Part shown: piece after piece, positions 1 to 64,000 of the stretch
Layout: every line of letters starts with the position of its first letter
How positions within the stretch are numbered: position 1 is the first letter of the stretch
Assembly: GCA_028355575.1 (NCBI GenBank)
Contig: JAOMSY010000001.1
Coordinates: 13,542-77,541 of the forward strand
From: Francisellaceae bacterium
GTDB lineage: Bacteria > Pseudomonadota > Gammaproteobacteria > Francisellales > Francisellaceae
Direction of reading: 5' to 3'
Length of the DNA stretch: 64,000 nt
Made by a program: the position numbers and the translations under genes
The notes under the pieces: generated by a model
The model's database searches: none
Told to the model about the DNA's origin: nothing
What the model saw: the letters and a program-made list of their open reading frames with translations, nothing else

Positions 1-4
1 TCCA

Positions 5-2557
5 ATGACGCAAAAACCAGTGCCAAACAAATATGTACTTTGGCCAACTGTATCAGCAGAAGTTCAAGCTTTTCCGGCAAGTGTTGCTGATAAATCTGAA
101 GGAGAATTAAAACCTTGTCCAGATTATAATAGTGCTGGTAAATGTAGCATTTCACAAACATTTCCAATTGTCATATCTGATACACTAAGGGCAAAAACTG
201 TATCTGAAATTACCAACGAGCGAATGTTAAGTTTAATTGAAGCTAAGAAGGTACAAGATGTTTCAGGTAATCCATCAGCAACATGGTTAGCAAAAGGAAC
301 AACAGATCAGCCAAGTCCATTGTTAAGTCCAGATGGTGCTGATGCTGTTAATGCAACACCGCAAAATTACTTGTCAGTCGCCATGACAGTTTCGGATGTT
401 TCAGCATTTAATAAGTCACCAGTCAGTTTAACGAATTATTTTGTTCTGCCACATAATCAGAAATCATCTATTACGTATAGTTTTGATTCAAGTTATCTAC
501 AAGTTGATCCTGATACATGGAAAAATTATCAGGCGTCATCGCAACCTATTACTGGCAGTGAGCCGCTTGTCCATATAACAGGAGTAGGGCAGGTAAGTGT
601 GATTCCTTGTAATCAGAAAAATTCAAATGCTTGTTTGTCAGCAGGACCTTTTTCAATTTCAGGTGATAGTTTGAAATTAGATAGTACAAAAGCGCTCTCT
701 GAAGGTGTCTATCAAATTAATATTCGTGCGAATGATTTAAATGGTAGTTCGGCGTTTAACACATTTTATATTTATGTCAGTCAAGATGGCACCACATATA
801 GCCAATGGCAATCAGGTATATTGCCAGACTTTAATGTTCTACATTATTCAGCAGGGCAGAAGTTTGGCACGGCATATCTCTATACATCATATGATTTCAC
901 CAAGTCTTATGCTCGCACAGATTGGGTAAACAGCATTAAAAACTTGATGGATGATTTGGGTGAGGCGAATGACAAATATCAAGCAAATATTATGGATGCG
1001 TTTGTTGATGTTAATAATTTAAGCTTTAGAGGTATGCAAGGATTCTGGCCTGTGGATACTTCTGTGAGTAATTATCAGCAAGGGAACGTTGTAAATACGA
1101 TTCAGCCAAACCAGATGATAACAAATTTGTCTGATACGACTTCTGAGCAGCCAGTTTATATGCTGTCAGAATTGCAAAATAGTTTATCGTCTTTTTCAGG
1201 GCAAGGTAATAACCCGTCTGTCGCATTAACGGTATATCCTTCGAATAATTTAAAAGCAAATTTTGCTGGATTTAATGAACAACAAAGGCATATTTTTGCT
1301 GATATGAGTATTATTCCTGCGCTAAATACAGACGTAGTGAATGGTATATCAGTTGACTTGGAAGGTGGCTTAAACTCAGTTGGTGATACTCAGTTTTATA
1401 AATTAGTTGCTGATAAGTTGGCTTATCAAGGTAAATGGTTCAGTTATTTTTATTTTATTACAGTGGCTTCCCCAGCATTCATGGCGTCTCTTGGCCCGTT
1501 AGGTGCACTAGAGGTTTCAACATATGATGTTGGTGTATTTAGGCCATCAGCTACTAGTTTTGATGTGAAAATGACTGATCCTAAAACTAAAAAATCATAT
1601 GGTCAGCAACCGGTTCCAGGTGTCTTATCAATGTCATCTGAGGATGATGCCAGTTCGCCTCCCCAGTATGTTGGTGGGTGGAGCAAAGAGAGTGTAACGG
1701 CATTATACACGGCGTTTTCTCAAGATGCTCGATGCAATGAATTTGATTTCCCAAATGGTGGGGGTGAGTATACATTGAAGATTCATAGTTGGTGTAACAA
1801 CTCTCCTGACATGTCATATTCCGAAAATAATCGTCTTTGGACAAGTCAAGTTCAGGCAGCAGGTTTGCCCTATGGGTCGCCAATCGAAAATATTAAATAT
1901 TTCAATGGTAAGTTTCATTTGGTTTTACCTGTATCTTGGAGTGCGACACAATTTACTGAAAACATTTTATTTAATCCTGATTTAACGCCTTCTGCTCCTG
2001 GTGCAAAACAAGCTGAAGGCTTATTTATGCAGGACCAAACTGCCAGTGTCTCGGACTGTGTGAATCAACCAAGCTTAAAACAGGCAACTAATTGTTTATT
2101 TGGGAATGTACAAATAAATAAACTGCCTTTGCAAAATATTTCTCAAGAAGAAGATCTGTCAAAGAATAATATCCCGCATATTGTAATTTCTAATTTACCT
2201 GGAACAACAAAGAATGCAGATGGCCAATGGACAGAAGTCGAGAGACAGCCTCAGGAAGGATATTTATACGCTAACTTTGGGTTATATGAAGATTTAAACA
2301 CAGGGCTTACAAAAAACAATCTGGTAGGTATAAGTGCATATGCATTAGAGAATTTTGAAAATGTGCCTGCCGCTGTAGCGGCAAATGCTCAATTAATTGA
2401 AGGCTCGCCTCCAAACGCAGCGATGCAAGTGCCATGGTATATAGGCTTTAAGCCAGGTTATGTTAAAGGTACTCAACTAACACCAGGTTATGATGCTGAA
2501 GAAATACAATCTATTTGGAGTGCATTTGGTAATATTGCCAAACAAATCGGTCAGTAG
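5..2557 (+). CDS. large hypothetical protein (850 aa), family not recognised; reading frame is open to the window edge so it may continue upstream
   Basis: Long uninterrupted ORF starting 4 nt from the window edge. No signal peptide or TM segment at the listed N-terminus. Only a weak NGISVDLEGG stretch resembles the GH18 DxxDxDxE motif. Confidence 0.5.
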   Translation: MTQKPVPNKYVLWPTVSAEVQAFPASVADKSEGELKPCPDYNSAGKCSISQTFPIVISDTLRAKTVSEITNERMLSLIEAKKVQDVSGNPSATWLAKGTTDQPSPLLSPDGADAVNATPQNYLSVAMTVSDVSAFNKSPVSLTNYFVLPHNQKSSITYSFDSSYLQVDPDTWKNYQASSQPITGSEPLVHITGVGQVSVIPCNQKNSNACLSAGPFSISGDSLKLDSTKALSEGVYQINIRANDLNGSSAFNTFYIYVSQDGTTYSQWQSGILPDFNVLHYSAGQKFGTAYLYTSYDFTKSYARTDWVNSIKNLMDDLGEANDKYQANIMDAFVDVNNLSFRGMQGFWPVDTSVSNYQQGNVVNTIQPNQMITNLSDTTSEQPVYMLSELQNSLSSFSGQGNNPSVALTVYPSNNLKANFAGFNEQQRHIFADMSIIPALNTDVVNGISVDLEGGLNSVGDTQFYKLVADKLAYQGKWFSYFYFITVASPAFMASLGPLGALEVSTYDVGVFRPSATSFDVKMTDPKTKKSYGQQPVPGVLSMSSEDDASSPPQYVGGWSKESVTALYTAFSQDARCNEFDFPNGGGEYTLKIHSWCNNSPDMSYSENNRLWTSQVQAAGLPYGSPIENIKYFNGKFHLVLPVSWSATQFTENILFNPDLTPSAPGAKQAEGLFMQDQTASVSDCVNQPSLKQATNCLFGNVQINKLPLQNISQEEDLSKNNIPHIVISNLPGTTKNADGQWTEVERQPQEGYLYANFGLYEDLNTGLTKNNLVGISAYALENFENVPAAVAANAQLIEGSPPNAAMQVPWYIGFKPGYVKGTQLTPGYDAEEIQSIWSAFGNIAKQIGQ

Positions 2558-2580
2558 GCTTTTAAGTATGCATGGAATAT

Positions 2581-3975
2581 TTAAGTAATTGATATTTTAA
2601 TAAGATCTTTCGGCTGACATTTGTATATATAAAGTAAAGTTAAGCTTAAGCCAATGGCATAGCATAATTGTGTTATGGCAAAGGCTGAATCAGGAATTAC
2701 AGAATGAAATGAAAGGTCGGATGTACCAGATAAGTACGCCAATACAATGCCGACCCAAGATATCGCAAATGCGCTTGAAAGTTGTATAACAGTACTAATT
2801 ATGACAGTTGCATCACCCATATGATCGTCATTATCAATCGCGTTATAAACACCTGCATTACTGATGATGGTGTAAGCGCCGAAGCAGGCACCTAAGCAGG
2901 CAAGGAGTGTTAAAAATACAATCAGGTTAAAATGAATAAATGTGAATGCAATACCTAAAAAAATTCCAATCATCAGCAAAAAAGTGATTAGATAAAATCG
3001 GTAAAAATGTAAGTAATTTAAGATGGTACCGACAGCTTTTTTAATTAACCAAGATGGGATAATAAATGCCATAGTGGCCAGACCAGACTCAAATGCACTA
3101 TAGCCTTGCTTGGTCTGTAAGTAGAGTGGGAATACAAACATCATTCCCATAATAGTAAGCCGTGATAATGTGCTGATGATGGTAAAGTATCTAAAACAGT
3201 CATTCTTGAGGATATGTAAATTAATGACGGCTTTATCTTCGAATTTCTTTGCATGCTTTAGGTATAAAAAGCCTAAGCAGATTGCTATGCACAGTGACAA
3301 CCATTTCCAGTATTGATGGATGTGTGAATCAAGTAATAAATCTACAAAAAGCATAAATGAAGCAATAGCAGTGCCTAATATTAAAAACCCTTTTATATCA
3401 AATTTTGATTGCGCCTTTGTTTGGCTGAAGTTAGGCAAGAAATAATAAACTAATATGATTGCTAAAATACCAACAGGTAGGTTGATAAAGAAAATAGCAC
3501 GCCATCCAATATAGGTTGTAATAAACCCGCCTAGACTCGGGCCTAGCATTGGGCCGATGGTAACAACCACAGCAATGACTGACATTGCAGCAATCATATT
3601 GCCTTTGAAGATACGCACCATGGCGAGCCGAGCAACAGGCATGGTGAAGGCACCAAACATCCCCTGTAGCGCTCTAAATATAACTAACATAACTAGGTTG
3701 GTTGAGAGTCCGCACGCTGCTGATGTTAAAATAAAACCTGTAACAGAAATTATCAATATTCTTTTCCCACCTAAACGGTCTGATAACCATGAGGACGCGG
3801 GGATAAATAAACCTAAGCTTAAAAGGTAAACAGTAATGGCAACTTTTAAGGTAATAGGGTTGATTTCAAAGCTATTCGCTATTTGAGGCAATGCGGTATT
3901 TAATGCTGAACCATCAATCAGCTCCATGAGCATGATTACACCGATGGTATAGGCGATAACTTTATTAGGTTTCAT
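2581..3975 (-). CDS. MFS transporter, DHA2/EmrB-like (multi-TM drug:H+ antiporter type)
   Basis: 464 aa, hydrophobic throughout. N-terminus LMELIDGSALNTALPQIA and the WLSDRLGGKR loop are typical of 14-TMS MFS exporters. Confidence 0.8.
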   Translation of the reverse strand: MKPNKVIAYTIGVIMLMELIDGSALNTALPQIANSFEINPITLKVAITVYLLSLGLFIPASSWLSDRLGGKRILIISVTGFILTSAACGLSTNLVMLVIFRALQGMFGAFTMPVARLAMVRIFKGNMIAAMSVIAVVVTIGPMLGPSLGGFITTYIGWRAIFFINLPVGILAIILVYYFLPNFSQTKAQSKFDIKGFLILGTAIASFMLFVDLLLDSHIHQYWKWLSLCIAICLGFLYLKHAKKFEDKAVINLHILKNDCFRYFTIISTLSRLTIMGMMFVFPLYLQTKQGYSAFESGLATMAFIIPSWLIKKAVGTILNYLHFYRFYLITFLLMIGIFLGIAFTFIHFNLIVFLTLLACLGACFGAYTIISNAGVYNAIDNDDHMGDATVIISTVIQLSSAFAISWVGIVLAYLSGTSDLSFHSVIPDSAFAITQLCYAIGLSLTLLYIYKCQPKDLIKISIT

Positions 3976-4038
3976 GGCGGGAATGAAATATGCTTATACT
4001 GGTTAGCATAAGCATTATATGGCTTGGTAGATATAAAT

Positions 4039-4284
4039 TTATTGTGCTTTTTTACAAGAAGTAGTATCGATAGTGCCTTGGCTCATGGTGAGCGAGCAGT
4101 AGTACTTTTCATTATTACATTCAGCTGTCCAGGTACTGCCGACTTCACTGGTTTGGTTGTTAGAAATTTTAATTTGATTTGGTGCACAACCAATTTCACC
4201 AGAGGTAATATCTTCACGTTGTTGATTGGTGACACACCCTGTTAGTAATGCAAGGATAGAGCTTGCGAGTAGTATTTTTTTCAT
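4039..4284 (-). CDS. small lipoprotein, unknown function
   Basis: MKKILLASSILALLTGC signal peptide with a lipobox (LTGC). Four further Cys residues lie in an 81 aa product. Confidence 0.6.
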   Translation of the reverse strand: MKKILLASSILALLTGCVTNQQREDITSGEIGCAPNQIKISNNQTSEVGSTWTAECNNEKYYCSLTMSQGTIDTTSCKKAQ

Positions 4285-4376
4285 GCGAATTGAGATTGGG
4301 TTATATGATCAGTAATTTAAGTAATAGTTCAATTCAGAATTGGTGTCTAATACGATTACTCAGATTTTTAATAATA

Positions 4377-5741
4377 TTAAATGATTTCAAAATAACGTTT
4401 CTTTTCCCAATCTGTTACTGCTTTTAAATGTTGCCTCCATTCCCAATTTCTTGTCTTAGTAAAATGATTCACAAAGTCACTACCAAACAATTCATGGGCA
4501 ATTTCTGATTGTTGCATTATATTGGATGCATCAATTAGGGTAGGACTTAATTTCACACCATTTTTATCTTCATAACCGTTGCCCGTAATTTGTGGTTCTG
4601 TTAGTTCAAGTTTATGTTTTATACCATATAAACCAGAGGCTAAAGCAGCAGACATAGCTAAGTAAGGGTTGGTGTCGGAGCCAGGTACTCGTAATTCAAT
4701 ACGCGTTGCTTTTTCTGATGCTGGTAATATTCTGGCGCAAACAGTACGGTTGTCGACACCCCAATTAACCGTTGTTGGTGCCCACATGCCTTCTACAAGG
4801 CGCTTATAACTATTTATGGTCGGTGCGTACATGGGAAGTATTTCAGGTAGGCAAAGTAATTGACCCGCTAAATAGTGCTTCATTGTTTTGCTCATATTGT
4901 TTGTATCATTTGCGTCAAAGAAGGTATTCTTACCATTTTGCCAAAGACTTTGATGAATATGTCCAGAACAGCCTGGCAATGTTTCGCATAGTTTGGCCAT
5001 AAAAGTAGGCATAATATTATGCTTTTGACCTATTTCTTTAATTCCGGTTTTAAATAAAATGGCTCTGTCTGCGGCATCAATTATTTTGCCATATAAAATT
5101 GCTGCTTCAAGCACACCGGGCCCTGTTTCGGTATGTAGGCCTTCAATTGGTACATCAAATTTTGCTAATAAATCATAAACATCATTAAAGAAATCCTGGT
5201 TTTGTGCAATTCTAATTAAAGAATAACCGAACATGCCAGGCGTGATGGGTTTTGCATTAATGTGACTTTTTTCATACAGACTGTCTGCATTTTCTCTAAA
5301 ATTAAACCATTCAAACTCTTGGCCGAACATGGCATCAAAACCCATGTCTTGGGCTTGTTGATCAATATTTCTTAACAATGTTCGTGGGCAAGCAAATAGT
5401 CCCTCTTTCTCTTTTCCCTTAAAATCAGCTAGAAAAAATGAAATGTTATTATCCCAGGGAACATTTCTATAGGTGTTGAAATCGATATATGCGTCTGAGT
5501 CAGGATAACCATTATGCCAACCAGAATAATCACAATTGTCATAACAAACGTCAGATGAATCCCATCCGAAAATAACACTGCAAAAACCAAATCCACTTTT
5601 TGCTGCACTACTAAATTTATCTTTATGAATGTATTTTCCCCGTAAAACGCCATCAATATCCGTAACAGCAACTTTTACCTTTGGGTTTTCACTTTGCAAA
5701 ACCTTCTGGATAATATTTTCTTCAATGTGAGTATGTGACAT
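4377..5741 (-). CDS. glutamine synthetase family protein (GlnA-like / gamma-glutamyl-amine ligase type)
   Basis: 454 aa with GS catalytic-domain features (FGQEFEWF, HTETGPGVLE, GCSGHIHQSLW, NSYKRL, RIELRVPGSDTNPYL). Confidence 0.75.
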   Translation of the reverse strand: MSHTHIEENIIQKVLQSENPKVKVAVTDIDGVLRGKYIHKDKFSSAAKSGFGFCSVIFGWDSSDVCYDNCDYSGWHNGYPDSDAYIDFNTYRNVPWDNNISFFLADFKGKEKEGLFACPRTLLRNIDQQAQDMGFDAMFGQEFEWFNFRENADSLYEKSHINAKPITPGMFGYSLIRIAQNQDFFNDVYDLLAKFDVPIEGLHTETGPGVLEAAILYGKIIDAADRAILFKTGIKEIGQKHNIMPTFMAKLCETLPGCSGHIHQSLWQNGKNTFFDANDTNNMSKTMKHYLAGQLLCLPEILPMYAPTINSYKRLVEGMWAPTTVNWGVDNRTVCARILPASEKATRIELRVPGSDTNPYLAMSAALASGLYGIKHKLELTEPQITGNGYEDKNGVKLSPTLIDASNIMQQSEIAHELFGSDFVNHFTKTRNWEWRQHLKAVTDWEKKRYFEII

Positions 5742-5985
5742 TAGGTACCCTTGTTTTTATAAGACATTTATATAATAGCTAATTAATTGTAATAATTGGT
5801 AGGTGATCACACTGTGGCTTAAATATGCTGCCAAGCATCATAAGCAGTCAGGCTGGTTTGCTCATAAACCTGTTTTTTATTGCATATGATAACTATACTA
5901 TTTGCAAAGTTAAATTTTGAAAATTAAACGATATTCTATAAGCTTATTACAGTTTGATTACCTATAACATATAAGGAAAGTTAGT

Positions 5986-8667
5986 ATGACGGATATTTCT
6001 CACTTGTCTGATGTTGATCCAGATGAAACTAAAGAGTGGCTCGCGGCGTTAGCCTCCGTAATTGAAGCAGAAGGTGCTGAGCGCGCCCAATATATAATGG
6101 GACAGCTACAAGGCAAAGCACAATCATTGGGCTTGATCTCTAGCTATAGCCAAATGAACACGAGTTATATGAACTCAATTCCAACAGACCAACAACCTGA
6201 ATATCCAGGTGATATTGAAGTTGAGAAAAAATTAGAAAGCGCGATTCGTTGGAATGCTGCCGTAATGGTAGCAAAAGCAAACAAAGCCGATGGTAGTTTA
6301 GGTGGCCATATTAGTACCGCAGCTGCCGATATGACAATGTACGAAGTCGGATTTAACCATTGCTGGAAAGCACCAAACGATAATGATTCAGGTGATTTAG
6401 TCTTTTTCCAAGGTCATAGTAGCCCAAGTATTTATGCGCGTGCATATCTTGAAGGTCGTTTAACTAACGAAGAAGCGAATAATTTTAGGCGTCAAGCTGT
6501 TGGTGAGCATGGGTTGGCTTCTTATCCACATCCCTGGTTGCATCCAAATTTTTGGCAGTTCCCGACTGTATCAATGGGTCTTGGGCCATTAATGGCAATT
6601 TACCAAGCGCGTTTTATGAAGTATTTAGACAATCGTGGGCTTGCTAATACTAAAGGCCGTAAAGTATGGGCTTATTGTGGTGATGGTGAAATGGATGAAC
6701 CAGAATCATTAGGCGCGTTAACACGTGCATCACGTGAAGGTTTAGATAATTTAATTTTTGTTATTAGTTGTAACCTACAGCGTTTAGATGGTCTGGTAAA
6801 TGGTAATGGTAAGATTATCCAAGAACTTGCATCTGTTTATGGTGGTGCCGGTTGGAATGTCGTTAAAGTTCTTTGGGGTGATCGCTGGGAAAAATTATTT
6901 GCTAAAGATAAAAATGGTCTTATCGCAAAACGCTTTGAAGAAATGAATGATGGTGAATTCCAAAACTGTCGTTCTCATGGCGGTAAATATATTCGCGAAA
7001 CAGTGTTCGGTGGGCATCCAGAGCTACGCGCAATGGTTGAAGATATGACTGACGATGAGCTGTGGAAGCTTAATCGTGGTGGTCATGATCCACGTAAAGT
7101 TTATGCTGCATATAACAAAGCAATGAACTCTGATAATGGCAAACCAACAGTTATCTTAATGCATACTGTTAAAGGTTATGGATTAGGAGAAACGGCTGAA
7201 GGTAAAAATATTGCACATAATGTTAAGAAGTTAAGTGTTGATGCGCTGACTTACTTAAGAAATCGTTTTAAATTACCAATTTCTGATGATGATGTAGAGA
7301 ACTATCGTTTCTATATGCCTCATGAAAATTCACCAGAGATGAAATATTTACATGGTCACCGTGAAAAATTAGGTGGCTACTTGCCTAAACGTATTGAAAA
7401 TAAAAATAAGTTAGCCATTCCTGATTATCAAGACTTTGCTAAAGCATTGCTTGGTGCAAGTGGGGATAGAGAACTTTCCACGACAACTGCTTTTGTTAGG
7501 GTGTTAGTTGCCTTAACTAAAAATAAAGAAATTGGTAAGCATGTTGTTCCAATTGTGCCAGATGAATCTAGAACATTTGGTATGGAAGGTTTATTTAGAC
7601 AACTTGGTATTTATAACCATGAAGGTCAAAAATATGTACCTGAAGATAAAGAACAGGTCATGTATTACAAAGAGTCTAAAGATGGTCAGATCTTGCAAGA
7701 AGGTATTAACGAAGCGGGTGCATTCAGTTCTTGGATTGCAGCAGCAACGGCTTATACTACTCATAGAACGCATATGATTCCATTCTATATTTACTACTCA
7801 ATGTTTGGCTTTCAGCGTATTGGAGATTTAGCTTGGGCTGCGGGTGATTTAATGGCGCGCGGTTTCTTGCTTGGTGGTACTGCAGGTCGTACAACATTGA
7901 ACGGTGAAGGTCTTCAGCATCAGGATGGTCATAGTCATATTCAGGCTGGCTTGATTCCAAACTGTGTGAGCTATGATCCGACGTATGCCTATGAAGTTGC
8001 CGTTATTATTCATGATGGTTTAAGACGTATGTACATTGATCATGAAAATGTGTTTTATTATTTAACTTTAATGAATGAAAACTATCCGCATCACGGCATG
8101 CCAGAAGGTTCTGAAGAAGGCATTCTTAAAGGAATGTACAAGCTTGTGAACCACGAAAAACCAAATGGTAAACAGCACGTTCAGTTAATGGGTTCAGGTA
8201 CGATTCTGCGTGAAGTAGAAGCAGCAGCTGAATTGCTTGAAGATGATTTTGGTGTAACAGCCGATGTTTGGAGTGTGACCAGTGCAAATGAACTGTATCG
8301 TGACGGTATGACAACTAAGCGTTGGAATCTGTTACATCCAGGTGAAACTGAAAAAGAAGCGTATATTACGCAACAATTAAAAGGTGCTGATGGTCCTGTG
8401 GTTATCTCTACTGACTATATTAAATTATATTCAGAGCAATTACGTGAGTTTGTTCCGAATCGTTTTGTTTCATTAGGAACAGATGGTTATGGACGTAGTG
8501 ACTCAAGAGAAAACTTGAGAACATTCTTTGAAGTAAATCGTTATTATGTTGCTTATGCAGCGCTTAAAGCATTGGCTGATGACGGAGTTATTCCAGTTAA
8601 AACGGTTAAAGAGGCAATGAAAAAATATAACATTGATCCTAATAAGCCAGAGCCAACAACAGTATAA
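5986..8667 (+). CDS. aceE: pyruvate dehydrogenase E1 component
   Basis: 893 aa homodimeric-type E1 (GGHISTAAA, YCGDGEMDEPES, NGEGLQHQDGHS). AAGGA-like RBS before the ATG. Followed by aceF and lpdA. Confidence 0.95.
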   Translation: MTDISHLSDVDPDETKEWLAALASVIEAEGAERAQYIMGQLQGKAQSLGLISSYSQMNTSYMNSIPTDQQPEYPGDIEVEKKLESAIRWNAAVMVAKANKADGSLGGHISTAAADMTMYEVGFNHCWKAPNDNDSGDLVFFQGHSSPSIYARAYLEGRLTNEEANNFRRQAVGEHGLASYPHPWLHPNFWQFPTVSMGLGPLMAIYQARFMKYLDNRGLANTKGRKVWAYCGDGEMDEPESLGALTRASREGLDNLIFVISCNLQRLDGLVNGNGKIIQELASVYGGAGWNVVKVLWGDRWEKLFAKDKNGLIAKRFEEMNDGEFQNCRSHGGKYIRETVFGGHPELRAMVEDMTDDELWKLNRGGHDPRKVYAAYNKAMNSDNGKPTVILMHTVKGYGLGETAEGKNIAHNVKKLSVDALTYLRNRFKLPISDDDVENYRFYMPHENSPEMKYLHGHREKLGGYLPKRIENKNKLAIPDYQDFAKALLGASGDRELSTTTAFVRVLVALTKNKEIGKHVVPIVPDESRTFGMEGLFRQLGIYNHEGQKYVPEDKEQVMYYKESKDGQILQEGINEAGAFSSWIAAATAYTTHRTHMIPFYIYYSMFGFQRIGDLAWAAGDLMARGFLLGGTAGRTTLNGEGLQHQDGHSHIQAGLIPNCVSYDPTYAYEVAVIIHDGLRRMYIDHENVFYYLTLMNENYPHHGMPEGSEEGILKGMYKLVNHEKPNGKQHVQLMGSGTILREVEAAAELLEDDFGVTADVWSVTSANELYRDGMTTKRWNLLHPGETEKEAYITQQLKGADGPVVISTDYIKLYSEQLREFVPNRFVSLGTDGYGRSDSRENLRTFFEVNRYYVAYAALKALADDGVIPVKTVKEAMKKYNIDPNKPEPTTV

Positions 8668-8684
8668 AGCAGGAGATTGATATA

Positions 8685-9540
8685 ATGGCATTAGAAGATA
8701 TTAAAGTTCCTGATATTGGTGAATACACTGATGTGGATGTTATCGAAATTAGCGTGAAGCCTGGTGATGTAATCAAAGAAGAAGATTCAATGATAACACT
8801 AGAGACTGATAAAGCATCCATGGAAATTCCAGCCCCTAAAGGTGGTGTGGTGAAAGAAGTTTGCGTCAATGTAGGTGATAAAATTTCTGAAGGTGGATTA
8901 GTTTTAAAATTAGAGACCGAAGGCGGTGGTTCAGCAGAAGCGCCTGCACAAGAAGCTGCGCCTGCACCGAGTCCTTCACCAGCATCGTCAGGTGGTGGTT
9001 CTGTCGTTGAAATAAAAGTACCAGACATTGGTGATTATAAAGATGTTGACGTTATTGAAGTCAACGTTAAACCAGGAGATGCAGTCAAAGAAGAAGATTC
9101 TTTAATCACTTTAGAGACAGATAAAGCATCAATGGAAATCCCATCTCCACAAGCGGGTATCGTCAAAGAAGTCGCTGTATCAGTGGGTGATAAAATCTCT
9201 GAAGGTGGATTAGTTTTAACCTTGACAACAGAGGGTGGCGCGTCTGAGTCTGCACCTGTAGAATCTGCTACGCCAGCTCCAAGCCCTGCACCTGTATCAG
9301 GTGGTGGTTCTGTTGAAGTAACTGTACCTGATATTGGTGATTATTCTGGGGTTGATGTTATTGAAGTTAACGTTAAAGTGGGTGATGACGTTAAAGAAGA
9401 AGATTCTTTAATCACGCTTGAAACAGACAAAGCTTCAATGGAAATTCCTTCACCGCAGTCTGGAAAAATTAAAGAATTGAAAGTAAATGTTGGGGATAAA
9501 GTCTCCCAAGGTGATTTAATATTAGTGTTAGAAGGATCAG
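8685..9540 (+). repeat. three tandem lipoyl-domain coding repeats (about 230 nt each, starting near 8685, 9003 and 9312) inside aceF
   Basis: Near-identical peptide blocks VPDIG.Y..VDVIE..VK.GD.VKEEDS.ITLETDKASMEIP repeated three times. Confidence 0.8.
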
Positions 9541-10571
9541 GAGGTGGTCAAGCTGCCGTGCCTACACCATCTTCAGCACCGCAAAAATCTGCGCCAGCAC
9601 CAAGTCCGGCGCCTCAAGCTTCAGCGCCTGTGAATGATTCATATAAAAATGAAAATGTGCATGCAGGTCCTGCTGTTCGTCGTTTAGCAAGAGTATTGGG
9701 TGTTGACTTGACTAAAGTTAGACCGTCTGGACGCAAAGGCCGTGTTACGAAAGAAGACTGTGAAGCATATATTAAAAATGCATTATCACAGATTCAATCA
9801 GGCGCTGTTCAAGCTAGTGGCGGTGGGGCAGGTTTAGATCTATTGCCTGATCCAAAAGTTGATTTTGCTAAGTTTGGTGAAGTTGAAGTTGAGCCATTAA
9901 CTAAGATTAATAAATTAAGTGCAAAAAACTTGCATCGTAACTGGGTGAAAATACCACACGTTACTTTTTATGATGATGCTGATATTACCGATATGGAAGA
10001 ATTCCGTAAAGCAAACAAAGCAGCAGCTGAAAAAGCAGGCGTTAAAGTTTCACCTCTGGCGTTTTTGGTTAAAGCCTCTGCCGTTGCATTACAAAGCTTT
10101 CCTCGTATAAACAGTTCACTATCAGAAGATGGTGAAAGCATTGTGAAGAAAAAGTATTTTCACATTGGTTTTGCTGCTGATACACCGAAAGGCTTAATTG
10201 TACCAGTGATTCGTGATGCTGATAAAAAAGGTATTTATCAAATTTCGACTGAAATGGCAGATCTAGTTGCACGTGGTCGTCAAGGTAAGGTTAAACCTGA
10301 CGAAATGAAAGGTGCAAGCTTTACAATTTCTAGCCTGGGAATATTAGGTACAACTGGCTTTACACCGATTATCAATATGCCAGAAGTTGCGATTTTGGGT
10401 GTATCTAAAACAGCAATTAAACCTGTTTGGAATGGTAAAGAATTTGTTCCTCGTTCTATGTTGCCACTGTCTCTTTCTGTTGATCACCGTGTGATTGATG
10501 GCGCTTTAGCGGCTAAGTTCATCACTCGTTTAAATCAGATATTGTCTGATCTTAGAGAGATGTTGTTATAA
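8685..10571 (+). CDS. aceF: dihydrolipoamide acetyltransferase (PDH E2) with three lipoyl domains
   Basis: Three LETDKASMEIP lipoyl-lysine motifs separated by Ala/Pro-rich linkers. Also a peripheral-subunit-binding domain (AGPAVRRLARVLGVDL) and a C-terminal catalytic DHRVIDGA motif. Confidence 0.95.
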   Translation: MALEDIKVPDIGEYTDVDVIEISVKPGDVIKEEDSMITLETDKASMEIPAPKGGVVKEVCVNVGDKISEGGLVLKLETEGGGSAEAPAQEAAPAPSPSPASSGGGSVVEIKVPDIGDYKDVDVIEVNVKPGDAVKEEDSLITLETDKASMEIPSPQAGIVKEVAVSVGDKISEGGLVLTLTTEGGASESAPVESATPAPSPAPVSGGGSVEVTVPDIGDYSGVDVIEVNVKVGDDVKEEDSLITLETDKASMEIPSPQSGKIKELKVNVGDKVSQGDLILVLEGSGGGQAAVPTPSSAPQKSAPAPSPAPQASAPVNDSYKNENVHAGPAVRRLARVLGVDLTKVRPSGRKGRVTKEDCEAYIKNALSQIQSGAVQASGGGAGLDLLPDPKVDFAKFGEVEVEPLTKINKLSAKNLHRNWVKIPHVTFYDDADITDMEEFRKANKAAAEKAGVKVSPLAFLVKASAVALQSFPRINSSLSEDGESIVKKKYFHIGFAADTPKGLIVPVIRDADKKGIYQISTEMADLVARGRQGKVKPDEMKGASFTISSLGILGTTGFTPIINMPEVAILGVSKTAIKPVWNGKEFVPRSMLPLSLSVDHRVIDGALAAKFITRLNQILSDLREMLL

Positions 10572-10638
10572 GAGGAAGTTTGAAAGCAATAAAATTGCCA
10601 ACTATTATTTTAGAATCGAAAAAGTAAAAGGATAAAAA

Positions 10639-12051
10639 ATGAGTGATTTAAAAGCTGAAGTTGTTGTACTTGGTAGTGGGCCTGGTGGTTACAGTGCTGC
10701 ATTTCGTGCTGCAGATTTAGGTAAAAAAGTAATCTTGATTGAGCGTTACAGCGAAATTGGTGGCGTTTGTTTAAATGTAGGATGTATTCCATCAAAAGCA
10801 TTGCTGCACGTTGCTAAAGTGGTTAATGAGGCGCGTCATTTGCAAAATGATGGTATCGTTGATTTTGGCGAGATTAAATTCAATAAAGATAAAGTCGTTG
10901 CTTATAAATCAAGCATAATCAAAAAATTGACGACAGGTCTTAAAGGCATGGCAAAAATGCGTAAAGTCGATATTGTTGAAGGCTATGGTAAATTTACTTC
11001 ACCTAATGAAATTGCCGTTGAAACAAAAGATGGTACAAAAACGGTTGGTTTTGATAACTGTATTATAGCAGCTGGTTCTGAGTCGATTAAGCTTCCATTC
11101 ATTCCAGAAGATCCACGTATCATTGATTCAACTGGCGCGCTAGAGATGGAAGAAGTCCCAGAAAATATGCTTGTAATCGGTGGTGGTATCATCGGTCTTG
11201 AAATGGCGCAAGTCTACAGTGAAATGGGTTCTAAAATCACAGTTGTTGAATTTATGGATCAACTCATGGGTGCAGCGGATAAAGATATCGTTAAGCCATA
11301 CGAAAAAATGATGGCTAAAAAATATGATATCCGTTTAAAAACAAAAGTAACCGCAGTTGAAGCCAAAGAAGATGGTTTGTATGTATCAATGGAAGGTGAA
11401 AAAGGTAACGATAAGCCTGAAAAATTTGATCGTATTCTAATGGCGGTTGGTCGTACACCTAATGGTAAAAAACTTGATGCAGATAAAGCGGGTGTCAATG
11501 TTGATGAAAGAGGTTTCATCAATGTTAATAATCAACAAAAAACAAATGTTCCGCATATTTATGCGATTGGTGATGTGGTTGGTCAACCAATGTTGGCACA
11601 TAAAGCTGTCCCTGAAGGGCGCTTAGCGGCTGAAGTTATTTCTGGTCAAAAACACTTCTTTGAACCTAAATGTATTCCTTCTGTTGCATATACTGACCCA
11701 GAAGTTGCGTGGACAGGTTTAACTGAAAAAGAAGCCAAAGAGAAAGGCATTAAATACGACAAAGGTGTTTTCCCTTGGGCTGCAAGTGGTCGTTCTTTGA
11801 GTATCGGTCGTGATGAAGGTATGACGAAAGTTCTTTATGATGAAAATCATGTCATTCTTGGCGCGGGTATTGTTGGACCAAATGCGGGTGAATTAATTGC
11901 TGAAGCGTGTTTGGCAATCGAAATGGGCTGTGATGCTGAAGATATTTCTTTAACGATTCATCCTCATCCAACCTTGTCTGAAACTTTGGCGATGGCAACT
12001 GAAGTTTATGAAGGTACTGCCACTGACTTACCTCCTCAGAAAAAGAAATAA
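10639..12051 (+). CDS. lpdA: dihydrolipoyl dehydrogenase (E3)
   Basis: 470 aa. FAD motif GSGPGGY, redox-active disulfide GGVCLNVGCIPSK, C-terminal HPHPTLSE. Confidence 0.95.
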   Translation: MSDLKAEVVVLGSGPGGYSAAFRAADLGKKVILIERYSEIGGVCLNVGCIPSKALLHVAKVVNEARHLQNDGIVDFGEIKFNKDKVVAYKSSIIKKLTTGLKGMAKMRKVDIVEGYGKFTSPNEIAVETKDGTKTVGFDNCIIAAGSESIKLPFIPEDPRIIDSTGALEMEEVPENMLVIGGGIIGLEMAQVYSEMGSKITVVEFMDQLMGAADKDIVKPYEKMMAKKYDIRLKTKVTAVEAKEDGLYVSMEGEKGNDKPEKFDRILMAVGRTPNGKKLDADKAGVNVDERGFINVNNQQKTNVPHIYAIGDVVGQPMLAHKAVPEGRLAAEVISGQKHFFEPKCIPSVAYTDPEVAWTGLTEKEAKEKGIKYDKGVFPWAASGRSLSIGRDEGMTKVLYDENHVILGAGIVGPNAGELIAEACLAIEMGCDAEDISLTIHPHPTLSETLAMATEVYEGTATDLPPQKKK

Positions 12052-12090
12052 GTATATCTTCTTCTTTTTTTATAATCTCCCTTAAATTAA

Positions 12091-12120
12091 AAGGCTGTAA
12101 CTAACTACTACAGCCTTTTG
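12091..12120 (+). terminator. rho-independent terminator of the PDH operon
   Basis: Perfect 9-bp stem AAGGCTGTA / TACAGCCTT (12091-12099, 12109-12117) followed by TTTTG, 40 nt after the lpdA stop. Confidence 0.7.
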
Positions 12121-12152
12121 TCATTATTAAAATATTTAATTTTCTATTCGTA

Positions 12153-12189
12153 TTATCACTAAAGATTTAAGTGATAACTTTTGTTATCC
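12153..12189. promoter_or_regulatory. operator-like array of GTTATC(ACT) half-sites upstream of the sulfate-activation gene
   Basis: TTATCACT-N9-AGTGATAA perfect inverted repeat (12153-12160 / 12170-12177), overlapping GATAAC-TTTT-GTTATC (12173-12188). A TATAAT hexamer lies at 12214-12219. Confidence 0.3.
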
Positions 12190-12296
12190 TGATTTTCACA
12201 TATAACGACTGCGTATAATGGTATAAGAAAACATTATTTAACTTTATAGTTAAAGTTGATTAAAGTTTTATGCCATAAAAAGTTCAAGGATAGAAT

Positions 12297-13997
12297 ATGG
12301 CGTTCGAACTAATAGATGAGAAACTGGTTTCTAAAGAGGAAAAAATAGAACTACAGAAAAAGATACCTGATTTAAAATCTTGGGACTTAACGCCAAGACA
12401 ATTGTGTGATTTAGAGCTAATTATGAATGGTGGGTTTTCACCTTTAACAGGATTTTTAAATGAAGATGATTATAACTCAGTATGTGAAGATTTAAGGCTT
12501 AAATCTGGCGAATTATGGGCGATGCCAATTACGCTAGATGTTTCAGAAGCCTTTGCTGGAAGTTTGGCTAAAAATGAAGAAATTGTTTTACGTGACCTAG
12601 AAGGCGTTCCGTTAGCAATTCTAAAAGTTGAATCGAACTGGCAGCCAGATAAAGCCAAAGAAGCTGAGTTGGTTTTTGGTAAGAATGATACTGCGCATCC
12701 AGCGGTGAGTTATTTACATAATCAAGCTGGGAGTTGGTATTTAGGTGGTGGAATACTAGGCTTAGAAATGCCTAAACATTATGATTATATTTCACATCGC
12801 CATACGCCGAATGAGCTTCGCTCCATGTTTAATAAAAATGGCTGGGATAAAATTGTCGCTTTTCAGACACGAAACCCCATGCATAGAGCGCACTATGAGC
12901 TGACATTGAGGGCAGTTAAAGATCAAAAAGCAAGCTTATTGCTTCATCCTGTGGTTGGTATGACCAAGCCAGGTGATATTGATCACTACACGCGCGTTCG
13001 TTGTTATGAGCAGATTATCAAAAAATATCCTGAGCAAACATCTGCATTAAGTTTATTACCATTAGCCATGCGTATGGGTGGACCAAGAGAAGCGTTATGG
13101 CATGCGCAGATACGTAATAATTACGGAGCAACCCATTTTATTGTAGGACGGGATCATGCTGGGCCAGGTAAAGATAGTTTAGGTGAAGATTTTTATGATC
13201 CATATGCGGCTCAAGTTCTTGTCGAGAAATACGCGGATGAGATTGGGGTTCAGGTTGTCCCATTTAAAGCTGTGGTCTATGTGGAAAATAAAGCAGAATA
13301 CCATCCAGCTGATGAAGTGGAAGAGACAGATAAGGTTTTAAATATTTCAGGCACGGAATTTAGAAGAAGGCTGCGTAATGATTTAGATATTCCTTCTTGG
13401 TTTTCATTTCCAGATGTGATTACGGAGCTAAAGAAATCATATCCAGCTAAACATAAACAGGGCTTTACAATATTTTTCACAGGGCTTTCAGGAGCTGGTA
13501 AATCAACCATTGCTAATGCGCTAATGATTAAGTTATTAGAGCATGGGGATCGACCAGTCACTTTATTAGATGGTGATATTGTGCGTAAAAATTTATCAAG
13601 TGAATTATCATTCTCTAAAGAGCACCGTGACCTGAATATTATGCGTATTGGGTATGTTGCTTCTGAGATTACTAAGCACCGTGGTATTGCTATTTGTGCG
13701 CCGATTGCGCCTTATGCTAAAACACGCCAAGCGGTACGAGGTGAAATCGAGCAATTTGGTGGCTTTATTGAGGTGCACGTTTCAACGTCATTAGAGGTTT
13801 GTGAAAGCCGTGATCGTAAGGGGTTATACGAAAAGGCTAGAAAAGGGATTATTAAGCATTTTACTGGTATTGATGATCCATATGAAGTGCCAACGCATGC
13901 GGAAATAATAGTTGATACCACTAAATTATCTGTGATGGAGTCGGTTCAACATATCCTATTAGAAATTGAAAGTATGGGTTACCTATTGGGTAATTAG
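12297..13997 (+). CDS. sat: bifunctional sulfate adenylyltransferase (ATP sulfurylase) / adenylylsulfate (APS) kinase
   Basis: N-terminal homo-oligomeric ATP sulfurylase motifs (QTRNPMHRAH at about 12864-12893, GRDHAGPG). C-terminal APS kinase with an intact P-loop GLSGAGKST (13482-13508). Confidence 0.9.
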   Translation: MAFELIDEKLVSKEEKIELQKKIPDLKSWDLTPRQLCDLELIMNGGFSPLTGFLNEDDYNSVCEDLRLKSGELWAMPITLDVSEAFAGSLAKNEEIVLRDLEGVPLAILKVESNWQPDKAKEAELVFGKNDTAHPAVSYLHNQAGSWYLGGGILGLEMPKHYDYISHRHTPNELRSMFNKNGWDKIVAFQTRNPMHRAHYELTLRAVKDQKASLLLHPVVGMTKPGDIDHYTRVRCYEQIIKKYPEQTSALSLLPLAMRMGGPREALWHAQIRNNYGATHFIVGRDHAGPGKDSLGEDFYDPYAAQVLVEKYADEIGVQVVPFKAVVYVENKAEYHPADEVEETDKVLNISGTEFRRRLRNDLDIPSWFSFPDVITELKKSYPAKHKQGFTIFFTGLSGAGKSTIANALMIKLLEHGDRPVTLLDGDIVRKNLSSELSFSKEHRDLNIMRIGYVASEITKHRGIAICAPIAPYAKTRQAVRGEIEQFGGFIEVHVSTSLEVCESRDRKGLYEKARKGIIKHFTGIDDPYEVPTHAEIIVDTTKLSVMESVQHILLEIESMGYLLGN

Positions 13998-14018
13998 ATA
14001 ACTAATAACAATAATGCC

Positions 14019-14041
14019 ATTCCGTGACTCGACCACGGAAT
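14019..14041 (+). other. intercistronic hairpin between sat/cysC and cysQ (no T-tract)
   Basis: ATTCCGTG-N7-CACGGAAT, an 8-bp perfect stem. Not followed by a U-run, so not called as a terminator. Confidence 0.3.
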
Positions 14042-14057
14042 CCATAAGCCCTTAAAT

Positions 14058-14861
14058 ATGGATGAATGTTTGATGAAAAACTTAAACCAGCTGTTAGATG
14101 TTGCGCTTAATGCAGCTAATCATGCCTCTGAAAAAATGTTAGAAATCTATCAAAAAGATTTCTCAATTGATTACAAAGATGATAAAAGTCCATTGACTGA
14201 AGCGGATGAAGCATCCCATCAAATAATATACAACTTGTTGAAAGACTTAGGATATCCCGTTATTTCTGAAGAGTCAAAGCCAGAGGAATTGATTGATTCG
14301 ACATCACAGTCCAATCGATTCTGGTTAGTTGATCCCTTAGATGGGACAAAAGAATTTATCAAAAAGAATGGCGAGTTTACAGTCAACATTGCCTTGATTG
14401 AGAATAATCGACCGATCTTAGGTGTGGTTGCTATTCCTGCTCAAAATAAAACTTATTATGCTATTCAAGGGCAGGGTGCTTATAAGGTAAAAGGTGGTAA
14501 TGCGCAAAAAATAAACTGCTCTAAAACTGCTGATTTATCAGTTGCAACGATTGCAGTAAGTCGTTCACATTTGAAACAAGAAGATCAAGATTTTATCGCT
14601 AGAAACAATATTGCTAATACTAAGCCACTGGGCAGTGCATTAAAGTATTGTGAAATTGCTGATGGCTCAGTAGATTTATCTATTCGCTTTACGCCATTAA
14701 TGCAGTGGGATCTAGCTGCTTCTGATATTATTGTCCATGAGGCGGGTGGTGTTGTGTCTGACTTTAAAGGGTGTGGGTATCAGTATGACCCTCAAGATAG
14801 CGAAAATGCCCTAGTGGATGGCTTGATTGCAAGAAATGAGAACTTGGTTGTAAGTATTTAA
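14058..14861 (+). CDS. cysQ: 3'(2'),5'-bisphosphate nucleotidase (PAP phosphatase), inositol monophosphatase family
   Basis: ISEES...WLVDPLDGTKEF metal-binding motifs and C-terminal WDLAASD. An alternative ATG is at 14073. Confidence 0.8.
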   Translation: MDECLMKNLNQLLDVALNAANHASEKMLEIYQKDFSIDYKDDKSPLTEADEASHQIIYNLLKDLGYPVISEESKPEELIDSTSQSNRFWLVDPLDGTKEFIKKNGEFTVNIALIENNRPILGVVAIPAQNKTYYAIQGQGAYKVKGGNAQKINCSKTADLSVATIAVSRSHLKQEDQDFIARNNIANTKPLGSALKYCEIADGSVDLSIRFTPLMQWDLAASDIIVHEAGGVVSDFKGCGYQYDPQDSENALVDGLIARNENLVVSI

Positions 14862-14928
14862 TTTATGCCATACATGCAAATCACGCAGGATTATGTTTAA
14901 ATAATAATATTCTAATCACAAGGATGTG

Positions 14929-15936
14929 ATGGTGTTATTAGTTACAGGTGCAGCAGGTTTTATTGGTTTTCATCTCTGCAAAAAACGTCTTGAGCAAGGC
15001 GAGGACGTATTAGGAATTGATAATTTAAATGACTACTATGATGTTTCCCTAAAACATGCACGTTTAAATCAATTACAAAAATATTCAAATTTCACATTTG
15101 TGAAAATAGATATTTCTGACCGTGATGGCATAGCAAATCTTTTCAAAAAACACCCAATTAAGCGCGTAGTCAATTTGGCGGCACAGGCTGGTGTAAGGTA
15201 TTCAATTGAAAATCCTCATGCTTATATTGATTCGAATGTGGTTGGATTTACCAATATTATCGAAGGTTGTCGTCACCATAATGTTGAACACTTGGTTTAT
15301 GCTTCTACTAGCTCTGTGTATGGTGCCAATGAGCTACAACCATTTTCAGAAGGGAAGAGTGTCAATCATCCATTAGCAATTTATGCTGCTACAAAAAAGG
15401 CAAATGAGCTGATTGCACATTCATACTCACATTTATATGGATTGCCTACAACGGGATTGCGGTTTTTTACAGTTTATGGGCCTTGGGGTCGACCAGATAT
15501 GGCTTTATTTTTATTTGCTGATGCAATTATGAATGATAAGCCATTGAATATTTTTAACCATGGAAAAATGGTGCGTGATTTCACTTATGTTGGTGATATT
15601 GTTGAAGGTGTCTCACGAGCGATAGATAAAACCGCAGAGCCAGATCCAGTTTGGGATGCAATGAATCCTGATCCAGCGACCAGTTATGCGCCTTATCGGG
15701 TATACAATATTGGTAATAATAATCCTGTTGAATTGATGGATTATGTGCATGCGATTGAGGATTCATTAGGTAAAAAAGGACAATATAACTTTATGCCAAT
15801 GCAAGATGGTGATGTGCCATCAACTTGCGCCGATGTATCACGATTAGAGGAAAATCTTGGATATAAGCCAAAAGTTTCAGTTAAAGATGGCGTGCAGGAT
15901 TTTGTTGATTGGTATAAAAACTATTATCAAAATTAA
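14929..15936 (+). CDS. NAD-dependent nucleotide-sugar 4-epimerase (UDP-glucuronate / UDP-HexNAc-uronate 4-epimerase type)
   Basis: [11 protein letters not shown] Rossmann motif and YAATKKANE catalytic YxxxK. Overall pattern of Cap1J/LpsL/WbtF-like epimerases. AAGGA RBS lies just upstream; GTG at 14926 is an alternative start. Confidence 0.8.
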
Positions 15937-15958
15937 TAAAAGAATGAAGGGGTTATAA

Positions 15959-17113
15959 ATGAGTAATGAATATTTGTTTACATCTGAAAGTGTTTCAGAG
16001 GGTCATCCAGATAAAATAGCTGATCAGATTTCTGATGCAGTGCTTGATGCCATTATAGAGCAAGATCCAAATGCTCGAGTGGCTTGTGAAACATTGGTGA
16101 AAACAGGTATGGCATTAGTTGCAGGTGAAATAAATACTACTGCTTGGATTGATATTGAAGCGCTTGTGAGACAAGTTGTGTGTGATATTGGTTATACAGA
16201 TGCCTCTTTAGGATTTGATGGCAAGTCTTGTGCCGTATTGAATGCAATCGGTAAACAATCAACAGAGATCGCACAAGGTGTTGACCGTGAAGAGTTAATG
16301 AATCAGGGTGCAGGTGACCAAGGGTTAATGTTTGGTTTTGCAACCAATGAAACTGAAACCTATATGCCAGCAGCAATCTTCTATGCGCATAAATTAATGG
16401 CACGTCAGGCGTATTTACGTAAAAGTGGTGAGTTGGCTTGGTTAGGTCCAGATGCCAAAGCGCAAATCACCTTAAAATATGTGGATGGAGAGCCAGTTGC
16501 GGTTGATACGGTTGTTATATCGACCCAACATTCTGATTCAATACAGAACAAGGTTATTCATGAAGCAGTGATTGAGGAGATCATTAAACCCGTTCTTCCA
16601 AAAGAATTGATGCAGAATAAAGTTAAGTACCACATTAATCCAACAGGACGATTTGTGATTGGGGGGCCTGAAGGCGACTGTGGTTTAACTGGGCGTAAAA
16701 TAATAGTCGACACTTATGGTGGTGCTGCACATCATGGTGGTGGTGCATTTTCTGGTAAGGATCCCTCAAAAGTAGATCGTTCGGCTGCTTATATGGGGCG
16801 TTATGTGGCTAAGAATATTGTTGCTGCAGGTTTGGCTGACAAATGTGAGGTTCAAATTTCTTATGCAATTGGTGTGGCTGAACCAACCTCTGTTATGGTG
16901 AATACGTTTGGCACAGGTAAGATAAATGATTTTGAAATCTCAAAGGTAATTTTAAAGCATTTTGATTTAAGACCTTATGCGATTACACAGCAATTAGATC
17001 TGATTAGGCCAATTTATCAGAAGACTGCTGCATATGGTCATTTTGGTCGTGAAGATAAAGATTTTACTTGGGAAAATGTTGATAAAGCTGAGGAATTAGC
17101 TGCAGAGTTATAA
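15959..17113 (+). CDS. metK: S-adenosylmethionine synthetase
   Basis: [41 protein letters not shown] signatures. Confidence 0.97.
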
Positions 17114-17148
17114 ATATTGATAATTTGAAATTAAAATGAGAGGAAGTT

Positions 17149-18486
17149 ATGAGTACAGAGGTTATTGAAAAAAAGGTTGAGAATATGAATGTTTCTAAGG
17201 ATGTTGATTATAAGGTTGCAGATATTTCTTTGGCTGCTTGGGGTCGAAAAGAGATTAATATTGCAGAAACTGAAATGCCAGGTTTAATGGCTTTACGAGA
17301 AGAATTTGCAGAATCTCAACCTTTAAAAGGCGCTCGTATTGCAGGCTGTTTGCATATGACTATTCAGACAGCAGTTTTGATTGAGACGTTGACTGCTATA
17401 GGTGCAGAAGTACGTTGGTCAAGCTGTAATATCTTTTCAACACAAGACCACGCTGCTGCGGCAATGGCTGAAGCTGGTATTCCGGTATTTGCTTGGAAAG
17501 GTGAAACCGAAGAAGAGGCTGAATGGTGTATCCATCAAACAATAAAAGGTCCAAATGGTTGGACGCCAAATATGATTCTTGATGATGGTGGGGATTTAAC
17601 CTTAATAGCGCATAATGATTACCCTGAGCTAATGAAAGAAATTAAAGGTATTAGTGAGGAGACAACAACAGGTGTGCATCGGTTATACGAAATGGTTAAA
17701 AGTGGCAAATTGAAATGTCCTGCTATTAATGTTAATGACTCAGTTACAAAGTCTAAATTTGATAATCTTTATGGTTGCCGTGAATCATTAGTAGATGGCA
17801 TTAAACGTGCTACAGATGTCATGATAGCGGGTAAAATTGCCGTTGTGTTAGGGTATGGTGATGTCGGAAAAGGCTGTGTTCAGGCTTTAAAAGGCCTAGG
17901 TGCGACCATAATGGTGACAGAGATTGATCCTATTTGCGCATTACAGGCAGCAATGGAAGGTTTTCGCGTAGTAACAATGGATGATGCTTGTAAAGTCGGT
18001 AACATTTTTGTAACAACCACGGGTAATAAAAACGTCATTAATCATGATCATATGGCCAAGATGAAAGATCAATCTATTGTGTGTAATATTGGTCATTTTG
18101 ACAATGAAATTGATATTGCTTCAATTGAAGGATATGAGTGGGATGAGATTAAGCCCCAAGTAGATCATGTTACTTTCCCTGACGGTAAAAAGTTGATTAT
18201 TCTAGCCAAAGGTCGTTTGGTGAACTTAGGTTGTGCGACGGGACATCCAAGTTTTGTGATGTCTAATTCATTTACGAATCAGGTGATTGCACAAATTGAG
18301 TTATGGGAAAATGCACAGGATTATGAGAATAAAGTCTATATGTTGCCTAAGAAATTAGATGAGAAGGTGGCAAGTTTGCACCTTAAGAAAATCGGGGTTG
18401 ATTTAACTCAATTGACACAAGAACAGGCTGACTATATAGGTGTGCCTGTTGAGGGGCCGTATAAACCTGAGTATTATCGTTATTAG
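17149..18486 (+). CDS. ahcY: adenosylhomocysteinase
   Basis: [42 protein letters not shown] motif, C-terminal YRY. Confidence 0.97.
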
Positions 18487-18524
18487 ATTTGCTAGTATGA
18501 TTGTCTATAAGCCAAGGAAAATTC

Positions 18525-19778
18525 ATGAATAGGAAAATATCGGTTATCGGTTTAGGGTATGTTGGTTTGCCTGTTGCTGTTGCTTTTGGTCACAAGCACG
18601 AAGTGATCGCTTTCGATATCAAGCAAGATCGAATTTTAGAACTTAAATCTGGACACGATTCAACCTTAGAGGTTGATGATACTGAGCTTAGTCTGGCCAA
18701 TTTATTGCTTACTTCAAACCCAGATGACATACAAAAAGCAGATTTTCATATTGTAGCAGTCCCAACCCCTATTGATGCTGCGAATCAACCAGATTTAACA
18801 CCCTTGCTTAAGGCAAGTGAAACGATTGGTGCTCAGCTCAAGGTTGGTGATATCGTTGTTTATGAATCTACTGTCTACCCTGGTGCGACAGAGGAAGATT
18901 GTGTTCCTGTTCTGGAGAAATACTCAGGGTTGAAGAGTGGCAAAGATTTTTTTGTGGGTTATTCGCCTGAAAGAATAAATCCAGGCGATAAAGAACATAC
19001 TTTTACCAAAATTAAAAAAGTTGTTTCTGGGCAGACATCAAGCGTGTTAAATATTGTATCAGAAGTATATGCATCTGTGGTAACGGCTGGAGTATTTGAA
19101 GCAAGCTCAATTAAAGTGGCTGAAGCAGCTAAAGTGATTGAGAATTCTCAACGGGATATAAATATTGCTTTTGTAAATGAACTTTCAAGAATATTTGGAT
19201 TAATGGATATTTCAACGCACGAAGTATTGGAGGCTGCAGGCAGTAAATGGAACTTTTTACCATTTAAGCCAGGTTTAGTGGGTGGTCATTGTATTGGGGT
19301 TGATCCATATTATTTAACACATAAGGCAGAGAAGCTTGGTTATCATCCGCAGGTTATTTTAGCCGGTAGAAGAATTAATGATGGTATGGGTAAATATATT
19401 GCTGAAAAAACCATTAAGGCAATGATCGCTAATAATGTACCTATACGTGGCGCTAAGGTTGGTATATTGGGTTTTGCTTTTAAAGAAAATTGTCCTGATG
19501 TTAGAAACACAAAAGTGATTGATATTATTAACGAACTTAAAGAGTATTCAATTGGGAGTATTGTCATTGATCCAGTTGCTGATGCTTATGAGGCTAAACA
19601 TGAATACAGTATCAATCTTGCTAGAGATTATAAAAACTTAAAGGAAGTTGATGTTGTCATTGTTGCAGTAGCGCATGATGTTTTTAAAACAGATGAGTTG
19701 TCAGATTTGCTTTCCAATAAAGTGGTAGTAGTGGATGTTAAAAATTGTATGAGCTTAAATGACAGGGTTGTATTGTAA
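18525..19778 (+). CDS. UDP-N-acetylhexosamine 6-dehydrogenase (TviB/WbpO/WbtE-like nucleotide-sugar dehydrogenase)
   Basis: ISVIGLGYVGLPVAVAF Rossmann motif and catalytic GGHCIG. The ATG at 18525 gives the family-typical N-terminus; the ORF track begins at TTG 18501. Confidence 0.85.
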   Translation: MNRKISVIGLGYVGLPVAVAFGHKHEVIAFDIKQDRILELKSGHDSTLEVDDTELSLANLLLTSNPDDIQKADFHIVAVPTPIDAANQPDLTPLLKASETIGAQLKVGDIVVYESTVYPGATEEDCVPVLEKYSGLKSGKDFFVGYSPERINPGDKEHTFTKIKKVVSGQTSSVLNIVSEVYASVVTAGVFEASSIKVAEAAKVIENSQRDINIAFVNELSRIFGLMDISTHEVLEAAGSKWNFLPFKPGLVGGHCIGVDPYYLTHKAEKLGYHPQVILAGRRINDGMGKYIAEKTIKAMIANNVPIRGAKVGILGFAFKENCPDVRNTKVIDIINELKEYSIGSIVIDPVADAYEAKHEYSINLARDYKNLKEVDVVIVAVAHDVFKTDELSDLLSNKVVVVDVKNCMSLNDRVVL

Positions 19779-20800
19779 TGGCAAAGCAACAACAGAAAAA
19801 TTTTGGATTAATTGGTGCTGCTGGCTATATCGCACCTCGGCATATGCGGGCAATTAAAGACACAGGGCATAACTTATCTGTCGCCATGGATAAGTTTGAC
19901 TCTGTTGGGATATTAGATAGTTTCTTTCCAGAGGCGGATTTCTTTACAGAGTTTGAACGTTTAGAAAGGCATGTTAATAAGTTACAACATAGTGATCATA
20001 AGCTGGATTATGTTTCTATTTGTTCGCCAAACTATTTACATGATAGTCATATTCGCTTTGGTTTAAGGAATCAAATGCATGCTATTTGTGAAAAGCCATT
20101 GGCGCTAAACCCCTGGACATTAGAAGCGTTAGAACAAGTTGAAAAAGAAACTGGCTTTAATGTTTATAACGTACTACAGCTTAGGCTACACCCATCTATT
20201 ATTGCATTAAAAAAGAAGATAGAGCAGTCCCCAGAAAATAAAATATTTGATGTTGATTTGACTTACTTAACTTCGAGAGGCACTTGGTATTATACCACAT
20301 GGAAAGCAAATGATGATGAATCAGGCGGCATTGCTACGAATATAGGCGTGCACTTTTTTGATATGTTGGCTTGGATATTTGGCAAGGTTAAGGTCAATGA
20401 AGTGCATATCAGCGAAATTGACAAAGCTGCGGGTTATTTAGAATTTCAAAAAGCCAGGGTGCGGTGGTTTTTGAGTATAAATCCTGAAATGTTGCCAGCT
20501 GAAGTATTACTAAAGCAACAAAGAACCTATCGCTCCATTACCATTGACAGTAAAGCGTTAGAATTTAGTGGTGGTTTTACTGACTTACATACACAGACAT
20601 ATCAGCATATTCTTAGTGGGCAAGGTTATCGGGTGGGTGACGCTAGAACAGCCATAGAAACGGTATTTCAAGTCAGGCATCAAAAGCCAAAAGGACTGGC
20701 GGATCGATCGCATCCATTTTGTCAAAAAGCATTAAAAACACCATTTCAAGGTTTTTCTAAAGATTTGGTAGGGAAATACTTGAGAAAATTAACTCAGTGA
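19778..20800 (+). CDS. Gfo/Idh/MocA oxidoreductase, WbpB-like (UDP-GlcNAcA 3-dehydrogenase type)
   Basis: FGLIGAAGYIAPRHMRAIKDTGH N-terminus and EKPLALN motif typical of WbpB/WlbA. ATG overlaps the upstream stop (TAATG). Confidence 0.8.
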   Translation: MAKQQQKNFGLIGAAGYIAPRHMRAIKDTGHNLSVAMDKFDSVGILDSFFPEADFFTEFERLERHVNKLQHSDHKLDYVSICSPNYLHDSHIRFGLRNQMHAICEKPLALNPWTLEALEQVEKETGFNVYNVLQLRLHPSIIALKKKIEQSPENKIFDVDLTYLTSRGTWYYTTWKANDDESGGIATNIGVHFFDMLAWIFGKVKVNEVHISEIDKAAGYLEFQKARVRWFLSINPEMLPAEVLLKQQRTYRSITIDSKALEFSGGFTDLHTQTYQHILSGQGYRVGDARTAIETVFQVRHQKPKGLADRSHPFCQKALKTPFQGFSKDLVGKYLRKLTQ

Positions 20801-21312
20801 GCAATGTAAGTATGAGTGATCCTCACATTCATGGAAGCAGATATTTTGATGATAATATTACCATAGTCAAGGGTGCCAAGATTCAGCGTTTTTGTCATAT
20901 GTTAGCAAACTCCCAAATTAGCTGGGTGGATCAGCGTGTGAGGGTGGGTGTAAATTCAAGATTAGATACCATTCAAGGAGCGATGCTTCAGGTAAAGTTA
21001 AAATACTTGTATCAAGAAATTGAAACCAGAAGGCAAACCGCCAAAGCATGTCAAAACAATATCAAGACACAGATATTGTTTACCAAAACAGATCGAACCC
21101 ATGTTTATGGGCAGTATACTGCAAGAGTAAAAGATAGAGTTCAATTTATAGCTGAATTAAAGGAGCAGGGCATACCAACAACTATACATTATCCGGTACC
21201 ACTTAATAAGCAATCAGCCTCCTTAGATGTGGCTGCTGATTGTATGATATCAGACACTATATCAGAACAAGTAGTGAGCTTGCCGATTTTAACTTATAGT
21301 GAGTTTATCTGA
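20797..21312 (+). pseudogene. in-frame deletion fusion: N-terminal ~40 aa of a WbpD-like hexapeptide acetyltransferase joined to the C-terminal ~125 aa of a WbpE-like DegT aminotransferase
   Basis: IHGSRYFDDNITIVKGAKIQRFCHM resembles the WbpD start. RVGVNSRLDTIQGAML...HVYGQYTARV...IHYPVPLNKQ...VVSLP matches only the C-terminal third of DegT/WbpE enzymes. The PLP-lysine region is absent. Junction near 20915-20935. Confidence 0.65.
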
Positions 21313-21313
21313 C

Positions 21314-21991
21314 ATGTTAATGAAGCATTTGAAAGAGTATATAGTTTTTAGGCGGTTTGAAAAAAACAACTATCCATACAGAGAATACTTTAACAAAAAA
21401 AAGTGTATTTTTATTCACATACCTAAAGCAGCAGGCACAAGTGTGTTAACCTGGATATCTGGATCATCAAAGCAATATCGAGATCATGCTGGTTGGTTAA
21501 CGTATTATATGAGAAATCCAGTGAAGTTCGAGAACTACTTTAAGTTTACAATAGTAAGAGACCCTCTATTTAGATTATTTTCAGCATATAATTACATTAT
21601 GCAAGGTGGTAATAAGTCTGCAGGGGATAGAGAGCTAGGAGATGCTTTAAATGATTATTTATCCTTTGATGACTTTGTATTAAATTATTTAGACCAGTAT
21701 AGAATACAAGAGCACTTGCTTTTTAGACCTCAATATTTATTCCTATGTGATTGGAAATTAGAGCTCAAAGTTGATTACGTTGCTCACTTTGAAAAAATAC
21801 AAGAAGACCTTCGTTTCGTGAAATCAAAGATTGCAGTAAATGGTGAAATTCCATTTCTTAATATATCAAGGGCAGAGTCTGCACCAACGCTAGTAAATTT
21901 TTCTGATGAGGTTAGAAATAAAATTTATACATTGTATGCACGAGATTATAGCTTATTTGGCTATAGTAAATATAACGGTGAAGGTTGTTAA
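21314..21991 (+). CDS. carbohydrate sulfotransferase (Sulfotransfer_2-like), copy 1
   Basis: 5'-PSB motif IHIPKAAGTS (21416-21442) and 3'-PB motif VRDPLFRLFSAY. The ORF track starts at GTG 21299; ATG 21314 follows the upstream TGA. Confidence 0.8.
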   Translation: MLMKHLKEYIVFRRFEKNNYPYREYFNKKKCIFIHIPKAAGTSVLTWISGSSKQYRDHAGWLTYYMRNPVKFENYFKFTIVRDPLFRLFSAYNYIMQGGNKSAGDRELGDALNDYLSFDDFVLNYLDQYRIQEHLLFRPQYLFLCDWKLELKVDYVAHFEKIQEDLRFVKSKIAVNGEIPFLNISRAESAPTLVNFSDEVRNKIYTLYARDYSLFGYSKYNGEGC

Positions 21992-23149
21992 ATGCACATT
22001 TTAATTTTGCCATCTTGGTACCCTGTAGAATTGACAAGTATTGGAGGATCATTTTTTAGAGAGCAGGCTGTCGCATATAAAAGGACTTTCCCAAATGATA
22101 GAGTAGGTGTCATTTATTCGATTGCTTATAGTATATTGAATATAAAGCCTAGGATCTCAATTAATAAAAATGACTTAGGTGTAAAGACATTAATTGCTAG
22201 CCATGTTGGAATACCAAAAATTAGAAGACTTCAGATAAAGTATACAGTTTCAAAAATATTAGAGCTTTTCAGAGCCTATATAGAACAATATGGAAAGCCA
22301 GAGATAATACATGTCCATTCAGCCTGGATAGCTGGTCTAGCTGCATTGGAGATATATAATCTTTATAAGATTCCTTACGTTCTTACAGAACATAACTCAT
22401 CGTTTGCAAGCTTGAAATATTCTCAGTTCCAATTGAAATGCATAAAAAATGTATGTACCTTAGCTAGTGAACGCATTGCAGTTTCAGAGAGGTTAGCTGA
22501 TCTGTTAGATTCCTTATTCTTTCAACGATTTAGATATATACCTAATAGCGTTTCTGATCACTTTTTTAGAACAGGTGAAAATGAGGTTAGAAGTCAAAGA
22601 AAATTTGTATTTGCTAGTATATCGTACTTAAAAAAGAATAAATGTATTGACGTTTTAATCATGGCTTTTTATAAAGCATTCGGAGGAAACTCTAGTGTAG
22701 TGCTTAAAATTGGAGGAGACGGCCCAGAAATGCAGCCTTTGATTGCATTAACTAAAAAACTCAATATTGATGAACAAATTATTTTTTTAGGGCCTTTATT
22801 GAGGAGGCAAGTATCGGAATTGCTAAAAAAAGAAGTAAATGCATTTGTGACAGCTAGTCGTTATGAAACTTTTGGGATTAGCTTGATTGAGGCTTTAGCG
22901 GCAGGTGTTCCTGTTATTTCAACAAAGTGTGGTGGGCCAGAATCAATCGTCAATAATAAAGTAGGCTATTTAGTTGAAAAAGAAAATATTGAGAAATTAG
23001 CTAAAGCAATGCTTAGTCTATATCAAAGCAGAAAGAAATGGCGTGCTGAAAGACTACAAATTCGTGAATTTTGTAAAAAAAATTTTTCACAAGAAACTAT
23101 AGCTACCCAATATCACAAACTATATAAAGATATATTAAATAATGATTAG
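21992..23149 (+). CDS. glycosyltransferase family 4
   Basis: C-terminal GT-B domain with ETFGISLIEALAAGVPVI (E-x7-E). Confidence 0.85.
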   Translation: MHILILPSWYPVELTSIGGSFFREQAVAYKRTFPNDRVGVIYSIAYSILNIKPRISINKNDLGVKTLIASHVGIPKIRRLQIKYTVSKILELFRAYIEQYGKPEIIHVHSAWIAGLAALEIYNLYKIPYVLTEHNSSFASLKYSQFQLKCIKNVCTLASERIAVSERLADLLDSLFFQRFRYIPNSVSDHFFRTGENEVRSQRKFVFASISYLKKNKCIDVLIMAFYKAFGGNSSVVLKIGGDGPEMQPLIALTKKLNIDEQIIFLGPLLRRQVSELLKKEVNAFVTASRYETFGISLIEALAAGVPVISTKCGGPESIVNNKVGYLVEKENIEKLAKAMLSLYQSRKKWRAERLQIREFCKKNFSQETIATQYHKLYKDILNND

Positions 23150-24587
23150 AAAGTTTCTAACTTATGGAGTTGGTTCGATTGGGACCGCAATAATAAGTTT
23201 CATGACTGTTCCCATTCTTACACGTATTTTGGATCCAAGTAATTACGGTAAGGGTGGGTTGTATCTAACTATAGTAACGTTTCTTTTTTATATATGTAAT
23301 ATTGGCTTAGATATGGGCTATATGCGTTTTTTTTTTGAGAAAAACAGTAAGTTAGATAAAATACAGTTATTTTATCAATGTTTATTAATAGTGTTCATAT
23401 TATATTTAATAGTCGTTTGTGTTTTTTTCTTAAATAGAAGATATGTCCTGGATTTTTTTTTCGAAGGTGATAGTATTGGCATTTGCTTGGCGATTATGTT
23501 AGGCCTATTGTTCTTCATCCTTAATAGATTTTCAATGTTATCTCTTCGCATCCAACAAAGGGCTTTTTTGTATTCGTTGGCACAAATTCTAAATGCATTA
23601 ATAAATTTTCTAGGAATAATTATATTTTATTATGGATATGATATAGTGAATTTTACGCTGATTGTATACTCGCAATTTTTTTCACTTTTTTGTGTTTCAT
23701 TATTATTAATCTTATTAGATTTAGAGCGTTGGAAAATTAAAAAATATTTTCGTATATCAGTTACGCATTGGAGTCAATTTAATGCAACATTTAAATATAG
23801 TTGGCCATTCTTATTTTCGTTTCTCATTATTTGGGGGATGCAATATATTGACCGAATATTTCTGATTAAATTATCAAGCTTTGATCAATTAGGAATTTAT
23901 AGTGCTGCTTTCTCTCTAACTGCGCCGATGGTGATGTTTCAAGGTATTTTTACTACAATGTGGGCGCCGATAGGTAATAAAATTCTTATAGATAACTCAT
24001 TTAAAGGGAAGTATATTTATCATGTGCTCTATAAAAATATGTCAATACTCATGTTCTTGGGGGTTGTATTTGTTTTTAGCATAAAAGATGTATTGATCTA
24101 TGTCTTGGGGGAGAATTTTAGGGGAGCAGTATATATTTTTTTGTGGCTGTTATTTTTACCAATATTCAATCTATTATCACAACTTTTGAATGCTGGAATT
24201 ATTAAAAGCAAAAAAACAAAATGGAATATATGGGCGAGTACACTTGGGTTTATTGTTAACCTTATTGCTTGCTATGTTTTGATTCCGTCTTTACATGCCT
24301 TAGGGGCCGCTATTTCACTTGTAGCGGGCAGTTTTATGTTTTTTTTAGTAAAAATGCTAAGTAATTATATTAATTACCCATTTAAAATACATCACTTTCA
24401 TTTTGTATTGAGTTTATTAGTTTGTGTGATTTCATTTATATTTATTTATTTGAAATTGATCTTACTGTCATGGGTGTTTATATTAACTCTATTAGCATAT
24501 CAGATATTACTTATGCTTAGGAAACAGAACATATCAATGATCTTAAAAGTACTAAAATTAACGTCAACTCCAGACAATCTAGGTTAG
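23142..24587 (+). CDS. wzx: oligosaccharide-unit flippase (Wzx / MOP superfamily)
   Basis: 481 aa, about 12 predicted TM segments, very AT-rich and Phe/Ile/Leu-rich. Lies in a Wzy-type locus. Confidence 0.75.
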   Translation: MIRKFLTYGVGSIGTAIISFMTVPILTRILDPSNYGKGGLYLTIVTFLFYICNIGLDMGYMRFFFEKNSKLDKIQLFYQCLLIVFILYLIVVCVFFLNRRYVLDFFFEGDSIGICLAIMLGLLFFILNRFSMLSLRIQQRAFLYSLAQILNALINFLGIIIFYYGYDIVNFTLIVYSQFFSLFCVSLLLILLDLERWKIKKYFRISVTHWSQFNATFKYSWPFLFSFLIIWGMQYIDRIFLIKLSSFDQLGIYSAAFSLTAPMVMFQGIFTTMWAPIGNKILIDNSFKGKYIYHVLYKNMSILMFLGVVFVFSIKDVLIYVLGENFRGAVYIFLWLLFLPIFNLLSQLLNAGIIKSKKTKWNIWASTLGFIVNLIACYVLIPSLHALGAAISLVAGSFMFFLVKMLSNYINYPFKIHHFHFVLSLLVCVISFIFIYLKLILLSWVFILTLLAYQILLMLRKQNISMILKVLKLTSTPDNLG

Positions 24588-24776
24588 TTAGTAATCAATA
24601 TGGTTTTTCGATCAAATTTCATATTTCCAAGAATGCTAACTATCTAGACTACATTCTTAAAATTTAGATACTTTTGACCCTATTTATAGTTGTAAATAGT
24701 TTCGCAGGCCAATCTAAAGAGGATAGAATAGTGTTTTTAGGCAGTATTAAGATCTATAAAATCAGGTTGAAACAAA

Positions 24777-25847
24777 ATGATTAAGAAAATTAGGGTTGTT
24801 ATACTGGGTTTAGATACCTTTAAGCACAAAAACATTAGTCAAATTAAGTTGATGAACCAGAGTGGCTATTATTTTACTGTTTTCACAAATGATAGAATGG
24901 GTGATTCTAAGAAACAGTTTGGAGATTTATTACAAATTAATAGTCTGAAGGTATTAAAAGGAAAGTTTTTACAGAGATTATGTCAGGTATTTCAGTATTT
25001 AAGAAAAAGCAAGAACACACTACATCATGTGGAATTATATCCAATTGGTAGATTCTCTATTTTTTATATCATTATTTGTAAGACCTTGCGAATAAAATCT
25101 TTATCTATATTAAGAGGCATTGCATTAAAACCAGAAAATTTTGATAATGAGTCTTGGCTTTATAAACTATCAGTGAAATATTCATTTCGATGGTCTGATT
25201 ATGTTTGGTATAAAGAACCATATATGGAACATAATTTGAATAGAATTGGTGTAACTCGGAAAGCATTTTTACCAAACGCTGTGGCAATGCCTGATCAGCA
25301 AGGCAATATTGTAAAAAGCATAGATTTTATTTGGGTAAATAGAATTATTAAAGAACGCTATTTTGATTGGGTTACTGAGCACTTTTATAATCACCGTAAT
25401 AGTTCTTTAACAGTGCTTGGTTCACAAGGCGAACGTGATTTTATGTCATCAAACAGTTATCAGTTGCTTAATAAAATGAAAGATAGGAAAGAAATTGATT
25501 TTCAAGGTTTTGTTAACCCTATGGCGTATTATCAACTAGCAACTTATTTTATATTACCAACGGAAATTGTATTTGGTAATTATGCATTATTAGAAGCCAT
25601 GTCTTATGGCGTAATCCCCATAGTCTCCAGTACTGATTCTACAAGTTTAATTGTTCAGGATGGTGTGAATGGTTTAGTGTTTAATAATGACAAAGCTAGC
25701 TTTTTTAGGATGCTGAAATATGCAGTTAACCTAAGTGAAGAAAAGAAAAAGCTTTTATCTGAGAAGGCGCAAGAAACTATTCATCAGCAATATTCCTTAG
25801 ATAGCCATAAAAAATCTTTACTTAAGCTATATAGTAAATTGGATTAA
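24777..25847 (+). CDS. glycosyltransferase (GT4-like, divergent)
   Basis: C-terminal FGNYALLEAMSYGVIPIVS...GVNGLVF resembles the GT-B E-x7-E region. The N-terminal half was not recognised. Confidence 0.65.
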   Translation: MIKKIRVVILGLDTFKHKNISQIKLMNQSGYYFTVFTNDRMGDSKKQFGDLLQINSLKVLKGKFLQRLCQVFQYLRKSKNTLHHVELYPIGRFSIFYIIICKTLRIKSLSILRGIALKPENFDNESWLYKLSVKYSFRWSDYVWYKEPYMEHNLNRIGVTRKAFLPNAVAMPDQQGNIVKSIDFIWVNRIIKERYFDWVTEHFYNHRNSSLTVLGSQGERDFMSSNSYQLLNKMKDRKEIDFQGFVNPMAYYQLATYFILPTEIVFGNYALLEAMSYGVIPIVSSTDSTSLIVQDGVNGLVFNNDKASFFRMLKYAVNLSEEKKKLLSEKAQETIHQQYSLDSHKKSLLKLYSKLD

Positions 25848-25856
25848 ATAAATTAC

Positions 25857-26531
25857 ATGATTGATATAAAAAATCTTTGTTATAAATTTTATGTGAGGAT
25901 TTTCCCAAGAAAATATATTGAATATATTAACTTGCGACGTAGGCGTAATATATACACACAAGCCAAAATAATTTTCATCCATGTGCCAAAAGCAGCTGGT
26001 ACATCGGTTTGTCATTCATTGTATGGCAAAACACTGGGGCATTTTAAAGCAAAAAATATTCAAAAAGCATTGCCAAATGAATTTAGAGAGTTTTTTACGT
26101 TTTCATTAGTCAGGCACCCGTATGATCGGGTACTTTCTGCGTATCAGTTTGCCAAGCAAGGTAAAACGGATGTAATGGGGATATCAAATCCTAAGAAATA
26201 TCAGATAAACGACTTTATTTCTTTTGAAACATTTGTAACACAATGGTTGGTAGAGGTTGATTTAACAGAGGCGGATTATGTATTTCAGCCGCAATATTTA
26301 TTTACTCATGGGGATAACGATCAACTATTGGTAAATAAAATATGGAAAGTGGAGCAGATGGATCGATTTTATGAGGAATTTGAGAAATATGCGCATAAAA
26401 AAATTGAAAAAAAACATATTAACCAGTCAAAATCAAATGCTTCTGAAAAAAACCAACTCTCTACCGAGTTGAAAAAAATAATTTATCAGTGCTATCAAAA
26501 AGATTTTGAATTATTTAACTATCAAAAGTAA
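25857..26531 (+). CDS. carbohydrate sulfotransferase (Sulfotransfer_2-like), copy 2
   Basis: IHVPKAAGTS (25980-26006), VRHPYDRVLSAY and FQPQYLF. Clear paralog of 21314-21991. Confidence 0.8.
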   Translation: MIDIKNLCYKFYVRIFPRKYIEYINLRRRRNIYTQAKIIFIHVPKAAGTSVCHSLYGKTLGHFKAKNIQKALPNEFREFFTFSLVRHPYDRVLSAYQFAKQGKTDVMGISNPKKYQINDFISFETFVTQWLVEVDLTEADYVFQPQYLFTHGDNDQLLVNKIWKVEQMDRFYEEFEKYAHKKIEKKHINQSKSNASEKNQLSTELKKIIYQCYQKDFELFNYQK

Positions 26532-26542
26532 AAAGGTATTTG

Positions 26543-27640
26543 ATGATTAAAGTATTACATATTATTAAATCGTTGAATCGTGGTGGTGCAGAGATGTTAT
26601 TGTCAGAGACCCTGAAGCATCATGATAGAAATAAATTTGAATTTCATTATTGTATTTTTTCTAGAGATGATGATGACTTGGTGAATGAGATAGAGAAAAA
26701 TGGTGGCCAGATATTTTTAATAAACTCTAAATGTACTAATTTGAAAATGTTTTTTTCAATATTTCAAATTAGTCATTATGTTAAGATAAATAATATTAGT
26801 ATACTGCATTGCCATATGCCTTTAGTGGGTGTACTAGGTCGTGTCCTTAGGTCGTTATGGGGGTATAAGCTCATATATACTGAGCATAACTTACAAGAAA
26901 GTTATAAAACAATTACAAGGTATTTGAATAAGATTACCTTTATATTCCAAGATCAAGTGCTGGCATGTTCGGATGAAGTTTTAAAATCTATTAAAGATAA
27001 TATTAAGCATAAACCTAAATTAGGGACTTTAAAAAATTGTGTTGATATTGATAAATTTAATAATGATTCAAACTCAGCAAATTTGATTAGAAAGAAATAT
27101 CGGGTTGATTCAGGTGTAATTTTAATTGGAACAATTGTTAGTTTTAGAGCACAAAAGCGCTTAAAGCTATGGTTAGATATTGCTTGTGATATATCAAAAA
27201 AATATTCTAATGTCAGGTTTATGATGGTAGGTGGAGGGCCACTAGATATTGAAATAAATGATTACAAAGAAAAATATAATATTGATTGTATTATGACTGG
27301 TACCCAGTCTAATACTACTGCGTATTATGCTGCATTTGATATTTTTTTTATGACCTCTGAATACGAAGGATTGCCTCTTGCTTTACTAGAGGCAATGAGC
27401 TCAGAATGCGCTGTGGTGACAACGGGTGCTGGAGGTATTGGCCAAGTTGTTGAACATAAAAAAAATGGGTTGGTTGCCGATGTATATGATAATTCTGCGA
27501 TTAAGGATAATCTAATTGAAATGATTAATGATAGTTCTTTACGGAGAAATTGTGCAGCCAATGCTAGAATAACTATTGTTGAGCGATTTAGCATAGAAAA
27601 TATGGTAAGTCAGCTTGAAGAAATATATACAAGGTTATGA
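26543..27640 (+). CDS. glycosyltransferase family 4
   Basis: SLNRGGAEM N-terminus and EYEGLPLALLEAMSSECAVV E-x7-E motif. AAAGG RBS lies 6 nt before ATG 26543. Confidence 0.85.
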   Translation: MIKVLHIIKSLNRGGAEMLLSETLKHHDRNKFEFHYCIFSRDDDDLVNEIEKNGGQIFLINSKCTNLKMFFSIFQISHYVKINNISILHCHMPLVGVLGRVLRSLWGYKLIYTEHNLQESYKTITRYLNKITFIFQDQVLACSDEVLKSIKDNIKHKPKLGTLKNCVDIDKFNNDSNSANLIRKKYRVDSGVILIGTIVSFRAQKRLKLWLDIACDISKKYSNVRFMMVGGGPLDIEINDYKEKYNIDCIMTGTQSNTTAYYAAFDIFFMTSEYEGLPLALLEAMSSECAVVTTGAGGIGQVVEHKKNGLVADVYDNSAIKDNLIEMINDSSLRRNCAANARITIVERFSIENMVSQLEEIYTRL

Positions 27641-27667
27641 AATAGATAATTATTTGCTAAGAAAAAT

Positions 27668-28657
27668 TTAGTTTTTATGCGTACTGTTGTACATTTTACA
27701 TTCCCATTTCCAAGCATCAAATATAATCTGATCAATTGTGCTGTTCTTTGGTGCCCAGCCAATGTTGTTTGATGCTTCATGAGAATTAGCAATCAGAGTA
27801 GCGGGATCTCCAGGTCTTTTGTCTGAAATGGTAACCTGTATTTGTTTATTTGTTATTTTTATTGCAGTGTCAATGATCTGCTGAACTGAATAGCCTTTTT
27901 CATTCCCTAGATTATAAATATGGCTACCATTATTGCTTTGCATGTTTATAAGGGCTAAATAGTGGGCTTGAGCAATATCCGATACATGTATATAGTCCCT
28001 TATACAAGTACCATCGTCGGTATTATAATTGTTGCCATATAGGTGAAAACTAGCCATTCTTCCAGATGCTGCGGCCATTAATTGTGGAATTAGGTGGCCT
28101 GATGTTTTTGGGAAACCAATTCTTGTTTTGGGGTCAGCTCCGGCTGCATTGAAATATCTGAATATGGTGTACTGTATTCTGTTTGCAGTTAGATAATCAG
28201 CCAATATATCTTCAATCATTGATTTAGATTTACCATAAGGATTGATAGGTTTTTTGGGGTGTTTAGTATCAATTGGTGTGTAATTAGGTTCGCCATATAC
28301 TGCGGCAGTTGAGGAGAATATTATTTTTTTTATATTGGCCTGTAACATTCCATCTAACAAAATTAGGGTGTTTTTAAGATTATTTAAATAGTACTTGTTA
28401 GGGTTAATTACTGATTCACCAACTTTGATAGATGCGGCAAAATGCATAACTATCGAAATTTTATGTTTATTAAAAATTTCTTTGAGCAGCTCTTTATTCT
28501 CAATAGAGCCTTTATAAAAGATACCGCCTGTAATTGATTTTTGTTTACCTGTAGAAAGATCATCTAAAATAATGACTTCATGTCCATGGTGTAATAAATG
28601 AAGAACCATGTGTGATCCAATATAACCTGCTCCTCCAGTAACTAAGATTTGAGACAT
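27668..28657 (-). CDS. galE: UDP-glucose (or UDP-HexNAc) 4-epimerase
   Basis: ILVTGGAGYIGSH, YGKSKSMIE (YxxxK), 329 aa. The only minus-strand gene inside the glycan locus. Confidence 0.9.
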   Translation of the reverse strand: MSQILVTGGAGYIGSHMVLHLLHHGHEVIILDDLSTGKQKSITGGIFYKGSIENKELLKEIFNKHKISIVMHFAASIKVGESVINPNKYYLNNLKNTLILLDGMLQANIKKIIFSSTAAVYGEPNYTPIDTKHPKKPINPYGKSKSMIEDILADYLTANRIQYTIFRYFNAAGADPKTRIGFPKTSGHLIPQLMAAASGRMASFHLYGNNYNTDDGTCIRDYIHVSDIAQAHYLALINMQSNNGSHIYNLGNEKGYSVQQIIDTAIKITNKQIQVTISDKRPGDPATLIANSHEASNNIGWAPKNSTIDQIIFDAWKWECKMYNSTHKN

Positions 28658-28778
28658 AATTAAGCTGCAAATTATTTTTATAAGTAAGATTATAATGTAA
28701 TATATGGTAAATTAAAGCCATATATATTTATAGGAAGCATGTATAGTGTTAATTTGTTAGGTAGAAGTTGGTCTAAAC

Positions 28779-29966
28779 TTGAATGAAACACTAGCAGGGT
28801 TATGTGTTGGATTAATATTTTTTTCAATTAGCATTATAGTTTCTCTGGCAATATATCGTATTTTTTCAAAATGCTATTTAAGGGTATTGAGTATAATTTA
28901 TTTGAGTTGGATCGCTCATTTTATTGCCTCTTATGCGTATTCTTTAATACCTTCAGATTCATTTAATCAATTTTTCACAGAAGCAAATATAAATTACTTC
29001 TCTGTTGGCACTCAGTTTATAAAAAACTTAACCTGGTATGTTAGAGAATATGTAACAGGTGATTCCTATCTAGGGACATTATATTTTTTTTCAGTATTTG
29101 CTTTTATTGGTAGTGTGCTCTGGTTTTGTTTGTATTTGCGTATAGCTCAGTTACTTTCAGTTAGGGTTCGACAGCAAATATTTCCCGCCTTAGTAATTAT
29201 GTGTTGGCCCTCATTCTTATTTTTTACCTCAGGGATTGGCAAGGATTCATTAAGTTATTTCTTTATCCCTTTGATTTGTCTGGCTTGGTTGGAGATAATA
29301 TATATTAAACGTAATATTGCCTGTATGTGTATTATATTGCTTTTGAGTGGGTTGGTATTAACACTAATTAGACCTTACCTAGCTATGGTGTTCATGGGAG
29401 CACTGTATCTGTCAACATTTAAAGGGGTGCGTAGTTTAACTTTTTTACGCATTCTAGGAATTGTTATAATTGTTCCTATAGCTTTATTTGTTGTTCAATG
29501 GGTCTTGTCCAAGCAAGGTGGTATTCACGATATAAGTGTAACTAGTATTGCAGAACGCGCACTTGCTCAGAAAGAAAACTTAAGTAAAGGTACATCATTC
29601 CCGATATTATCTGATCAGCCAATTCTTGTTTTGTTACTATTACCATATAGCATGCTAATGAATCTGATCATGCCTCTATTTGTTTTTGCTAATAATATAA
29701 CGGGGTTAATTGCATCGTTTGAAAACTTATTTTTACTTGGTTTGATCTTTTATTTTTGGAAAAATAGAAAGATATTTAAGAATTTGTGTAGTCGCTGTCA
29801 TATGGTAAAACTGACTTTCTGTTTTTTTATTGTAGGCATGGCATTTTTAGGTTTAATCAATACTAATTTAGGTTTGGCTATGCGCCAAAAGTCCATGTAT
29901 TTGCCCGCGTTATTGGTGGTTATTATGTTAGTTTGGCAATTTAAAAAGCAAAGCAGAATAAAATGA
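28779..29966 (+). CDS. polytopic membrane protein, candidate repeat-unit polymerase (Wzy/EpsG-like)
   Basis: 395 aa with about 10 hydrophobic segments, TTG start. Lies in a locus that has Wzx and a PCP but no other polymerase candidate. Assignment rests on context only. Confidence 0.5.
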   Translation: MNETLAGLCVGLIFFSISIIVSLAIYRIFSKCYLRVLSIIYLSWIAHFIASYAYSLIPSDSFNQFFTEANINYFSVGTQFIKNLTWYVREYVTGDSYLGTLYFFSVFAFIGSVLWFCLYLRIAQLLSVRVRQQIFPALVIMCWPSFLFFTSGIGKDSLSYFFIPLICLAWLEIIYIKRNIACMCIILLLSGLVLTLIRPYLAMVFMGALYLSTFKGVRSLTFLRILGIVIIVPIALFVVQWVLSKQGGIHDISVTSIAERALAQKENLSKGTSFPILSDQPILVLLLLPYSMLMNLIMPLFVFANNITGLIASFENLFLLGLIFYFWKNRKIFKNLCSRCHMVKLTFCFFIVGMAFLGLINTNLGLAMRQKSMYLPALLVVIMLVWQFKKQSRIK

Positions 29967-31084
29967 ATATTGTTATTTTAGCAAGCTATGCGCCTTCCAT
30001 TCTAAATTTTAGAAAAGAGTTAGTTTTATCTTTAAAGAAATATGGGAAAGTTACAACTTTGGTGCCGTATGAGTCAGAAGACATGAAGCATCAAATTCAA
30101 AGTCTAGGAGTTGATTATCAGGAAATACCGCTTTCTCGGCGTGGTTTAAATCCATTAAAGGATATAAAGCTCTTAAAATTTTTAGTTAGATTCCATAAAA
30201 AAAATCAAACAGACTTAGTTATTGGTTACACGGTTAAGCCAGTTATCTATGGTTCCATTGCAGCAAAAATAGCAAAAGTGCCAAGCATTTATTCCATTAT
30301 TACTGGATTGGGGTTTGCCTTTATTGATAAATCTTCTTTAAAGCAGAAACTGATTCAGAAGCTTATTCAAAAATTATATAAAAATACGCTTAAGTATAAC
30401 CAAACTGTATTTTTTCAAAATCCAGATGATTTAAACTTATTTCGTCAATTAAAAATATTGCCTAAAACGGCCGCAACACAGTTGATTAATGGCTCAGGAG
30501 TGAATCTTGATTATTTTGAATATAAAAAGGATATCTGTTTAGCGCCAATTCGTTTTTTGATGATTGCCAGAATTATGCAGGATAAAGGTGTAGTTGAATT
30601 TATTCAAGCAGCCAAGCAGGTCAAGCAGGATTATGGTAATGTGGAATTTCATCTCGTTGGTTTTATGGATGAAAGTAATCATCATATTGAACAGTTGATT
30701 AACCAATGTGTAGAGAAAAAAATCATTAACTTCCATGGCGAATTACAGGATGTTAGGTCTATATTAGCGCAGTGTTCGGTTTATGTATTGCCATCTTATC
30801 GTGAAGGGACACCGAGGAGTGTATTAGAAGCCATGTCAACAGGACGTGCTATTATTACCACCGATGCGCCGGGGTGTCGTGAAACCGTGCAAGAAGGTCA
30901 TAATGGTTATTTGGTTCCCATAAAATATGCTAATCATTTAGCTGAAGCAATGATTAAATTAATAGAAACCCCTGACAAAATCATCGAAATGGGTAAAAAT
31001 AGTAGACAGTTAGTTGAAGAAAAATATGATGTTCATAAGGTCAACCAAGTAATATTGAAAACGATAGGTTTGTTAAATGATTAA
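29963..31084 (+). CDS. glycosyltransferase family 4 (PglA/WbpU-like, acts next to the initiating transferase)
   Basis: [18 protein letters not shown]-terminus and [24 protein letters not shown]-x7-E motif. Overlaps neighbouring genes on both sides. Confidence 0.85.
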
Positions 31085-31673
31085 ACGGTTCTTTGATATT
31101 AGTTTAAGTCTGTTTTTGCTGATTATGCTATTGCCAATAATATTCATTCTATACATCGTTATATATCTTAAATTAGGTCCTCCTGTTATTTTTAAACAAG
31201 GGCGTCCAGGTTATCGCGAAAAAATTTTTACGATCTATAAATTTAGAACCATGACGAGTGAGACAGATCAAAATGGTAATTTATTACCCGATTCAATTCG
31301 GTTGACGAAATTTGGTAAATTTTTGAGAGCATTAAGTTTAGATGAGCTACCTCAATTATTAAATGTTTTAAAAGGAGAAATGAGTTTTGTAGGACCAAGA
31401 GCATTGTTAAGAGAATATTTGCCTTTATATAATCAAGAGCAGAAAAAACGACATTTAGTCAAACCAGGCATAACAGGTTGGGCACAAATAAATGGGCGTA
31501 ATGCCATTAGTTGGGAGCAGAAATTTAAATATGATGTTTGGTACGTTGAGCATCAATCGATTTTATTAGATATGAAAATTATGTGGTTCACTTTGGTTAA
31601 AGTGATCAAAAGAAGTGATATTAATCAAGATGGTCAGGCGACAATGGAAAAATTTAAAGGTTCCCATGAGTGA
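31077..31673 (+). CDS. undecaprenyl-phosphate sugar phosphotransferase, small monotopic PglC/WbpL-class initiating enzyme
   Basis: 198 aa, a single N-terminal re-entrant helix, [25 protein letters not shown] and PGITGWAQ. Confidence 0.9.
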
Positions 31674-32274
31674 TTTATTAATTATAGGGGCTGGTGGACA
31701 TGCTAAAGTTGTTTTTGATTGTGCTTCTCAACAAGGATTATTTGGGTCTTATACAGTTGTAGACAGTGATAAGCATAAATGGGGGAAAGAATTTCTAGAT
31801 ACAGTGATTTGTACTGAAATAGATATTAATCCTGATGATTATAGTGGTTTTGTATGTGCGATTGGGCATGATCAGATTCGAAAAACACTATTTCAAAAGT
31901 ACCTGAAATTAGGTGTTACCCCGGTAAATGTGATTCATCCAAATACCTACATATCTTCATTTTGCGATTTAGGTCTTGGGATAATGATGATGAAAGGTGC
32001 GACAGTACATCCCGATGCTGAAGTGGGCGACAATGTTATTGTTAATACGCATGCGATTATTGAACACGATGTTAAGGTTGCTGATCACGTACAAATTTCA
32101 CCTGGCGCAATTATTTGTGGTAATGTATCAATCGGCAGTTTAAGTTTTGTTGGTGCCGGTGCAGTAATTAAACAAGGTGTTGCCATAGGTCAAAATTGTA
32201 TGATTGCTGCCGGAGCGGTGGTGGTAAAAGATGTACCTGATGGCCAGTTAGTTAAAGGCATCCCTGCAAAATAA
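31666..32274 (+). CDS. hexapeptide-repeat N-acetyltransferase (PglD/NeuD-like)
   Basis: [13 protein letters not shown]-terminal domain plus C-terminal left-handed beta-helix repeats. ATG 31666 overlaps the upstream stop (ATGAGTGA). Confidence 0.85.
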
Positions 32275-32372
32275 GTTTTAAACTTCTCGTGTTTGTTTCA
32301 ATATATCATTAGAGCATTTATATGATGATAATGGTATAGTAAATAGATGATGTAACGTTCGACTTTTTATAG

Positions 32373-33551
32373 ATGTCAAATAAAATAAATGTAAATACTT
32401 GGCCTTCTTTTGCAGAAGATGAGATAACTGCTGTCGATAACGTATTACGCTCTGGTAAAGTTAATTACTGGACTGGAAATGAATGTAAGTTGTTTGAAAA
32501 GGAATTTGCTCGCTATATTGGCACAAATTATGCGATTGCGTCAGCAAATGGAACGGTATCGTTAGAACTGGCTTTGTATGCCTGTGGTATCGGCCCTGGT
32601 GATGAAGTAATTACGTCTCCACGCACCTTTATTGCTTCAGCAAGTGCCATTGTTGCCAGAGGAGCGATACCTGTTCTTGCTGATGTAAACTTAATTTCTC
32701 AGAACATCACAGCGGAAACAATTCAAGCAAAAATCACCAAAAAGACCAAAGCGATTATACCCGTACACTTAGCTGGTTGGCCATGTGATATGCCAAGTAT
32801 AATGAATCTAGCAAAAGACTATGGGTTATACGTGATAGAAGATTGTGCTCAGGCACATGGTGCCTCCATTAACAATATAAAAGTTGGTGCTTGGGGAGAC
32901 TTTGGTTCCTTCTCTTTCTGTCAAGATAAAATTATGACAACGGGCGGTGAAGGTGGGTTACTAACTTGTAACAATGAACAGCTATATAAAAAGGCTTGGG
33001 GTTATAAGGAACATGGTAAAGATTACGATACTGTTTTCCTTAAGCAACATCCGCCTGGATTTAGATGGCTGCATAGCTCATTTGGTACCAATATGCGCAT
33101 GACAGAAATGCAGGCGGCTATCGGTCGAGTTCAGTTAGCTAAATTAGATAATTGGCTAGCAAAGCGTAATGCGTTGGCTGAAATATTTATTCAGAAATTA
33201 CATTATCTGACTAATATAGAAATACCTTTACCAGGTGAAAATATTTACCATGCTTATTATAAGTTTTATATATTCGTCAAGACTGGTGCATTGGGAAAAG
33301 ACTGGAGTCGAGATAGGGTTTTTCATGAAATCAACCAAAAAGGTATTTTTTGCAATGTAGGTAGTTGCTCTGAAATTTATATGGAAAAAGCATTTACGGA
33401 TAGTCCATATGCATTGTCTGAATGTTTACCTAATGCTAAGCAATTAGGTAATATAAGTTTGATGCTGTTGGTACATCCAACATTGACTGAAACAATAGTA
33501 AATGATCAAGCTGAAATTATTAGATCCGTATTGCTAGAGGCAACTAAATAA
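32373..33551 (+). CDS. DegT/DnrJ/EryC1 family PLP aminotransferase (PglE-like nucleotide-sugar 4-aminotransferase)
   Basis: Full length (392 aa) with GDFGSFSFCQDKIMTTGEGG, the PLP-lysine region. Confidence 0.9.
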   Translation: MSNKINVNTWPSFAEDEITAVDNVLRSGKVNYWTGNECKLFEKEFARYIGTNYAIASANGTVSLELALYACGIGPGDEVITSPRTFIASASAIVARGAIPVLADVNLISQNITAETIQAKITKKTKAIIPVHLAGWPCDMPSIMNLAKDYGLYVIEDCAQAHGASINNIKVGAWGDFGSFSFCQDKIMTTGGEGGLLTCNNEQLYKKAWGYKEHGKDYDTVFLKQHPPGFRWLHSSFGTNMRMTEMQAAIGRVQLAKLDNWLAKRNALAEIFIQKLHYLTNIEIPLPGENIYHAYYKFYIFVKTGALGKDWSRDRVFHEINQKGIFCNVGSCSEIYMEKAFTDSPYALSECLPNAKQLGNISLMLLVHPTLTETIVNDQAEIIRSVLLEATK

Positions 33552-33552
33552 A

Positions 33553-35391
33553 ATGATAAAGCTTTCTTCTATTAAAAGTGCTCATGCTTGGATGATCCTT
33601 GCGCTGGATTTTTTAATGGTGCAATGTGCCTGGATATTAGCAACTTCTCATTTCTTTGAGCGGTATTCGTGGCATAAAATAGACAACACAAAACTAATAT
33701 TTTTAGCCATCGCTTCCCTGCTTTCATTTAAGATTTTTAAAACTTATGCGGGTTTGTGGCGATATACTTCGACTGAGGATTTATTAGTTATTATTAAATC
33801 GGTGTTATTGACCTTATTATTGTTCCTGATAGCTAGGTTTTATTATGACAGACTGATAGATATATCGCGTGTATCGTTATTACTATTTATTTTGATGTCA
33901 ATTGCATTTATGAGTGGAGCAAGGCTGATCTCAAGAATTTATCATTTTGGGCAATATCGTATTTCGAAGTCTACAAAATACCAGAAAAATTATATTTTAA
34001 TTGGTGCGGGTTTTTCCGGTGAGCGATTTTTAAGAGAAAACTTACAACAACAAAATTCGCATATAAAGGTAGTGGCAATATTGGATGATAATGCTCAGCT
34101 TGCTGGCAAGAAGATAAAAGGGATTCCAATTATAGGGAATATTGAATTATTAGATGCCAGTGAATTGGTAAAGAAAAATGATATTCACGGGGTGATTATT
34201 GCAATTGCTCAATTGAATCGTAAAAAATTCCAAAATATATATTTATTTGCTAACAAGCTTAAGCTTGATGTCAAAACATTGCCCTCCATGGAGGAAATAC
34301 TCGCTGGTAAAATCACCATTACTAACCTGCAAGATGTTACCATTGAGGACTTGTTGGGTCGAGATCAAGTCGAGTTAGATGTTGGAAAAATTCAAAAATT
34401 AATTGACAGTAAGTGTGTTTTAGTGACTGGTGGAGGGGGGTCAATTGGCTCTGAACTTGTTAGGCAAGTAATAAAGCTAACAACACCAAAAAAACTAGTT
34501 ATTATTGATCATTCTGAGATAAATTTATATACGATTCAGCAGGATGTCAGTGGCCTAAATGCCGAAAAGTGTTATTTTCATTTGGGTAACATAGTAGATC
34601 GTAAATATATACAATCAATTTTTAAATTATATCGGCCCGATATCGTTTTTCATGCGGCAGCATATAAACATGTGCCATTGCTTGAAATGCAACCTAAGCA
34701 AGCATTTCTAAATAATGTTATCGGTACAAAAGCTCTGTGTGAAATTGCTGTGCAATCAAAGGTTTCAAAATTTATTATGGTTTCTACTGATAAGGCAGTT
34801 AACCCAAGTAATATTATGGGTTGTACTAAAAGGATTGCGGAACTAATCTGTCAGCGTTATGGGTCTAAACAAGAGCATACGCAATTTATCACCACGCGTT
34901 TTGGTAATGTATTAGGTTCTGCGGGTAGCGTCATCCCATTATTTAGAAAACAGCTTAGAAAGGGCGGGCCAATAACCGTTACTCATAAAGATATTGAGCG
35001 GTTTTTTATGACGATACCTGAGGCGTCACAACTGGTTATATACAGTGGTTGTGTCGGTAGAAATAAAGATGTTTTTGTGCTGGATATGGGTAAGCCTGTT
35101 AAGATAAGTAAATTGGCTGAGCAATTAATAAGGTTATCTGGTAAAGAGCCCTATGTTGATATTGATATTGTTTACACTGGTCTACGGCCAGGAGAGAAAA
35201 TGTATGAAGAGTTGTTCTATCAGAGTGAACATCTTTTAAAAACTGACCATAGAAAACTATTCAAGTCGCAAAATGATCATATGATTACATTGGAATCATT
35301 ATTTGGCAAGCTTGAGAAGATTCAAAATAATCTGCTTGAATTAGAAGATGAAGAAGTTAAATCACAACTATCACTATTAATAAAACATTAA
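33553..35391 (+). CDS. membrane-anchored UDP-HexNAc 4,6-dehydratase (PglF/CapD/WbpM family)
   Basis: N-terminal TM segments and two Rossmann regions (IGAGFSGE; VTGGGGSIGSEL). STDKAVNP and YxxxK-type SDR core. Confidence 0.9.
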   Translation: MIKLSSIKSAHAWMILALDFLMVQCAWILATSHFFERYSWHKIDNTKLIFLAIASLLSFKIFKTYAGLWRYTSTEDLLVIIKSVLLTLLLFLIARFYYDRLIDISRVSLLLFILMSIAFMSGARLISRIYHFGQYRISKSTKYQKNYILIGAGFSGERFLRENLQQQNSHIKVVAILDDNAQLAGKKIKGIPIIGNIELLDASELVKKNDIHGVIIAIAQLNRKKFQNIYLFANKLKLDVKTLPSMEEILAGKITITNLQDVTIEDLLGRDQVELDVGKIQKLIDSKCVLVTGGGGSIGSELVRQVIKLTTPKKLVIIDHSEINLYTIQQDVSGLNAEKCYFHLGNIVDRKYIQSIFKLYRPDIVFHAAAYKHVPLLEMQPKQAFLNNVIGTKALCEIAVQSKVSKFIMVSTDKAVNPSNIMGCTKRIAELICQRYGSKQEHTQFITTRFGNVLGSAGSVIPLFRKQLRKGGPITVTHKDIERFFMTIPEASQLVIYSGCVGRNKDVFVLDMGKPVKISKLAEQLIRLSGKEPYVDIDIVYTGLRPGEKMYEELFYQSEHLLKTDHRKLFKSQNDHMITLESLFGKLEKIQNNLLELEDEEVKSQLSLLIKH

Positions 35392-35463
35392 GGATAGTAT
35401 GACGAGAATTGTTTAATTGGTTTGGTTATTTATACTGGTCTGTAAGGGATAAATTGAGTTTGG

Positions 35464-37578
35464 ATGATGTTGGAATATCAACAAGATAACATTATTACTT
35501 TAAAGCAAATATTAAAAATAATTCTCAAATATAAATGGTTTATATGTTTTGCTGTATTTATATTTGGATTATGTGCAATTGTTTATATTAAATCCAGGCT
35601 ACCTGTATTCACTTCTAAAGTTTTAATCTCGGCGCCTTCTGAGTCACAAGCAAATCTTCTAAAATTGGATAAAAATCTAAGTCAAGTTATTAAAAAGCTT
35701 CAGTTAGATATTAAAACCAAACCCCATTATTTCCCATTCTTTGGAGAAAAAATAGCTTTAAAGTACAACCTGTCTAATTACAATAATCAACTAAGCCAGC
35801 CTTTATATGGCTTATCATCGTATGCCTGGGGTGGTGAAAAAGTTGACATAAGTTCATTTGAAGTAGGCGATGCATGGAAAGAACAATCGTTTAATTTACT
35901 CTATTTAGGTTCTGATAAATATCAAATCTTAAGTAATAATGGAAATGTTATTATTAATGGTGAGGTAGGAAAGCCACAGAGCTATAAGTTAAATAAATAT
36001 GTATTCTTAGATGTACAAATTAATGAAATTCTAGCTAGAAAAAATACTGAATTTTCTATTAAAAACATCTCTTTTTCCGAAGTAATTGATCAGCTAAAGG
36101 CACAATTATCCATAACGCCGGTTAGTAAAGGTTCTAGTAACTATTATGTGTCAATGTCAGGGCAGGACCCAAAAAAAATAGCCGCTATTTTAAATGAAGT
36201 TGTTAAAAATTTTTCTTCAGTTGAAATTAATAAAACACTGGCAATCGTTAACTCACTTAGAAGTTATTTGTATGGTTTATTGCCTGAGTTTCAAAAAAGA
36301 ATTTCCAAGGAAGAGAGTCTGTATCTAAAAGAATCAAATACTTATTATAAGTCTTTAAATACAGATGGTATAAGCGAAGAGGACCAAGTTTTATTGAATC
36401 AGCAAGAATTAATTATGTCTCAAATTAAGGAGACAGTTAATCAGATAGCTAACTTAGAGATTAACAAGTTAGTTTTGCAACAAAAAATTAAGTTATACCC
36501 AAAACAAATAAACCAATATAAGTCTGAAATGGTTAAACTTGATCAGCAGTTGCTTGAATTAAATAGCCAGCTGAGTGATCTGCAAAAGTCATTAGAAAGA
36601 CTAATGGGTAGTTATTATAACAACGAAATAGCTTATATAAGCTTAATTTCGACACAAGCGAAATATGCTTCAGTGGTTAATCAGCTTGGAATGTATGATG
36701 ATGTTGTATCAAGCGCAACGATTCCAGTTGAGTTAGTCAGCAGGGCAAAAATACCCTATAAAGGGGCTGTAAAGCCAGCTTCGCTATTAGTTCTAATAGG
36801 AGCATTGCTAGGTGGTCTGATTTTAAGCCTGTCTATCGTGTTTTTATGGGTTTACTTGCGTGGTCGGGTTGATGATGTCTTAAAAATAGAAAAACTGACT
36901 GGTTTAAACCTAATTGCAGAAGTTTCTAAACCTCAATCAAACCGCATATTTAATAGGAACAAAAATACTCTAAATAATAAGTTTAATACCACTGTTCATA
37001 GCCTTGAGAAAGTGCGAATTATAAAGTCAAACTTGCTGACATATAAACAACCTGATTCAGGTTTAATAGTCTCACTTACTGGTGTCGAGAAGAAAGTTGA
37101 TAGTGCATATATCGCTGAAAATTTGTCTTTATTATTAAGTCAGGTGTCTTCGAGTCGTATTTTGGTTATTAATAATAGCAGTCATAATGCCTTATGTAGT
37201 TCCTTCAGGGTTAATGAGAATGGGGTAAGTCTATTACAGTTGTTGAAAGAACATTTGAGCTTAGATGCTGTTGCACAGAAAACACAATACGAAAATATTA
37301 GTTATATTGGATTTGGCGATATGTCTGATGGGAGTGCTGACACAATCAATGACAGGTCTTTGAGCGAATTATATGAAAAATTATCTGCAGAATATGATTA
37401 TGTTATTATCAATAATACACCTTTATTGAATCACTCAGATGCAATTCAGTACATGCGTTATAGCCACGTAAATTTCTTGGTGGTTAAAAAAGATGCACAT
37501 ACTGATGATGATTATAATGAGCTTGTGAATATTGCTAAGGTAGCTAAGATTGAATACAATGGTTTTATAGCGATGTAA
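35464..37578 (+). CDS. polysaccharide co-polymerase, Wzc-like architecture with a degenerate C-terminal BY-kinase-like domain
   Basis: Wzz-type N-terminus with TM1, a long coiled-coil periplasmic region and TM2 (LLVLIGALLGGLILSLSIVFLWVYL). The C-terminal ~240 aa align positionally to BY-kinase but lack Walker A/A'/B and the Tyr cluster. Confidence 0.75.
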   Translation: MMLEYQQDNIITLKQILKIILKYKWFICFAVFIFGLCAIVYIKSRLPVFTSKVLISAPSESQANLLKLDKNLSQVIKKLQLDIKTKPHYFPFFGEKIALKYNLSNYNNQLSQPLYGLSSYAWGGEKVDISSFEVGDAWKEQSFNLLYLGSDKYQILSNNGNVIINGEVGKPQSYKLNKYVFLDVQINEILARKNTEFSIKNISFSEVIDQLKAQLSITPVSKGSSNYYVSMSGQDPKKIAAILNEVVKNFSSVEINKTLAIVNSLRSYLYGLLPEFQKRISKEESLYLKESNTYYKSLNTDGISEEDQVLLNQQELIMSQIKETVNQIANLEINKLVLQQKIKLYPKQINQYKSEMVKLDQQLLELNSQLSDLQKSLERLMGSYYNNEIAYISLISTQAKYASVVNQLGMYDDVVSSATIPVELVSRAKIPYKGAVKPASLLVLIGALLGGLILSLSIVFLWVYLRGRVDDVLKIEKLTGLNLIAEVSKPQSNRIFNRNKNTLNNKFNTTVHSLEKVRIIKSNLLTYKQPDSGLIVSLTGVEKKVDSAYIAENLSLLLSQVSSSRILVINNSSHNALCSSFRVNENGVSLLQLLKEHLSLDAVAQKTQYENISYIGFGDMSDGSADTINDRSLSELYEKLSAEYDYVIINNTPLLNHSDAIQYMRYSHVNFLVVKKDAHTDDDYNELVNIAKVAKIEYNGFIAM

Positions 37579-37587
37579 GTAAAATCA

Positions 37588-38031
37588 ATGAAAATCCTTG
37601 TCGATGCAGATGCCTGCCCTAAACCAATAAAAGAGATTTTATACCGTGCAGCAATTCGATGTAAGGTAGATTGTATTTTGGTGGCTAATCAAATCCTAAA
37701 TCATCCTATGTCTGATTATATTCGTTCTATTCAGGTGGCTAAGGGATTTGATGTGGCTGATAATAAGATCGTTCAAATGGTAGAAGAAAACGATTTAATT
37801 GTATCATCTGATATTCCTTTGGCTGATGAAGCGATAAAAAAGGGTGGCGTGGTATTGAACCCTAAAGGTAAAATCTATACTAAATCAAATATTGGACAAG
37901 TGTTGGCGATGCGTAATTTTTTTACAGAAATGCGAGATGCAGGACTCGTTCAGACTAAAACTAAATCTTTTTCTAATCAACAGTCTGAGGCCTTTGCAAA
38001 ACAGTTAGATCGACTATTAGCTAAACGTTAG
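37588..38031 (+). CDS. YaiI/YqxD family protein (UPF0178)
   Basis: MKILVDADACPKPIKE N-terminus characteristic of the family, 147 aa. Confidence 0.8.
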   Translation: MKILVDADACPKPIKEILYRAAIRCKVDCILVANQILNHPMSDYIRSIQVAKGFDVADNKIVQMVEENDLIVSSDIPLADEAIKKGGVVLNPKGKIYTKSNIGQVLAMRNFFTEMRDAGLVQTKTKSFSNQQSEAFAKQLDRLLAKR

Positions 38032-39367
38032 ATTTTTTTGGATTTGTTTTTAAAGGTAAAGTTATGGTTACCTGTAAACCACCCTTGTCACGATTACGTA
38101 ATTTAAATTTTCCATTATGGAACTGTACAGCAGTTGAAGTAATAGCCATGCCTAAACCACTACCTTCTATGTTGGTTTTTTGAACGCGTTTGGTTCGATA
38201 ATAGGGGGATAATACTTTGCCGAGTTCATCAGGGTTTATTCCAGGACCATCATCTAAAATAGATATAACAGCCTTATTTCCGTCTACGTGTGCTTTGACC
38301 CAAAATTTTCCTGCATATTTCCTGGCATTATTAAATACATTAATCAAAGCGCGTTTTAGTAATGCTGGGTAGCCTGAAATATAACATTCATCTGGTAGTT
38401 CAATGTCAAAGCTGAAATCATAGCCCTTATCCTCTAATTCACATTCAACATTAATAAGCAGTTCAGTCAAGTTGAAAGTTTTCTTATTTTTGGTGTTTGA
38501 GCCTTCTGAAAAGGCTAATGATGAATCGATTATCATTTGAATCTCATCAAGCTGGAGAGATACTTTTTCAGATACTTCCTGGTCATCGATCATGCTGGCA
38601 AGTAAATATAAGTTTGTGAGCGTGTTTTTCATATCATGCGACATTGAAGATAGCATGATGGTTTTCTGATGTACAAGACCTTGTATCCGTTGTCTAAGCT
38701 GATCAATCTGCTCTTGCATTTCGTCAGGTAAAATAAAATCGTGATGATTTTTATTGCTTTTAATTAATCTTGCCGCTGTTTTGAGTAGTTCAGAGGGGAA
38801 TACATGCCTGAAAATATAAATTAGTAAAAGCAACATTGCGGCAGTGAAAGCATGCATGATGATGACAATAATAATAACACTGCTAACGGATGATTCAGGG
38901 TGGTAAAAAGTATAGGCGGTCATCCATGCACCACTTTGATTTTCTTCGGCAATAAATAAGGAATGATGTGCTTTTAAGTGATCAATTAGTTCAAGTAACA
39001 ATGGATAAGAAATTGAGTTAATATGATCTTTTTCATTTTCGCTTACGGTAAATGCCCCGGGTAGTTTTCCCTTGTATAAGTTGATTTGATTTTTTTGTAG
39101 CTCTGGATCAACTTTATTGCTGACTTTGAAGATTCTAGTTTCATGCTGGTCTACATTAAGTGCAGATAAGTGAAGACTGCGTAAAAGGCTGATAACTGTA
39201 TTATATGCATTATAGTCGTAGTCTTTATTGATGTAGCGATTCATAGTTGAGTATACGAGGAGTGCTTCGACAAAGATAACGATCAAGATTGCATACATGA
39301 CATGGTGAAAATTAATGTGATATTTTTTATATATTCCAATCAGTACGGAATTTAGCCATTTACGCAT
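38021..39367 (-). CDS. sensor histidine kinase (two TM segments, periplasmic loop)
   Basis: H-box MSHDMKNTLTNL; N, G1 and G2 boxes (NVFNNARKYA, DDGPGI, GSGLGMAI). Confidence 0.85.
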   Translation of the reverse strand: MRKWLNSVLIGIYKKYHINFHHVMYAILIVIFVEALLVYSTMNRYINKDYDYNAYNTVISLLRSLHLSALNVDQHETRIFKVSNKVDPELQKNQINLYKGKLPGAFTVSENEKDHINSISYPLLLELIDHLKAHHSLFIAEENQSGAWMTAYTFYHPESSVSSVIIIVIIMHAFTAAMLLLLIYIFRHVFPSELLKTAARLIKSNKNHHDFILPDEMQEQIDQLRQRIQGLVHQKTIMLSSMSHDMKNTLTNLYLLASMIDDQEVSEKVSLQLDEIQMIIDSSLAFSEGSNTKNKKTFNLTELLINVECELEDKGYDFSFDIELPDECYISGYPALLKRALINVFNNARKYAGKFWVKAHVDGNKAVISILDDGPGINPDELGKVLSPYYRTKRVQKTNIEGSGLGMAITSTAVQFHNGKFKLRNRDKGGLQVTITLPLKTNPKKSNV

Positions 39368-39370
39368 AAA

Positions 39371-40087
39371 TCAATCAATTGGTTTTGCGTTTACATCAGC
39401 AACAAGTTTATACCCTTTGTAACGAAGTGCTTGGATTAAATCTTTACCTATTTTATTTCTAAGTCGATATACATAAACATTCATTGCTTGAAGACAGCTT
39501 GGGTCTGCATGGCTACCAAGTGCAGTATATAATTGCTCTCTACTTAAAACCTCTTGAGAATTGGTTAGGAAGAAGCGCAACAGTTTCATTTCGTATTCAG
39601 TTAAACTGACTGATTTGTTTGAGTTACAGTTAGTTAAGGAATTATCTTTATCAGAAAATATCCAGTGATCAAAAAAGTATTCATTTTTAGAGGAAGTGGC
39701 TTTATTAAATCTGTCTCGTTCTAGTTGTATTCGCCTTAGTATTGCTTGAACGCGAGCTAGAATCTCTTCTTTTTTAAAGGGCTTAGGTACAAAATCATCT
39801 ATACCAAGATCAAATCCTTTTATCATATTTTCATCATTAGCATTTGCGGTGATCATAATAATGGGAACTGTCGAAATCTCACGAATCATTAGACATAGCT
39901 CATGGCCATTACAGTCCGGCAGCATGTAATCAAGTAATATTAAATCTGGGATTTGTTCCGCGAGTGCAGCTTTAAGATTCTTTCCATCTGCAACAGCAAT
40001 AGTTTGATAACCACAATCTTTTAGTATTTTTGATAATAAATCGCGAATTAATTTCTCATCATCAACAATTAATATTTTATAGCTCAT
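39371..40087 (-). CDS. OmpR/PhoB-family response regulator
   Basis: Receiver domain (ILIVDDE, LILLDYMLPDCNG, KPF) plus a winged-helix output (LTEYEMKLLRFF...VYVYRLRNKI...YKGYKL). Confidence 0.9.
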   Translation of the reverse strand: MSYKILIVDDEKLIRDLLSKILKDCGYQTIAVADGKNLKAALAEQIPDLILLDYMLPDCNGHELCLMIREISTVPIIMITANANDENMIKGFDLGIDDFVPKPFKKEEILARVQAILRRIQLERDRFNKATSSKNEYFFDHWIFSDKDNSLTNCNSNKSVSLTEYEMKLLRFFLTNSQEVLSREQLYTALGSHADPSCLQAMNVYVYRLRNKIGKDLIQALRYKGYKLVADVNAKPID

Positions 40088-40245
40088 TTTGATAAAAAGT
40101 TATGATGCTCTATTTAAAAGCATATCCGTTGGAAAAGGATATGCCAGTTTTGTTATAAAAATTGCCAGATTTGCATTGAATTAGTCGGTATGTATCAAAA
40201 CCTTAGCTATAATTATGCAGATATTGACTAATTATTGGGTTATCT

Positions 40246-41679
40246 ATGGCTAAGAAAAAGTTATTTATATGTTTTATATGCTTTATTGCTGCATTTGGCG
40301 GGCTTTTATTTGGTATTGACCAAGGTTTTATGAATGGTTCATTAGAGCTTATTGAGAAAGATTTACATTTAACAGTGAATCAGAGTGCTAATTTTGCAGG
40401 GATTTTGTTATGGGGTTCTGTGATTGGTGCTGTTTTTAGTGGTTATGTTGCACGTGCTATTGGGCGCAAGAATACCTTGTTAGTCACTGCAGTGGTATTT
40501 ACGGTATTTTCTTTCATAAGTATGTTGACAGATAGCTATGGTTTATTGATTACGTATCGTTTTATCTTGGGATTATCGGTTGGCCTTGCATCTTTTTCAG
40601 TGCCTTTATATCTATCAGAAATTGCACCTACCAGCTTGCGTGGAGGATTTATCTCCATGTATCAAATGATGATTACAGTCGGTATTTTTGCGGTTTTTGT
40701 TACAAATTATTTTATTGGGCAAGCGACAAATGATTGGCGACCAATGTTTTTAGCGATTACGGTTCCTGCTTTTGTTATGTTTGTGGGTATTCTTTTTATT
40801 CCAAAATCTCCGCGTTGGTTGTTTTTGAAAAATAAAAAAGAAGATGCTAAGAAAGTATTACACAAAACACGCTTTACCCAGGATGAGGTGAATTTTGAGT
40901 TTGCTGAAATGGAAGAGGCCGTTTCCATGAATGATACGAAAGGTGGCTTTTTTGCAATGCTAAAAGAGTCATTTTTTATCAGAGTATTGATTCTAGGCAT
41001 GGTCATTCAAATGTTTCAGCAGTTAACAGGCATCAATTCAGTTATATATTATTCAACCTCAATCTTTATTGGTGCAGGTATTTCTAGCCCTGTGGTAGCA
41101 ACGATTATTGTTGGTCTGGTTAATATGTTAACAACAATATTGGCCGTACTTTTTGTTGATAAATTAGGACGCAAGCCTATTTTATATTTTGGTTACTCTG
41201 TTATGGCTTTAAGTTTATTTGTTTGTGCTTGGATATTCCATATTGAGGGGTTGGGTGTCGATTTAACCGGAACACAAAAGATGACGATTGTAATATCTAC
41301 GCTTGTATTTATATTTGCATTTGCGGTATCGGCTGGTCCAATTGCCTGGGTATTATGCGCTGAATTATTTCCACTGAAAGGTCGTGATTTAGGCATGACT
41401 ATTACCACGGCAACAAACTGGATTTTTGCAGCGTTAGTTGTAACTTTCTCGTTACCAATGATGAAGTTTGCTGATGGGTCACCTAACCCTGTTGGTGGTT
41501 CTCATTTATTTATATTCTTTGGTGTTTGTTGCATTGCTTTTATCTTTATATTGAAGTTCTTCATTCCCGAAACGAAAGGTGTTTCCTTAGAAGAAGTTGA
41601 AGAGAATTTGAAGAGTGGTAAGAAATTAAAGGACTTAGGGACAGTGCCAGAAGTATCAAATATTGCCCATAAGCGCTAA
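40246..41679 (+). CDS. MFS sugar porter (sugar:H+ symporter family)
   Basis: GRKNTLL, PKSPRWL, LVDKLGRKP and PETKG signature motifs, 12 TM layout. Confidence 0.9.
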   Translation: MAKKKLFICFICFIAAFGGLLFGIDQGFMNGSLELIEKDLHLTVNQSANFAGILLWGSVIGAVFSGYVARAIGRKNTLLVTAVVFTVFSFISMLTDSYGLLITYRFILGLSVGLASFSVPLYLSEIAPTSLRGGFISMYQMMITVGIFAVFVTNYFIGQATNDWRPMFLAITVPAFVMFVGILFIPKSPRWLFLKNKKEDAKKVLHKTRFTQDEVNFEFAEMEEAVSMNDTKGGFFAMLKESFFIRVLILGMVIQMFQQLTGINSVIYYSTSIFIGAGISSPVVATIIVGLVNMLTTILAVLFVDKLGRKPILYFGYSVMALSLFVCAWIFHIEGLGVDLTGTQKMTIVISTLVFIFAFAVSAGPIAWVLCAELFPLKGRDLGMTITTATNWIFAALVVTFSLPMMKFADGSPNPVGGSHLFIFFGVCCIAFIFILKFFIPETKGVSLEEVEENLKSGKKLKDLGTVPEVSNIAHKR

Positions 41680-42086
41680 GACTTAAACGTTTCAAACCAC
41701 CACGCGGCTATGATTCCCCAAATGGCATTCAATATTAAAATATTTAGAGGCATTAGGTAGCCAGCATCAACTCCAAAATACCCAATGCCTGATTTTGGTG
41801 CAAAGTATAAAAATGTTACAATACTTGGGGCTAAACTAAAAATAATTCCTCTTAAAAACCATTTGCTTTTTGATAATGGCAATAGTAATAAAAATGCCCA
41901 GATACCACCCCAAGCCACCATTTTATATATCTTTAATACTAAGGCTTCTCCAGACAGGTTTGGCAAGTTAATACTAAGCGAATTAGCCAAGCCATATTTA
42001 ACTTCAAGCCACATTAATAGTGTAATAATTAACGCACCTAATGCACCTGCTGTAAAAGCAATTGATAGTTCTTTAAGTGATATCAT
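41676..42086 (-). CDS. small integral membrane protein, unknown function
   Basis: 136 aa with about four hydrophobic segments. Preferred over the overlapping plus-strand ORF 41785-42129, which has a low-complexity translation. Confidence 0.5.
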   Translation of the reverse strand: MISLKELSIAFTAGALGALIITLLMWLEVKYGLANSLSINLPNLSGEALVLKIYKMVAWGGIWAFLLLLPLSKSKWFLRGIIFSLAPSIVTFLYFAPKSGIGYFGVDAGYLMPLNILILNAIWGIIAAWWFETFKS

Positions 42087-42125
42087 TCATTTAACTCCTT
42101 TATATTTGAAAAAATTTATTAGACT

Positions 42126-42524
42126 TTAATCCCAACCAATAACACGATAACCTTCATTTGCTAAGCATTGATCAACATAGTTTTGCTTTAATTGATCAGG
42201 TGACATTGCACCAACTGCAGCACCTGATGCGGCCCCAGCTGCGGCACCGATCCCTACACCAATCCAATTGCCCGTGAATATACCCCAGACGACACCCCAA
42301 ATCGCGCCTAATATTGAACCTTCCGCCGCACCCTTGAGTATTTTTTTGGCCTCAGGAGACTTTAGATACTCGTCGGCTTCATTTTCACATTGTTTTATAT
42401 CACTGTCAGCTTGTTCTTTGCCAACCTCTTTATAGTGATGATTCGGGTATAAAACAGGGGTTGATGAACAGCTAATTATCAAAAATGCGGTAAAAACAAT
42501 ACACAATATTTTAAAATGGTTCAT
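42126..42524 (-). CDS. lipoprotein with a glycine-zipper segment
   Basis: Signal peptide with lipobox (LIISC). GAIWGVVWGIFTGNWIGVGIGAAAGAASGAAVG glycine-zipper stretch. Confidence 0.6.
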   Translation of the reverse strand: MNHFKILCIVFTAFLIISCSSTPVLYPNHHYKEVGKEQADSDIKQCENEADEYLKSPEAKKILKGAAEGSILGAIWGVVWGIFTGNWIGVGIGAAAGAASGAAVGAMSPDQLKQNYVDQCLANEGYRVIGWD

Positions 42525-42589
42525 AAATGGAATTCATTATGGGGTTTGATAAAAGTATAGGTGACAAAATTTGAGAAGCGAATTTTAGG

Positions 42590-43681
42590 TTATTTCGTTA
42601 GTATATTTAATACTCTTCTTAATGGTTCAGCAGCACCCCATAGAAGTTGGTCGCCGACAGTAAATAAGTTGATATGATAAGGGGATATATTTGTTTTCTT
42701 CACCCGACCAACAGCAATATCAAGCGAACCTGATGTTGAGATTGGCGTAAGGTCTTTAAAAGTTGCATCTTTGTTGTTTTCAACTAATTTCACCCATTTA
42801 TTACCATTCTTTATTAAGCTGTTTATTTCATCAAGTGGTATGTCTTCTTTTAATTTAATGGTTAGCGCTTGGCTATGAGAGCGTAAAGAGGAAACACGCA
42901 CACAAATACCGTCTACAGGAATGTTATTTTTAGACTGGAGTATTTTATTCATTTCAGCACAAGCTTTCCATTCTTCTCTGGTTTGTCCATTCTCTACAGC
43001 GGAATCAATCCAGGGTAATAGATTAAGTGCGAGTGAGTTATTGATGACATGTTTTGGGAAGTCATCAGATTGAATTTTTTGACGTAATTGTTGCTCTAAT
43101 TCAATAATGTTGTTTGATTGAATATTTTGAGTTAAGTAGCCCATTTGTGCTAACAGTTCTTGCATTGCTTTAGCCCCAGCACCAGATATTGCTTGGTAGG
43201 TCATGGAACTTACCCATTCGACCAAGTTGGCATTTAATAGGCCTGAAATGGCCAGCATCATCAGGCTGACTGTACAGTTACCACCAATGAAATTCTTAAT
43301 ACCATTCTGAATCGCTGAGTCGATCTGGGTTCTATTCAATGGGTCAAGCACAATAATACTGTTGTCATCCATTCTTAAGGCTGAGGCCGCATCTATCCAA
43401 AAACCATCCCATCCTTTTTGACGTAATGGTGAAAGTACTTTTTTGGTATAATCGCTACCTTGGCAAGTGAGAATAATATCCATTTTAGATAATGCATTAA
43501 GATCATGTGCGTCTACTAGAACAGGTAGGTTAATACCAATCGAAGGTGCTGCTTCTCCAGCCTGAGAGGTGGTAAAGAAGGTTGGGTCAATATTCTTGTC
43601 AAAATCATTTTCAGCCAACATTCTGTCTATAAGAACTGAGCCTACCATTCCGCGCCAACCGACAAATCCAACTTTATGCAT
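42590..43681 (-). CDS. asd: aspartate-semialdehyde dehydrogenase
   Basis: VGFVGWRGMVGSVL, GGNCTVSLM active-site Cys, GDQLLWGAAEPLRR C-terminus. Confidence 0.92.
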   Translation of the reverse strand: MHKVGFVGWRGMVGSVLIDRMLAENDFDKNIDPTFFTTSQAGEAAPSIGINLPVLVDAHDLNALSKMDIILTCQGSDYTKKVLSPLRQKGWDGFWIDAASALRMDDNSIIVLDPLNRTQIDSAIQNGIKNFIGGNCTVSLMMLAISGLLNANLVEWVSSMTYQAISGAGAKAMQELLAQMGYLTQNIQSNNIIELEQQLRQKIQSDDFPKHVINNSLALNLLPWIDSAVENGQTREEWKACAEMNKILQSKNNIPVDGICVRVSSLRSHSQALTIKLKEDIPLDEINSLIKNGNKWVKLVENNKDATFKDLTPISTSGSLDIAVGRVKKTNISPYHINLFTVGDQLLWGAAEPLRRVLNILTK

Positions 43682-43803
43682 TGCTATTTCCTATACTTTT
43701 CTCATTTACGTTACAGTTTTAATCCATCTATTATTTAAGTCAACTCAAAAGTACGACAGAGACAAAAAATCTGTGTGATAAGTCCAGACAATTGCAATAC
43801 AGT

Positions 43804-43812
43804 TGGTATAAT
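43804..43812 (+). promoter_or_regulatory. extended -10 promoter element (TGgTATAAT) for the aspartate kinase-thrBC transcription unit
   Basis: TGGTATAAT sits 37 nt upstream of the ATG at 43849. No convincing -35 was found at 17-bp spacing. Confidence 0.35.
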
Positions 43813-43848
43813 CAAGCAAATAATAGAATATCCTCATGTGAGAATTAA

Positions 43849-45222
43849 ATGCGTTATATCGTTCATAAATTTGGTGGATCAAGTTTAGCTGATGCAAAAA
43901 AAGTTAATAATATTGTTAATATTGTCTCTGGCAAAAACGAGGTTGTGGTTGTTTCGGCAACGGGCAAGACAACTAGTAAGTTAAAACAATCTTTGTCATT
44001 AGCAAAATCTAACAAAGATTACACTTCAATATTACAAGACATATTAGAATCTCATTTTAAGATTATTGATACATTTTCGCATTGCCAAAATCAATCCTTG
44101 AAAAATGAGATTGCTGCCGACATTAAAGATATTTCACGTATTTTGACCACAATCGTACTGACAAAGACGTATGCTGATAGCCTTAAGAACTTTGTCTTAG
44201 GCTATGGTGAGCTTTGGTCAGCCAAAATATTAACGCATTGTTTGCAATGTGCTGGTGTGGATGCAGGATTTGTTGATGCCTCTAAAGTATTGCATGTGGA
44301 TGATACAAATTTCCCCGTTTCTGTTAACTGGTCAAAAAGCCAAACTATGCTTCATGAACATATGCTAGAACATAAGCATGATGTCTATGTGATCACTGGA
44401 TTTATCGCGCAAAACCTAGAAGGTCATAGAACCATTCTGGGTATGAACTGTAGTGATTATTCGGCTTCAATCTTTGCCAAATTAACGGATGCATCTGAAT
44501 TAAATATCTGGACGGATGTCGCAGGTATATATAGTGCAAATCCTCAGGCAGTGCCTAATGCGCAAAGCTTAGATTCATTATCATATAAGGAAGCATTAGA
44601 ATTAGCTTACTTTGGTGCCTCTGTGGTTCATCCATTAACGATTAGTCCGATGATGGAAATGGGTACACCGATTTACATTAAAAGTAGTTTTGATCCTCAG
44701 GCTAAAGGGACGGTTATTCGTGATGAAAAAGACTTAGAATCCTCATCCTTAGCGAAAGGTGTTAGTAGTATTACAAATGTCGCGATGTTGCGTGTTCAAG
44801 GTGCTGGAATGATAGGTGTCTCTGGTATTTCGGCTCGAGTTTTTAATACACTTGACCGTGCGAAAATATCAGTATTAATGATTTCTCAAGCGAGTTCTGA
44901 ATATTCTATTTGTTTTGCGATACCAATTCCTGAGTCGAATAAAGCGGTAAAGGTTCTGGAAAAAGAATTTATGAATGACATTAAAAGTGGCAACATTGAG
45001 CATGTTCGCTGTGAAAAACCCTATGCGCTTGTTACTGCAGTGGGTGATGGTATGATTTCCCATCCCGGCTCACTCGCAAAAATGATTAATGCGCTTGCGG
45101 AGGCAAATATTAATATTCACGCGATTGCGCAAGGTTCTTCTGAACGGAGTATTACCGTTACCATAAAAGAGGAAAAAGAAGAATTGGCATTAAGTGCTGT
45201 TCATAATGCATATTATGCTTAA
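43849..45222 (+). CDS. aspartate kinase, ThrA-like kinase plus ACT domains only (no homoserine dehydrogenase domain)
   Basis: HKFGGSSLAD, GMNCSDYSASIFA, IWTDVAGIYSANP, LAYFGASVVHP. 457 aa, and the stop lies 13 nt before the thrB start codon. Confidence 0.9.
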   Translation: MRYIVHKFGGSSLADAKKVNNIVNIVSGKNEVVVVSATGKTTSKLKQSLSLAKSNKDYTSILQDILESHFKIIDTFSHCQNQSLKNEIAADIKDISRILTTIVLTKTYADSLKNFVLGYGELWSAKILTHCLQCAGVDAGFVDASKVLHVDDTNFPVSVNWSKSQTMLHEHMLEHKHDVYVITGFIAQNLEGHRTILGMNCSDYSASIFAKLTDASELNIWTDVAGIYSANPQAVPNAQSLDSLSYKEALELAYFGASVVHPLTISPMMEMGTPIYIKSSFDPQAKGTVIRDEKDLESSSLAKGVSSITNVAMLRVQGAGMIGVSGISARVFNTLDRAKISVLMISQASSEYSICFAIPIPESNKAVKVLEKEFMNDIKSGNIEHVRCEKPYALVTAVGDGMISHPGSLAKMINALAEANINIHAIAQGSSERSITVTIKEEKEELALSAVHNAYYA

Positions 45223-45237
45223 CATCTAAGGATATTA

Positions 45238-46224
45238 ATGAGCAAGATTATAATAAATTCTGATATCTATTCCGTTGAAGCCTATGCGCCTGCTACGAGT
45301 GCAAATTTTGCAGTTGGTTACGACTTGATTGGATTTGCAATTGAAGGTGCAGGTGATGTTGTTAAGCTAGTTAAGCGTGATGATGATACAATTTTAATCC
45401 ATGAAATTGACGGTGTAGAAGGTGCTGAAAGGCTCCCCTATGATGACCGGAATGTATGCGTTGCCATTATAAAAAAATTCTTAGCTGATTATCAGCTGAC
45501 TGCAGGGTTTGATATTTATATAAATAAAGGTATTTCATTAAGCTCAGGGATGGGTGGTTCAGCGGCTTCTGCCGTTGCTGCCATTACCGCATTAAATGGT
45601 TTCTTTAAAAAGCCATTGCCTTTATCTGCGCTAGCAGATTATACAATTTATGCTGAAAGTTTAATTTCTGGTGGTGTTTATCATGGTGATAATGCCATTC
45701 CATCTCTATACGGTGGTTTAGTCTTAATCCAAAACTCTAAACCGTGTGAAATGGTTTCTTTGCCAACTGTTGATGTAAAAATAGTGATTGTTCATCCGCA
45801 TATAGAAGTTGAAACAAAAGAAGCAAAAAAATTAATGCAAGTGCCATTTAATATCTCTGAAATCGTAGAACAATCAGGTAATTTGGCTGCGTTTATTTGT
45901 GCTCTATATCGAAATGATATTGATTTATTAGCACATAGTTTGCATGACGTCTTAGCTGAACCAAGACGCTCAAAATTAATTATTGGCTTTGACCATGTTA
46001 AACAGGCGGCAATGGATAATGGTGCAATTGCAAGTTCAATATCAGGTTCAGGGCCATCCATGTTTGCGGTAGCCAGAGATGATAAAACTGCGAATAAAAT
46101 TGCAAAATCAATGGTTGCAGAATTTACACGTCATGGTCTTTATTCAGAGTATTGGATATCTCCTTTGAATGCACCTGGTGCTGTTATTAAAAATATCGAA
46201 ACAAAATCGAATTTATCTGCATAG
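45238..46224 (+). CDS. thrB: homoserine kinase (GHMP kinase family)
   Basis: YAPATSANFAVGYD N-terminus, GHMP motif LSSGMGGSAASAVA, GSGPSMFA. Located between the aspartate kinase gene and thrC. Confidence 0.85.
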   Translation: MSKIIINSDIYSVEAYAPATSANFAVGYDLIGFAIEGAGDVVKLVKRDDDTILIHEIDGVEGAERLPYDDRNVCVAIIKKFLADYQLTAGFDIYINKGISLSSGMGGSAASAVAAITALNGFFKKPLPLSALADYTIYAESLISGGVYHGDNAIPSLYGGLVLIQNSKPCEMVSLPTVDVKIVIVHPHIEVETKEAKKLMQVPFNISEIVEQSGNLAAFICALYRNDIDLLAHSLHDVLAEPRRSKLIIGFDHVKQAAMDNGAIASSISGSGPSMFAVARDDKTANKIAKSMVAEFTRHGLYSEYWISPLNAPGAVIKNIETKSNLSA

Positions 46225-46397
46225 ATCATTAAGGGGATCTTTAAATAATTTAGGAATACCCATCTTAAGCTTTTAAATTTACCAGAGATTAGTTGCAAAT
46301 TTTGCTAATAGAATATGCAATTAACTGCAATATGCCCCTTATTATGATAAATTTGAATTATTAATCTGATGCATCCAGAATTATTAGAGGCGCCCAT

Positions 46398-47684
46398 ATG
46401 AAATATAAAAGTACGCGTGGAAAACAAACACCTGTTTCTTTAAGCTTTGCCATGAAAACTGGTTTAGCTGGTGATGGTGGCTTATACATTCCTGAACAGT
46501 TTCCAACTATTGACTGGAAGTCATTATCAAAAGATATGGCGTATCCAGAATTTGCACAAGTCATGCTTACGCCATTTTTTGAAGGGGATGAATTAGCAAA
46601 CAAATTGAATCATATTTGTCAAAATGCATTTAGCTTTCCTGTTCCGGTAAAACAATTAGACGAAAATACTGCCATCTTGGAATTGTTTCATGGTCCAACG
46701 CTATCCTTTAAAGACTTTGGTGCTAGATTTTTGGCAAATTCTCTCAGCCAAGTAAAGACAGATAAAGTGATTACGATTATTGTTGCGACCTCGGGTGATA
46801 CAGGTTCTGCAGTTGCCGCTGCATTCCATAATCAACCTAATATACGTGTCGTGGTAATGTTTCCAGATGGTAAGATTTCTAAACGACAAGAAAAACAGAT
46901 CACTTGTTGGGGCGATAACGTACTTGCAATCTCTGTAGAAGGCGTATTCGATGACTGTCAGAAATTGGTTAAAGAAGCCTTTACAAAAAGCTGGTGGACC
47001 GAGCGCACACATTTGAATACTTCGAATAGTATTAACATTGGGCGATTATTGCCGCAAATGACCTATTATGCCTATACAAGTTGGCAGCACTATCTTAAGC
47101 ATGGTGAGTCAGCAAATTATATTGTCCCAACTGGGAATATTGGTAATGTCTGTGCCGCATTTTGGGCGAAAAAAATTGGTTTCCCAATCGGCGATATCGT
47201 ATTAAGTCAAAATGCAAATAATACGGTTGGGGAGTATCTGGCAAAAGGGGAATATAATCCGAAAGATAGCATTGAGACATTAGCCAATGCGATGGATGTC
47301 GGTAAGCCTAGTAATATAGAACGGCTGTTTAATATGTTCCCTGAATTTAAAGTATTTAAAGAAAATATTCGTGCATTTACCGTTTCTGATGAACAGATTT
47401 CTGAGACGATTAAGTCTGTTTATGAGCAGTATAACGAAGAAATTTGCCCGCATACTGCAACAGCCTTTTATGCCCGACAACAGTTAGATGATAATAAAAA
47501 ATATATTTGTGTTGCAACGGCACATCCGGCTAAGTTTGAATCGGTTATCGAGCCAATTTTAGCTAAAGAGATTCCACCCACGGAACAGCTTCAGGAGTTG
47601 CTTGATAGAGCGCAATACAAAGTTGAAATTAAAGCGGATATGGAATCGTTATGTGATACTTACGCCCAGTATTTTAAAAATTAA
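46398..47684 (+). CDS. thrC: threonine synthase
   Basis: MKYKSTRG start, PLP-lysine motif HGPTLSFKDFGARF, TSGDTGSAV. Confidence 0.93.
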   Translation: MKYKSTRGKQTPVSLSFAMKTGLAGDGGLYIPEQFPTIDWKSLSKDMAYPEFAQVMLTPFFEGDELANKLNHICQNAFSFPVPVKQLDENTAILELFHGPTLSFKDFGARFLANSLSQVKTDKVITIIVATSGDTGSAVAAAFHNQPNIRVVVMFPDGKISKRQEKQITCWGDNVLAISVEGVFDDCQKLVKEAFTKSWWTERTHLNTSNSINIGRLLPQMTYYAYTSWQHYLKHGESANYIVPTGNIGNVCAAFWAKKIGFPIGDIVLSQNANNTVGEYLAKGEYNPKDSIETLANAMDVGKPSNIERLFNMFPEFKVFKENIRAFTVSDEQISETIKSVYEQYNEEICPHTATAFYARQQLDDNKKYICVATAHPAKFESVIEPILAKEIPPTEQLQELLDRAQYKVEIKADMESLCDTYAQYFKN

Positions 47685-47705
47685 TTTGATGTTGGCTTAG
47701 ATTAA

Positions 47706-48239
47706 ATGATTAACTGTGAACATGTCTATACGGGCGATATCCTACGTCAAAAAACAACCGATGTGATGAATGTATTTTCTGATGAAGTTAAATCAACGAT
47801 TAGCTTACTGATAGAAAAAGGTAACCTAGGGCTAAATGGTCAAAAAGCAATTGGTGTTGCTGCGCCACAAATAGGTATCTCTAATAGAATATTTATTTAT
47901 AGATTACCTATTATCCAAGATGGTGAAGAGGCTGATTATAATGTCCCTTGGTCTACTGTTATTAATCCATCCTATCAACCAGCTGATAATACAACGGTTC
48001 AGTTGATGAAAGAAGGATGTCTGTCTGTCCCTTATTTTTATAGTGAGAATGTGCCAAGGTATGAATCAATTGAGTATAGCTACATTGATGAAAATGGGGT
48101 GTTTTACCAAGGCGTTGCTTCAGGGATGTTTGCGCATGTATTTCAGCATGAGACGGATCATTTAGATGGTAAGTTATATATTGACTTATTAGAAAATATC
48201 GGTGACTTAAAAATATCAGATGGCACGCCAATTCGTTAG
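47706..48239 (+). CDS. def: peptide deformylase (divergent paralog type)
   Basis: All three motifs are present: IGVAAPQIG, EGCLSVP and QHETDHLDG. Confidence 0.85.
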   Translation: MINCEHVYTGDILRQKTTDVMNVFSDEVKSTISLLIEKGNLGLNGQKAIGVAAPQIGISNRIFIYRLPIIQDGEEADYNVPWSTVINPSYQPADNTTVQLMKEGCLSVPYFYSENVPRYESIEYSYIDENGVFYQGVASGMFAHVFQHETDHLDGKLYIDLLENIGDLKISDGTPIR

Positions 48240-48441
48240 TTTTATTGCATTTTAAATTTACTTTTATATACTTTTCTTTTCACTTTTCCCATTAAAAAAG
48301 CACATATAAAAAAAACTGTAATTTCCTAAAATATTTTCTAGGATTTTTAAAACTTATATCTATAATTGCATTTGAAATCAGATTGGAGGAATAGGAGTTT
48401 TAAATGTCCCATCAGTTAAATGAAATTGGCAAGGTGTTTTA

Positions 48442-48867
48442 ATGTATACGGATAAGAATGTTTCAACATGGTATGGAAAATTAAGCACAAAGAATAAAGA
48501 TATTATTGTTATATATGACAATCGAGTTATTGCTTCAAAAGGTCGAGTTAGTTTTTACCATACTGGTCGTAAAGAAATTGTTGAGTTTGTAGAAGATATT
48601 GTTAAGAAAAATTTACATGACTTATCAGATGAAGAATTAAAAGAAGCCGAAAAAGAATATAAAAAAGAATGGAATGCTGCGTTTACAGAGTATAAAAAAC
48701 AACATCCCGCTTTATTCCCAACAAAAAAATCTACTGCACCTGCTCCAGAGACCAATACATTTGATGATGTTGAAATTGAGGAAGATGATGAGGAAGATCC
48801 TGATATGATTAATATCGATGACTTAGAGTCTGAGGATGATTTCGACGAAGAAGAGGAAGAAGATTAG
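48442..48867 (+). CDS. hypothetical protein with an extremely acidic C-terminal tail
   Basis: 141 aa. The last ~40 residues are almost entirely D/E (DDVEIEEDDEEDPDMINIDDLESEDDFDEEEEED). No signal peptide. Confidence 0.55.
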   Translation: MYTDKNVSTWYGKLSTKNKDIIVIYDNRVIASKGRVSFYHTGRKEIVEFVEDIVKKNLHDLSDEELKEAEKEYKKEWNAAFTEYKKQHPALFPTKKSTAPAPETNTFDDVEIEEDDEEDPDMINIDDLESEDDFDEEEEED

Positions 48868-48979
48868 TTTATCTTTTTTGTTCATAAATACATTTCAATA
48901 CACTTGATTTTTTTGCAGTAAGCTCTCATATTATTTTCATAGGATTTTGTTAAAATCAAAAATGAACCTAGGAGGTAAT

Positions 48980-49711
48980 ATGAAGAAAATATTTTTGGCT
49001 TCCGCTCTATTTGCGGCAACAACTTCACTTTTTGCAGCGACAGTTACTTTATATGATCAACCAGAGTCTGGCTCAAAGTCAATCGGTCAAGTCGATTCCT
49101 CTCAAGTTAAACCTTTTTACAAGAAAGGTGAATGGCTGAAAGTAGGTGACCAGGCCAATGGACAAGTTGGTTGGATAAAGTCAGCGAAATTGCAAGCGGC
49201 TAAAAATAAATCGACAAAAGAAGAACTGGCTAGTATTCAACAAGCCCAAAAAGAAGCTGAACAAGCTAAGAGTCAATTCGAGCAACAATATCAGCAAACG
49301 GTGCAACAACTTAACCAAAGGCAAGAATCTTTATTGCAAAAGCTTAATAGACAGCAAAATCTTTCTCAACCAAGCAGCAGCATACAGTCATCCCTGAAAC
49401 AGACCTCTGTAAGCTATGCTGGAAATGGGCAAGATGGAAAGGTAAAAGTAACTGAGCAATGGACAAACAAAGATGGTAAGTTAGAAACTAAAACTTACGA
49501 GATGCCAGTAGCTCAATATAATAAACAACAAGCCAATGCTCAATCAAATTCTGCATATCAGCAAATGCAGCAGCGTCACCAGCAGATGGAGGCTTATATG
49601 AACCAGATGATGCAGCAAATGCAACAGCAGTTTGGATCATCCGCAATGCCTGTTCAAAACAATACCCTGAGTACAGGTAATCCTGTTATATCATCAAAAA
49701 GTGAGAGCTAA
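48980..49711 (+). CDS. secreted protein with an N-terminal bacterial SH3-like domain and a Q/M-rich low-complexity C-terminal half
   Basis: GGAGG RBS at 48971-48975. Signal peptide MKKIFLASALFAATTSLFA. GEWLKVGDQANGQVGWIK is an SH3_3-like pattern. Confidence 0.65.
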   Translation: MKKIFLASALFAATTSLFAATVTLYDQPESGSKSIGQVDSSQVKPFYKKGEWLKVGDQANGQVGWIKSAKLQAAKNKSTKEELASIQQAQKEAEQAKSQFEQQYQQTVQQLNQRQESLLQKLNRQQNLSQPSSSIQSSLKQTSVSYAGNGQDGKVKVTEQWTNKDGKLETKTYEMPVAQYNKQQANAQSNSAYQQMQQRHQQMEAYMNQMMQQMQQQFGSSAMPVQNNTLSTGNPVISSKSES

Positions 49712-49803
49712 TTTACATTCTAAATTATCATTAGCCTGTATTATGTTTTAATGACTTATATGCTAAGTTTTAGTTAATGCAATTTCTTTCAAGTTGAGCC
49801 AGT

Positions 49804-52800
49804 ATGTTTTATTTACACACTTCAAATAAAACAGAAAATTTACTGGCACATTTAGATACTGTTCTTAAAAACTCAAAAACAAGTTCTATTCTCGAGAAAC
49901 AAACTTTTTTAATACAAAGTGAGGGCATGGGTCGTTGGCTCATGCAGCAGATGGCGATTAAGAATAAATTATTTTGTAACTATGAATTTATTTTCCCTAA
50001 TCGATTCTTTGAAAAGGTTGCGAAATCCATTGGCTGTCATCTTTTGGACGAAGACTTTGATAGAGCAAATTTGGTTTGGCGGATTTATTCAATATTATCA
50101 TCACTGGATATATCAGAATTCCATACGCTGAGATCATATATCAACGGAGATGTTACTGGTGTTAAACGATTTCAGTTATCACAGCAGTTAGCTAATTTGT
50201 TCGATCAATATCAGATAGTGCGTCCAGAAATTTTATTTAATTGGCAGAATAATGAATGTTTGTTTGAAGGAACGCAGTATCAAGAAACAGAATCGTGGCA
50301 ACAAACTATCTGGTTAGAGATTATAAAGCAAATTAGAGGTGACGCTAAAAGCCGAACGGAGTTATGGCAAGAAGCAATTTACCAAGTTAAACATCATCAA
50401 TATGCGAATGATTTTCCAAAAGTAGTATCAATATTTGGCATAAATAACTTACCAGAAGTCTATCTGAAATTTTTAGAAGCATTATCAGCGCATATTGATA
50501 TTCATTTGTATCTTTTGAACCCATCGCAAGAATATTGGTTAGATATCCCGTCAAAAAAACAAATTGCTTTAGAAAATTTACACAAAGGTTTTGATCAGCA
50601 AGCTGATCTTTTAGAAGCAGGCCACCCGTTATTAGCAAATTTCGGTAAACAAGGACAGTACTTTCAGGAGTTATTGCTTTTAGAAGAGAAAAATTTTGAG
50701 AGTCACTTTGAAAGTTTTTTAATGACAGAAGGGCGGTCTTGGCTTGAGCATATTCAAAATGATTTGCTATGTAATCAGCTTACGTTACCTAATCGTACAG
50801 CAATTGATGATAGTATAAAAATTCATAATTGCCACACGCCTATCCGTGAGCTTGAAGTCTTAAAAAATGAGATTCTATACGTGCTTGATGAAACAGATAT
50901 CCAGTTACGTGATATTGTTATTATGGCGCCGAATATTGAAGATTATGCACCATATATCCCAGCTATATTTTCAGACATTAAACATACTTTAGCCGATGAA
51001 ACGCTCAGGAATGCCAATCCGCTAATAGATGCCTTTGAGCAATTTTTTCAAGTGATTATGGGAAGGTTTGGTTGGCAAGAGGTGCTAGATTTACTGACGC
51101 TTCCCGAATTACAAAGTAGCTTTGATATTAACGAAAATGAGCTTGAACAAATCGCTTATTGGGTTAAAGAGACGAATGTGCGTTGGGCGTATGCAAAGGC
51201 GCATAAGCAAGAGTTAGGTATTCCTGAAGATGAATTAAATACTTGGTTTTTTGGCTTACAACGCATGATGATGGGCTATGCAATTGGTGATGATCAAAAT
51301 TTATTTGATGGTATTTCAGCCTATATAGAAATAGAGGGGCAATCTTCAATAGTATTGGGGAAGCTTTATCAATATATCAACTTCTTGATTACAGCCAGGA
51401 GAAAGTTTTCAAAACAATATACCTTAGCAGACTGGGTGGATCTTCTCAGTGACCAAGTGTCTGTATTGTTTAAAGATGAGAATGTGCAGTCATATCATAA
51501 GGTGGAATTGCTCACCAAGTTAACGGATTTAACCAAAGATGCATTAGCCTTTTTTGATTCTAAGCTAGAGTTCAAAGTGATATTAAATTGGTTTCAAGGA
51601 TTAAGTTCTGAGGTTTCATCAGCACAAGGTTTTTTGACAGGCGGCTTAACATTTTGTTCTATGCTACCAATGCGCTCCATTCCATTCAAAGTTATTGCGT
51701 TATTAGGCATGAATGAAGGTGACTTCCCGGGAATTGATCGTAAAAACACGTTTGATCTAACACAAGTTCAATTCAGAAAAGGTGATCGTTCAAAACGGCT
51801 CGATAATAAGTACCAATTCTTAGAAACACTCTTATCTGCCAGACAAAAATTATGGTTATTTTATCAAGGGCAATTAGCGGAAAATAACGAACCGTTACAG
51901 CCATCATCCGTTGTGAGTGATTTAATTGATACCTTCACCGAGCACTATCAAGTGCCTGAAGATGCGCTTGTTACTAAGCATCCTTTGCAAAGCTATCATC
52001 AAACTTATTTTGCTAAAAATAATCGTTATAAGAATTATAATGTTTTACAGTTTGATATCGCAAAGCATTTACAGGATGCGCGTAGCCAACAAGCCAGCAG
52101 TGCCAAATCATTTTGGTCGCAACAGTCGCAATACATCAATACTCCTTCGCCTGAAAGAATCGAGATTAAAGATCTCATTCAGTTTATCAAAAATCCGCAA
52201 TCTTATTTTGTTAAAAATATACTGCAACTTAAGCTAAATGTAGAAGATGAAACCATTGAAGAAAAAGAACCTTTTGAAATAGCAGGATTAACTCGATATG
52301 AATTAAAGCAAAATTTAGTTGCTGAACTATGCCATAGCGATGTACAAAATAAAGATGAATTATATGAAGCATATAAAGCAAAAGGGGTACTTTTGGGCGG
52401 TGAGGTTGGTAAGCAGGTTTTTACTAATTATTGGCAAATAGCACAAGAATTTGAACAAATTTTTAAAGGTATCTGCTTAGAGGCAGGTAATGCAGAAGAA
52501 GATTTGCTGATTGATAAACAAATACAAATTGATCATGACATTTCAGTAACCTTGGCAGGGGTGTTAGGTCAGCAATATCAAAATGCGATGGTATTGTTTA
52601 GAATTGGCGATTTGGATGGAAAATCCTTATTATCTGCTTGGATACAACATTTGTTAATCAATCAAGTCAAAACTAAACAAACATATTTGATTTATGGTAA
52701 AGATCAAGTTCAGGTGCTTACGTTTTCATCTTCTCAACAATCTATTTCTCCGCTTTGTGAATGGTTAAAGTTATTTATATCTGGGCAACAAAAGCCTAGT

Positions 52801-53043
52801 CATTTATTTGTTGAACCTGCATTAGACTATGTGAGGCAATTACATAAAAATAATGTTAGAAAGACGCCAAAGACTATGGCGCTTGAAGCGTTTCAAACCC
52901 AATTAAACAGTGGGTATCATCCTGAATGGCAATTGCTCTATCGAAATTTTACCAAGAATGATATAGCGCAATTATTTGATAAAGATTTTGAGCACATCTG
53001 TGAAAGATTAATTGATCCAATTTGGAGTGCGGTTTCTTTATGA
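49804..53043 (+). CDS. recC: exodeoxyribonuclease V gamma subunit
   Basis: 1079 aa, N-terminus MFYLHTSNKTENL and QSEGMGRWL typical of RecC. Translationally coupled to recB (ATGA overlap). Confidence 0.93.
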   Translation: MFYLHTSNKTENLLAHLDTVLKNSKTSSILEKQTFLIQSEGMGRWLMQQMAIKNKLFCNYEFIFPNRFFEKVAKSIGCHLLDEDFDRANLVWRIYSILSSLDISEFHTLRSYINGDVTGVKRFQLSQQLANLFDQYQIVRPEILFNWQNNECLFEGTQYQETESWQQTIWLEIIKQIRGDAKSRTELWQEAIYQVKHHQYANDFPKVVSIFGINNLPEVYLKFLEALSAHIDIHLYLLNPSQEYWLDIPSKKQIALENLHKGFDQQADLLEAGHPLLANFGKQGQYFQELLLLEEKNFESHFESFLMTEGRSWLEHIQNDLLCNQLTLPNRTAIDDSIKIHNCHTPIRELEVLKNEILYVLDETDIQLRDIVIMAPNIEDYAPYIPAIFSDIKHTLADETLRNANPLIDAFEQFFQVIMGRFGWQEVLDLLTLPELQSSFDINENELEQIAYWVKETNVRWAYAKAHKQELGIPEDELNTWFFGLQRMMMGYAIGDDQNLFDGISAYIEIEGQSSIVLGKLYQYINFLITARRKFSKQYTLADWVDLLSDQVSVLFKDENVQSYHKVELLTKLTDLTKDALAFFDSKLEFKVILNWFQGLSSEVSSAQGFLTGGLTFCSMLPMRSIPFKVIALLGMNEGDFPGIDRKNTFDLTQVQFRKGDRSKRLDNKYQFLETLLSARQKLWLFYQGQLAENNEPLQPSSVVSDLIDTFTEHYQVPEDALVTKHPLQSYHQTYFAKNNRYKNYNVLQFDIAKHLQDARSQQASSAKSFWSQQSQYINTPSPERIEIKDLIQFIKNPQSYFVKNILQLKLNVEDETIEEKEPFEIAGLTRYELKQNLVAELCHSDVQNKDELYEAYKAKGVLLGGEVGKQVFTNYWQIAQEFEQIFKGICLEAGNAEEDLLIDKQIQIDHDISVTLAGVLGQQYQNAMVLFRIGDLDGKSLLSAWIQHLLINQVKTKQTYLIYGKDQVQVLTFSSSQQSISPLCEWLKLFISGQQKPSHLFVEPALDYVRQLHKNNVRKTPKTMALEAFQTQLNSGYHPEWQLLYRNFTKNDIAQLFDKDFEHICERLIDPIWSAVSL

Positions 53044-56000
53044 AAAATACAGAAATATTTAATGCATTTGAAACAGAGCTACACCTCGGTGCAAACTTAA
53101 TAGAAGCAAGTGCGGGAACAGGTAAAACGTTTGCGATTGCTATGCTGGTTGTGCGCTTAATTGTCGAAAAGGCAATTAAAATAGATGAAATTATTGTGAC
53201 GACATTCACTAATGCCGCAACAGCAGAATTGAAAGAACGTATTCGTAGTCGAATTCGAGAAGCCTTATTGCTAGCAAAGCAAAAAGAAAATCTTGTATCA
53301 GATAAATTACTAAAAAGCTGGTATCACAACTTATCTCCAGATATCCGTGAACTAGTCTATGAAAGGTTAACGCTTGCCTTATTAGAAATAGACAGTGCGG
53401 CGGTATTTACTATCCACGGCTTTTGTCAAAGAATGTTGGTTGAATTTGCCTTGGAGACAGGGCAGTTATTTAACTTAGAATTAACCGATAATATTAACCA
53501 TTATTTTGATCAAGTTACTGAAGACTTTTGGCGAACAGAAATTTATGGTGCTGATGCGTTCAAAGTTGAAATATTACGCCAAAAATATAAAACGCCCAGT
53601 GCATTATTAAAAAGTGTTAAAAATGGGTATACGGCTTTGAGGGTCTATCCAGATTTTTCAAATATTCCAAAATACGAGATAGATTCAGTAAGAGCAGCAC
53701 ATCAACAAGCAATACAAAGCCTAAATACATTTTCTGAAATACTAGCTCCAGAGAATGAAGAAAAATTTAAGAAAGGTGAATGGGCTAAATATATAGAAGT
53801 CATTCATCAGCCTGAAGCACTACTGAGTCACGCTACTATGTTTACTGAAGCAGGACTGAAAAATACGTTTAATGGGCATAAATTCCGGAAAAATAAAAAC
53901 CAAAGTAGCGATGAGCGTAAAGATGCTTTTATTGCAGAATATGAGATATCGTTCGCACCTTTTGAGCATTTATACGAAACCATTCAGCAAGCGCAACAAG
54001 CTATTTTATTAGGTACCCGCTATCAGTTACTCGAAAAGCTTAAGGAGTCGGTTCCAAAACGGTTGTTAGAGCATCAAATGACAAGCTTTGATGGCTTAAT
54101 TCAAGGTCTTGCCGATGCTGTAAAAAGCGATAACCTTGCTTTAATAAATGGTCTGCAACAAAGATATAAAGTCGCTTTAATTGATGAGTTTCAAGATACA
54201 GATAAAGATCAGTGGGATATATTTGCGGCAGTTTTTTTATCAACCAGTCATTACTTGTATCTAATTGGTGATCCAAAGCAAGCTATCTATAAATTTAGAG
54301 GTGCAGATATTTTTACTTATTTTTCTGTAGCAGAACAAGCTAATCAGAAATACACCCTTGCTTATAATTGGCGCTCACATCCAGGCATTGTTAAAGGGGT
54401 GAATTGTCTCTTTGAGAGCATGGACAAACCTTTTGTTATCGATGACTTTGCATTTGAGTCTGTCTCTGCAGCCAAAACAGATGAAGATGGAGAAATAGTT
54501 GATTTATCTGGTCAGTCAGTTAAGCCGATGCAGCTGGCGATTATAGGTGATGAAAATCCACTTGCGCAGTGTTTAGCTGATAAAATTGTTGCGCTATTAG
54601 ATGGTAAGTACGCTATTCAATCTGAGAAAGAGAAAAGGTCGATAAAAGCGAGTGATATCGCCATTCTTGTTGGTTCTCACAAAAATGCTGAAGCGTATCA
54701 GAAAGCCTTATGGCAGGTAAATGTGCCTGTAACCATCAGTCGAACAGCTTCTGTTTTTCGATCTGTTGATGCAGAACAATTATTAAAAGTTCTATATGCG
54801 GTATGCTACCCCAGTAATCTTATGTATCTTAAAGCCATGCTGAGCACTGATTATTTTGGGCTTAATGCGGTGAGTTACTATGAGCAGTTCTTGCAGTCAG
54901 AAGATGCTTTAGATGGACTTGTTGAACGCTTTTCGATTTATCATCAGTTATGGTTAAACGAAGGCTTTATGCCTATGATCACCACATTGCTAGCTGATGA
55001 AGGTATTAACGAGAATTTATTAAATCAACCTAGATTTGAGCGACGCTTGACTGATGTAACTCATCTCAGTGAATTAATGCAGCAAGCGATTTCAATGGAT
55101 AGACTGGGCATATTCAAGGCACTTGAATGGTTTCAACAGCAAATTGAAAAAGCGGGAGAAAATTTAAATAGTGCGGATGAGCAGAAAATTCGGTTAGATA
55201 GTGAGAAACAAACGGTCACGATTATTACCATGCATGCTTCTAAAGGGTTAGAGTATCCTATTGTGTTTTGTCCTGATCTCGCAAAATCACCATCAACCAG
55301 AGCAACTGATATTATTAAATTTAATGAACAGGGTGTTGGTCAGGTGGTTGATATTGGTTCAGATAACTTCGAGCAGCATCAGCAGCAACTCGCGATAGAA
55401 AATTTATCAGAGAAAATGCGTTTGTTTTATGTGGCGATTACACGTGCGAAATATTTATGTTATTTAGTCTGGCCGCATCAGAAAACAGCTAAGTCTTTAT
55501 CTATTGTAAACCACTCACCATTATCTTTTCTGCTTGGACTAAGCAATGTGAATGATTTTGAAATGGTTACATCACAATTTGAAAAATTTTCTGCAGACTA
55601 CCCAGAGGTATTTAATGTAGATGAGCTGAAAATTAAAAATATAGCGCACAAGTCAGCTGATGATAACCAGCTATCGGAAGCACTATCCCCATGGGTGTCA
55701 ACTAAACCTATTGATCAAACATGGCAGATGACAAGTTATACTGCTTTGTCGAGACTATCTGATGATTCGACGCAACAAGATATTGCTTATATCAAAGCAG
55801 AAGATGAAACCATCGTTGATGATAAAGAATTAGCCTTAGGTTCAGAAGATTTAACTATAATGGAAGAAGATCTGCTACCAAAGGGGGCGGCAACAGGAAA
55901 TCTCATCCATGAAATGCTGGAGAAATTTAGTTTCTATTTATTGGCCCAAGATGTTTATGAGCCTAGGATTGAACAAGAATTAATTCGCTATTGTAAAAAG

Positions 56001-56576
56001 TTTTCATTACTAGAAAACATTATTCCTTTGGTGAAAAAGCTTTTGATCAATAGCTTAAAAACACCTCTTTCTGTATTAAGTAATACCCCTTTATCTAAGC
56101 TAACTGATAACGAAACCTTAAAAGAAATGCCATTTTATTTATCTCTTGCGGCAATGAATACCCAGCAAATAAATAAGATATTGGCAAATGAAAGAACATT
56201 TCAACCTATTGGCTATAAACAGATAGAGGGTTTGATGAATGGTTTTATCGATTTAATTTTTATGAAAGAAGGAAAATACTACATCGCAGATTATAAAAGT
56301 AATTACCTTTCATCTTATGACCAATCTTCATTGATTGAAGCCATGCATCATCATAATTATGGTTTGCAGCTATGGATATACTCTGTAGTTCTGCATCGTT
56401 TTTTACAAAATAGTTTGCCTGATTATGCGTTCGAAAAACATTTTGGCGGCGTATTTTATTTTTTTATTAGAGGTATGCACCTAGACCATAAAGACAGAGG
56501 TGTCTACTATCAGAAACCAGATATAAAAACTCTGACAGCGCTATCTGACTTACTCACTGAAGAGGTGGTTATATGA
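53040..56576 (+). CDS. recB: exodeoxyribonuclease V beta subunit (helicase/nuclease)
   Basis: SF1 helicase motifs (EASAGTGKT, LIDEFQDTD, YNWRS). C-terminal PD-(D/E)xK nuclease region (GFIDLIF...YIADYKSN). Confidence 0.95.
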   Translation: MKNTEIFNAFETELHLGANLIEASAGTGKTFAIAMLVVRLIVEKAIKIDEIIVTTFTNAATAELKERIRSRIREALLLAKQKENLVSDKLLKSWYHNLSPDIRELVYERLTLALLEIDSAAVFTIHGFCQRMLVEFALETGQLFNLELTDNINHYFDQVTEDFWRTEIYGADAFKVEILRQKYKTPSALLKSVKNGYTALRVYPDFSNIPKYEIDSVRAAHQQAIQSLNTFSEILAPENEEKFKKGEWAKYIEVIHQPEALLSHATMFTEAGLKNTFNGHKFRKNKNQSSDERKDAFIAEYEISFAPFEHLYETIQQAQQAILLGTRYQLLEKLKESVPKRLLEHQMTSFDGLIQGLADAVKSDNLALINGLQQRYKVALIDEFQDTDKDQWDIFAAVFLSTSHYLYLIGDPKQAIYKFRGADIFTYFSVAEQANQKYTLAYNWRSHPGIVKGVNCLFESMDKPFVIDDFAFESVSAAKTDEDGEIVDLSGQSVKPMQLAIIGDENPLAQCLADKIVALLDGKYAIQSEKEKRSIKASDIAILVGSHKNAEAYQKALWQVNVPVTISRTASVFRSVDAEQLLKVLYAVCYPSNLMYLKAMLSTDYFGLNAVSYYEQFLQSEDALDGLVERFSIYHQLWLNEGFMPMITTLLADEGINENLLNQPRFERRLTDVTHLSELMQQAISMDRLGIFKALEWFQQQIEKAGENLNSADEQKIRLDSEKQTVTIITMHASKGLEYPIVFCPDLAKSPSTRATDIIKFNEQGVGQVVDIGSDNFEQHQQQLAIENLSEKMRLFYVAITRAKYLCYLVWPHQKTAKSLSIVNHSPLSFLLGLSNVNDFEMVTSQFEKFSADYPEVFNVDELKIKNIAHKSADDNQLSEALSPWVSTKPIDQTWQMTSYTALSRLSDDSTQQDIAYIKAEDETIVDDKELALGSEDLTIMEEDLLPKGAATGNLIHEMLEKFSFYLLAQDVYEPRIEQELIRYCKKFSLLENIIPLVKKLLINSLKTPLSVLSNTPLSKLTDNETLKEMPFYLSLAAMNTQQINKILANERTFQPIGYKQIEGLMNGFIDLIFMKEGKYYIADYKSNYLSSYDQSSLIEAMHHHNYGLQLWIYSVVLHRFLQNSLPDYAFEKHFGGVFYFFIRGMHLDHKDRGVYYQKPDIKTLTALSDLLTEEVVI

Positions 56577-58240
56577 ATAGCCAGATAGAAAAGCGATCAT
56601 TTATACAAATTGATGACGCTTTGTCAGATTATTTTGGTCAATATTCTGGCTTATCGGGTGAGCAGTTAACTTTATTGAAAGGTGTTATTTTATCACTCTC
56701 AGAAAAAATGAGATCGGGGCATACTTGTTTGCCGATTGATCCAAAAGCTTGTGCATTATTTTTGAATGCAAATTTAGCTTCGGATGGCACTAATATAAAA
56801 CCATTTGTGATTGAGAATAATCATTTATATTTTTATCGTTACTGGAAATACGAAACCATAATTGCTGAGAAAACCTTTGATCTATCCTGTAAACTTGATA
56901 CTTTCGAGTCTCAGGAAATAGTCATTGATAATCTATTTCCTCAAGATGACTTAGATACCAGCATTGAAGGCATTGATTGGCAAAAAAATGCAGTAGAAAA
57001 ATCTATTCATAAAGGATTTAGTATTATTACGGGTGGGCCGGGGACAGGTAAAACCACAACAGTCATCAAGCTATTAAGTGCTTTAATTTCTTTAAGTGAT
57101 CAAAAACTTAATATTGCATTAGCTGCGCCAACGGGTAAGGCAGCTGCACGTTTGCAAGAGTCAATTATAAAGGGTAAATCTTGGTTGAAAGTAACCTTAG
57201 GCGCTACGGCTGAAAACATTCCTGATCAAGTACATACAATCCATAAATTACTTGGCAGTATCTATTTAAGCCCTTATTTTAAATATAACCAAAGTCGACA
57301 GCTACCTTATGATGTCGTGGTCATTGATGAGGCTTCTATGATTGACGTGCCGTTAATGGCTAAATTATTACAGGCATTAAAAGATAACACGCGATTAATT
57401 CTATTAGGTGATGTTCATCAGTTAGCCTCTGTTGAAGTAGGGTCTGTGCTCGCTGATTTATCGAATGCTTTACCTAATCAAACCTTTTATCTTAAAAAAA
57501 CCTATCGTTTTTCAGGTGCTATTAAATTATTAGCGGATGCAGTGAATATCCAAGATGTTCCATTGGCTATGAAGGTACTAAAAAGTGGTGATGAAAGTGT
57601 TTCGTTAATTCCGCATAGTCAGTCATCACTTAAATATTTGTTAAATCAAGCCATAGAATATATACAAGCCATTCCTGAGGATGGTTTGAATTTAGAAATT
57701 GTCTTCAAATATTTTGGTCGTTTCCAAGTATTATGCTCAAACCATTTTGGTACATTCGGTTTGGATGGAATTAATAATCATATTGAGAAAGGGTTAGAGC
57801 GTCGTGACTTAATTAAAAAATCAGGTAGTTGGTATATTGGTAAACCAATTATGATTAGTGAAAATGTTGGTCATTCCTCTATGCATTTAAATAATGGGGA
57901 TATTGGCATTTGCCTGCCAGATGATGAAGGTAAGCTCTATGTTTATTTTGAATCAGCAGATGGCAAATTTAAACGATACCTGCCTTCTAAGTTACCTAAA
58001 TATCAAATTGCTTATGCCATCAGTATTCACAAAAGCCAAGGTTCAGAATTTGACGATGTTATTATCTCTCTACCTGAGACTATGAACCCAGTGTTAACCA
58101 AAGAGCTCCTTTATACAGGCATTACTAGAGCAAAAAAATCAGTCACCATTGTTGCAAATGAACAAGTCTTAGCGCTAATGATGTCTCAAAAAGTATCTCG
58201 CAATGGTGGTTTAACCAGCAAAATCCAAAATTACAGCTAA
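56573..58240 (+). CDS. recD: exodeoxyribonuclease V alpha subunit
   Basis: ITGGPGTGKTT Walker A, VVIDEASM, LLGDVHQLASV, ISIHKSQGSEF. ATGA overlap with recB. Confidence 0.93.
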   Translation: MNSQIEKRSFIQIDDALSDYFGQYSGLSGEQLTLLKGVILSLSEKMRSGHTCLPIDPKACALFLNANLASDGTNIKPFVIENNHLYFYRYWKYETIIAEKTFDLSCKLDTFESQEIVIDNLFPQDDLDTSIEGIDWQKNAVEKSIHKGFSIITGGPGTGKTTTVIKLLSALISLSDQKLNIALAAPTGKAAARLQESIIKGKSWLKVTLGATAENIPDQVHTIHKLLGSIYLSPYFKYNQSRQLPYDVVVIDEASMIDVPLMAKLLQALKDNTRLILLGDVHQLASVEVGSVLADLSNALPNQTFYLKKTYRFSGAIKLLADAVNIQDVPLAMKVLKSGDESVSLIPHSQSSLKYLLNQAIEYIQAIPEDGLNLEIVFKYFGRFQVLCSNHFGTFGLDGINNHIEKGLERRDLIKKSGSWYIGKPIMISENVGHSSMHLNNGDIGICLPDDEGKLYVYFESADGKFKRYLPSKLPKYQIAYAISIHKSQGSEFDDVIISLPETMNPVLTKELLYTGITRAKKSVTIVANEQVLALMMSQKVSRNGGLTSKIQNYS

Positions 58241-58277
58241 AATAAAAGATATCTGTTTTGAATAATATGGTGTTTAT

Positions 58278-59126
58278 ATGATCACGGAATTAGATGCTTC
58301 TTGGCAATCATGGGTAAAAGAGAATATTGATCGAGGTTGTCATAAAGAAGAATTGTTTAAGATCATGCTCGACCATCAGTTTGATCCTAAAACCATTCAA
58401 TCTGCTTTAAATATAAAAGAGATTAGCCCTTATCTGAGAGGTCTGATTGATAATGATGACATAAAGCATCAATCTCAGTTATTTAATCTTCCAGAGGCAG
58501 TATTCCAAAATGCCATCAGCGTTGGCGGCAAAAATGCAAGAGCCTATATCCAACCAGTTTTTTTATCGCAAGAGGAATGCGATCAAGTTATTGAAAGAAT
58601 TAAAAAGCACCTACGACCATCTTTAATTACCAGTTCGAATGAGCCTGATAAATATTTCCGTACCAGTAAAACTTGTGATTTAGGCATACATACTGATGAT
58701 TTCATTAAATATATTGATCAAAAAATTGCGGATTACTTGGGTATTGATCCAGCATATTCAGAAGTCATACAAGGCCAATATTACCAAATTGGAAATGAAT
58801 TTAAGCTGCATACCGACTATTTCCAACCAAATTCAGATGAATATAATCAGTTTGCTGCAAGACAAGGTCAGCGTACTTGGACATTTATGATTTATTTAAA
58901 TGATGTCGAAGAGGGTGGGCATACTGATTTCCCCAAGCTTGACTTATCTGTTAGACCTAAAACAGGCTCAGCGGTAATTTGGAATAGCCTTGATGAGAAT
59001 GGTAAGGTCAATTCAAATACGCTACATTGGGCAAAGCCTATTCTCAAAGGTGAAAAGTATGTGATTACTAAGTGGTTTCGGGAAAACGCAGACCAAACAG
59101 GAAAACGTACACCCAATAATGTATAA
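58278..59126 (+). CDS. 2-oxoglutarate/Fe(II)-dependent oxygenase, prolyl 4-hydroxylase-like
   Basis: HTDYF (HxD) ... HWAKP ... KYVITKWF jelly-roll motifs, with GGHTDFP between. A ~90 aa N-terminal extension is of unknown type. Confidence 0.85.
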   Translation: MITELDASWQSWVKENIDRGCHKEELFKIMLDHQFDPKTIQSALNIKEISPYLRGLIDNDDIKHQSQLFNLPEAVFQNAISVGGKNARAYIQPVFLSQEECDQVIERIKKHLRPSLITSSNEPDKYFRTSKTCDLGIHTDDFIKYIDQKIADYLGIDPAYSEVIQGQYYQIGNEFKLHTDYFQPNSDEYNQFAARQGQRTWTFMIYLNDVEEGGHTDFPKLDLSVRPKTGSAVIWNSLDENGKVNSNTLHWAKPILKGEKYVITKWFRENADQTGKRTPNNV

Positions 59127-59147
59127 ATCGCCTTTTCACAAGTTGCC

Positions 59148-59381
59148 TTGGAACGGGTTATTATATTGGATAATGCCAGTTTTCATAAGTCAAAAAAATT
59201 GAAGGAACTTACTGAAGCAGCTAAATGTAAGCTACTATATTTACCACCTTATAGCCCAGATTTAAATCCAATTGAGAAGTTTTGGGGAAATTTGAAAGCA
59301 AAGATACGAAAAGTGATTAGCAAGGCAAAGGATATACACGATTCAATTACCATTGCGTTGAAACAAAATATTTCGGGTTAG
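59148..59381 (+). pseudogene. IS630/Tc1-mariner family transposase, C-terminal remnant only
   Basis: ILDNASFHKS...LPPYSPDLNPIEKFW is the end of the IS630 DDE domain. About 260 N-terminal residues are missing, and the fragment starts about 20 nt after the oxygenase stop. Confidence 0.8.
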
Positions 59382-59415
59382 CTATATATCCAGTAAAATT
59401 GTGACAGAACCAAAA

Positions 59416-59832
59416 TTATTCCACCGTTAAATTAGTTAATTTTGTTCCATCCCAATGGATATCTACGTTATCAGGGTCTCCTGTCACTAAATCTATTTGA
59501 TTGCTTGGGAGCGTATATAAATCCCAAGCATCTGGTCCCCTTCTTACCACATAACCAATGTCTTGACCATTTACATAAATTTCAAACTGCCCAGTTATTA
59601 AGGTTTGGTCGATATCTTGCACAACCAAATCAACTTGCCTTGGATCATTATGCGGGTCTATGTTAACGCCTTTGACAAATGGATTATCAATTACTGCTGG
59701 AAAATTATCATCGACTATCTGAACAGTTACTGCCTTATTAGAGTCATTTGCAAAATGAATCCCATCATATGAATATGACATAGTAGCTGTTAGGAAAAGT
59801 GGACTTAAAATTATTAGCTTAAATATTTTCAT
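59416..59832 (-). CDS. small secreted hypothetical protein
   Basis: 138 aa with signal peptide MKIFKLIILSPLFLTATMS. No family recognised. Wedged between two IS sequences. Confidence 0.5.
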   Translation of the reverse strand: MKIFKLIILSPLFLTATMSYSYDGIHFANDSNKAVTVQIVDDNFPAVIDNPFVKGVNIDPHNDPRQVDLVVQDIDQTLITGQFEIYVNGQDIGYVVRRGPDAWDLYTLPSNQIDLVTGDPDNVDIHWDGTKLTNLTVE

Positions 59833-59869
59833 TAGTGATTGAGGTGGGGGAATTTCTTAGGACAGCTAT

Positions 59870-60748
59870 CTAGACAATTATAGATGTCGATTTATTAAAC
59901 ATATTATCTAACTTTACTTTTCCATAATAGATTTCAGACGGTGTATTGTAGTCCAATCTTTCATGTAGTCTGTCAGTGTTGTAATACTCAAAGTAACTTA
60001 CTAAAGCTTGCTTCACTTCAGCAACTGAATCAAATTCCCTCAGGAATATACATTCATACTTTACACTTCTCCAAAGACGCTCAATAAATATATTATCAAA
60101 ACACCTTCCTTTCCCGTCCATGCTAATTAAAACATCATTATCTAGCAAGGTATTTATCCAAGCTTTTGAAGTGAACTGCGCGCCTTGATCTGTATTAAAA
60201 AGCCCGCATTTCTTGATTTCTAGCGACCTTCTTAGTGTTTCAACACAAAATTCAGCCTCCAGAGTTATGCTTAACTCCCAGTCAATCACATACCGGCTAT
60301 ACCAATCCATAATTGCCATTAGGTAAATATGCCCGTGCTTCATGCGGATATATGTGATGTCAGTGCACCATACTTGGTTGGGGTAATAAACGCAAACATC
60401 GTTAAGAAGATATGGATAGACACTATGCTCTTGTCTGCTTTTTGCGCTTGTATTTGGCTTTGGGTAAATGGCTTGCAACCCCATCTTGTCCATAAGGTAT
60501 CTAACTTGGTCACGAGTAACGTCATGACCCTGCCGTTCCAACCATTTCATTATACGTCTTGAACCTTCGCAAGGGTATGCTGTATAACGCTCATCAATGA
60601 GACGCATCATTAGCTCAGTAGCTTCACTTATGCTGCGATACTTATAATAATAGGTTGATCTATGTAGCCCTAAAATCTCACATTGTCTGGCTACTGAAAT
60701 CTCAGTATTTGTAGGATCTACTAACAATTTCTTATCCCTACAACTCAA
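59870..60748 (-). CDS. IS3-family transposase OrfB (DDE integrase domain), expressed as an OrfAB fusion by -1 frameshift
   Basis: WCTDITYI, NTDQGAQFTS and ERLWRSVKYE form the DD(35)E triad context. Confidence 0.9.
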   Translation of the reverse strand: MSCRDKKLLVDPTNTEISVARQCEILGLHRSTYYYKYRSISEATELMMRLIDERYTAYPCEGSRRIMKWLERQGHDVTRDQVRYLMDKMGLQAIYPKPNTSAKSRQEHSVYPYLLNDVCVYYPNQVWCTDITYIRMKHGHIYLMAIMDWYSRYVIDWELSITLEAEFCVETLRRSLEIKKCGLFNTDQGAQFTSKAWINTLLDNDVLISMDGKGRCFDNIFIERLWRSVKYECIFLREFDSVAEVKQALVSYFEYYNTDRLHERLDYNTPSEIYYGKVKLDNMFNKSTSIIV

Positions 60749-61031
60749 AGTTAGATTTTTTTTTCAACCAGTCAAGCTCCACTTTAAGCCTGCCGATTTC
60801 TTCATATAATTTCGACTGTTCCTTAATCTCAGAAAGATCTTTTTTGTCTGGTGTTAATTTAACAGCAAAAATTTGTTTAATCGCCTCAACTGCCTGTTTT
60901 TTCCAATTTGTTATTTGAGTTGAGTGGATCTCATATTTACTGCTGATCTGAGCTTGCGTCAACTCACCCTTAATTGCAGCGATTGCAACTTCAGTTTTAA
61001 AGATTGCGCTATGATTTTTTTTCTTATGCAT
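60738..61031 (-). CDS. IS3-family transposase OrfA (HTH plus leucine zipper)
   Basis: 97 aa. ISSKYEIHSTQITNWKKQ HTH and the LYEEIGRLKVELDWLKK zipper typical of IS3 OrfA. Confidence 0.9.
   Translation of the reverse strand: MHKKKNHSAIFKTEVAIAAIKGELTQAQISSKYEIHSTQITNWKKQAVEAIKQIFAVKLTPDKKDLSEIKEQSKLYEEIGRLKVELDWLKKKSNFEL
60756..60764 (-). promoter_or_regulatory. programmed -1 ribosomal frameshift site (A9 slippery run) of the IS3 element
   Basis: Minus strand reads TTG AAA AAA AAA TCT. Slipping -1 continues ..KKNLTLSCRDKKLLVDP into OrfB. Confidence 0.6.
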
Positions 61032-61397
61032 TTATGCCTCCATTTTACTGTGAGACATCTATTTTACCCTCTTAGGCACCTGTCCGAAAAAACCCAACCA
61101 TTATAGATTGCCCCTATAAATTATTATCCATGCATAAATTGAATTGAAAAATCAGCCTTAGCTGGATTATTAATGATTAAGTGTTACTGAACTTGCTATA
61201 GTATTTTATATCTTTGTACAAATTGCATCCATTATGATTTTTGTGAGAAAAATTAAAAAAAAATAAAGAAATTATGCTATTTGTGTCTTGAAGTGTGACT
61301 GTTTTAAAAAAACAATTTCTACTATCAAATTTATAGATTGTAATCTTAAATTAGTTAAGGTAAGGAATTTATAATTTAGCCAAATGAGTAATGACAC

Positions 61398-62924
61398 ATG
61401 AAGAAAAATTATTATAAGTCACAAAAAGTATTCAAAAGCTTAGCCATCATTTTAATTGTCAGCTTTTGTATGTCAATTTTCATGTATTTCACTCTACCTT
61501 TTATTGGGCCAACAGCACACATAGTTATATTATTCCTAACAATGCTTCTTGTATCATACTTTACAAACTTTATAGCTTCGCTTTTATTCTCAGTTGTGGT
61601 TTTTATATTGTATATTTACCTATGCATGAAGCCAATCTACAGCCTTAAAATTGATGGCTTTACACTTGACATGGATGGCATTACACACATATTCTCATTT
61701 TTCATATTTATAGTATGTACTCTTATTATGAATCTGCTCGCTAGAAAATCGAGCAATTTAATTGATGATCTCAGAAAGCGAGAAAGTTATTTACTACTAC
61801 TGAACAACTTTTACTTTAATTTAAATAAAAGAAGTACCATAAATATTATTAATGATCTTGTTAGCTCATTAAACAACTACTTTAACTACGACTTTATATA
61901 TGCAGAAGTCTCCAATGGTGACATTAGCCGATATTATCCTACAAAAAATTCGCTGAGTAAGCCTGACCTAAAAGCGTTAGAATGGTGTCTCAAAAATAAA
62001 ACCCCCTGTGGACCGAGTACAAATGAATTTAGTTTACTAGAGTGGTATTTCGAGCCATTTATTATTCGCGACCAAGTATATGCAATTATTGCAATTAATA
62101 TACCCAGCAAAAGCTGTCTAAATAAACTTGAAAATGATAAGCCTTTATTTAGACCTATTTTTAACCAAGCTATCAGTATCTTATTAAAAAAGAAGCTTGA
62201 ACAAGAAGAAAAACATACTGCAATTTTAAGAGAACAGGAAAAACTACAAAGGGCGTTGTTATCCTCTGTTTCACATGACCTTAAAACACCATTAGCTTCC
62301 ATAATTGGTTCTATAAGCAGTATTATTAGCTATAACGATAAATTTTCAACGAGTGACCAATTAGAAATCCTTCAAATTGCACTGGATGAATCTAATCGTT
62401 TGAGAGGCTATATCGATAATGTTGTACAAATGTTAAAGGTAGAATCTGGCGCATTAAAAGTTAATATACAAACTATAGATACCTTTGATTTCATAAACGG
62501 TGTATATGAGATATCTAAAGAACGATTTATTGACGCAAAAATCGAATTAGACATCCAGTTTGATAAAGGCCACGTTTCTCATTTTGATGAAAATTTAATT
62601 GAGCAAGTATTGTTTAATGTTATAGAAAATGCTGTTAAATTTTCCAAAGACATTAAGGAAGTTAAGCTTAAAGCTGCCTTTAAAAATAGTAATTTACGTT
62701 TTGAGATCATTGACAGTGGTATAGGCATTGATCCAAAAGATATAAACGATATTTTTAATATCTTTTATCGCATAGAGAAAAGTGACCATTACACCAAAGG
62801 TTCAGGATTTGGGCTTTCAGTCTGCAAAGGTATTATAGAATTGCATCGTGGGAAAATATATGCGAAAAGTTCAGGTATGAATCTAGGCACAAGCATGGTG
62901 ATTGAACTTCCACAGCCATTCTAA
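61398..62924 (+). CDS. sensor histidine kinase homologous to the C-terminal half of KdpD (TM bundle, GAF-like, HisKA, HATPase)
   Basis: N-terminal 4-TM region. GAF-like LEWCLKNKTPCGPSTNEF...YAIIAIN. H-box LLSSVSHDLKTPLASIIG, plus N and G boxes. No KdpD N-terminal or Usp domains. Confidence 0.8.
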   Translation: MKKNYYKSQKVFKSLAIILIVSFCMSIFMYFTLPFIGPTAHIVILFLTMLLVSYFTNFIASLLFSVVVFILYIYLCMKPIYSLKIDGFTLDMDGITHIFSFFIFIVCTLIMNLLARKSSNLIDDLRKRESYLLLLNNFYFNLNKRSTINIINDLVSSLNNYFNYDFIYAEVSNGDISRYYPTKNSLSKPDLKALEWCLKNKTPCGPSTNEFSLLEWYFEPFIIRDQVYAIIAINIPSKSCLNKLENDKPLFRPIFNQAISILLKKKLEQEEKHTAILREQEKLQRALLSSVSHDLKTPLASIIGSISSIISYNDKFSTSDQLEILQIALDESNRLRGYIDNVVQMLKVESGALKVNIQTIDTFDFINGVYEISKERFIDAKIELDIQFDKGHVSHFDENLIEQVLFNVIENAVKFSKDIKEVKLKAAFKNSNLRFEIIDSGIGIDPKDINDIFNIFYRIEKSDHYTKGSGFGLSVCKGIIELHRGKIYAKSSGMNLGTSMVIELPQPF

Positions 62925-62932
62925 ACAACTTA

Positions 62933-63640
62933 TTATTTTTCTATTTTCGATTCTTCTACAAAGCGATAACCTACTCCAGACTCCGTTACAATCAATGGCT
63001 GAATAGAACATTCTTCTAACTTTACACGTAATTGTCGAATATAGACCCTTAAATATTGGGGGTCATCATTATAATACTCACCCCAGACTTCTTTAAAAAT
63101 CTGAGTTTGTGTAATAAGCTTGCCAGCATGTCTTACAAAAAGGCTAAGTAATACAAATTCTTTTTTTGATAATTTTACAGGATTGTTATCAATTTTGACT
63201 TCACGGTTGTGAATGGCAACTGTCATATTTCCAAAGTTGTAAGTTTTATTTTCACTATCAATAGTGCAACCTAAATTTGATGATGCTAAAAGACACTTTT
63301 TAATCCTCGCTAATAGCTCAGGCATATCAAACGGTTTTTTTACATAATCGTTCGCACCATTCTCTAAGGCTTTTACAATTTCATGAGACTCACTTCTTGC
63401 AGAAATAACAATAATGGGTGTGTTATATTTTTCACGAATTAATACTAATAAGTCCTGCCCATCTATATCTGGCAGACCAAGATCAAGCAAAATTAAGTCC
63501 GGCTGATGCTCCTTTAATACTTGAAGTGCGTGTTCTCCATTTACGCCATCTTCAGCATCATAACCCAAAACAAGTAATGCCTTTTTTAAAAACTTTCTAA
63601 TTTGGGGTTCATCATCTACAATGAGGATTTTTTTGTGCAT
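62933..63640 (-). CDS. KdpE-like OmpR-family response regulator
   Basis: KILIVDDEPQIRKFL, LILLDLGLPDIDG, SARSE...NGANDYVKKPF, LRVYIRQLRVKLE and TESGVGYRF closely follow the KdpE pattern. The ATG at 63640 has an AAGGA RBS; the ORF track extends to 63676. Confidence 0.9.
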   Translation of the reverse strand: MHKKILIVDDEPQIRKFLKKALLVLGYDAEDGVNGEHALQVLKEHQPDLILLDLGLPDIDGQDLLVLIREKYNTPIIVISARSESHEIVKALENGANDYVKKPFDMPELLARIKKCLLASSNLGCTIDSENKTYNFGNMTVAIHNREVKIDNNPVKLSKKEFVLLSLFVRHAGKLITQTQIFKEVWGEYYNDDPQYLRVYIRQLRVKLEECSIQPLIVTESGVGYRFVEESKIEK

Positions 63641-64000
63641 GTTTTTCCTTAGTGAACATCGTTTAAGCAGCTTCATTAAGTGTTTTCTGACTTAATTCTG
63701 GATACCAGTATTTATCTTTAGACTTTACAAAATGCCAATACAATAATTATATAAAGCAATTTTCATTATATGGAAAATATATTTAATTTTATCTAATAAT
63801 TATTAATGTTGGAGTTGAAATAAAATATCAAAACGAAAATCATACCAATCTCTTAATATGTTTCAGTTTTGATGATTTAGTTGGACAAGAGTTGCTCAGG
63901 ACTTTTATCCAACTAAGTATTTTATTCCTATGCTTATGTTCTAGATATTTATTGGCCCGCACGTTTGAGTTGTAAATGATCCTGATTGTGAGGCTAATTT

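Follow-up and report, generated by a model that had tools for sequence, protein, structure and literature searches.

A variable sulfotransferase cassette beside a conserved PAPS-synthesis backbone in a candidate sulfated-glycan locus of an uncultured Francisellaceae bacterium

The glycan block of this uncultured Francisellaceae bacterium is a mosaic rather than a single co-evolved unit. Only the segment at about 21.3-31.7 kb of the window (the whole 64-kb stretch of DNA analysed) constitutes a low-GC variable cassette, and the genes from sat/cysC to ahcY form a conserved backbone. The explanation favoured here, with moderate rather than high confidence, is that of an O-antigen or O-antigen/capsule locus, Wzx/Wzy-dependent and PglC-initiated, in which a horizontally acquired central cassette would have brought two carbohydrate sulfotransferases (ST1 and ST2) and the backbone would supply PAPS. 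The gene calls are based on Pfam and NCBIfam profile searches, along with PDB sequence matches for selected ORFs (Table 1).

Table 1. Positions in the window and supporting matches of the locus features.
Feature	Position	Strand	Evidence
Hairpin and T-run after lpdA, plausible PDH terminator	about 12090..12120	+	AAAGGCTGTA...TACAGCCTTTT, read directly
Fused ATP sulfurylase/APS kinase (Sat/CysC), PAPS synthase, backbone	12297..13997	+	Pfam PUA_2, ATP-sulfurylase, APS_kinase
CysQ 3'(2'),5'-bisphosphate nucleotidase, removes PAP, backbone	14058..14861	+	Inositol_P 185 bits
SDR nucleotide-sugar 4-epimerase, strain-specific insertion	14926..15936	+	Pfam Epimerase
metK-ahcY housekeeping pair, outside the glycan system	15959..18486	+	Pfam
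TviB/WbpA-like UDP-HexNAc 6-dehydrogenase, opens the divergent glycan region	18501..19778	+	Pfam UDPG_MGDP_dh N, central, C domains
WbpB-type UDP-GlcNAcA 3-dehydrogenase	19778..20800	+	PDB 3oa2 WbpB 353 bits
wbpD'-'wbpE chimeric ORF	20797..21312	+	DegT profile positions 213-344 of 360 only
ST1, soluble Sulfotransfer_2 carbohydrate sulfotransferase, first low-GC cassette gene	21314..21991	+	PF03567 66 bits (cut-off 22)
GT4 glycosyltransferase a	21992..23149	+	Pfam Glycos_transf_1, Glyco_transf_4
Wzx flippase	23142..24587	+	Pfam Polysacc_synt 56.5 bits; 11 predicted TM segments
GT4 glycosyltransferase b	24777..25847	+	Pfam Glycos_transf_1 44 bits
ST2, second Sulfotransfer_2 enzyme	25857..26531	+	PF03567 56.9 bits (cut-off 22)
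GT4 glycosyltransferase c	26540..27640	+	Pfam Glycos_transf_1, Glyco_transf_4
GalE-family UDP-hexose/HexNAc 4-epimerase, sole minus-strand gene in block	27668..28657	-	TIGR01179 412.8 bits (cut-off 262.3)
Putative Wzy polymerase	28779..29966	+	9 predicted TM segments
GT4 glycosyltransferase d, PglA-like position	29963..31084	+	Pfam Glyco_trans_1_4 112 bits
Small PglC-type phosphoglycosyl transferase, initiates on Und-P	31077..31673	+	Bac_transf 215 bits
PglD-, PglE-, PglF-like trio	31615..35391	+	PglD_N and Hexapep; DegT 323 bits; Polysacc_synt_2 376 bits
PCP-2-like co-polymerase, degenerate C-terminal kinase domain	35464..37578	+	Pfam Wzz, WZC_N

The division of the locus is visible both in base composition and in comparison with relatives. 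GC is 0.29-0.345 in the cassette genes from ST1 to PglC versus 0.37-0.41 in the backbone, and the step from 0.38 to 0.32 falls exactly at the start of ST1. In the relative L128, compared over the upstream half of its contig, the order aceF-lpdA-sat/cysC-cysQ-metK-ahcY-wbpA-wbpB is followed by divergence; the backbone is 89-92.5% identical at the nucleotide level (92.5% for sat/cysC-cysQ, 89.4% for metK-ahcY), and over this range the sulfotransferases are strain-specific. The partial contigs L001 (sat-cysQ-metK) and L045 (lpdA-sat-cysQ) agree with the backbone order. Amino-acid identity to L128 is 96% for Sat/CysC and 85% for WbpB, and just 68% for the dehydrogenase, versus 96-99% for the backbone. 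The metK and ahcY genes, which the first-pass annotation had counted as components of the system, are a near-universal housekeeping pair, adjacent in 73 of 80 diverse, unrelated metagenome loci. The single unified locus proposed in that annotation is thus contradicted by the L128 comparison and by GC, and the Sat/CysC-CysQ arm lies outside the mobile cassette, in a backbone of PDH, sat/cysC, cysQ, metK and ahcY that happens to adjoin a glycan locus. The block had also been described as mostly co-directional, which holds for nearly all genes but had passed over galE. The PDH terminator proposed upstream is plausible from its hairpin and T-run, although the consensus terminator scanner did not report it.

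Between cysQ and metK an epimerase gene is inserted, which is missing from this interval in L001 and L128. In the PDB it matches Klebsiella 5u4q (480 bits) and the B. cereus UDP-GlcA 4-epimerase 6zla (173 bits) best, with about 125-130 bits to WbgU and WbpP; the earlier call of a uronate 4-epimerase is in keeping with these matches, and the substrate is probably a UDP-uronate or UDP-HexNAcA. Downstream of the backbone, the UDP-HexNAc dehydrogenase passed an NDP-sugar dehydrogenase subfamily model, although it scored 524 bits with the TviB model, under its cut-off of 592. The chimeric ORF aligns with residues 221-345 of 359 of WbpE (3nu7); its residues 6-56 resemble the start of the L128 acetyltransferase and residues 48-171 the end of the L128 aminotransferase. 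It is a remnant left by the loss of about 1.7 kb and no working gene, and WbpB was probably stranded through the deletion of its partner genes. At the other end of the block, the Walker A and Walker B sequences of the PCP read GVEKKVDS and IINNTP, the Tyr-rich tail is missing and AAA_31 reaches 22 bits, under its cut-off of 27. The chimeric ORF, the stranded WbpB and the degenerate PCP kinase domain are marks of decay in the locus.

The remaining assembly genes largely bear out the first-pass calls, with Pfam matches for Wzx, the PglC/D/E/F-like proteins and the PCP, and TIGR03570 in addition for the PglD/E/F-like trio (214.6 bits, cut-off 160.8). The five GT4 genes plus PglA reported earlier, however, reduce to four GT4 genes in all, and GT4 d passed none of the equivalog models. 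The Wzy-like protein has the predicted membrane topology but no Pfam or NCBIfam match even at E≤5; its tentative assignment follows from where the gene lies, with the Wzx/GT genes on one side and the PCP gene on the other. The PglC-type protein is 198 aa long and has a single predicted TM segment, and the Pgl trio, made up of an acetyltransferase, an aminotransferase and a 4,6-dehydratase anchored in the membrane, is predicted to serve the synthesis of a di-N-acetyl-trideoxyhexose. Since neither a Wza/OPX export protein nor a WaaL ligase is encoded within the window, both an O-antigen and a capsule are possible products.

The calls of Sat/CysC, CysQ, MetK and AhcY all passed profile searches. 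Sat/CysC scores 920 bits with NF004040 (cut-off 669) and its motifs QTRNPMHRAH, GRDHAG, GLSGAGKS and LDGDIVR are all intact; CysQ scores 239.6 bits with TIGR01331 (cut-off 228.8) and carries the DPLDGT and WDLAA motifs. The purpose of this arm can be read differently. A possible, though not a probable, reading is that the adjacency is coincidental: Sat/CysC-CysQ would chiefly have a housekeeping role at the start of PAPS-dependent cysteine synthesis, cysH/cysIJ would lie elsewhere, and the sulfotransferases would draw on the general PAPS pool, presumably as in Alteromonas. In the 69% relative L046 this fused enzyme is encoded at the end of a cysJ-cysI-cysH-sat/cysC operon whose CysH is a PAPS-type reductase, and the arm, as part of the backbone, is grouped with housekeeping genes of sulfur and one-carbon metabolism. 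Moreover, the loci that hold ST1 homologues in Alteromonas infernus (Wzx/Wzy/GT loci) and in Cobetia marina (a small GT4/GT8 cluster without wzx or wzy) have no PAPS genes nearby. Against this, profile searches found no cysH, cysIJ, cysDN, cysK or cysE in the entire 64 kb, in line with the absence of cysH, cysIJ, cysDN and cysteine synthase noted earlier; relatives at least 83% identical always have cysQ after sat/cysC and never cysH (the order sat/cysC-cysQ is seen in L001, L042, L045 and L128); and the arm adjoins a glycan locus in L128 as well.

The same absence of cysH, cysIJ and cysK speaks for the opposite view, which we consider rather unlikely, that all 25 kb form a self-contained system, selected as a unit, in which sat/cysC-cysQ solely serves ST1 and ST2 and that the organism performs no reductive sulfate assimilation. 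F. tularensis, indeed, is without functional sulfate assimilation (PMC2629122), but F. philomiragia keeps it (PMC3532336). The plus-strand intergenic gaps from sat/cysC to GT4c are short (from overlaps to at most 64 bp, with a single 189-bp gap before GT4b) and the terminator scan detected no terminator between these genes; the promoter and terminator scans returned no more sites than in shuffled sequence. The strain-specific epimerase sits right after cysQ, and in L044, L043 and L047 a sat/cysC of this type lies beside sulfotransferase or glycan genes. However, the arm is a backbone common to relatives and the sulfotransferases are strain-specific, the cassette with ST1 and ST2 lies 7.3 kb downstream of sat/cysC with the universal metK-ahcY pair in between, and a Sulfotransfer_2 ORF occurs in only one of about 40 sat/cysC loci examined. 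In the 87% relative L042 the sat/cysC-cysQ pair is placed amid unrelated housekeeping genes, away from glycan loci, and in L046 the fused enzyme belongs to the cysJIH operon. The "dedicated" donor supply of the first-pass annotation is not supported.

Both sulfotransferase calls stand up to profile, motif and fold checks. ST1 carries HIPKAAGTS and RDPLFRLFS, invariant across its homologues, and ST2, 32% identical to ST1, carries HVPKAAGTS and RHPYDRVLS; the PAPS-binding residues H35, P37, K38, G41, R82, P84 and S90, invariant in 51 homologues, are all kept in both. The AF2 model of ST1 (pLDDT 91.6) has sulfotransferases as 8 of its 9 top fold matches, the two best being heparan sulfate 6-O-sulfotransferase. 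Because both proteins are missing a hydrophobic N-terminus, their sequences are consistent with action in the cytoplasm. The nearest homologues of ST1 and ST2 do not exceed 48% and 60% identity, respectively; all come from outside the Francisellaceae and most are marine, the closest to ST2 being from Sulfurimonas, Colwellia and Marinobacter. It is very improbable that ST1 and ST2 have another acceptor (lipid A/core, a protein or a small molecule) or have lost their activity, as the wbpD'-'wbpE scar has. The decay in the locus and the Cobetia marina homologue in a cluster without wzx/wzy would speak for such a reading, but both ORFs are full length with every invariant PAPS-binding residue, they alternate with GT4 and Wzx genes from which only 0-9 bp separate them, and homologues lie in the A. 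infernus Wzx/Wzy loci.

Since the sulfotransferase genes lie between GT and Wzx genes, the likeliest reading is a sulfated Wzx/Wzy-type glycan for which the neighbouring Sat/CysC supplies the PAPS; the sulfated O-antigen or capsule proposed earlier is thus retained as likely from gene context and intact enzymes, and the dedication of the arm is not. PglF, PglE and PglD would make a diNAcBac-like sugar, which PglC would place onto undecaprenyl phosphate, and the four GT4 enzymes would lengthen the unit by adding uronic-acid or HexNAc sugars, the supply of which would fall to GalE, the inserted 4-epimerase and the TviB/WbpA-like dehydrogenase. ST1 and ST2 may then introduce O-sulfate groups at two sites on this lipid-linked unit at the cytoplasmic face with PAPS as donor, made by the upstream Sat/CysC, and CysQ would hydrolyse the by-product PAP. 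The unit would be flipped by Wzx and polymerised by the Wzy-like protein, with the chain length set by the PCP.

Dedicated or duplicated PAPS-synthesis genes that serve a specific sulfotransferase are known from rhizobial NodPQ/NodH and LpsS and from Xanthomonas RaxPQ/RaxST. These systems use CysDN/CysC-type enzymes, modify Nod factor, LPS or a peptide, and lack the layout of a Wzx/Wzy repeat-unit locus. For synechan, synthesis is said to follow a Wzx/Wzy-type pathway, and the sulfotransferase genes to lie within the xss cluster. Vibrio sp. KMM 8419 (2024) and Cobetia marina KMM 1449 (2025) contradict the first-pass statement that such a locus is "not a described paradigm", for in both of them PAPS genes and sulfotransferases occur in clusters for chemically proven sulfated CPS (PMC11641403, PMC11766843); synechan of Synechocystis PCC 6803 (2021) is a further precedent, a sulfated extracellular polysaccharide discussed with its sulfotransferases, wzx and gene cluster, though a cyanobacterial EPS (PMC8205485). 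As here, a single chromosomal region of Cobetia KMM 1449, bounded by pyruvate dehydrogenase, carries the genes for PAPS synthesis and for export together with cysQ, glycosyltransferases and a sulfotransferase; the polysaccharide made there has been shown chemically to be sulfated (PMC11766843). Cobetia differs in having cysD and cysN/C instead of a fused Sat/CysC, a sulfate permease (no sulfate permease or transporter gene lies in our 64-kb window), export by a Kps ABC transporter with Kdo priming instead of Wzx/Wzy, and PAPS genes between the kps operons instead of outside the variable region, beyond metK-ahcY (PMC11766843). The CPS/O-antigen locus of Vibrio KMM 8419 likewise holds PAPS genes and sulfotransferases, a co-occurrence that its authors regard as a hallmark of sulfated polysaccharide synthesis, and its O-antigen part has wzx adjoining a carbohydrate sulfotransferase; unlike here, its cysC, cysN and cysD are expressly described as second copies, cysQ is not among the reported genes, the CPS part uses an ABC transporter, and no wzy was found (PMC11641403).

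Within the family, our literature search found no report of sulfate or a sulfotransferase. The Francisella O-antigen repeat unit contains GalNAcAN (a HexNAc uronic-acid derivative), QuiNAc (2-acetamido-2,6-dideoxy) and Qui4NFm (a 4-amino-4,6-dideoxy hexose) (PMC2897883), sugars for which the present locus has fitting dehydrogenase, epimerase and PglF/E-type genes. In Francisella, one repeat unit can serve both as O-antigen and as capsule. Summarizing, since the layout is already known from marine Vibrio and Cobetia, the Francisellaceae locus is a new example rather than a new principle, and the arm, which belongs to the lineage backbone, would represent a standing PAPS supply that is tapped by the sulfotransferases of this strain.

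Almost every gene call of the first-pass annotation was borne out when the ORF list was scanned with Pfam and NCBIfam profiles, and the observation as a whole was confirmed, with corrections to the GT4 count, galE and one chimeric ORF. GT4-type glycosyltransferase genes are present as described, but they are four in total, not five plus PglA. Moreover, a minus-strand galE had been missed, and the ORF directly before ST1, the first of the two sulfotransferase genes (ST1 and ST2), is a deletion scar and not a working gene. In the source record, the fused ATP sulfurylase/APS kinase (Sat/CysC, MDC0534189) and ST2 (MDC0534201) are both placed on one 125.6 kb contig. The remaining genes of the window are glnA, an MFS transporter gene, asd, lysC, thrB, thrC, def and recCBD, and two-component systems and an IS3-type transposase also lie outside the locus. 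This IS3-family transposase (rve, HTH_21) and a small upstream ORF are located at 59416-60748 on the minus strand, some 22 kb past the glycan locus on its downstream side. An 850-aa ORF at the window's left edge (5-2557) has no Pfam match even at E≤5.

Features of the glycan locus in map order
Feature	Position	Evidence or remark
aceE-aceF-lpdA (PDH)	directly before sat/cysC	
Hairpin and T-run after lpdA	~12090-12120	
Fused ATP sulfurylase/APS kinase (Sat/CysC)	12297-13997	NF004040, 920.2 bits (cut-off 669)
CysQ	14058-14861	TIGR01331, 239.6 bits (cut-off 228.8, narrow pass)
SDR 4-epimerase	14926-15936	PDB: Klebsiella 5u4q, 480 bits; B. cereus UDP-glucuronate 4-epimerase 6zla, 173 bits
MetK, then AhcY	between SDR 4-epimerase and TviB/WbpA-like gene	
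TviB/WbpA-like UDP-HexNAc dehydrogenase	directly after ahcY	
WbpB	after TviB/WbpA-like gene	PDB 3oa2, 353 bits
Aminotransferase fragment, 171 aa	20797-21312	between WbpB and ST1
ST1	21314-21991	plus strand
GT4a, Wzx, GT4b	between ST1 and ST2, in this order	
ST2	25857-26531	plus strand
GT4c	after ST2	
GalE	after GT4c	minus strand
Wzy candidate, 395 aa	28779-29966	9 predicted TM segments; assigned by position
GT4d, PglC-type transferase, then PglD-, PglE- and PglF-like proteins	after Wzy candidate	
PCP, 704 aa	35464-37578	Wzz and WZC_N profiles

The profile check on the sulfotransferase-like ORFs was passed, as both exceeded the PF03567 (Sulfotransfer_2) gathering cut-off of 22, with 66.0 bits for ST1 and 56.9 bits for ST2. 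The 5'-phosphosulfate loop (PKxxGT/S) reads HIPKAAGTS in ST1 and HVPKAAGTS in ST2, the 3'-phosphate motif (RxPxxRxxS) reads RDPLFRLFS and RHPYDRVLS, respectively, and H35, P37, K38, G41, R82, P84 and S90 were invariant in an alignment of 51 homologues. The identity between ST1 and ST2 is only 32%, which indicates that they are distinct enzymes and did not arise by a recent duplication. When the AlphaFold model of ST1 (pLDDT 91.6, pTM 0.86) was used in a fold search, sulfotransferases accounted for all but one of the top nine PDB matches, at marginal scores (E ~1e-3, TM ~0.5), and the two best were heparan-sulfate 6-O-sulfotransferase, led by 5t03 (probability 1.0; E ~1e-3). A sequence-level PDB search returned no match. 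A hydrophobic N-terminus is absent from both proteins, which is consistent with sulfation of the unit in the cytoplasm, the site of PAPS synthesis, ahead of its flipping by Wzx. ST1 and ST2 are credible candidates for PAPS-dependent carbohydrate sulfotransferases.

The catalytic motifs of Sat/CysC are intact in both domains (QTRNPMHRAH, GRDHAG, GLSGAGKS, LDGDIVR), as are the metal- and substrate-binding motifs of CysQ (DPLDGT, WDLAA). The end of sat/cysC is separated from the start of ST1 by 7.3 kb within a run of plus-strand genes, and metK-ahcY stands between this PAPS arm (sat/cysC and cysQ) and the sulfotransferases. Profile scans agreed with the earlier claim that reductive sulfate-assimilation genes are absent from the 64-kb window, in which no sulfate transporter (SulP, CysPTWA) was found either.

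Components of a Wzx/Wzy pathway were recognized by the profiles Bac_transf (215 bits), Polysacc_synt (56.5 bits, Wzx) and, in the PCP, Wzz and WZC_N, while the Wzy candidate had no profile match even at E≤5. No Kps genes were found in the 64-kb window, and export is here of the Wzx type. Neither a Wza/OPX protein for outer-membrane export of a capsule nor a WaaL ligase for an O-antigen was found among the scanned ORFs of at least 120 aa in the window, a set that left out 59416-59832 and 61934-62302; these proteins may be encoded elsewhere in the genome. The PglF-like protein (Polysacc_synt_2, 376 bits) has four N-terminal TM segments, the PglE-like protein matches DegT (323 bits), the PglD-like protein matches PglD_N and TIGR03570 (214.6 bits, cut-off 160.8), and the 198-aa Bac_transf protein is the PglC-type small PGT. 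All four components of a putative PglFED/PglC initiation module of the di-N-acetylbacillosamine type thus stand in one row. The PCP resembles Wzc in architecture but has a degenerate kinase domain at its C-terminus (Walker A GVEKKVDS, Walker B IINNTP, no Tyr-rich tail, AAA_31 22 bits), and neither wza nor wzb lies near it. The ops/JUMPstart element (GGCGGTAG) is absent from the window. Promoter and terminator scans gave counts no higher than those of shuffled sequences, and therefore the scans do not inform the operon structure.

The locus had been presented as one unit, which comparison with relatives does not support, as it is a mosaic of a conserved backbone (PDH, sat/cysC, cysQ, metK, ahcY) and a strain-specific cassette (21.3-31.7 kb). 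In a close relative (L128, JGI contig Ga0401695_00256, Sat/CysC 96% identical), the gene order is aceF, lpdA, sat/cysC, cysQ, metK, ahcY, sugar dehydrogenase and WbpB, followed by a hexapeptide acetyltransferase, a PIN toxin module and a full-length 360-aa aminotransferase. Nucleotide identity to L128 (blastn) is 92.5% from aceF to cysQ and 89.4% over metK-ahcY, and just past ahcY it falls to 69% in the dehydrogenase gene and 79% in wbpB. The row sat/cysC, cysQ, metK also occurs, with the epimerase absent, in L001 (92% identity), and lpdA, sat/cysC, cysQ in L045 (83%). This conservation in three relatives indicates that the backbone contained the PAPS arm before the sulfotransferases came in. 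CysQ evolves noticeably faster than the other backbone genes, as it shares only 87% protein identity with its L128 orthologue, compared with 96-99.6% for LpdA, Sat/CysC, MetK and AhcY. The per-gene GC content drops from 0.38 to 0.32 precisely where ST1 starts and stays at 0.29-0.345 up to PglC. In a search of 5.8 billion protein clusters, the best homologues reached at most 48% identity for ST1 and 60% for ST2; the named matches were the marine Alteromonas, Cobetia, Corallincola, Sulfurimonas, Colwellia, Marinobacter and Halomonas, with no Francisellaceae among them. The GC drop, the distant marine homologues and the divergence from L128 together indicate that ST1 and ST2 came in a foreign, strain-specific cassette. 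No mobile-element gene flanks the low-GC region. Genome contigs searched with Sat/CysC gave mostly relatives of at most 68% identity without useful synteny, and a metagenome scan anchored on AhcY, a protein too conserved for this purpose, gave mainly relatives of ~80% identity from unrelated taxa. In 73 of the 80 loci of the latter scan metK stood next to ahcY, and the two genes are a universal housekeeping pair embedded in the locus by chance. A working role for them there, such as methylation, was rejected on account of this adjacency and of the lack of a methyltransferase in the locus.

Two further differences from L128 lie at the sugar genes. The 4-epimerase is an indel (14767-15953 versus L128:5422-5709), present here between cysQ and metK where L128 has 288 bp; the cysQ-metK gap measures ~200-290 bp in L128 and L001. 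Among solved structures it is nearest to a Klebsiella protein (480 bits), a match that suggests an origin outside the Francisellaceae. The aminotransferase fragment, for which the source record lists a protein (MDC0534196 by accession count), joins the first ~50 wbpD-like codons to the last ~125 wbpE-like codons: its residues 6-56 correspond to the start of the L128 acetyltransferase, and residues 48-171 to the end of the L128 aminotransferase, aligning to WbpE 221-345 of 359. Judged against L128, this ORF is the scar of a ~1.7 kb deletion, which disabled the WbpA/B/D/E route and stranded WbpB without partner enzymes. A functional WbpA/B/E route to a 3-amino uronic acid was accordingly rejected, since little of wbpD and only the 3' third of wbpE are left. 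In L128 the wbp row is itself broken by toxin-antitoxin-like small modules at 11507-12098 (a 72-aa ORF and PIN) and 13200-14496 (HTH/HATPase_c_4, NTP_transf_2 and a 157-aa ORF), and the PIN module lies in the part that the window strain has lost.

That the locus makes a sulfated Wzx/Wzy glycan, as first interpreted, is likely, whereas the dedicated, self-contained character ascribed to the PAPS arm is unproven. An arm devoted exclusively to glycan sulfation would fit the position of sat/cysC as the only visible PAPS source for ST1 and ST2, 7.3 kb upstream in a plus-strand run with short gaps (one of 189 bp), and the insertion of the strain-specific sugar epimerase right behind cysQ. It is nevertheless a doubtful reading, as the arm is backbone sequence, and the relatives' loci point both ways. 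The sat/cysC gene adjoins glycosyltransferases, a sugar dehydrogenase and a Sulfotransfer_2 protein in L044 (75%) and a Sulfotransfer_1 protein in L043 (71%), and lies within a Wzm/Wzt O-antigen locus in L047 (70%). However, the sat/cysC-cysQ pair of L042 (87%) sits among ftsL, a PBP gene, moxR and gatCAB, the same fused enzyme stands in L046 (69%) behind cysJ-cysI-cysH and near cysK, cysE, cysG and a LysR regulator, and a search with an HMM derived from the ST alignment picked up a Sulfotransfer_2 ORF in just one of ~40 fetched sat/cysC loci. The only cysteine of the L046 CysH lies in ECGLH and an iron-sulfur motif is missing, so that by its motifs it is a PAPS-type reductase. Working sulfate assimilation is absent in F. 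tularensis (PMC2629122) but present in F. philomiragia (PMC3532336), so that family-wide cysteine auxotrophy cannot be taken as proof of a dedicated arm. It also seems improbable that this lineage lost reductive assimilation, as F. tularensis did, and kept Sat/CysC-CysQ by the O-antigen locus solely to supply PAPS for glycan sulfation. If true, the pair would be an assimilation-pathway remnant retained only for surface-glycan sulfation, serving the first Francisellaceae sulfated O-antigen/capsule, possibly a polyanionic coat like host glycosaminoglycans.

Other arrangements were observed around sat/cysC. In L043 (10001-14574), Sat/CysC, a 301-aa unknown ORF, Sulfotransfer_1, PqqD-like and Peptidase_C92 proteins stand in a row, which may represent a peptide/RiPP-sulfation cluster with its own PAPS synthase. 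Saccharibacteria have a very reduced metabolism, and in two genomes of Candidatus Saccharibacteria (loci L027 and L028) sat/cysC-cysQ lies among UDP-sugar dehydrogenase, epimerase and PglC-like transferase genes, a setting that hints at PAPS production for sulfated glycans in this group; the search found no Sulfotransfer_2 ORF in either of the two loci. The tryptophan synthase genes at L042:2836-4787 are fragmented (PALP 232, 65 and 105 aa; Trp_syntA 93 and 165 aa), owing either to gene decay or to assembly frameshift errors.

Comparable systems have been published. The CPS/O-antigen locus of Vibrio sp. KMM 8419 (2024) holds second copies of cysC, cysN and cysD and three sulfotransferases, one of which adjoins wzx (PMC11641403). 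The capsule cluster of Cobetia marina KMM 1449 (2025) contains cysN/C, cysD, cysQ, a sulfate permease, a sulfotransferase, glycosyltransferases and Kps export (PMC11766843), and the report on synechan, a sulfated exopolysaccharide of Synechocystis, discusses sulfotransferases and wzx (PMC8205485). With these precedents, the first-pass statement that such a layout is not a described paradigm does not hold. As in the Vibrio and Cobetia clusters, PAPS genes and sulfotransferases are near each other, but here metK-ahcY lies between them and the arm belongs to the backbone, in a Francisellaceae host. Further differences are the fused Sat/CysC enzyme type and Wzx/Wzy export with PglFED/PglC initiation; compared with Cobetia, the window has neither a sulfate permease nor ABC/Kps export. 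The synechan pathway is also said to be of the Wzx/Wzy type. The Cobetia cluster, like the window locus, is bounded by pyruvate dehydrogenase (PMC11766843), which is probably a coincidence.

The principle of PAPS genes and sulfotransferases in one polysaccharide cluster is thus already published, and the gain here is incremental. Sulfated polysaccharides and the sulfotransferases that act on polysaccharides are being sought in the few bacterial clusters known (Vibrio, Cobetia, Synechocystis), and a sulfated glycan here would add a Wzx/Wzy-type, fused-Sat/CysC example to them. The comparison with L128 also shows a possible origin of such a locus, namely the landing of a foreign sulfotransferase cassette beside pre-existing backbone PAPS genes. 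In F. tularensis the O-antigen/capsule repeat is GalNAcAN-GalNAcAN-QuiNAc-Qui4NFm and is unsulfated (PMC2897883), and in the literature collection searched no paper links Francisellaceae with a sulfotransferase. Should the glycan prove to be sulfated, the Francisellaceae would have their first reported sulfated envelope polysaccharide and, in ST1 and ST2, their first reported sulfotransferases. This family includes a major pathogen, the O-antigen of which is a vaccine target.
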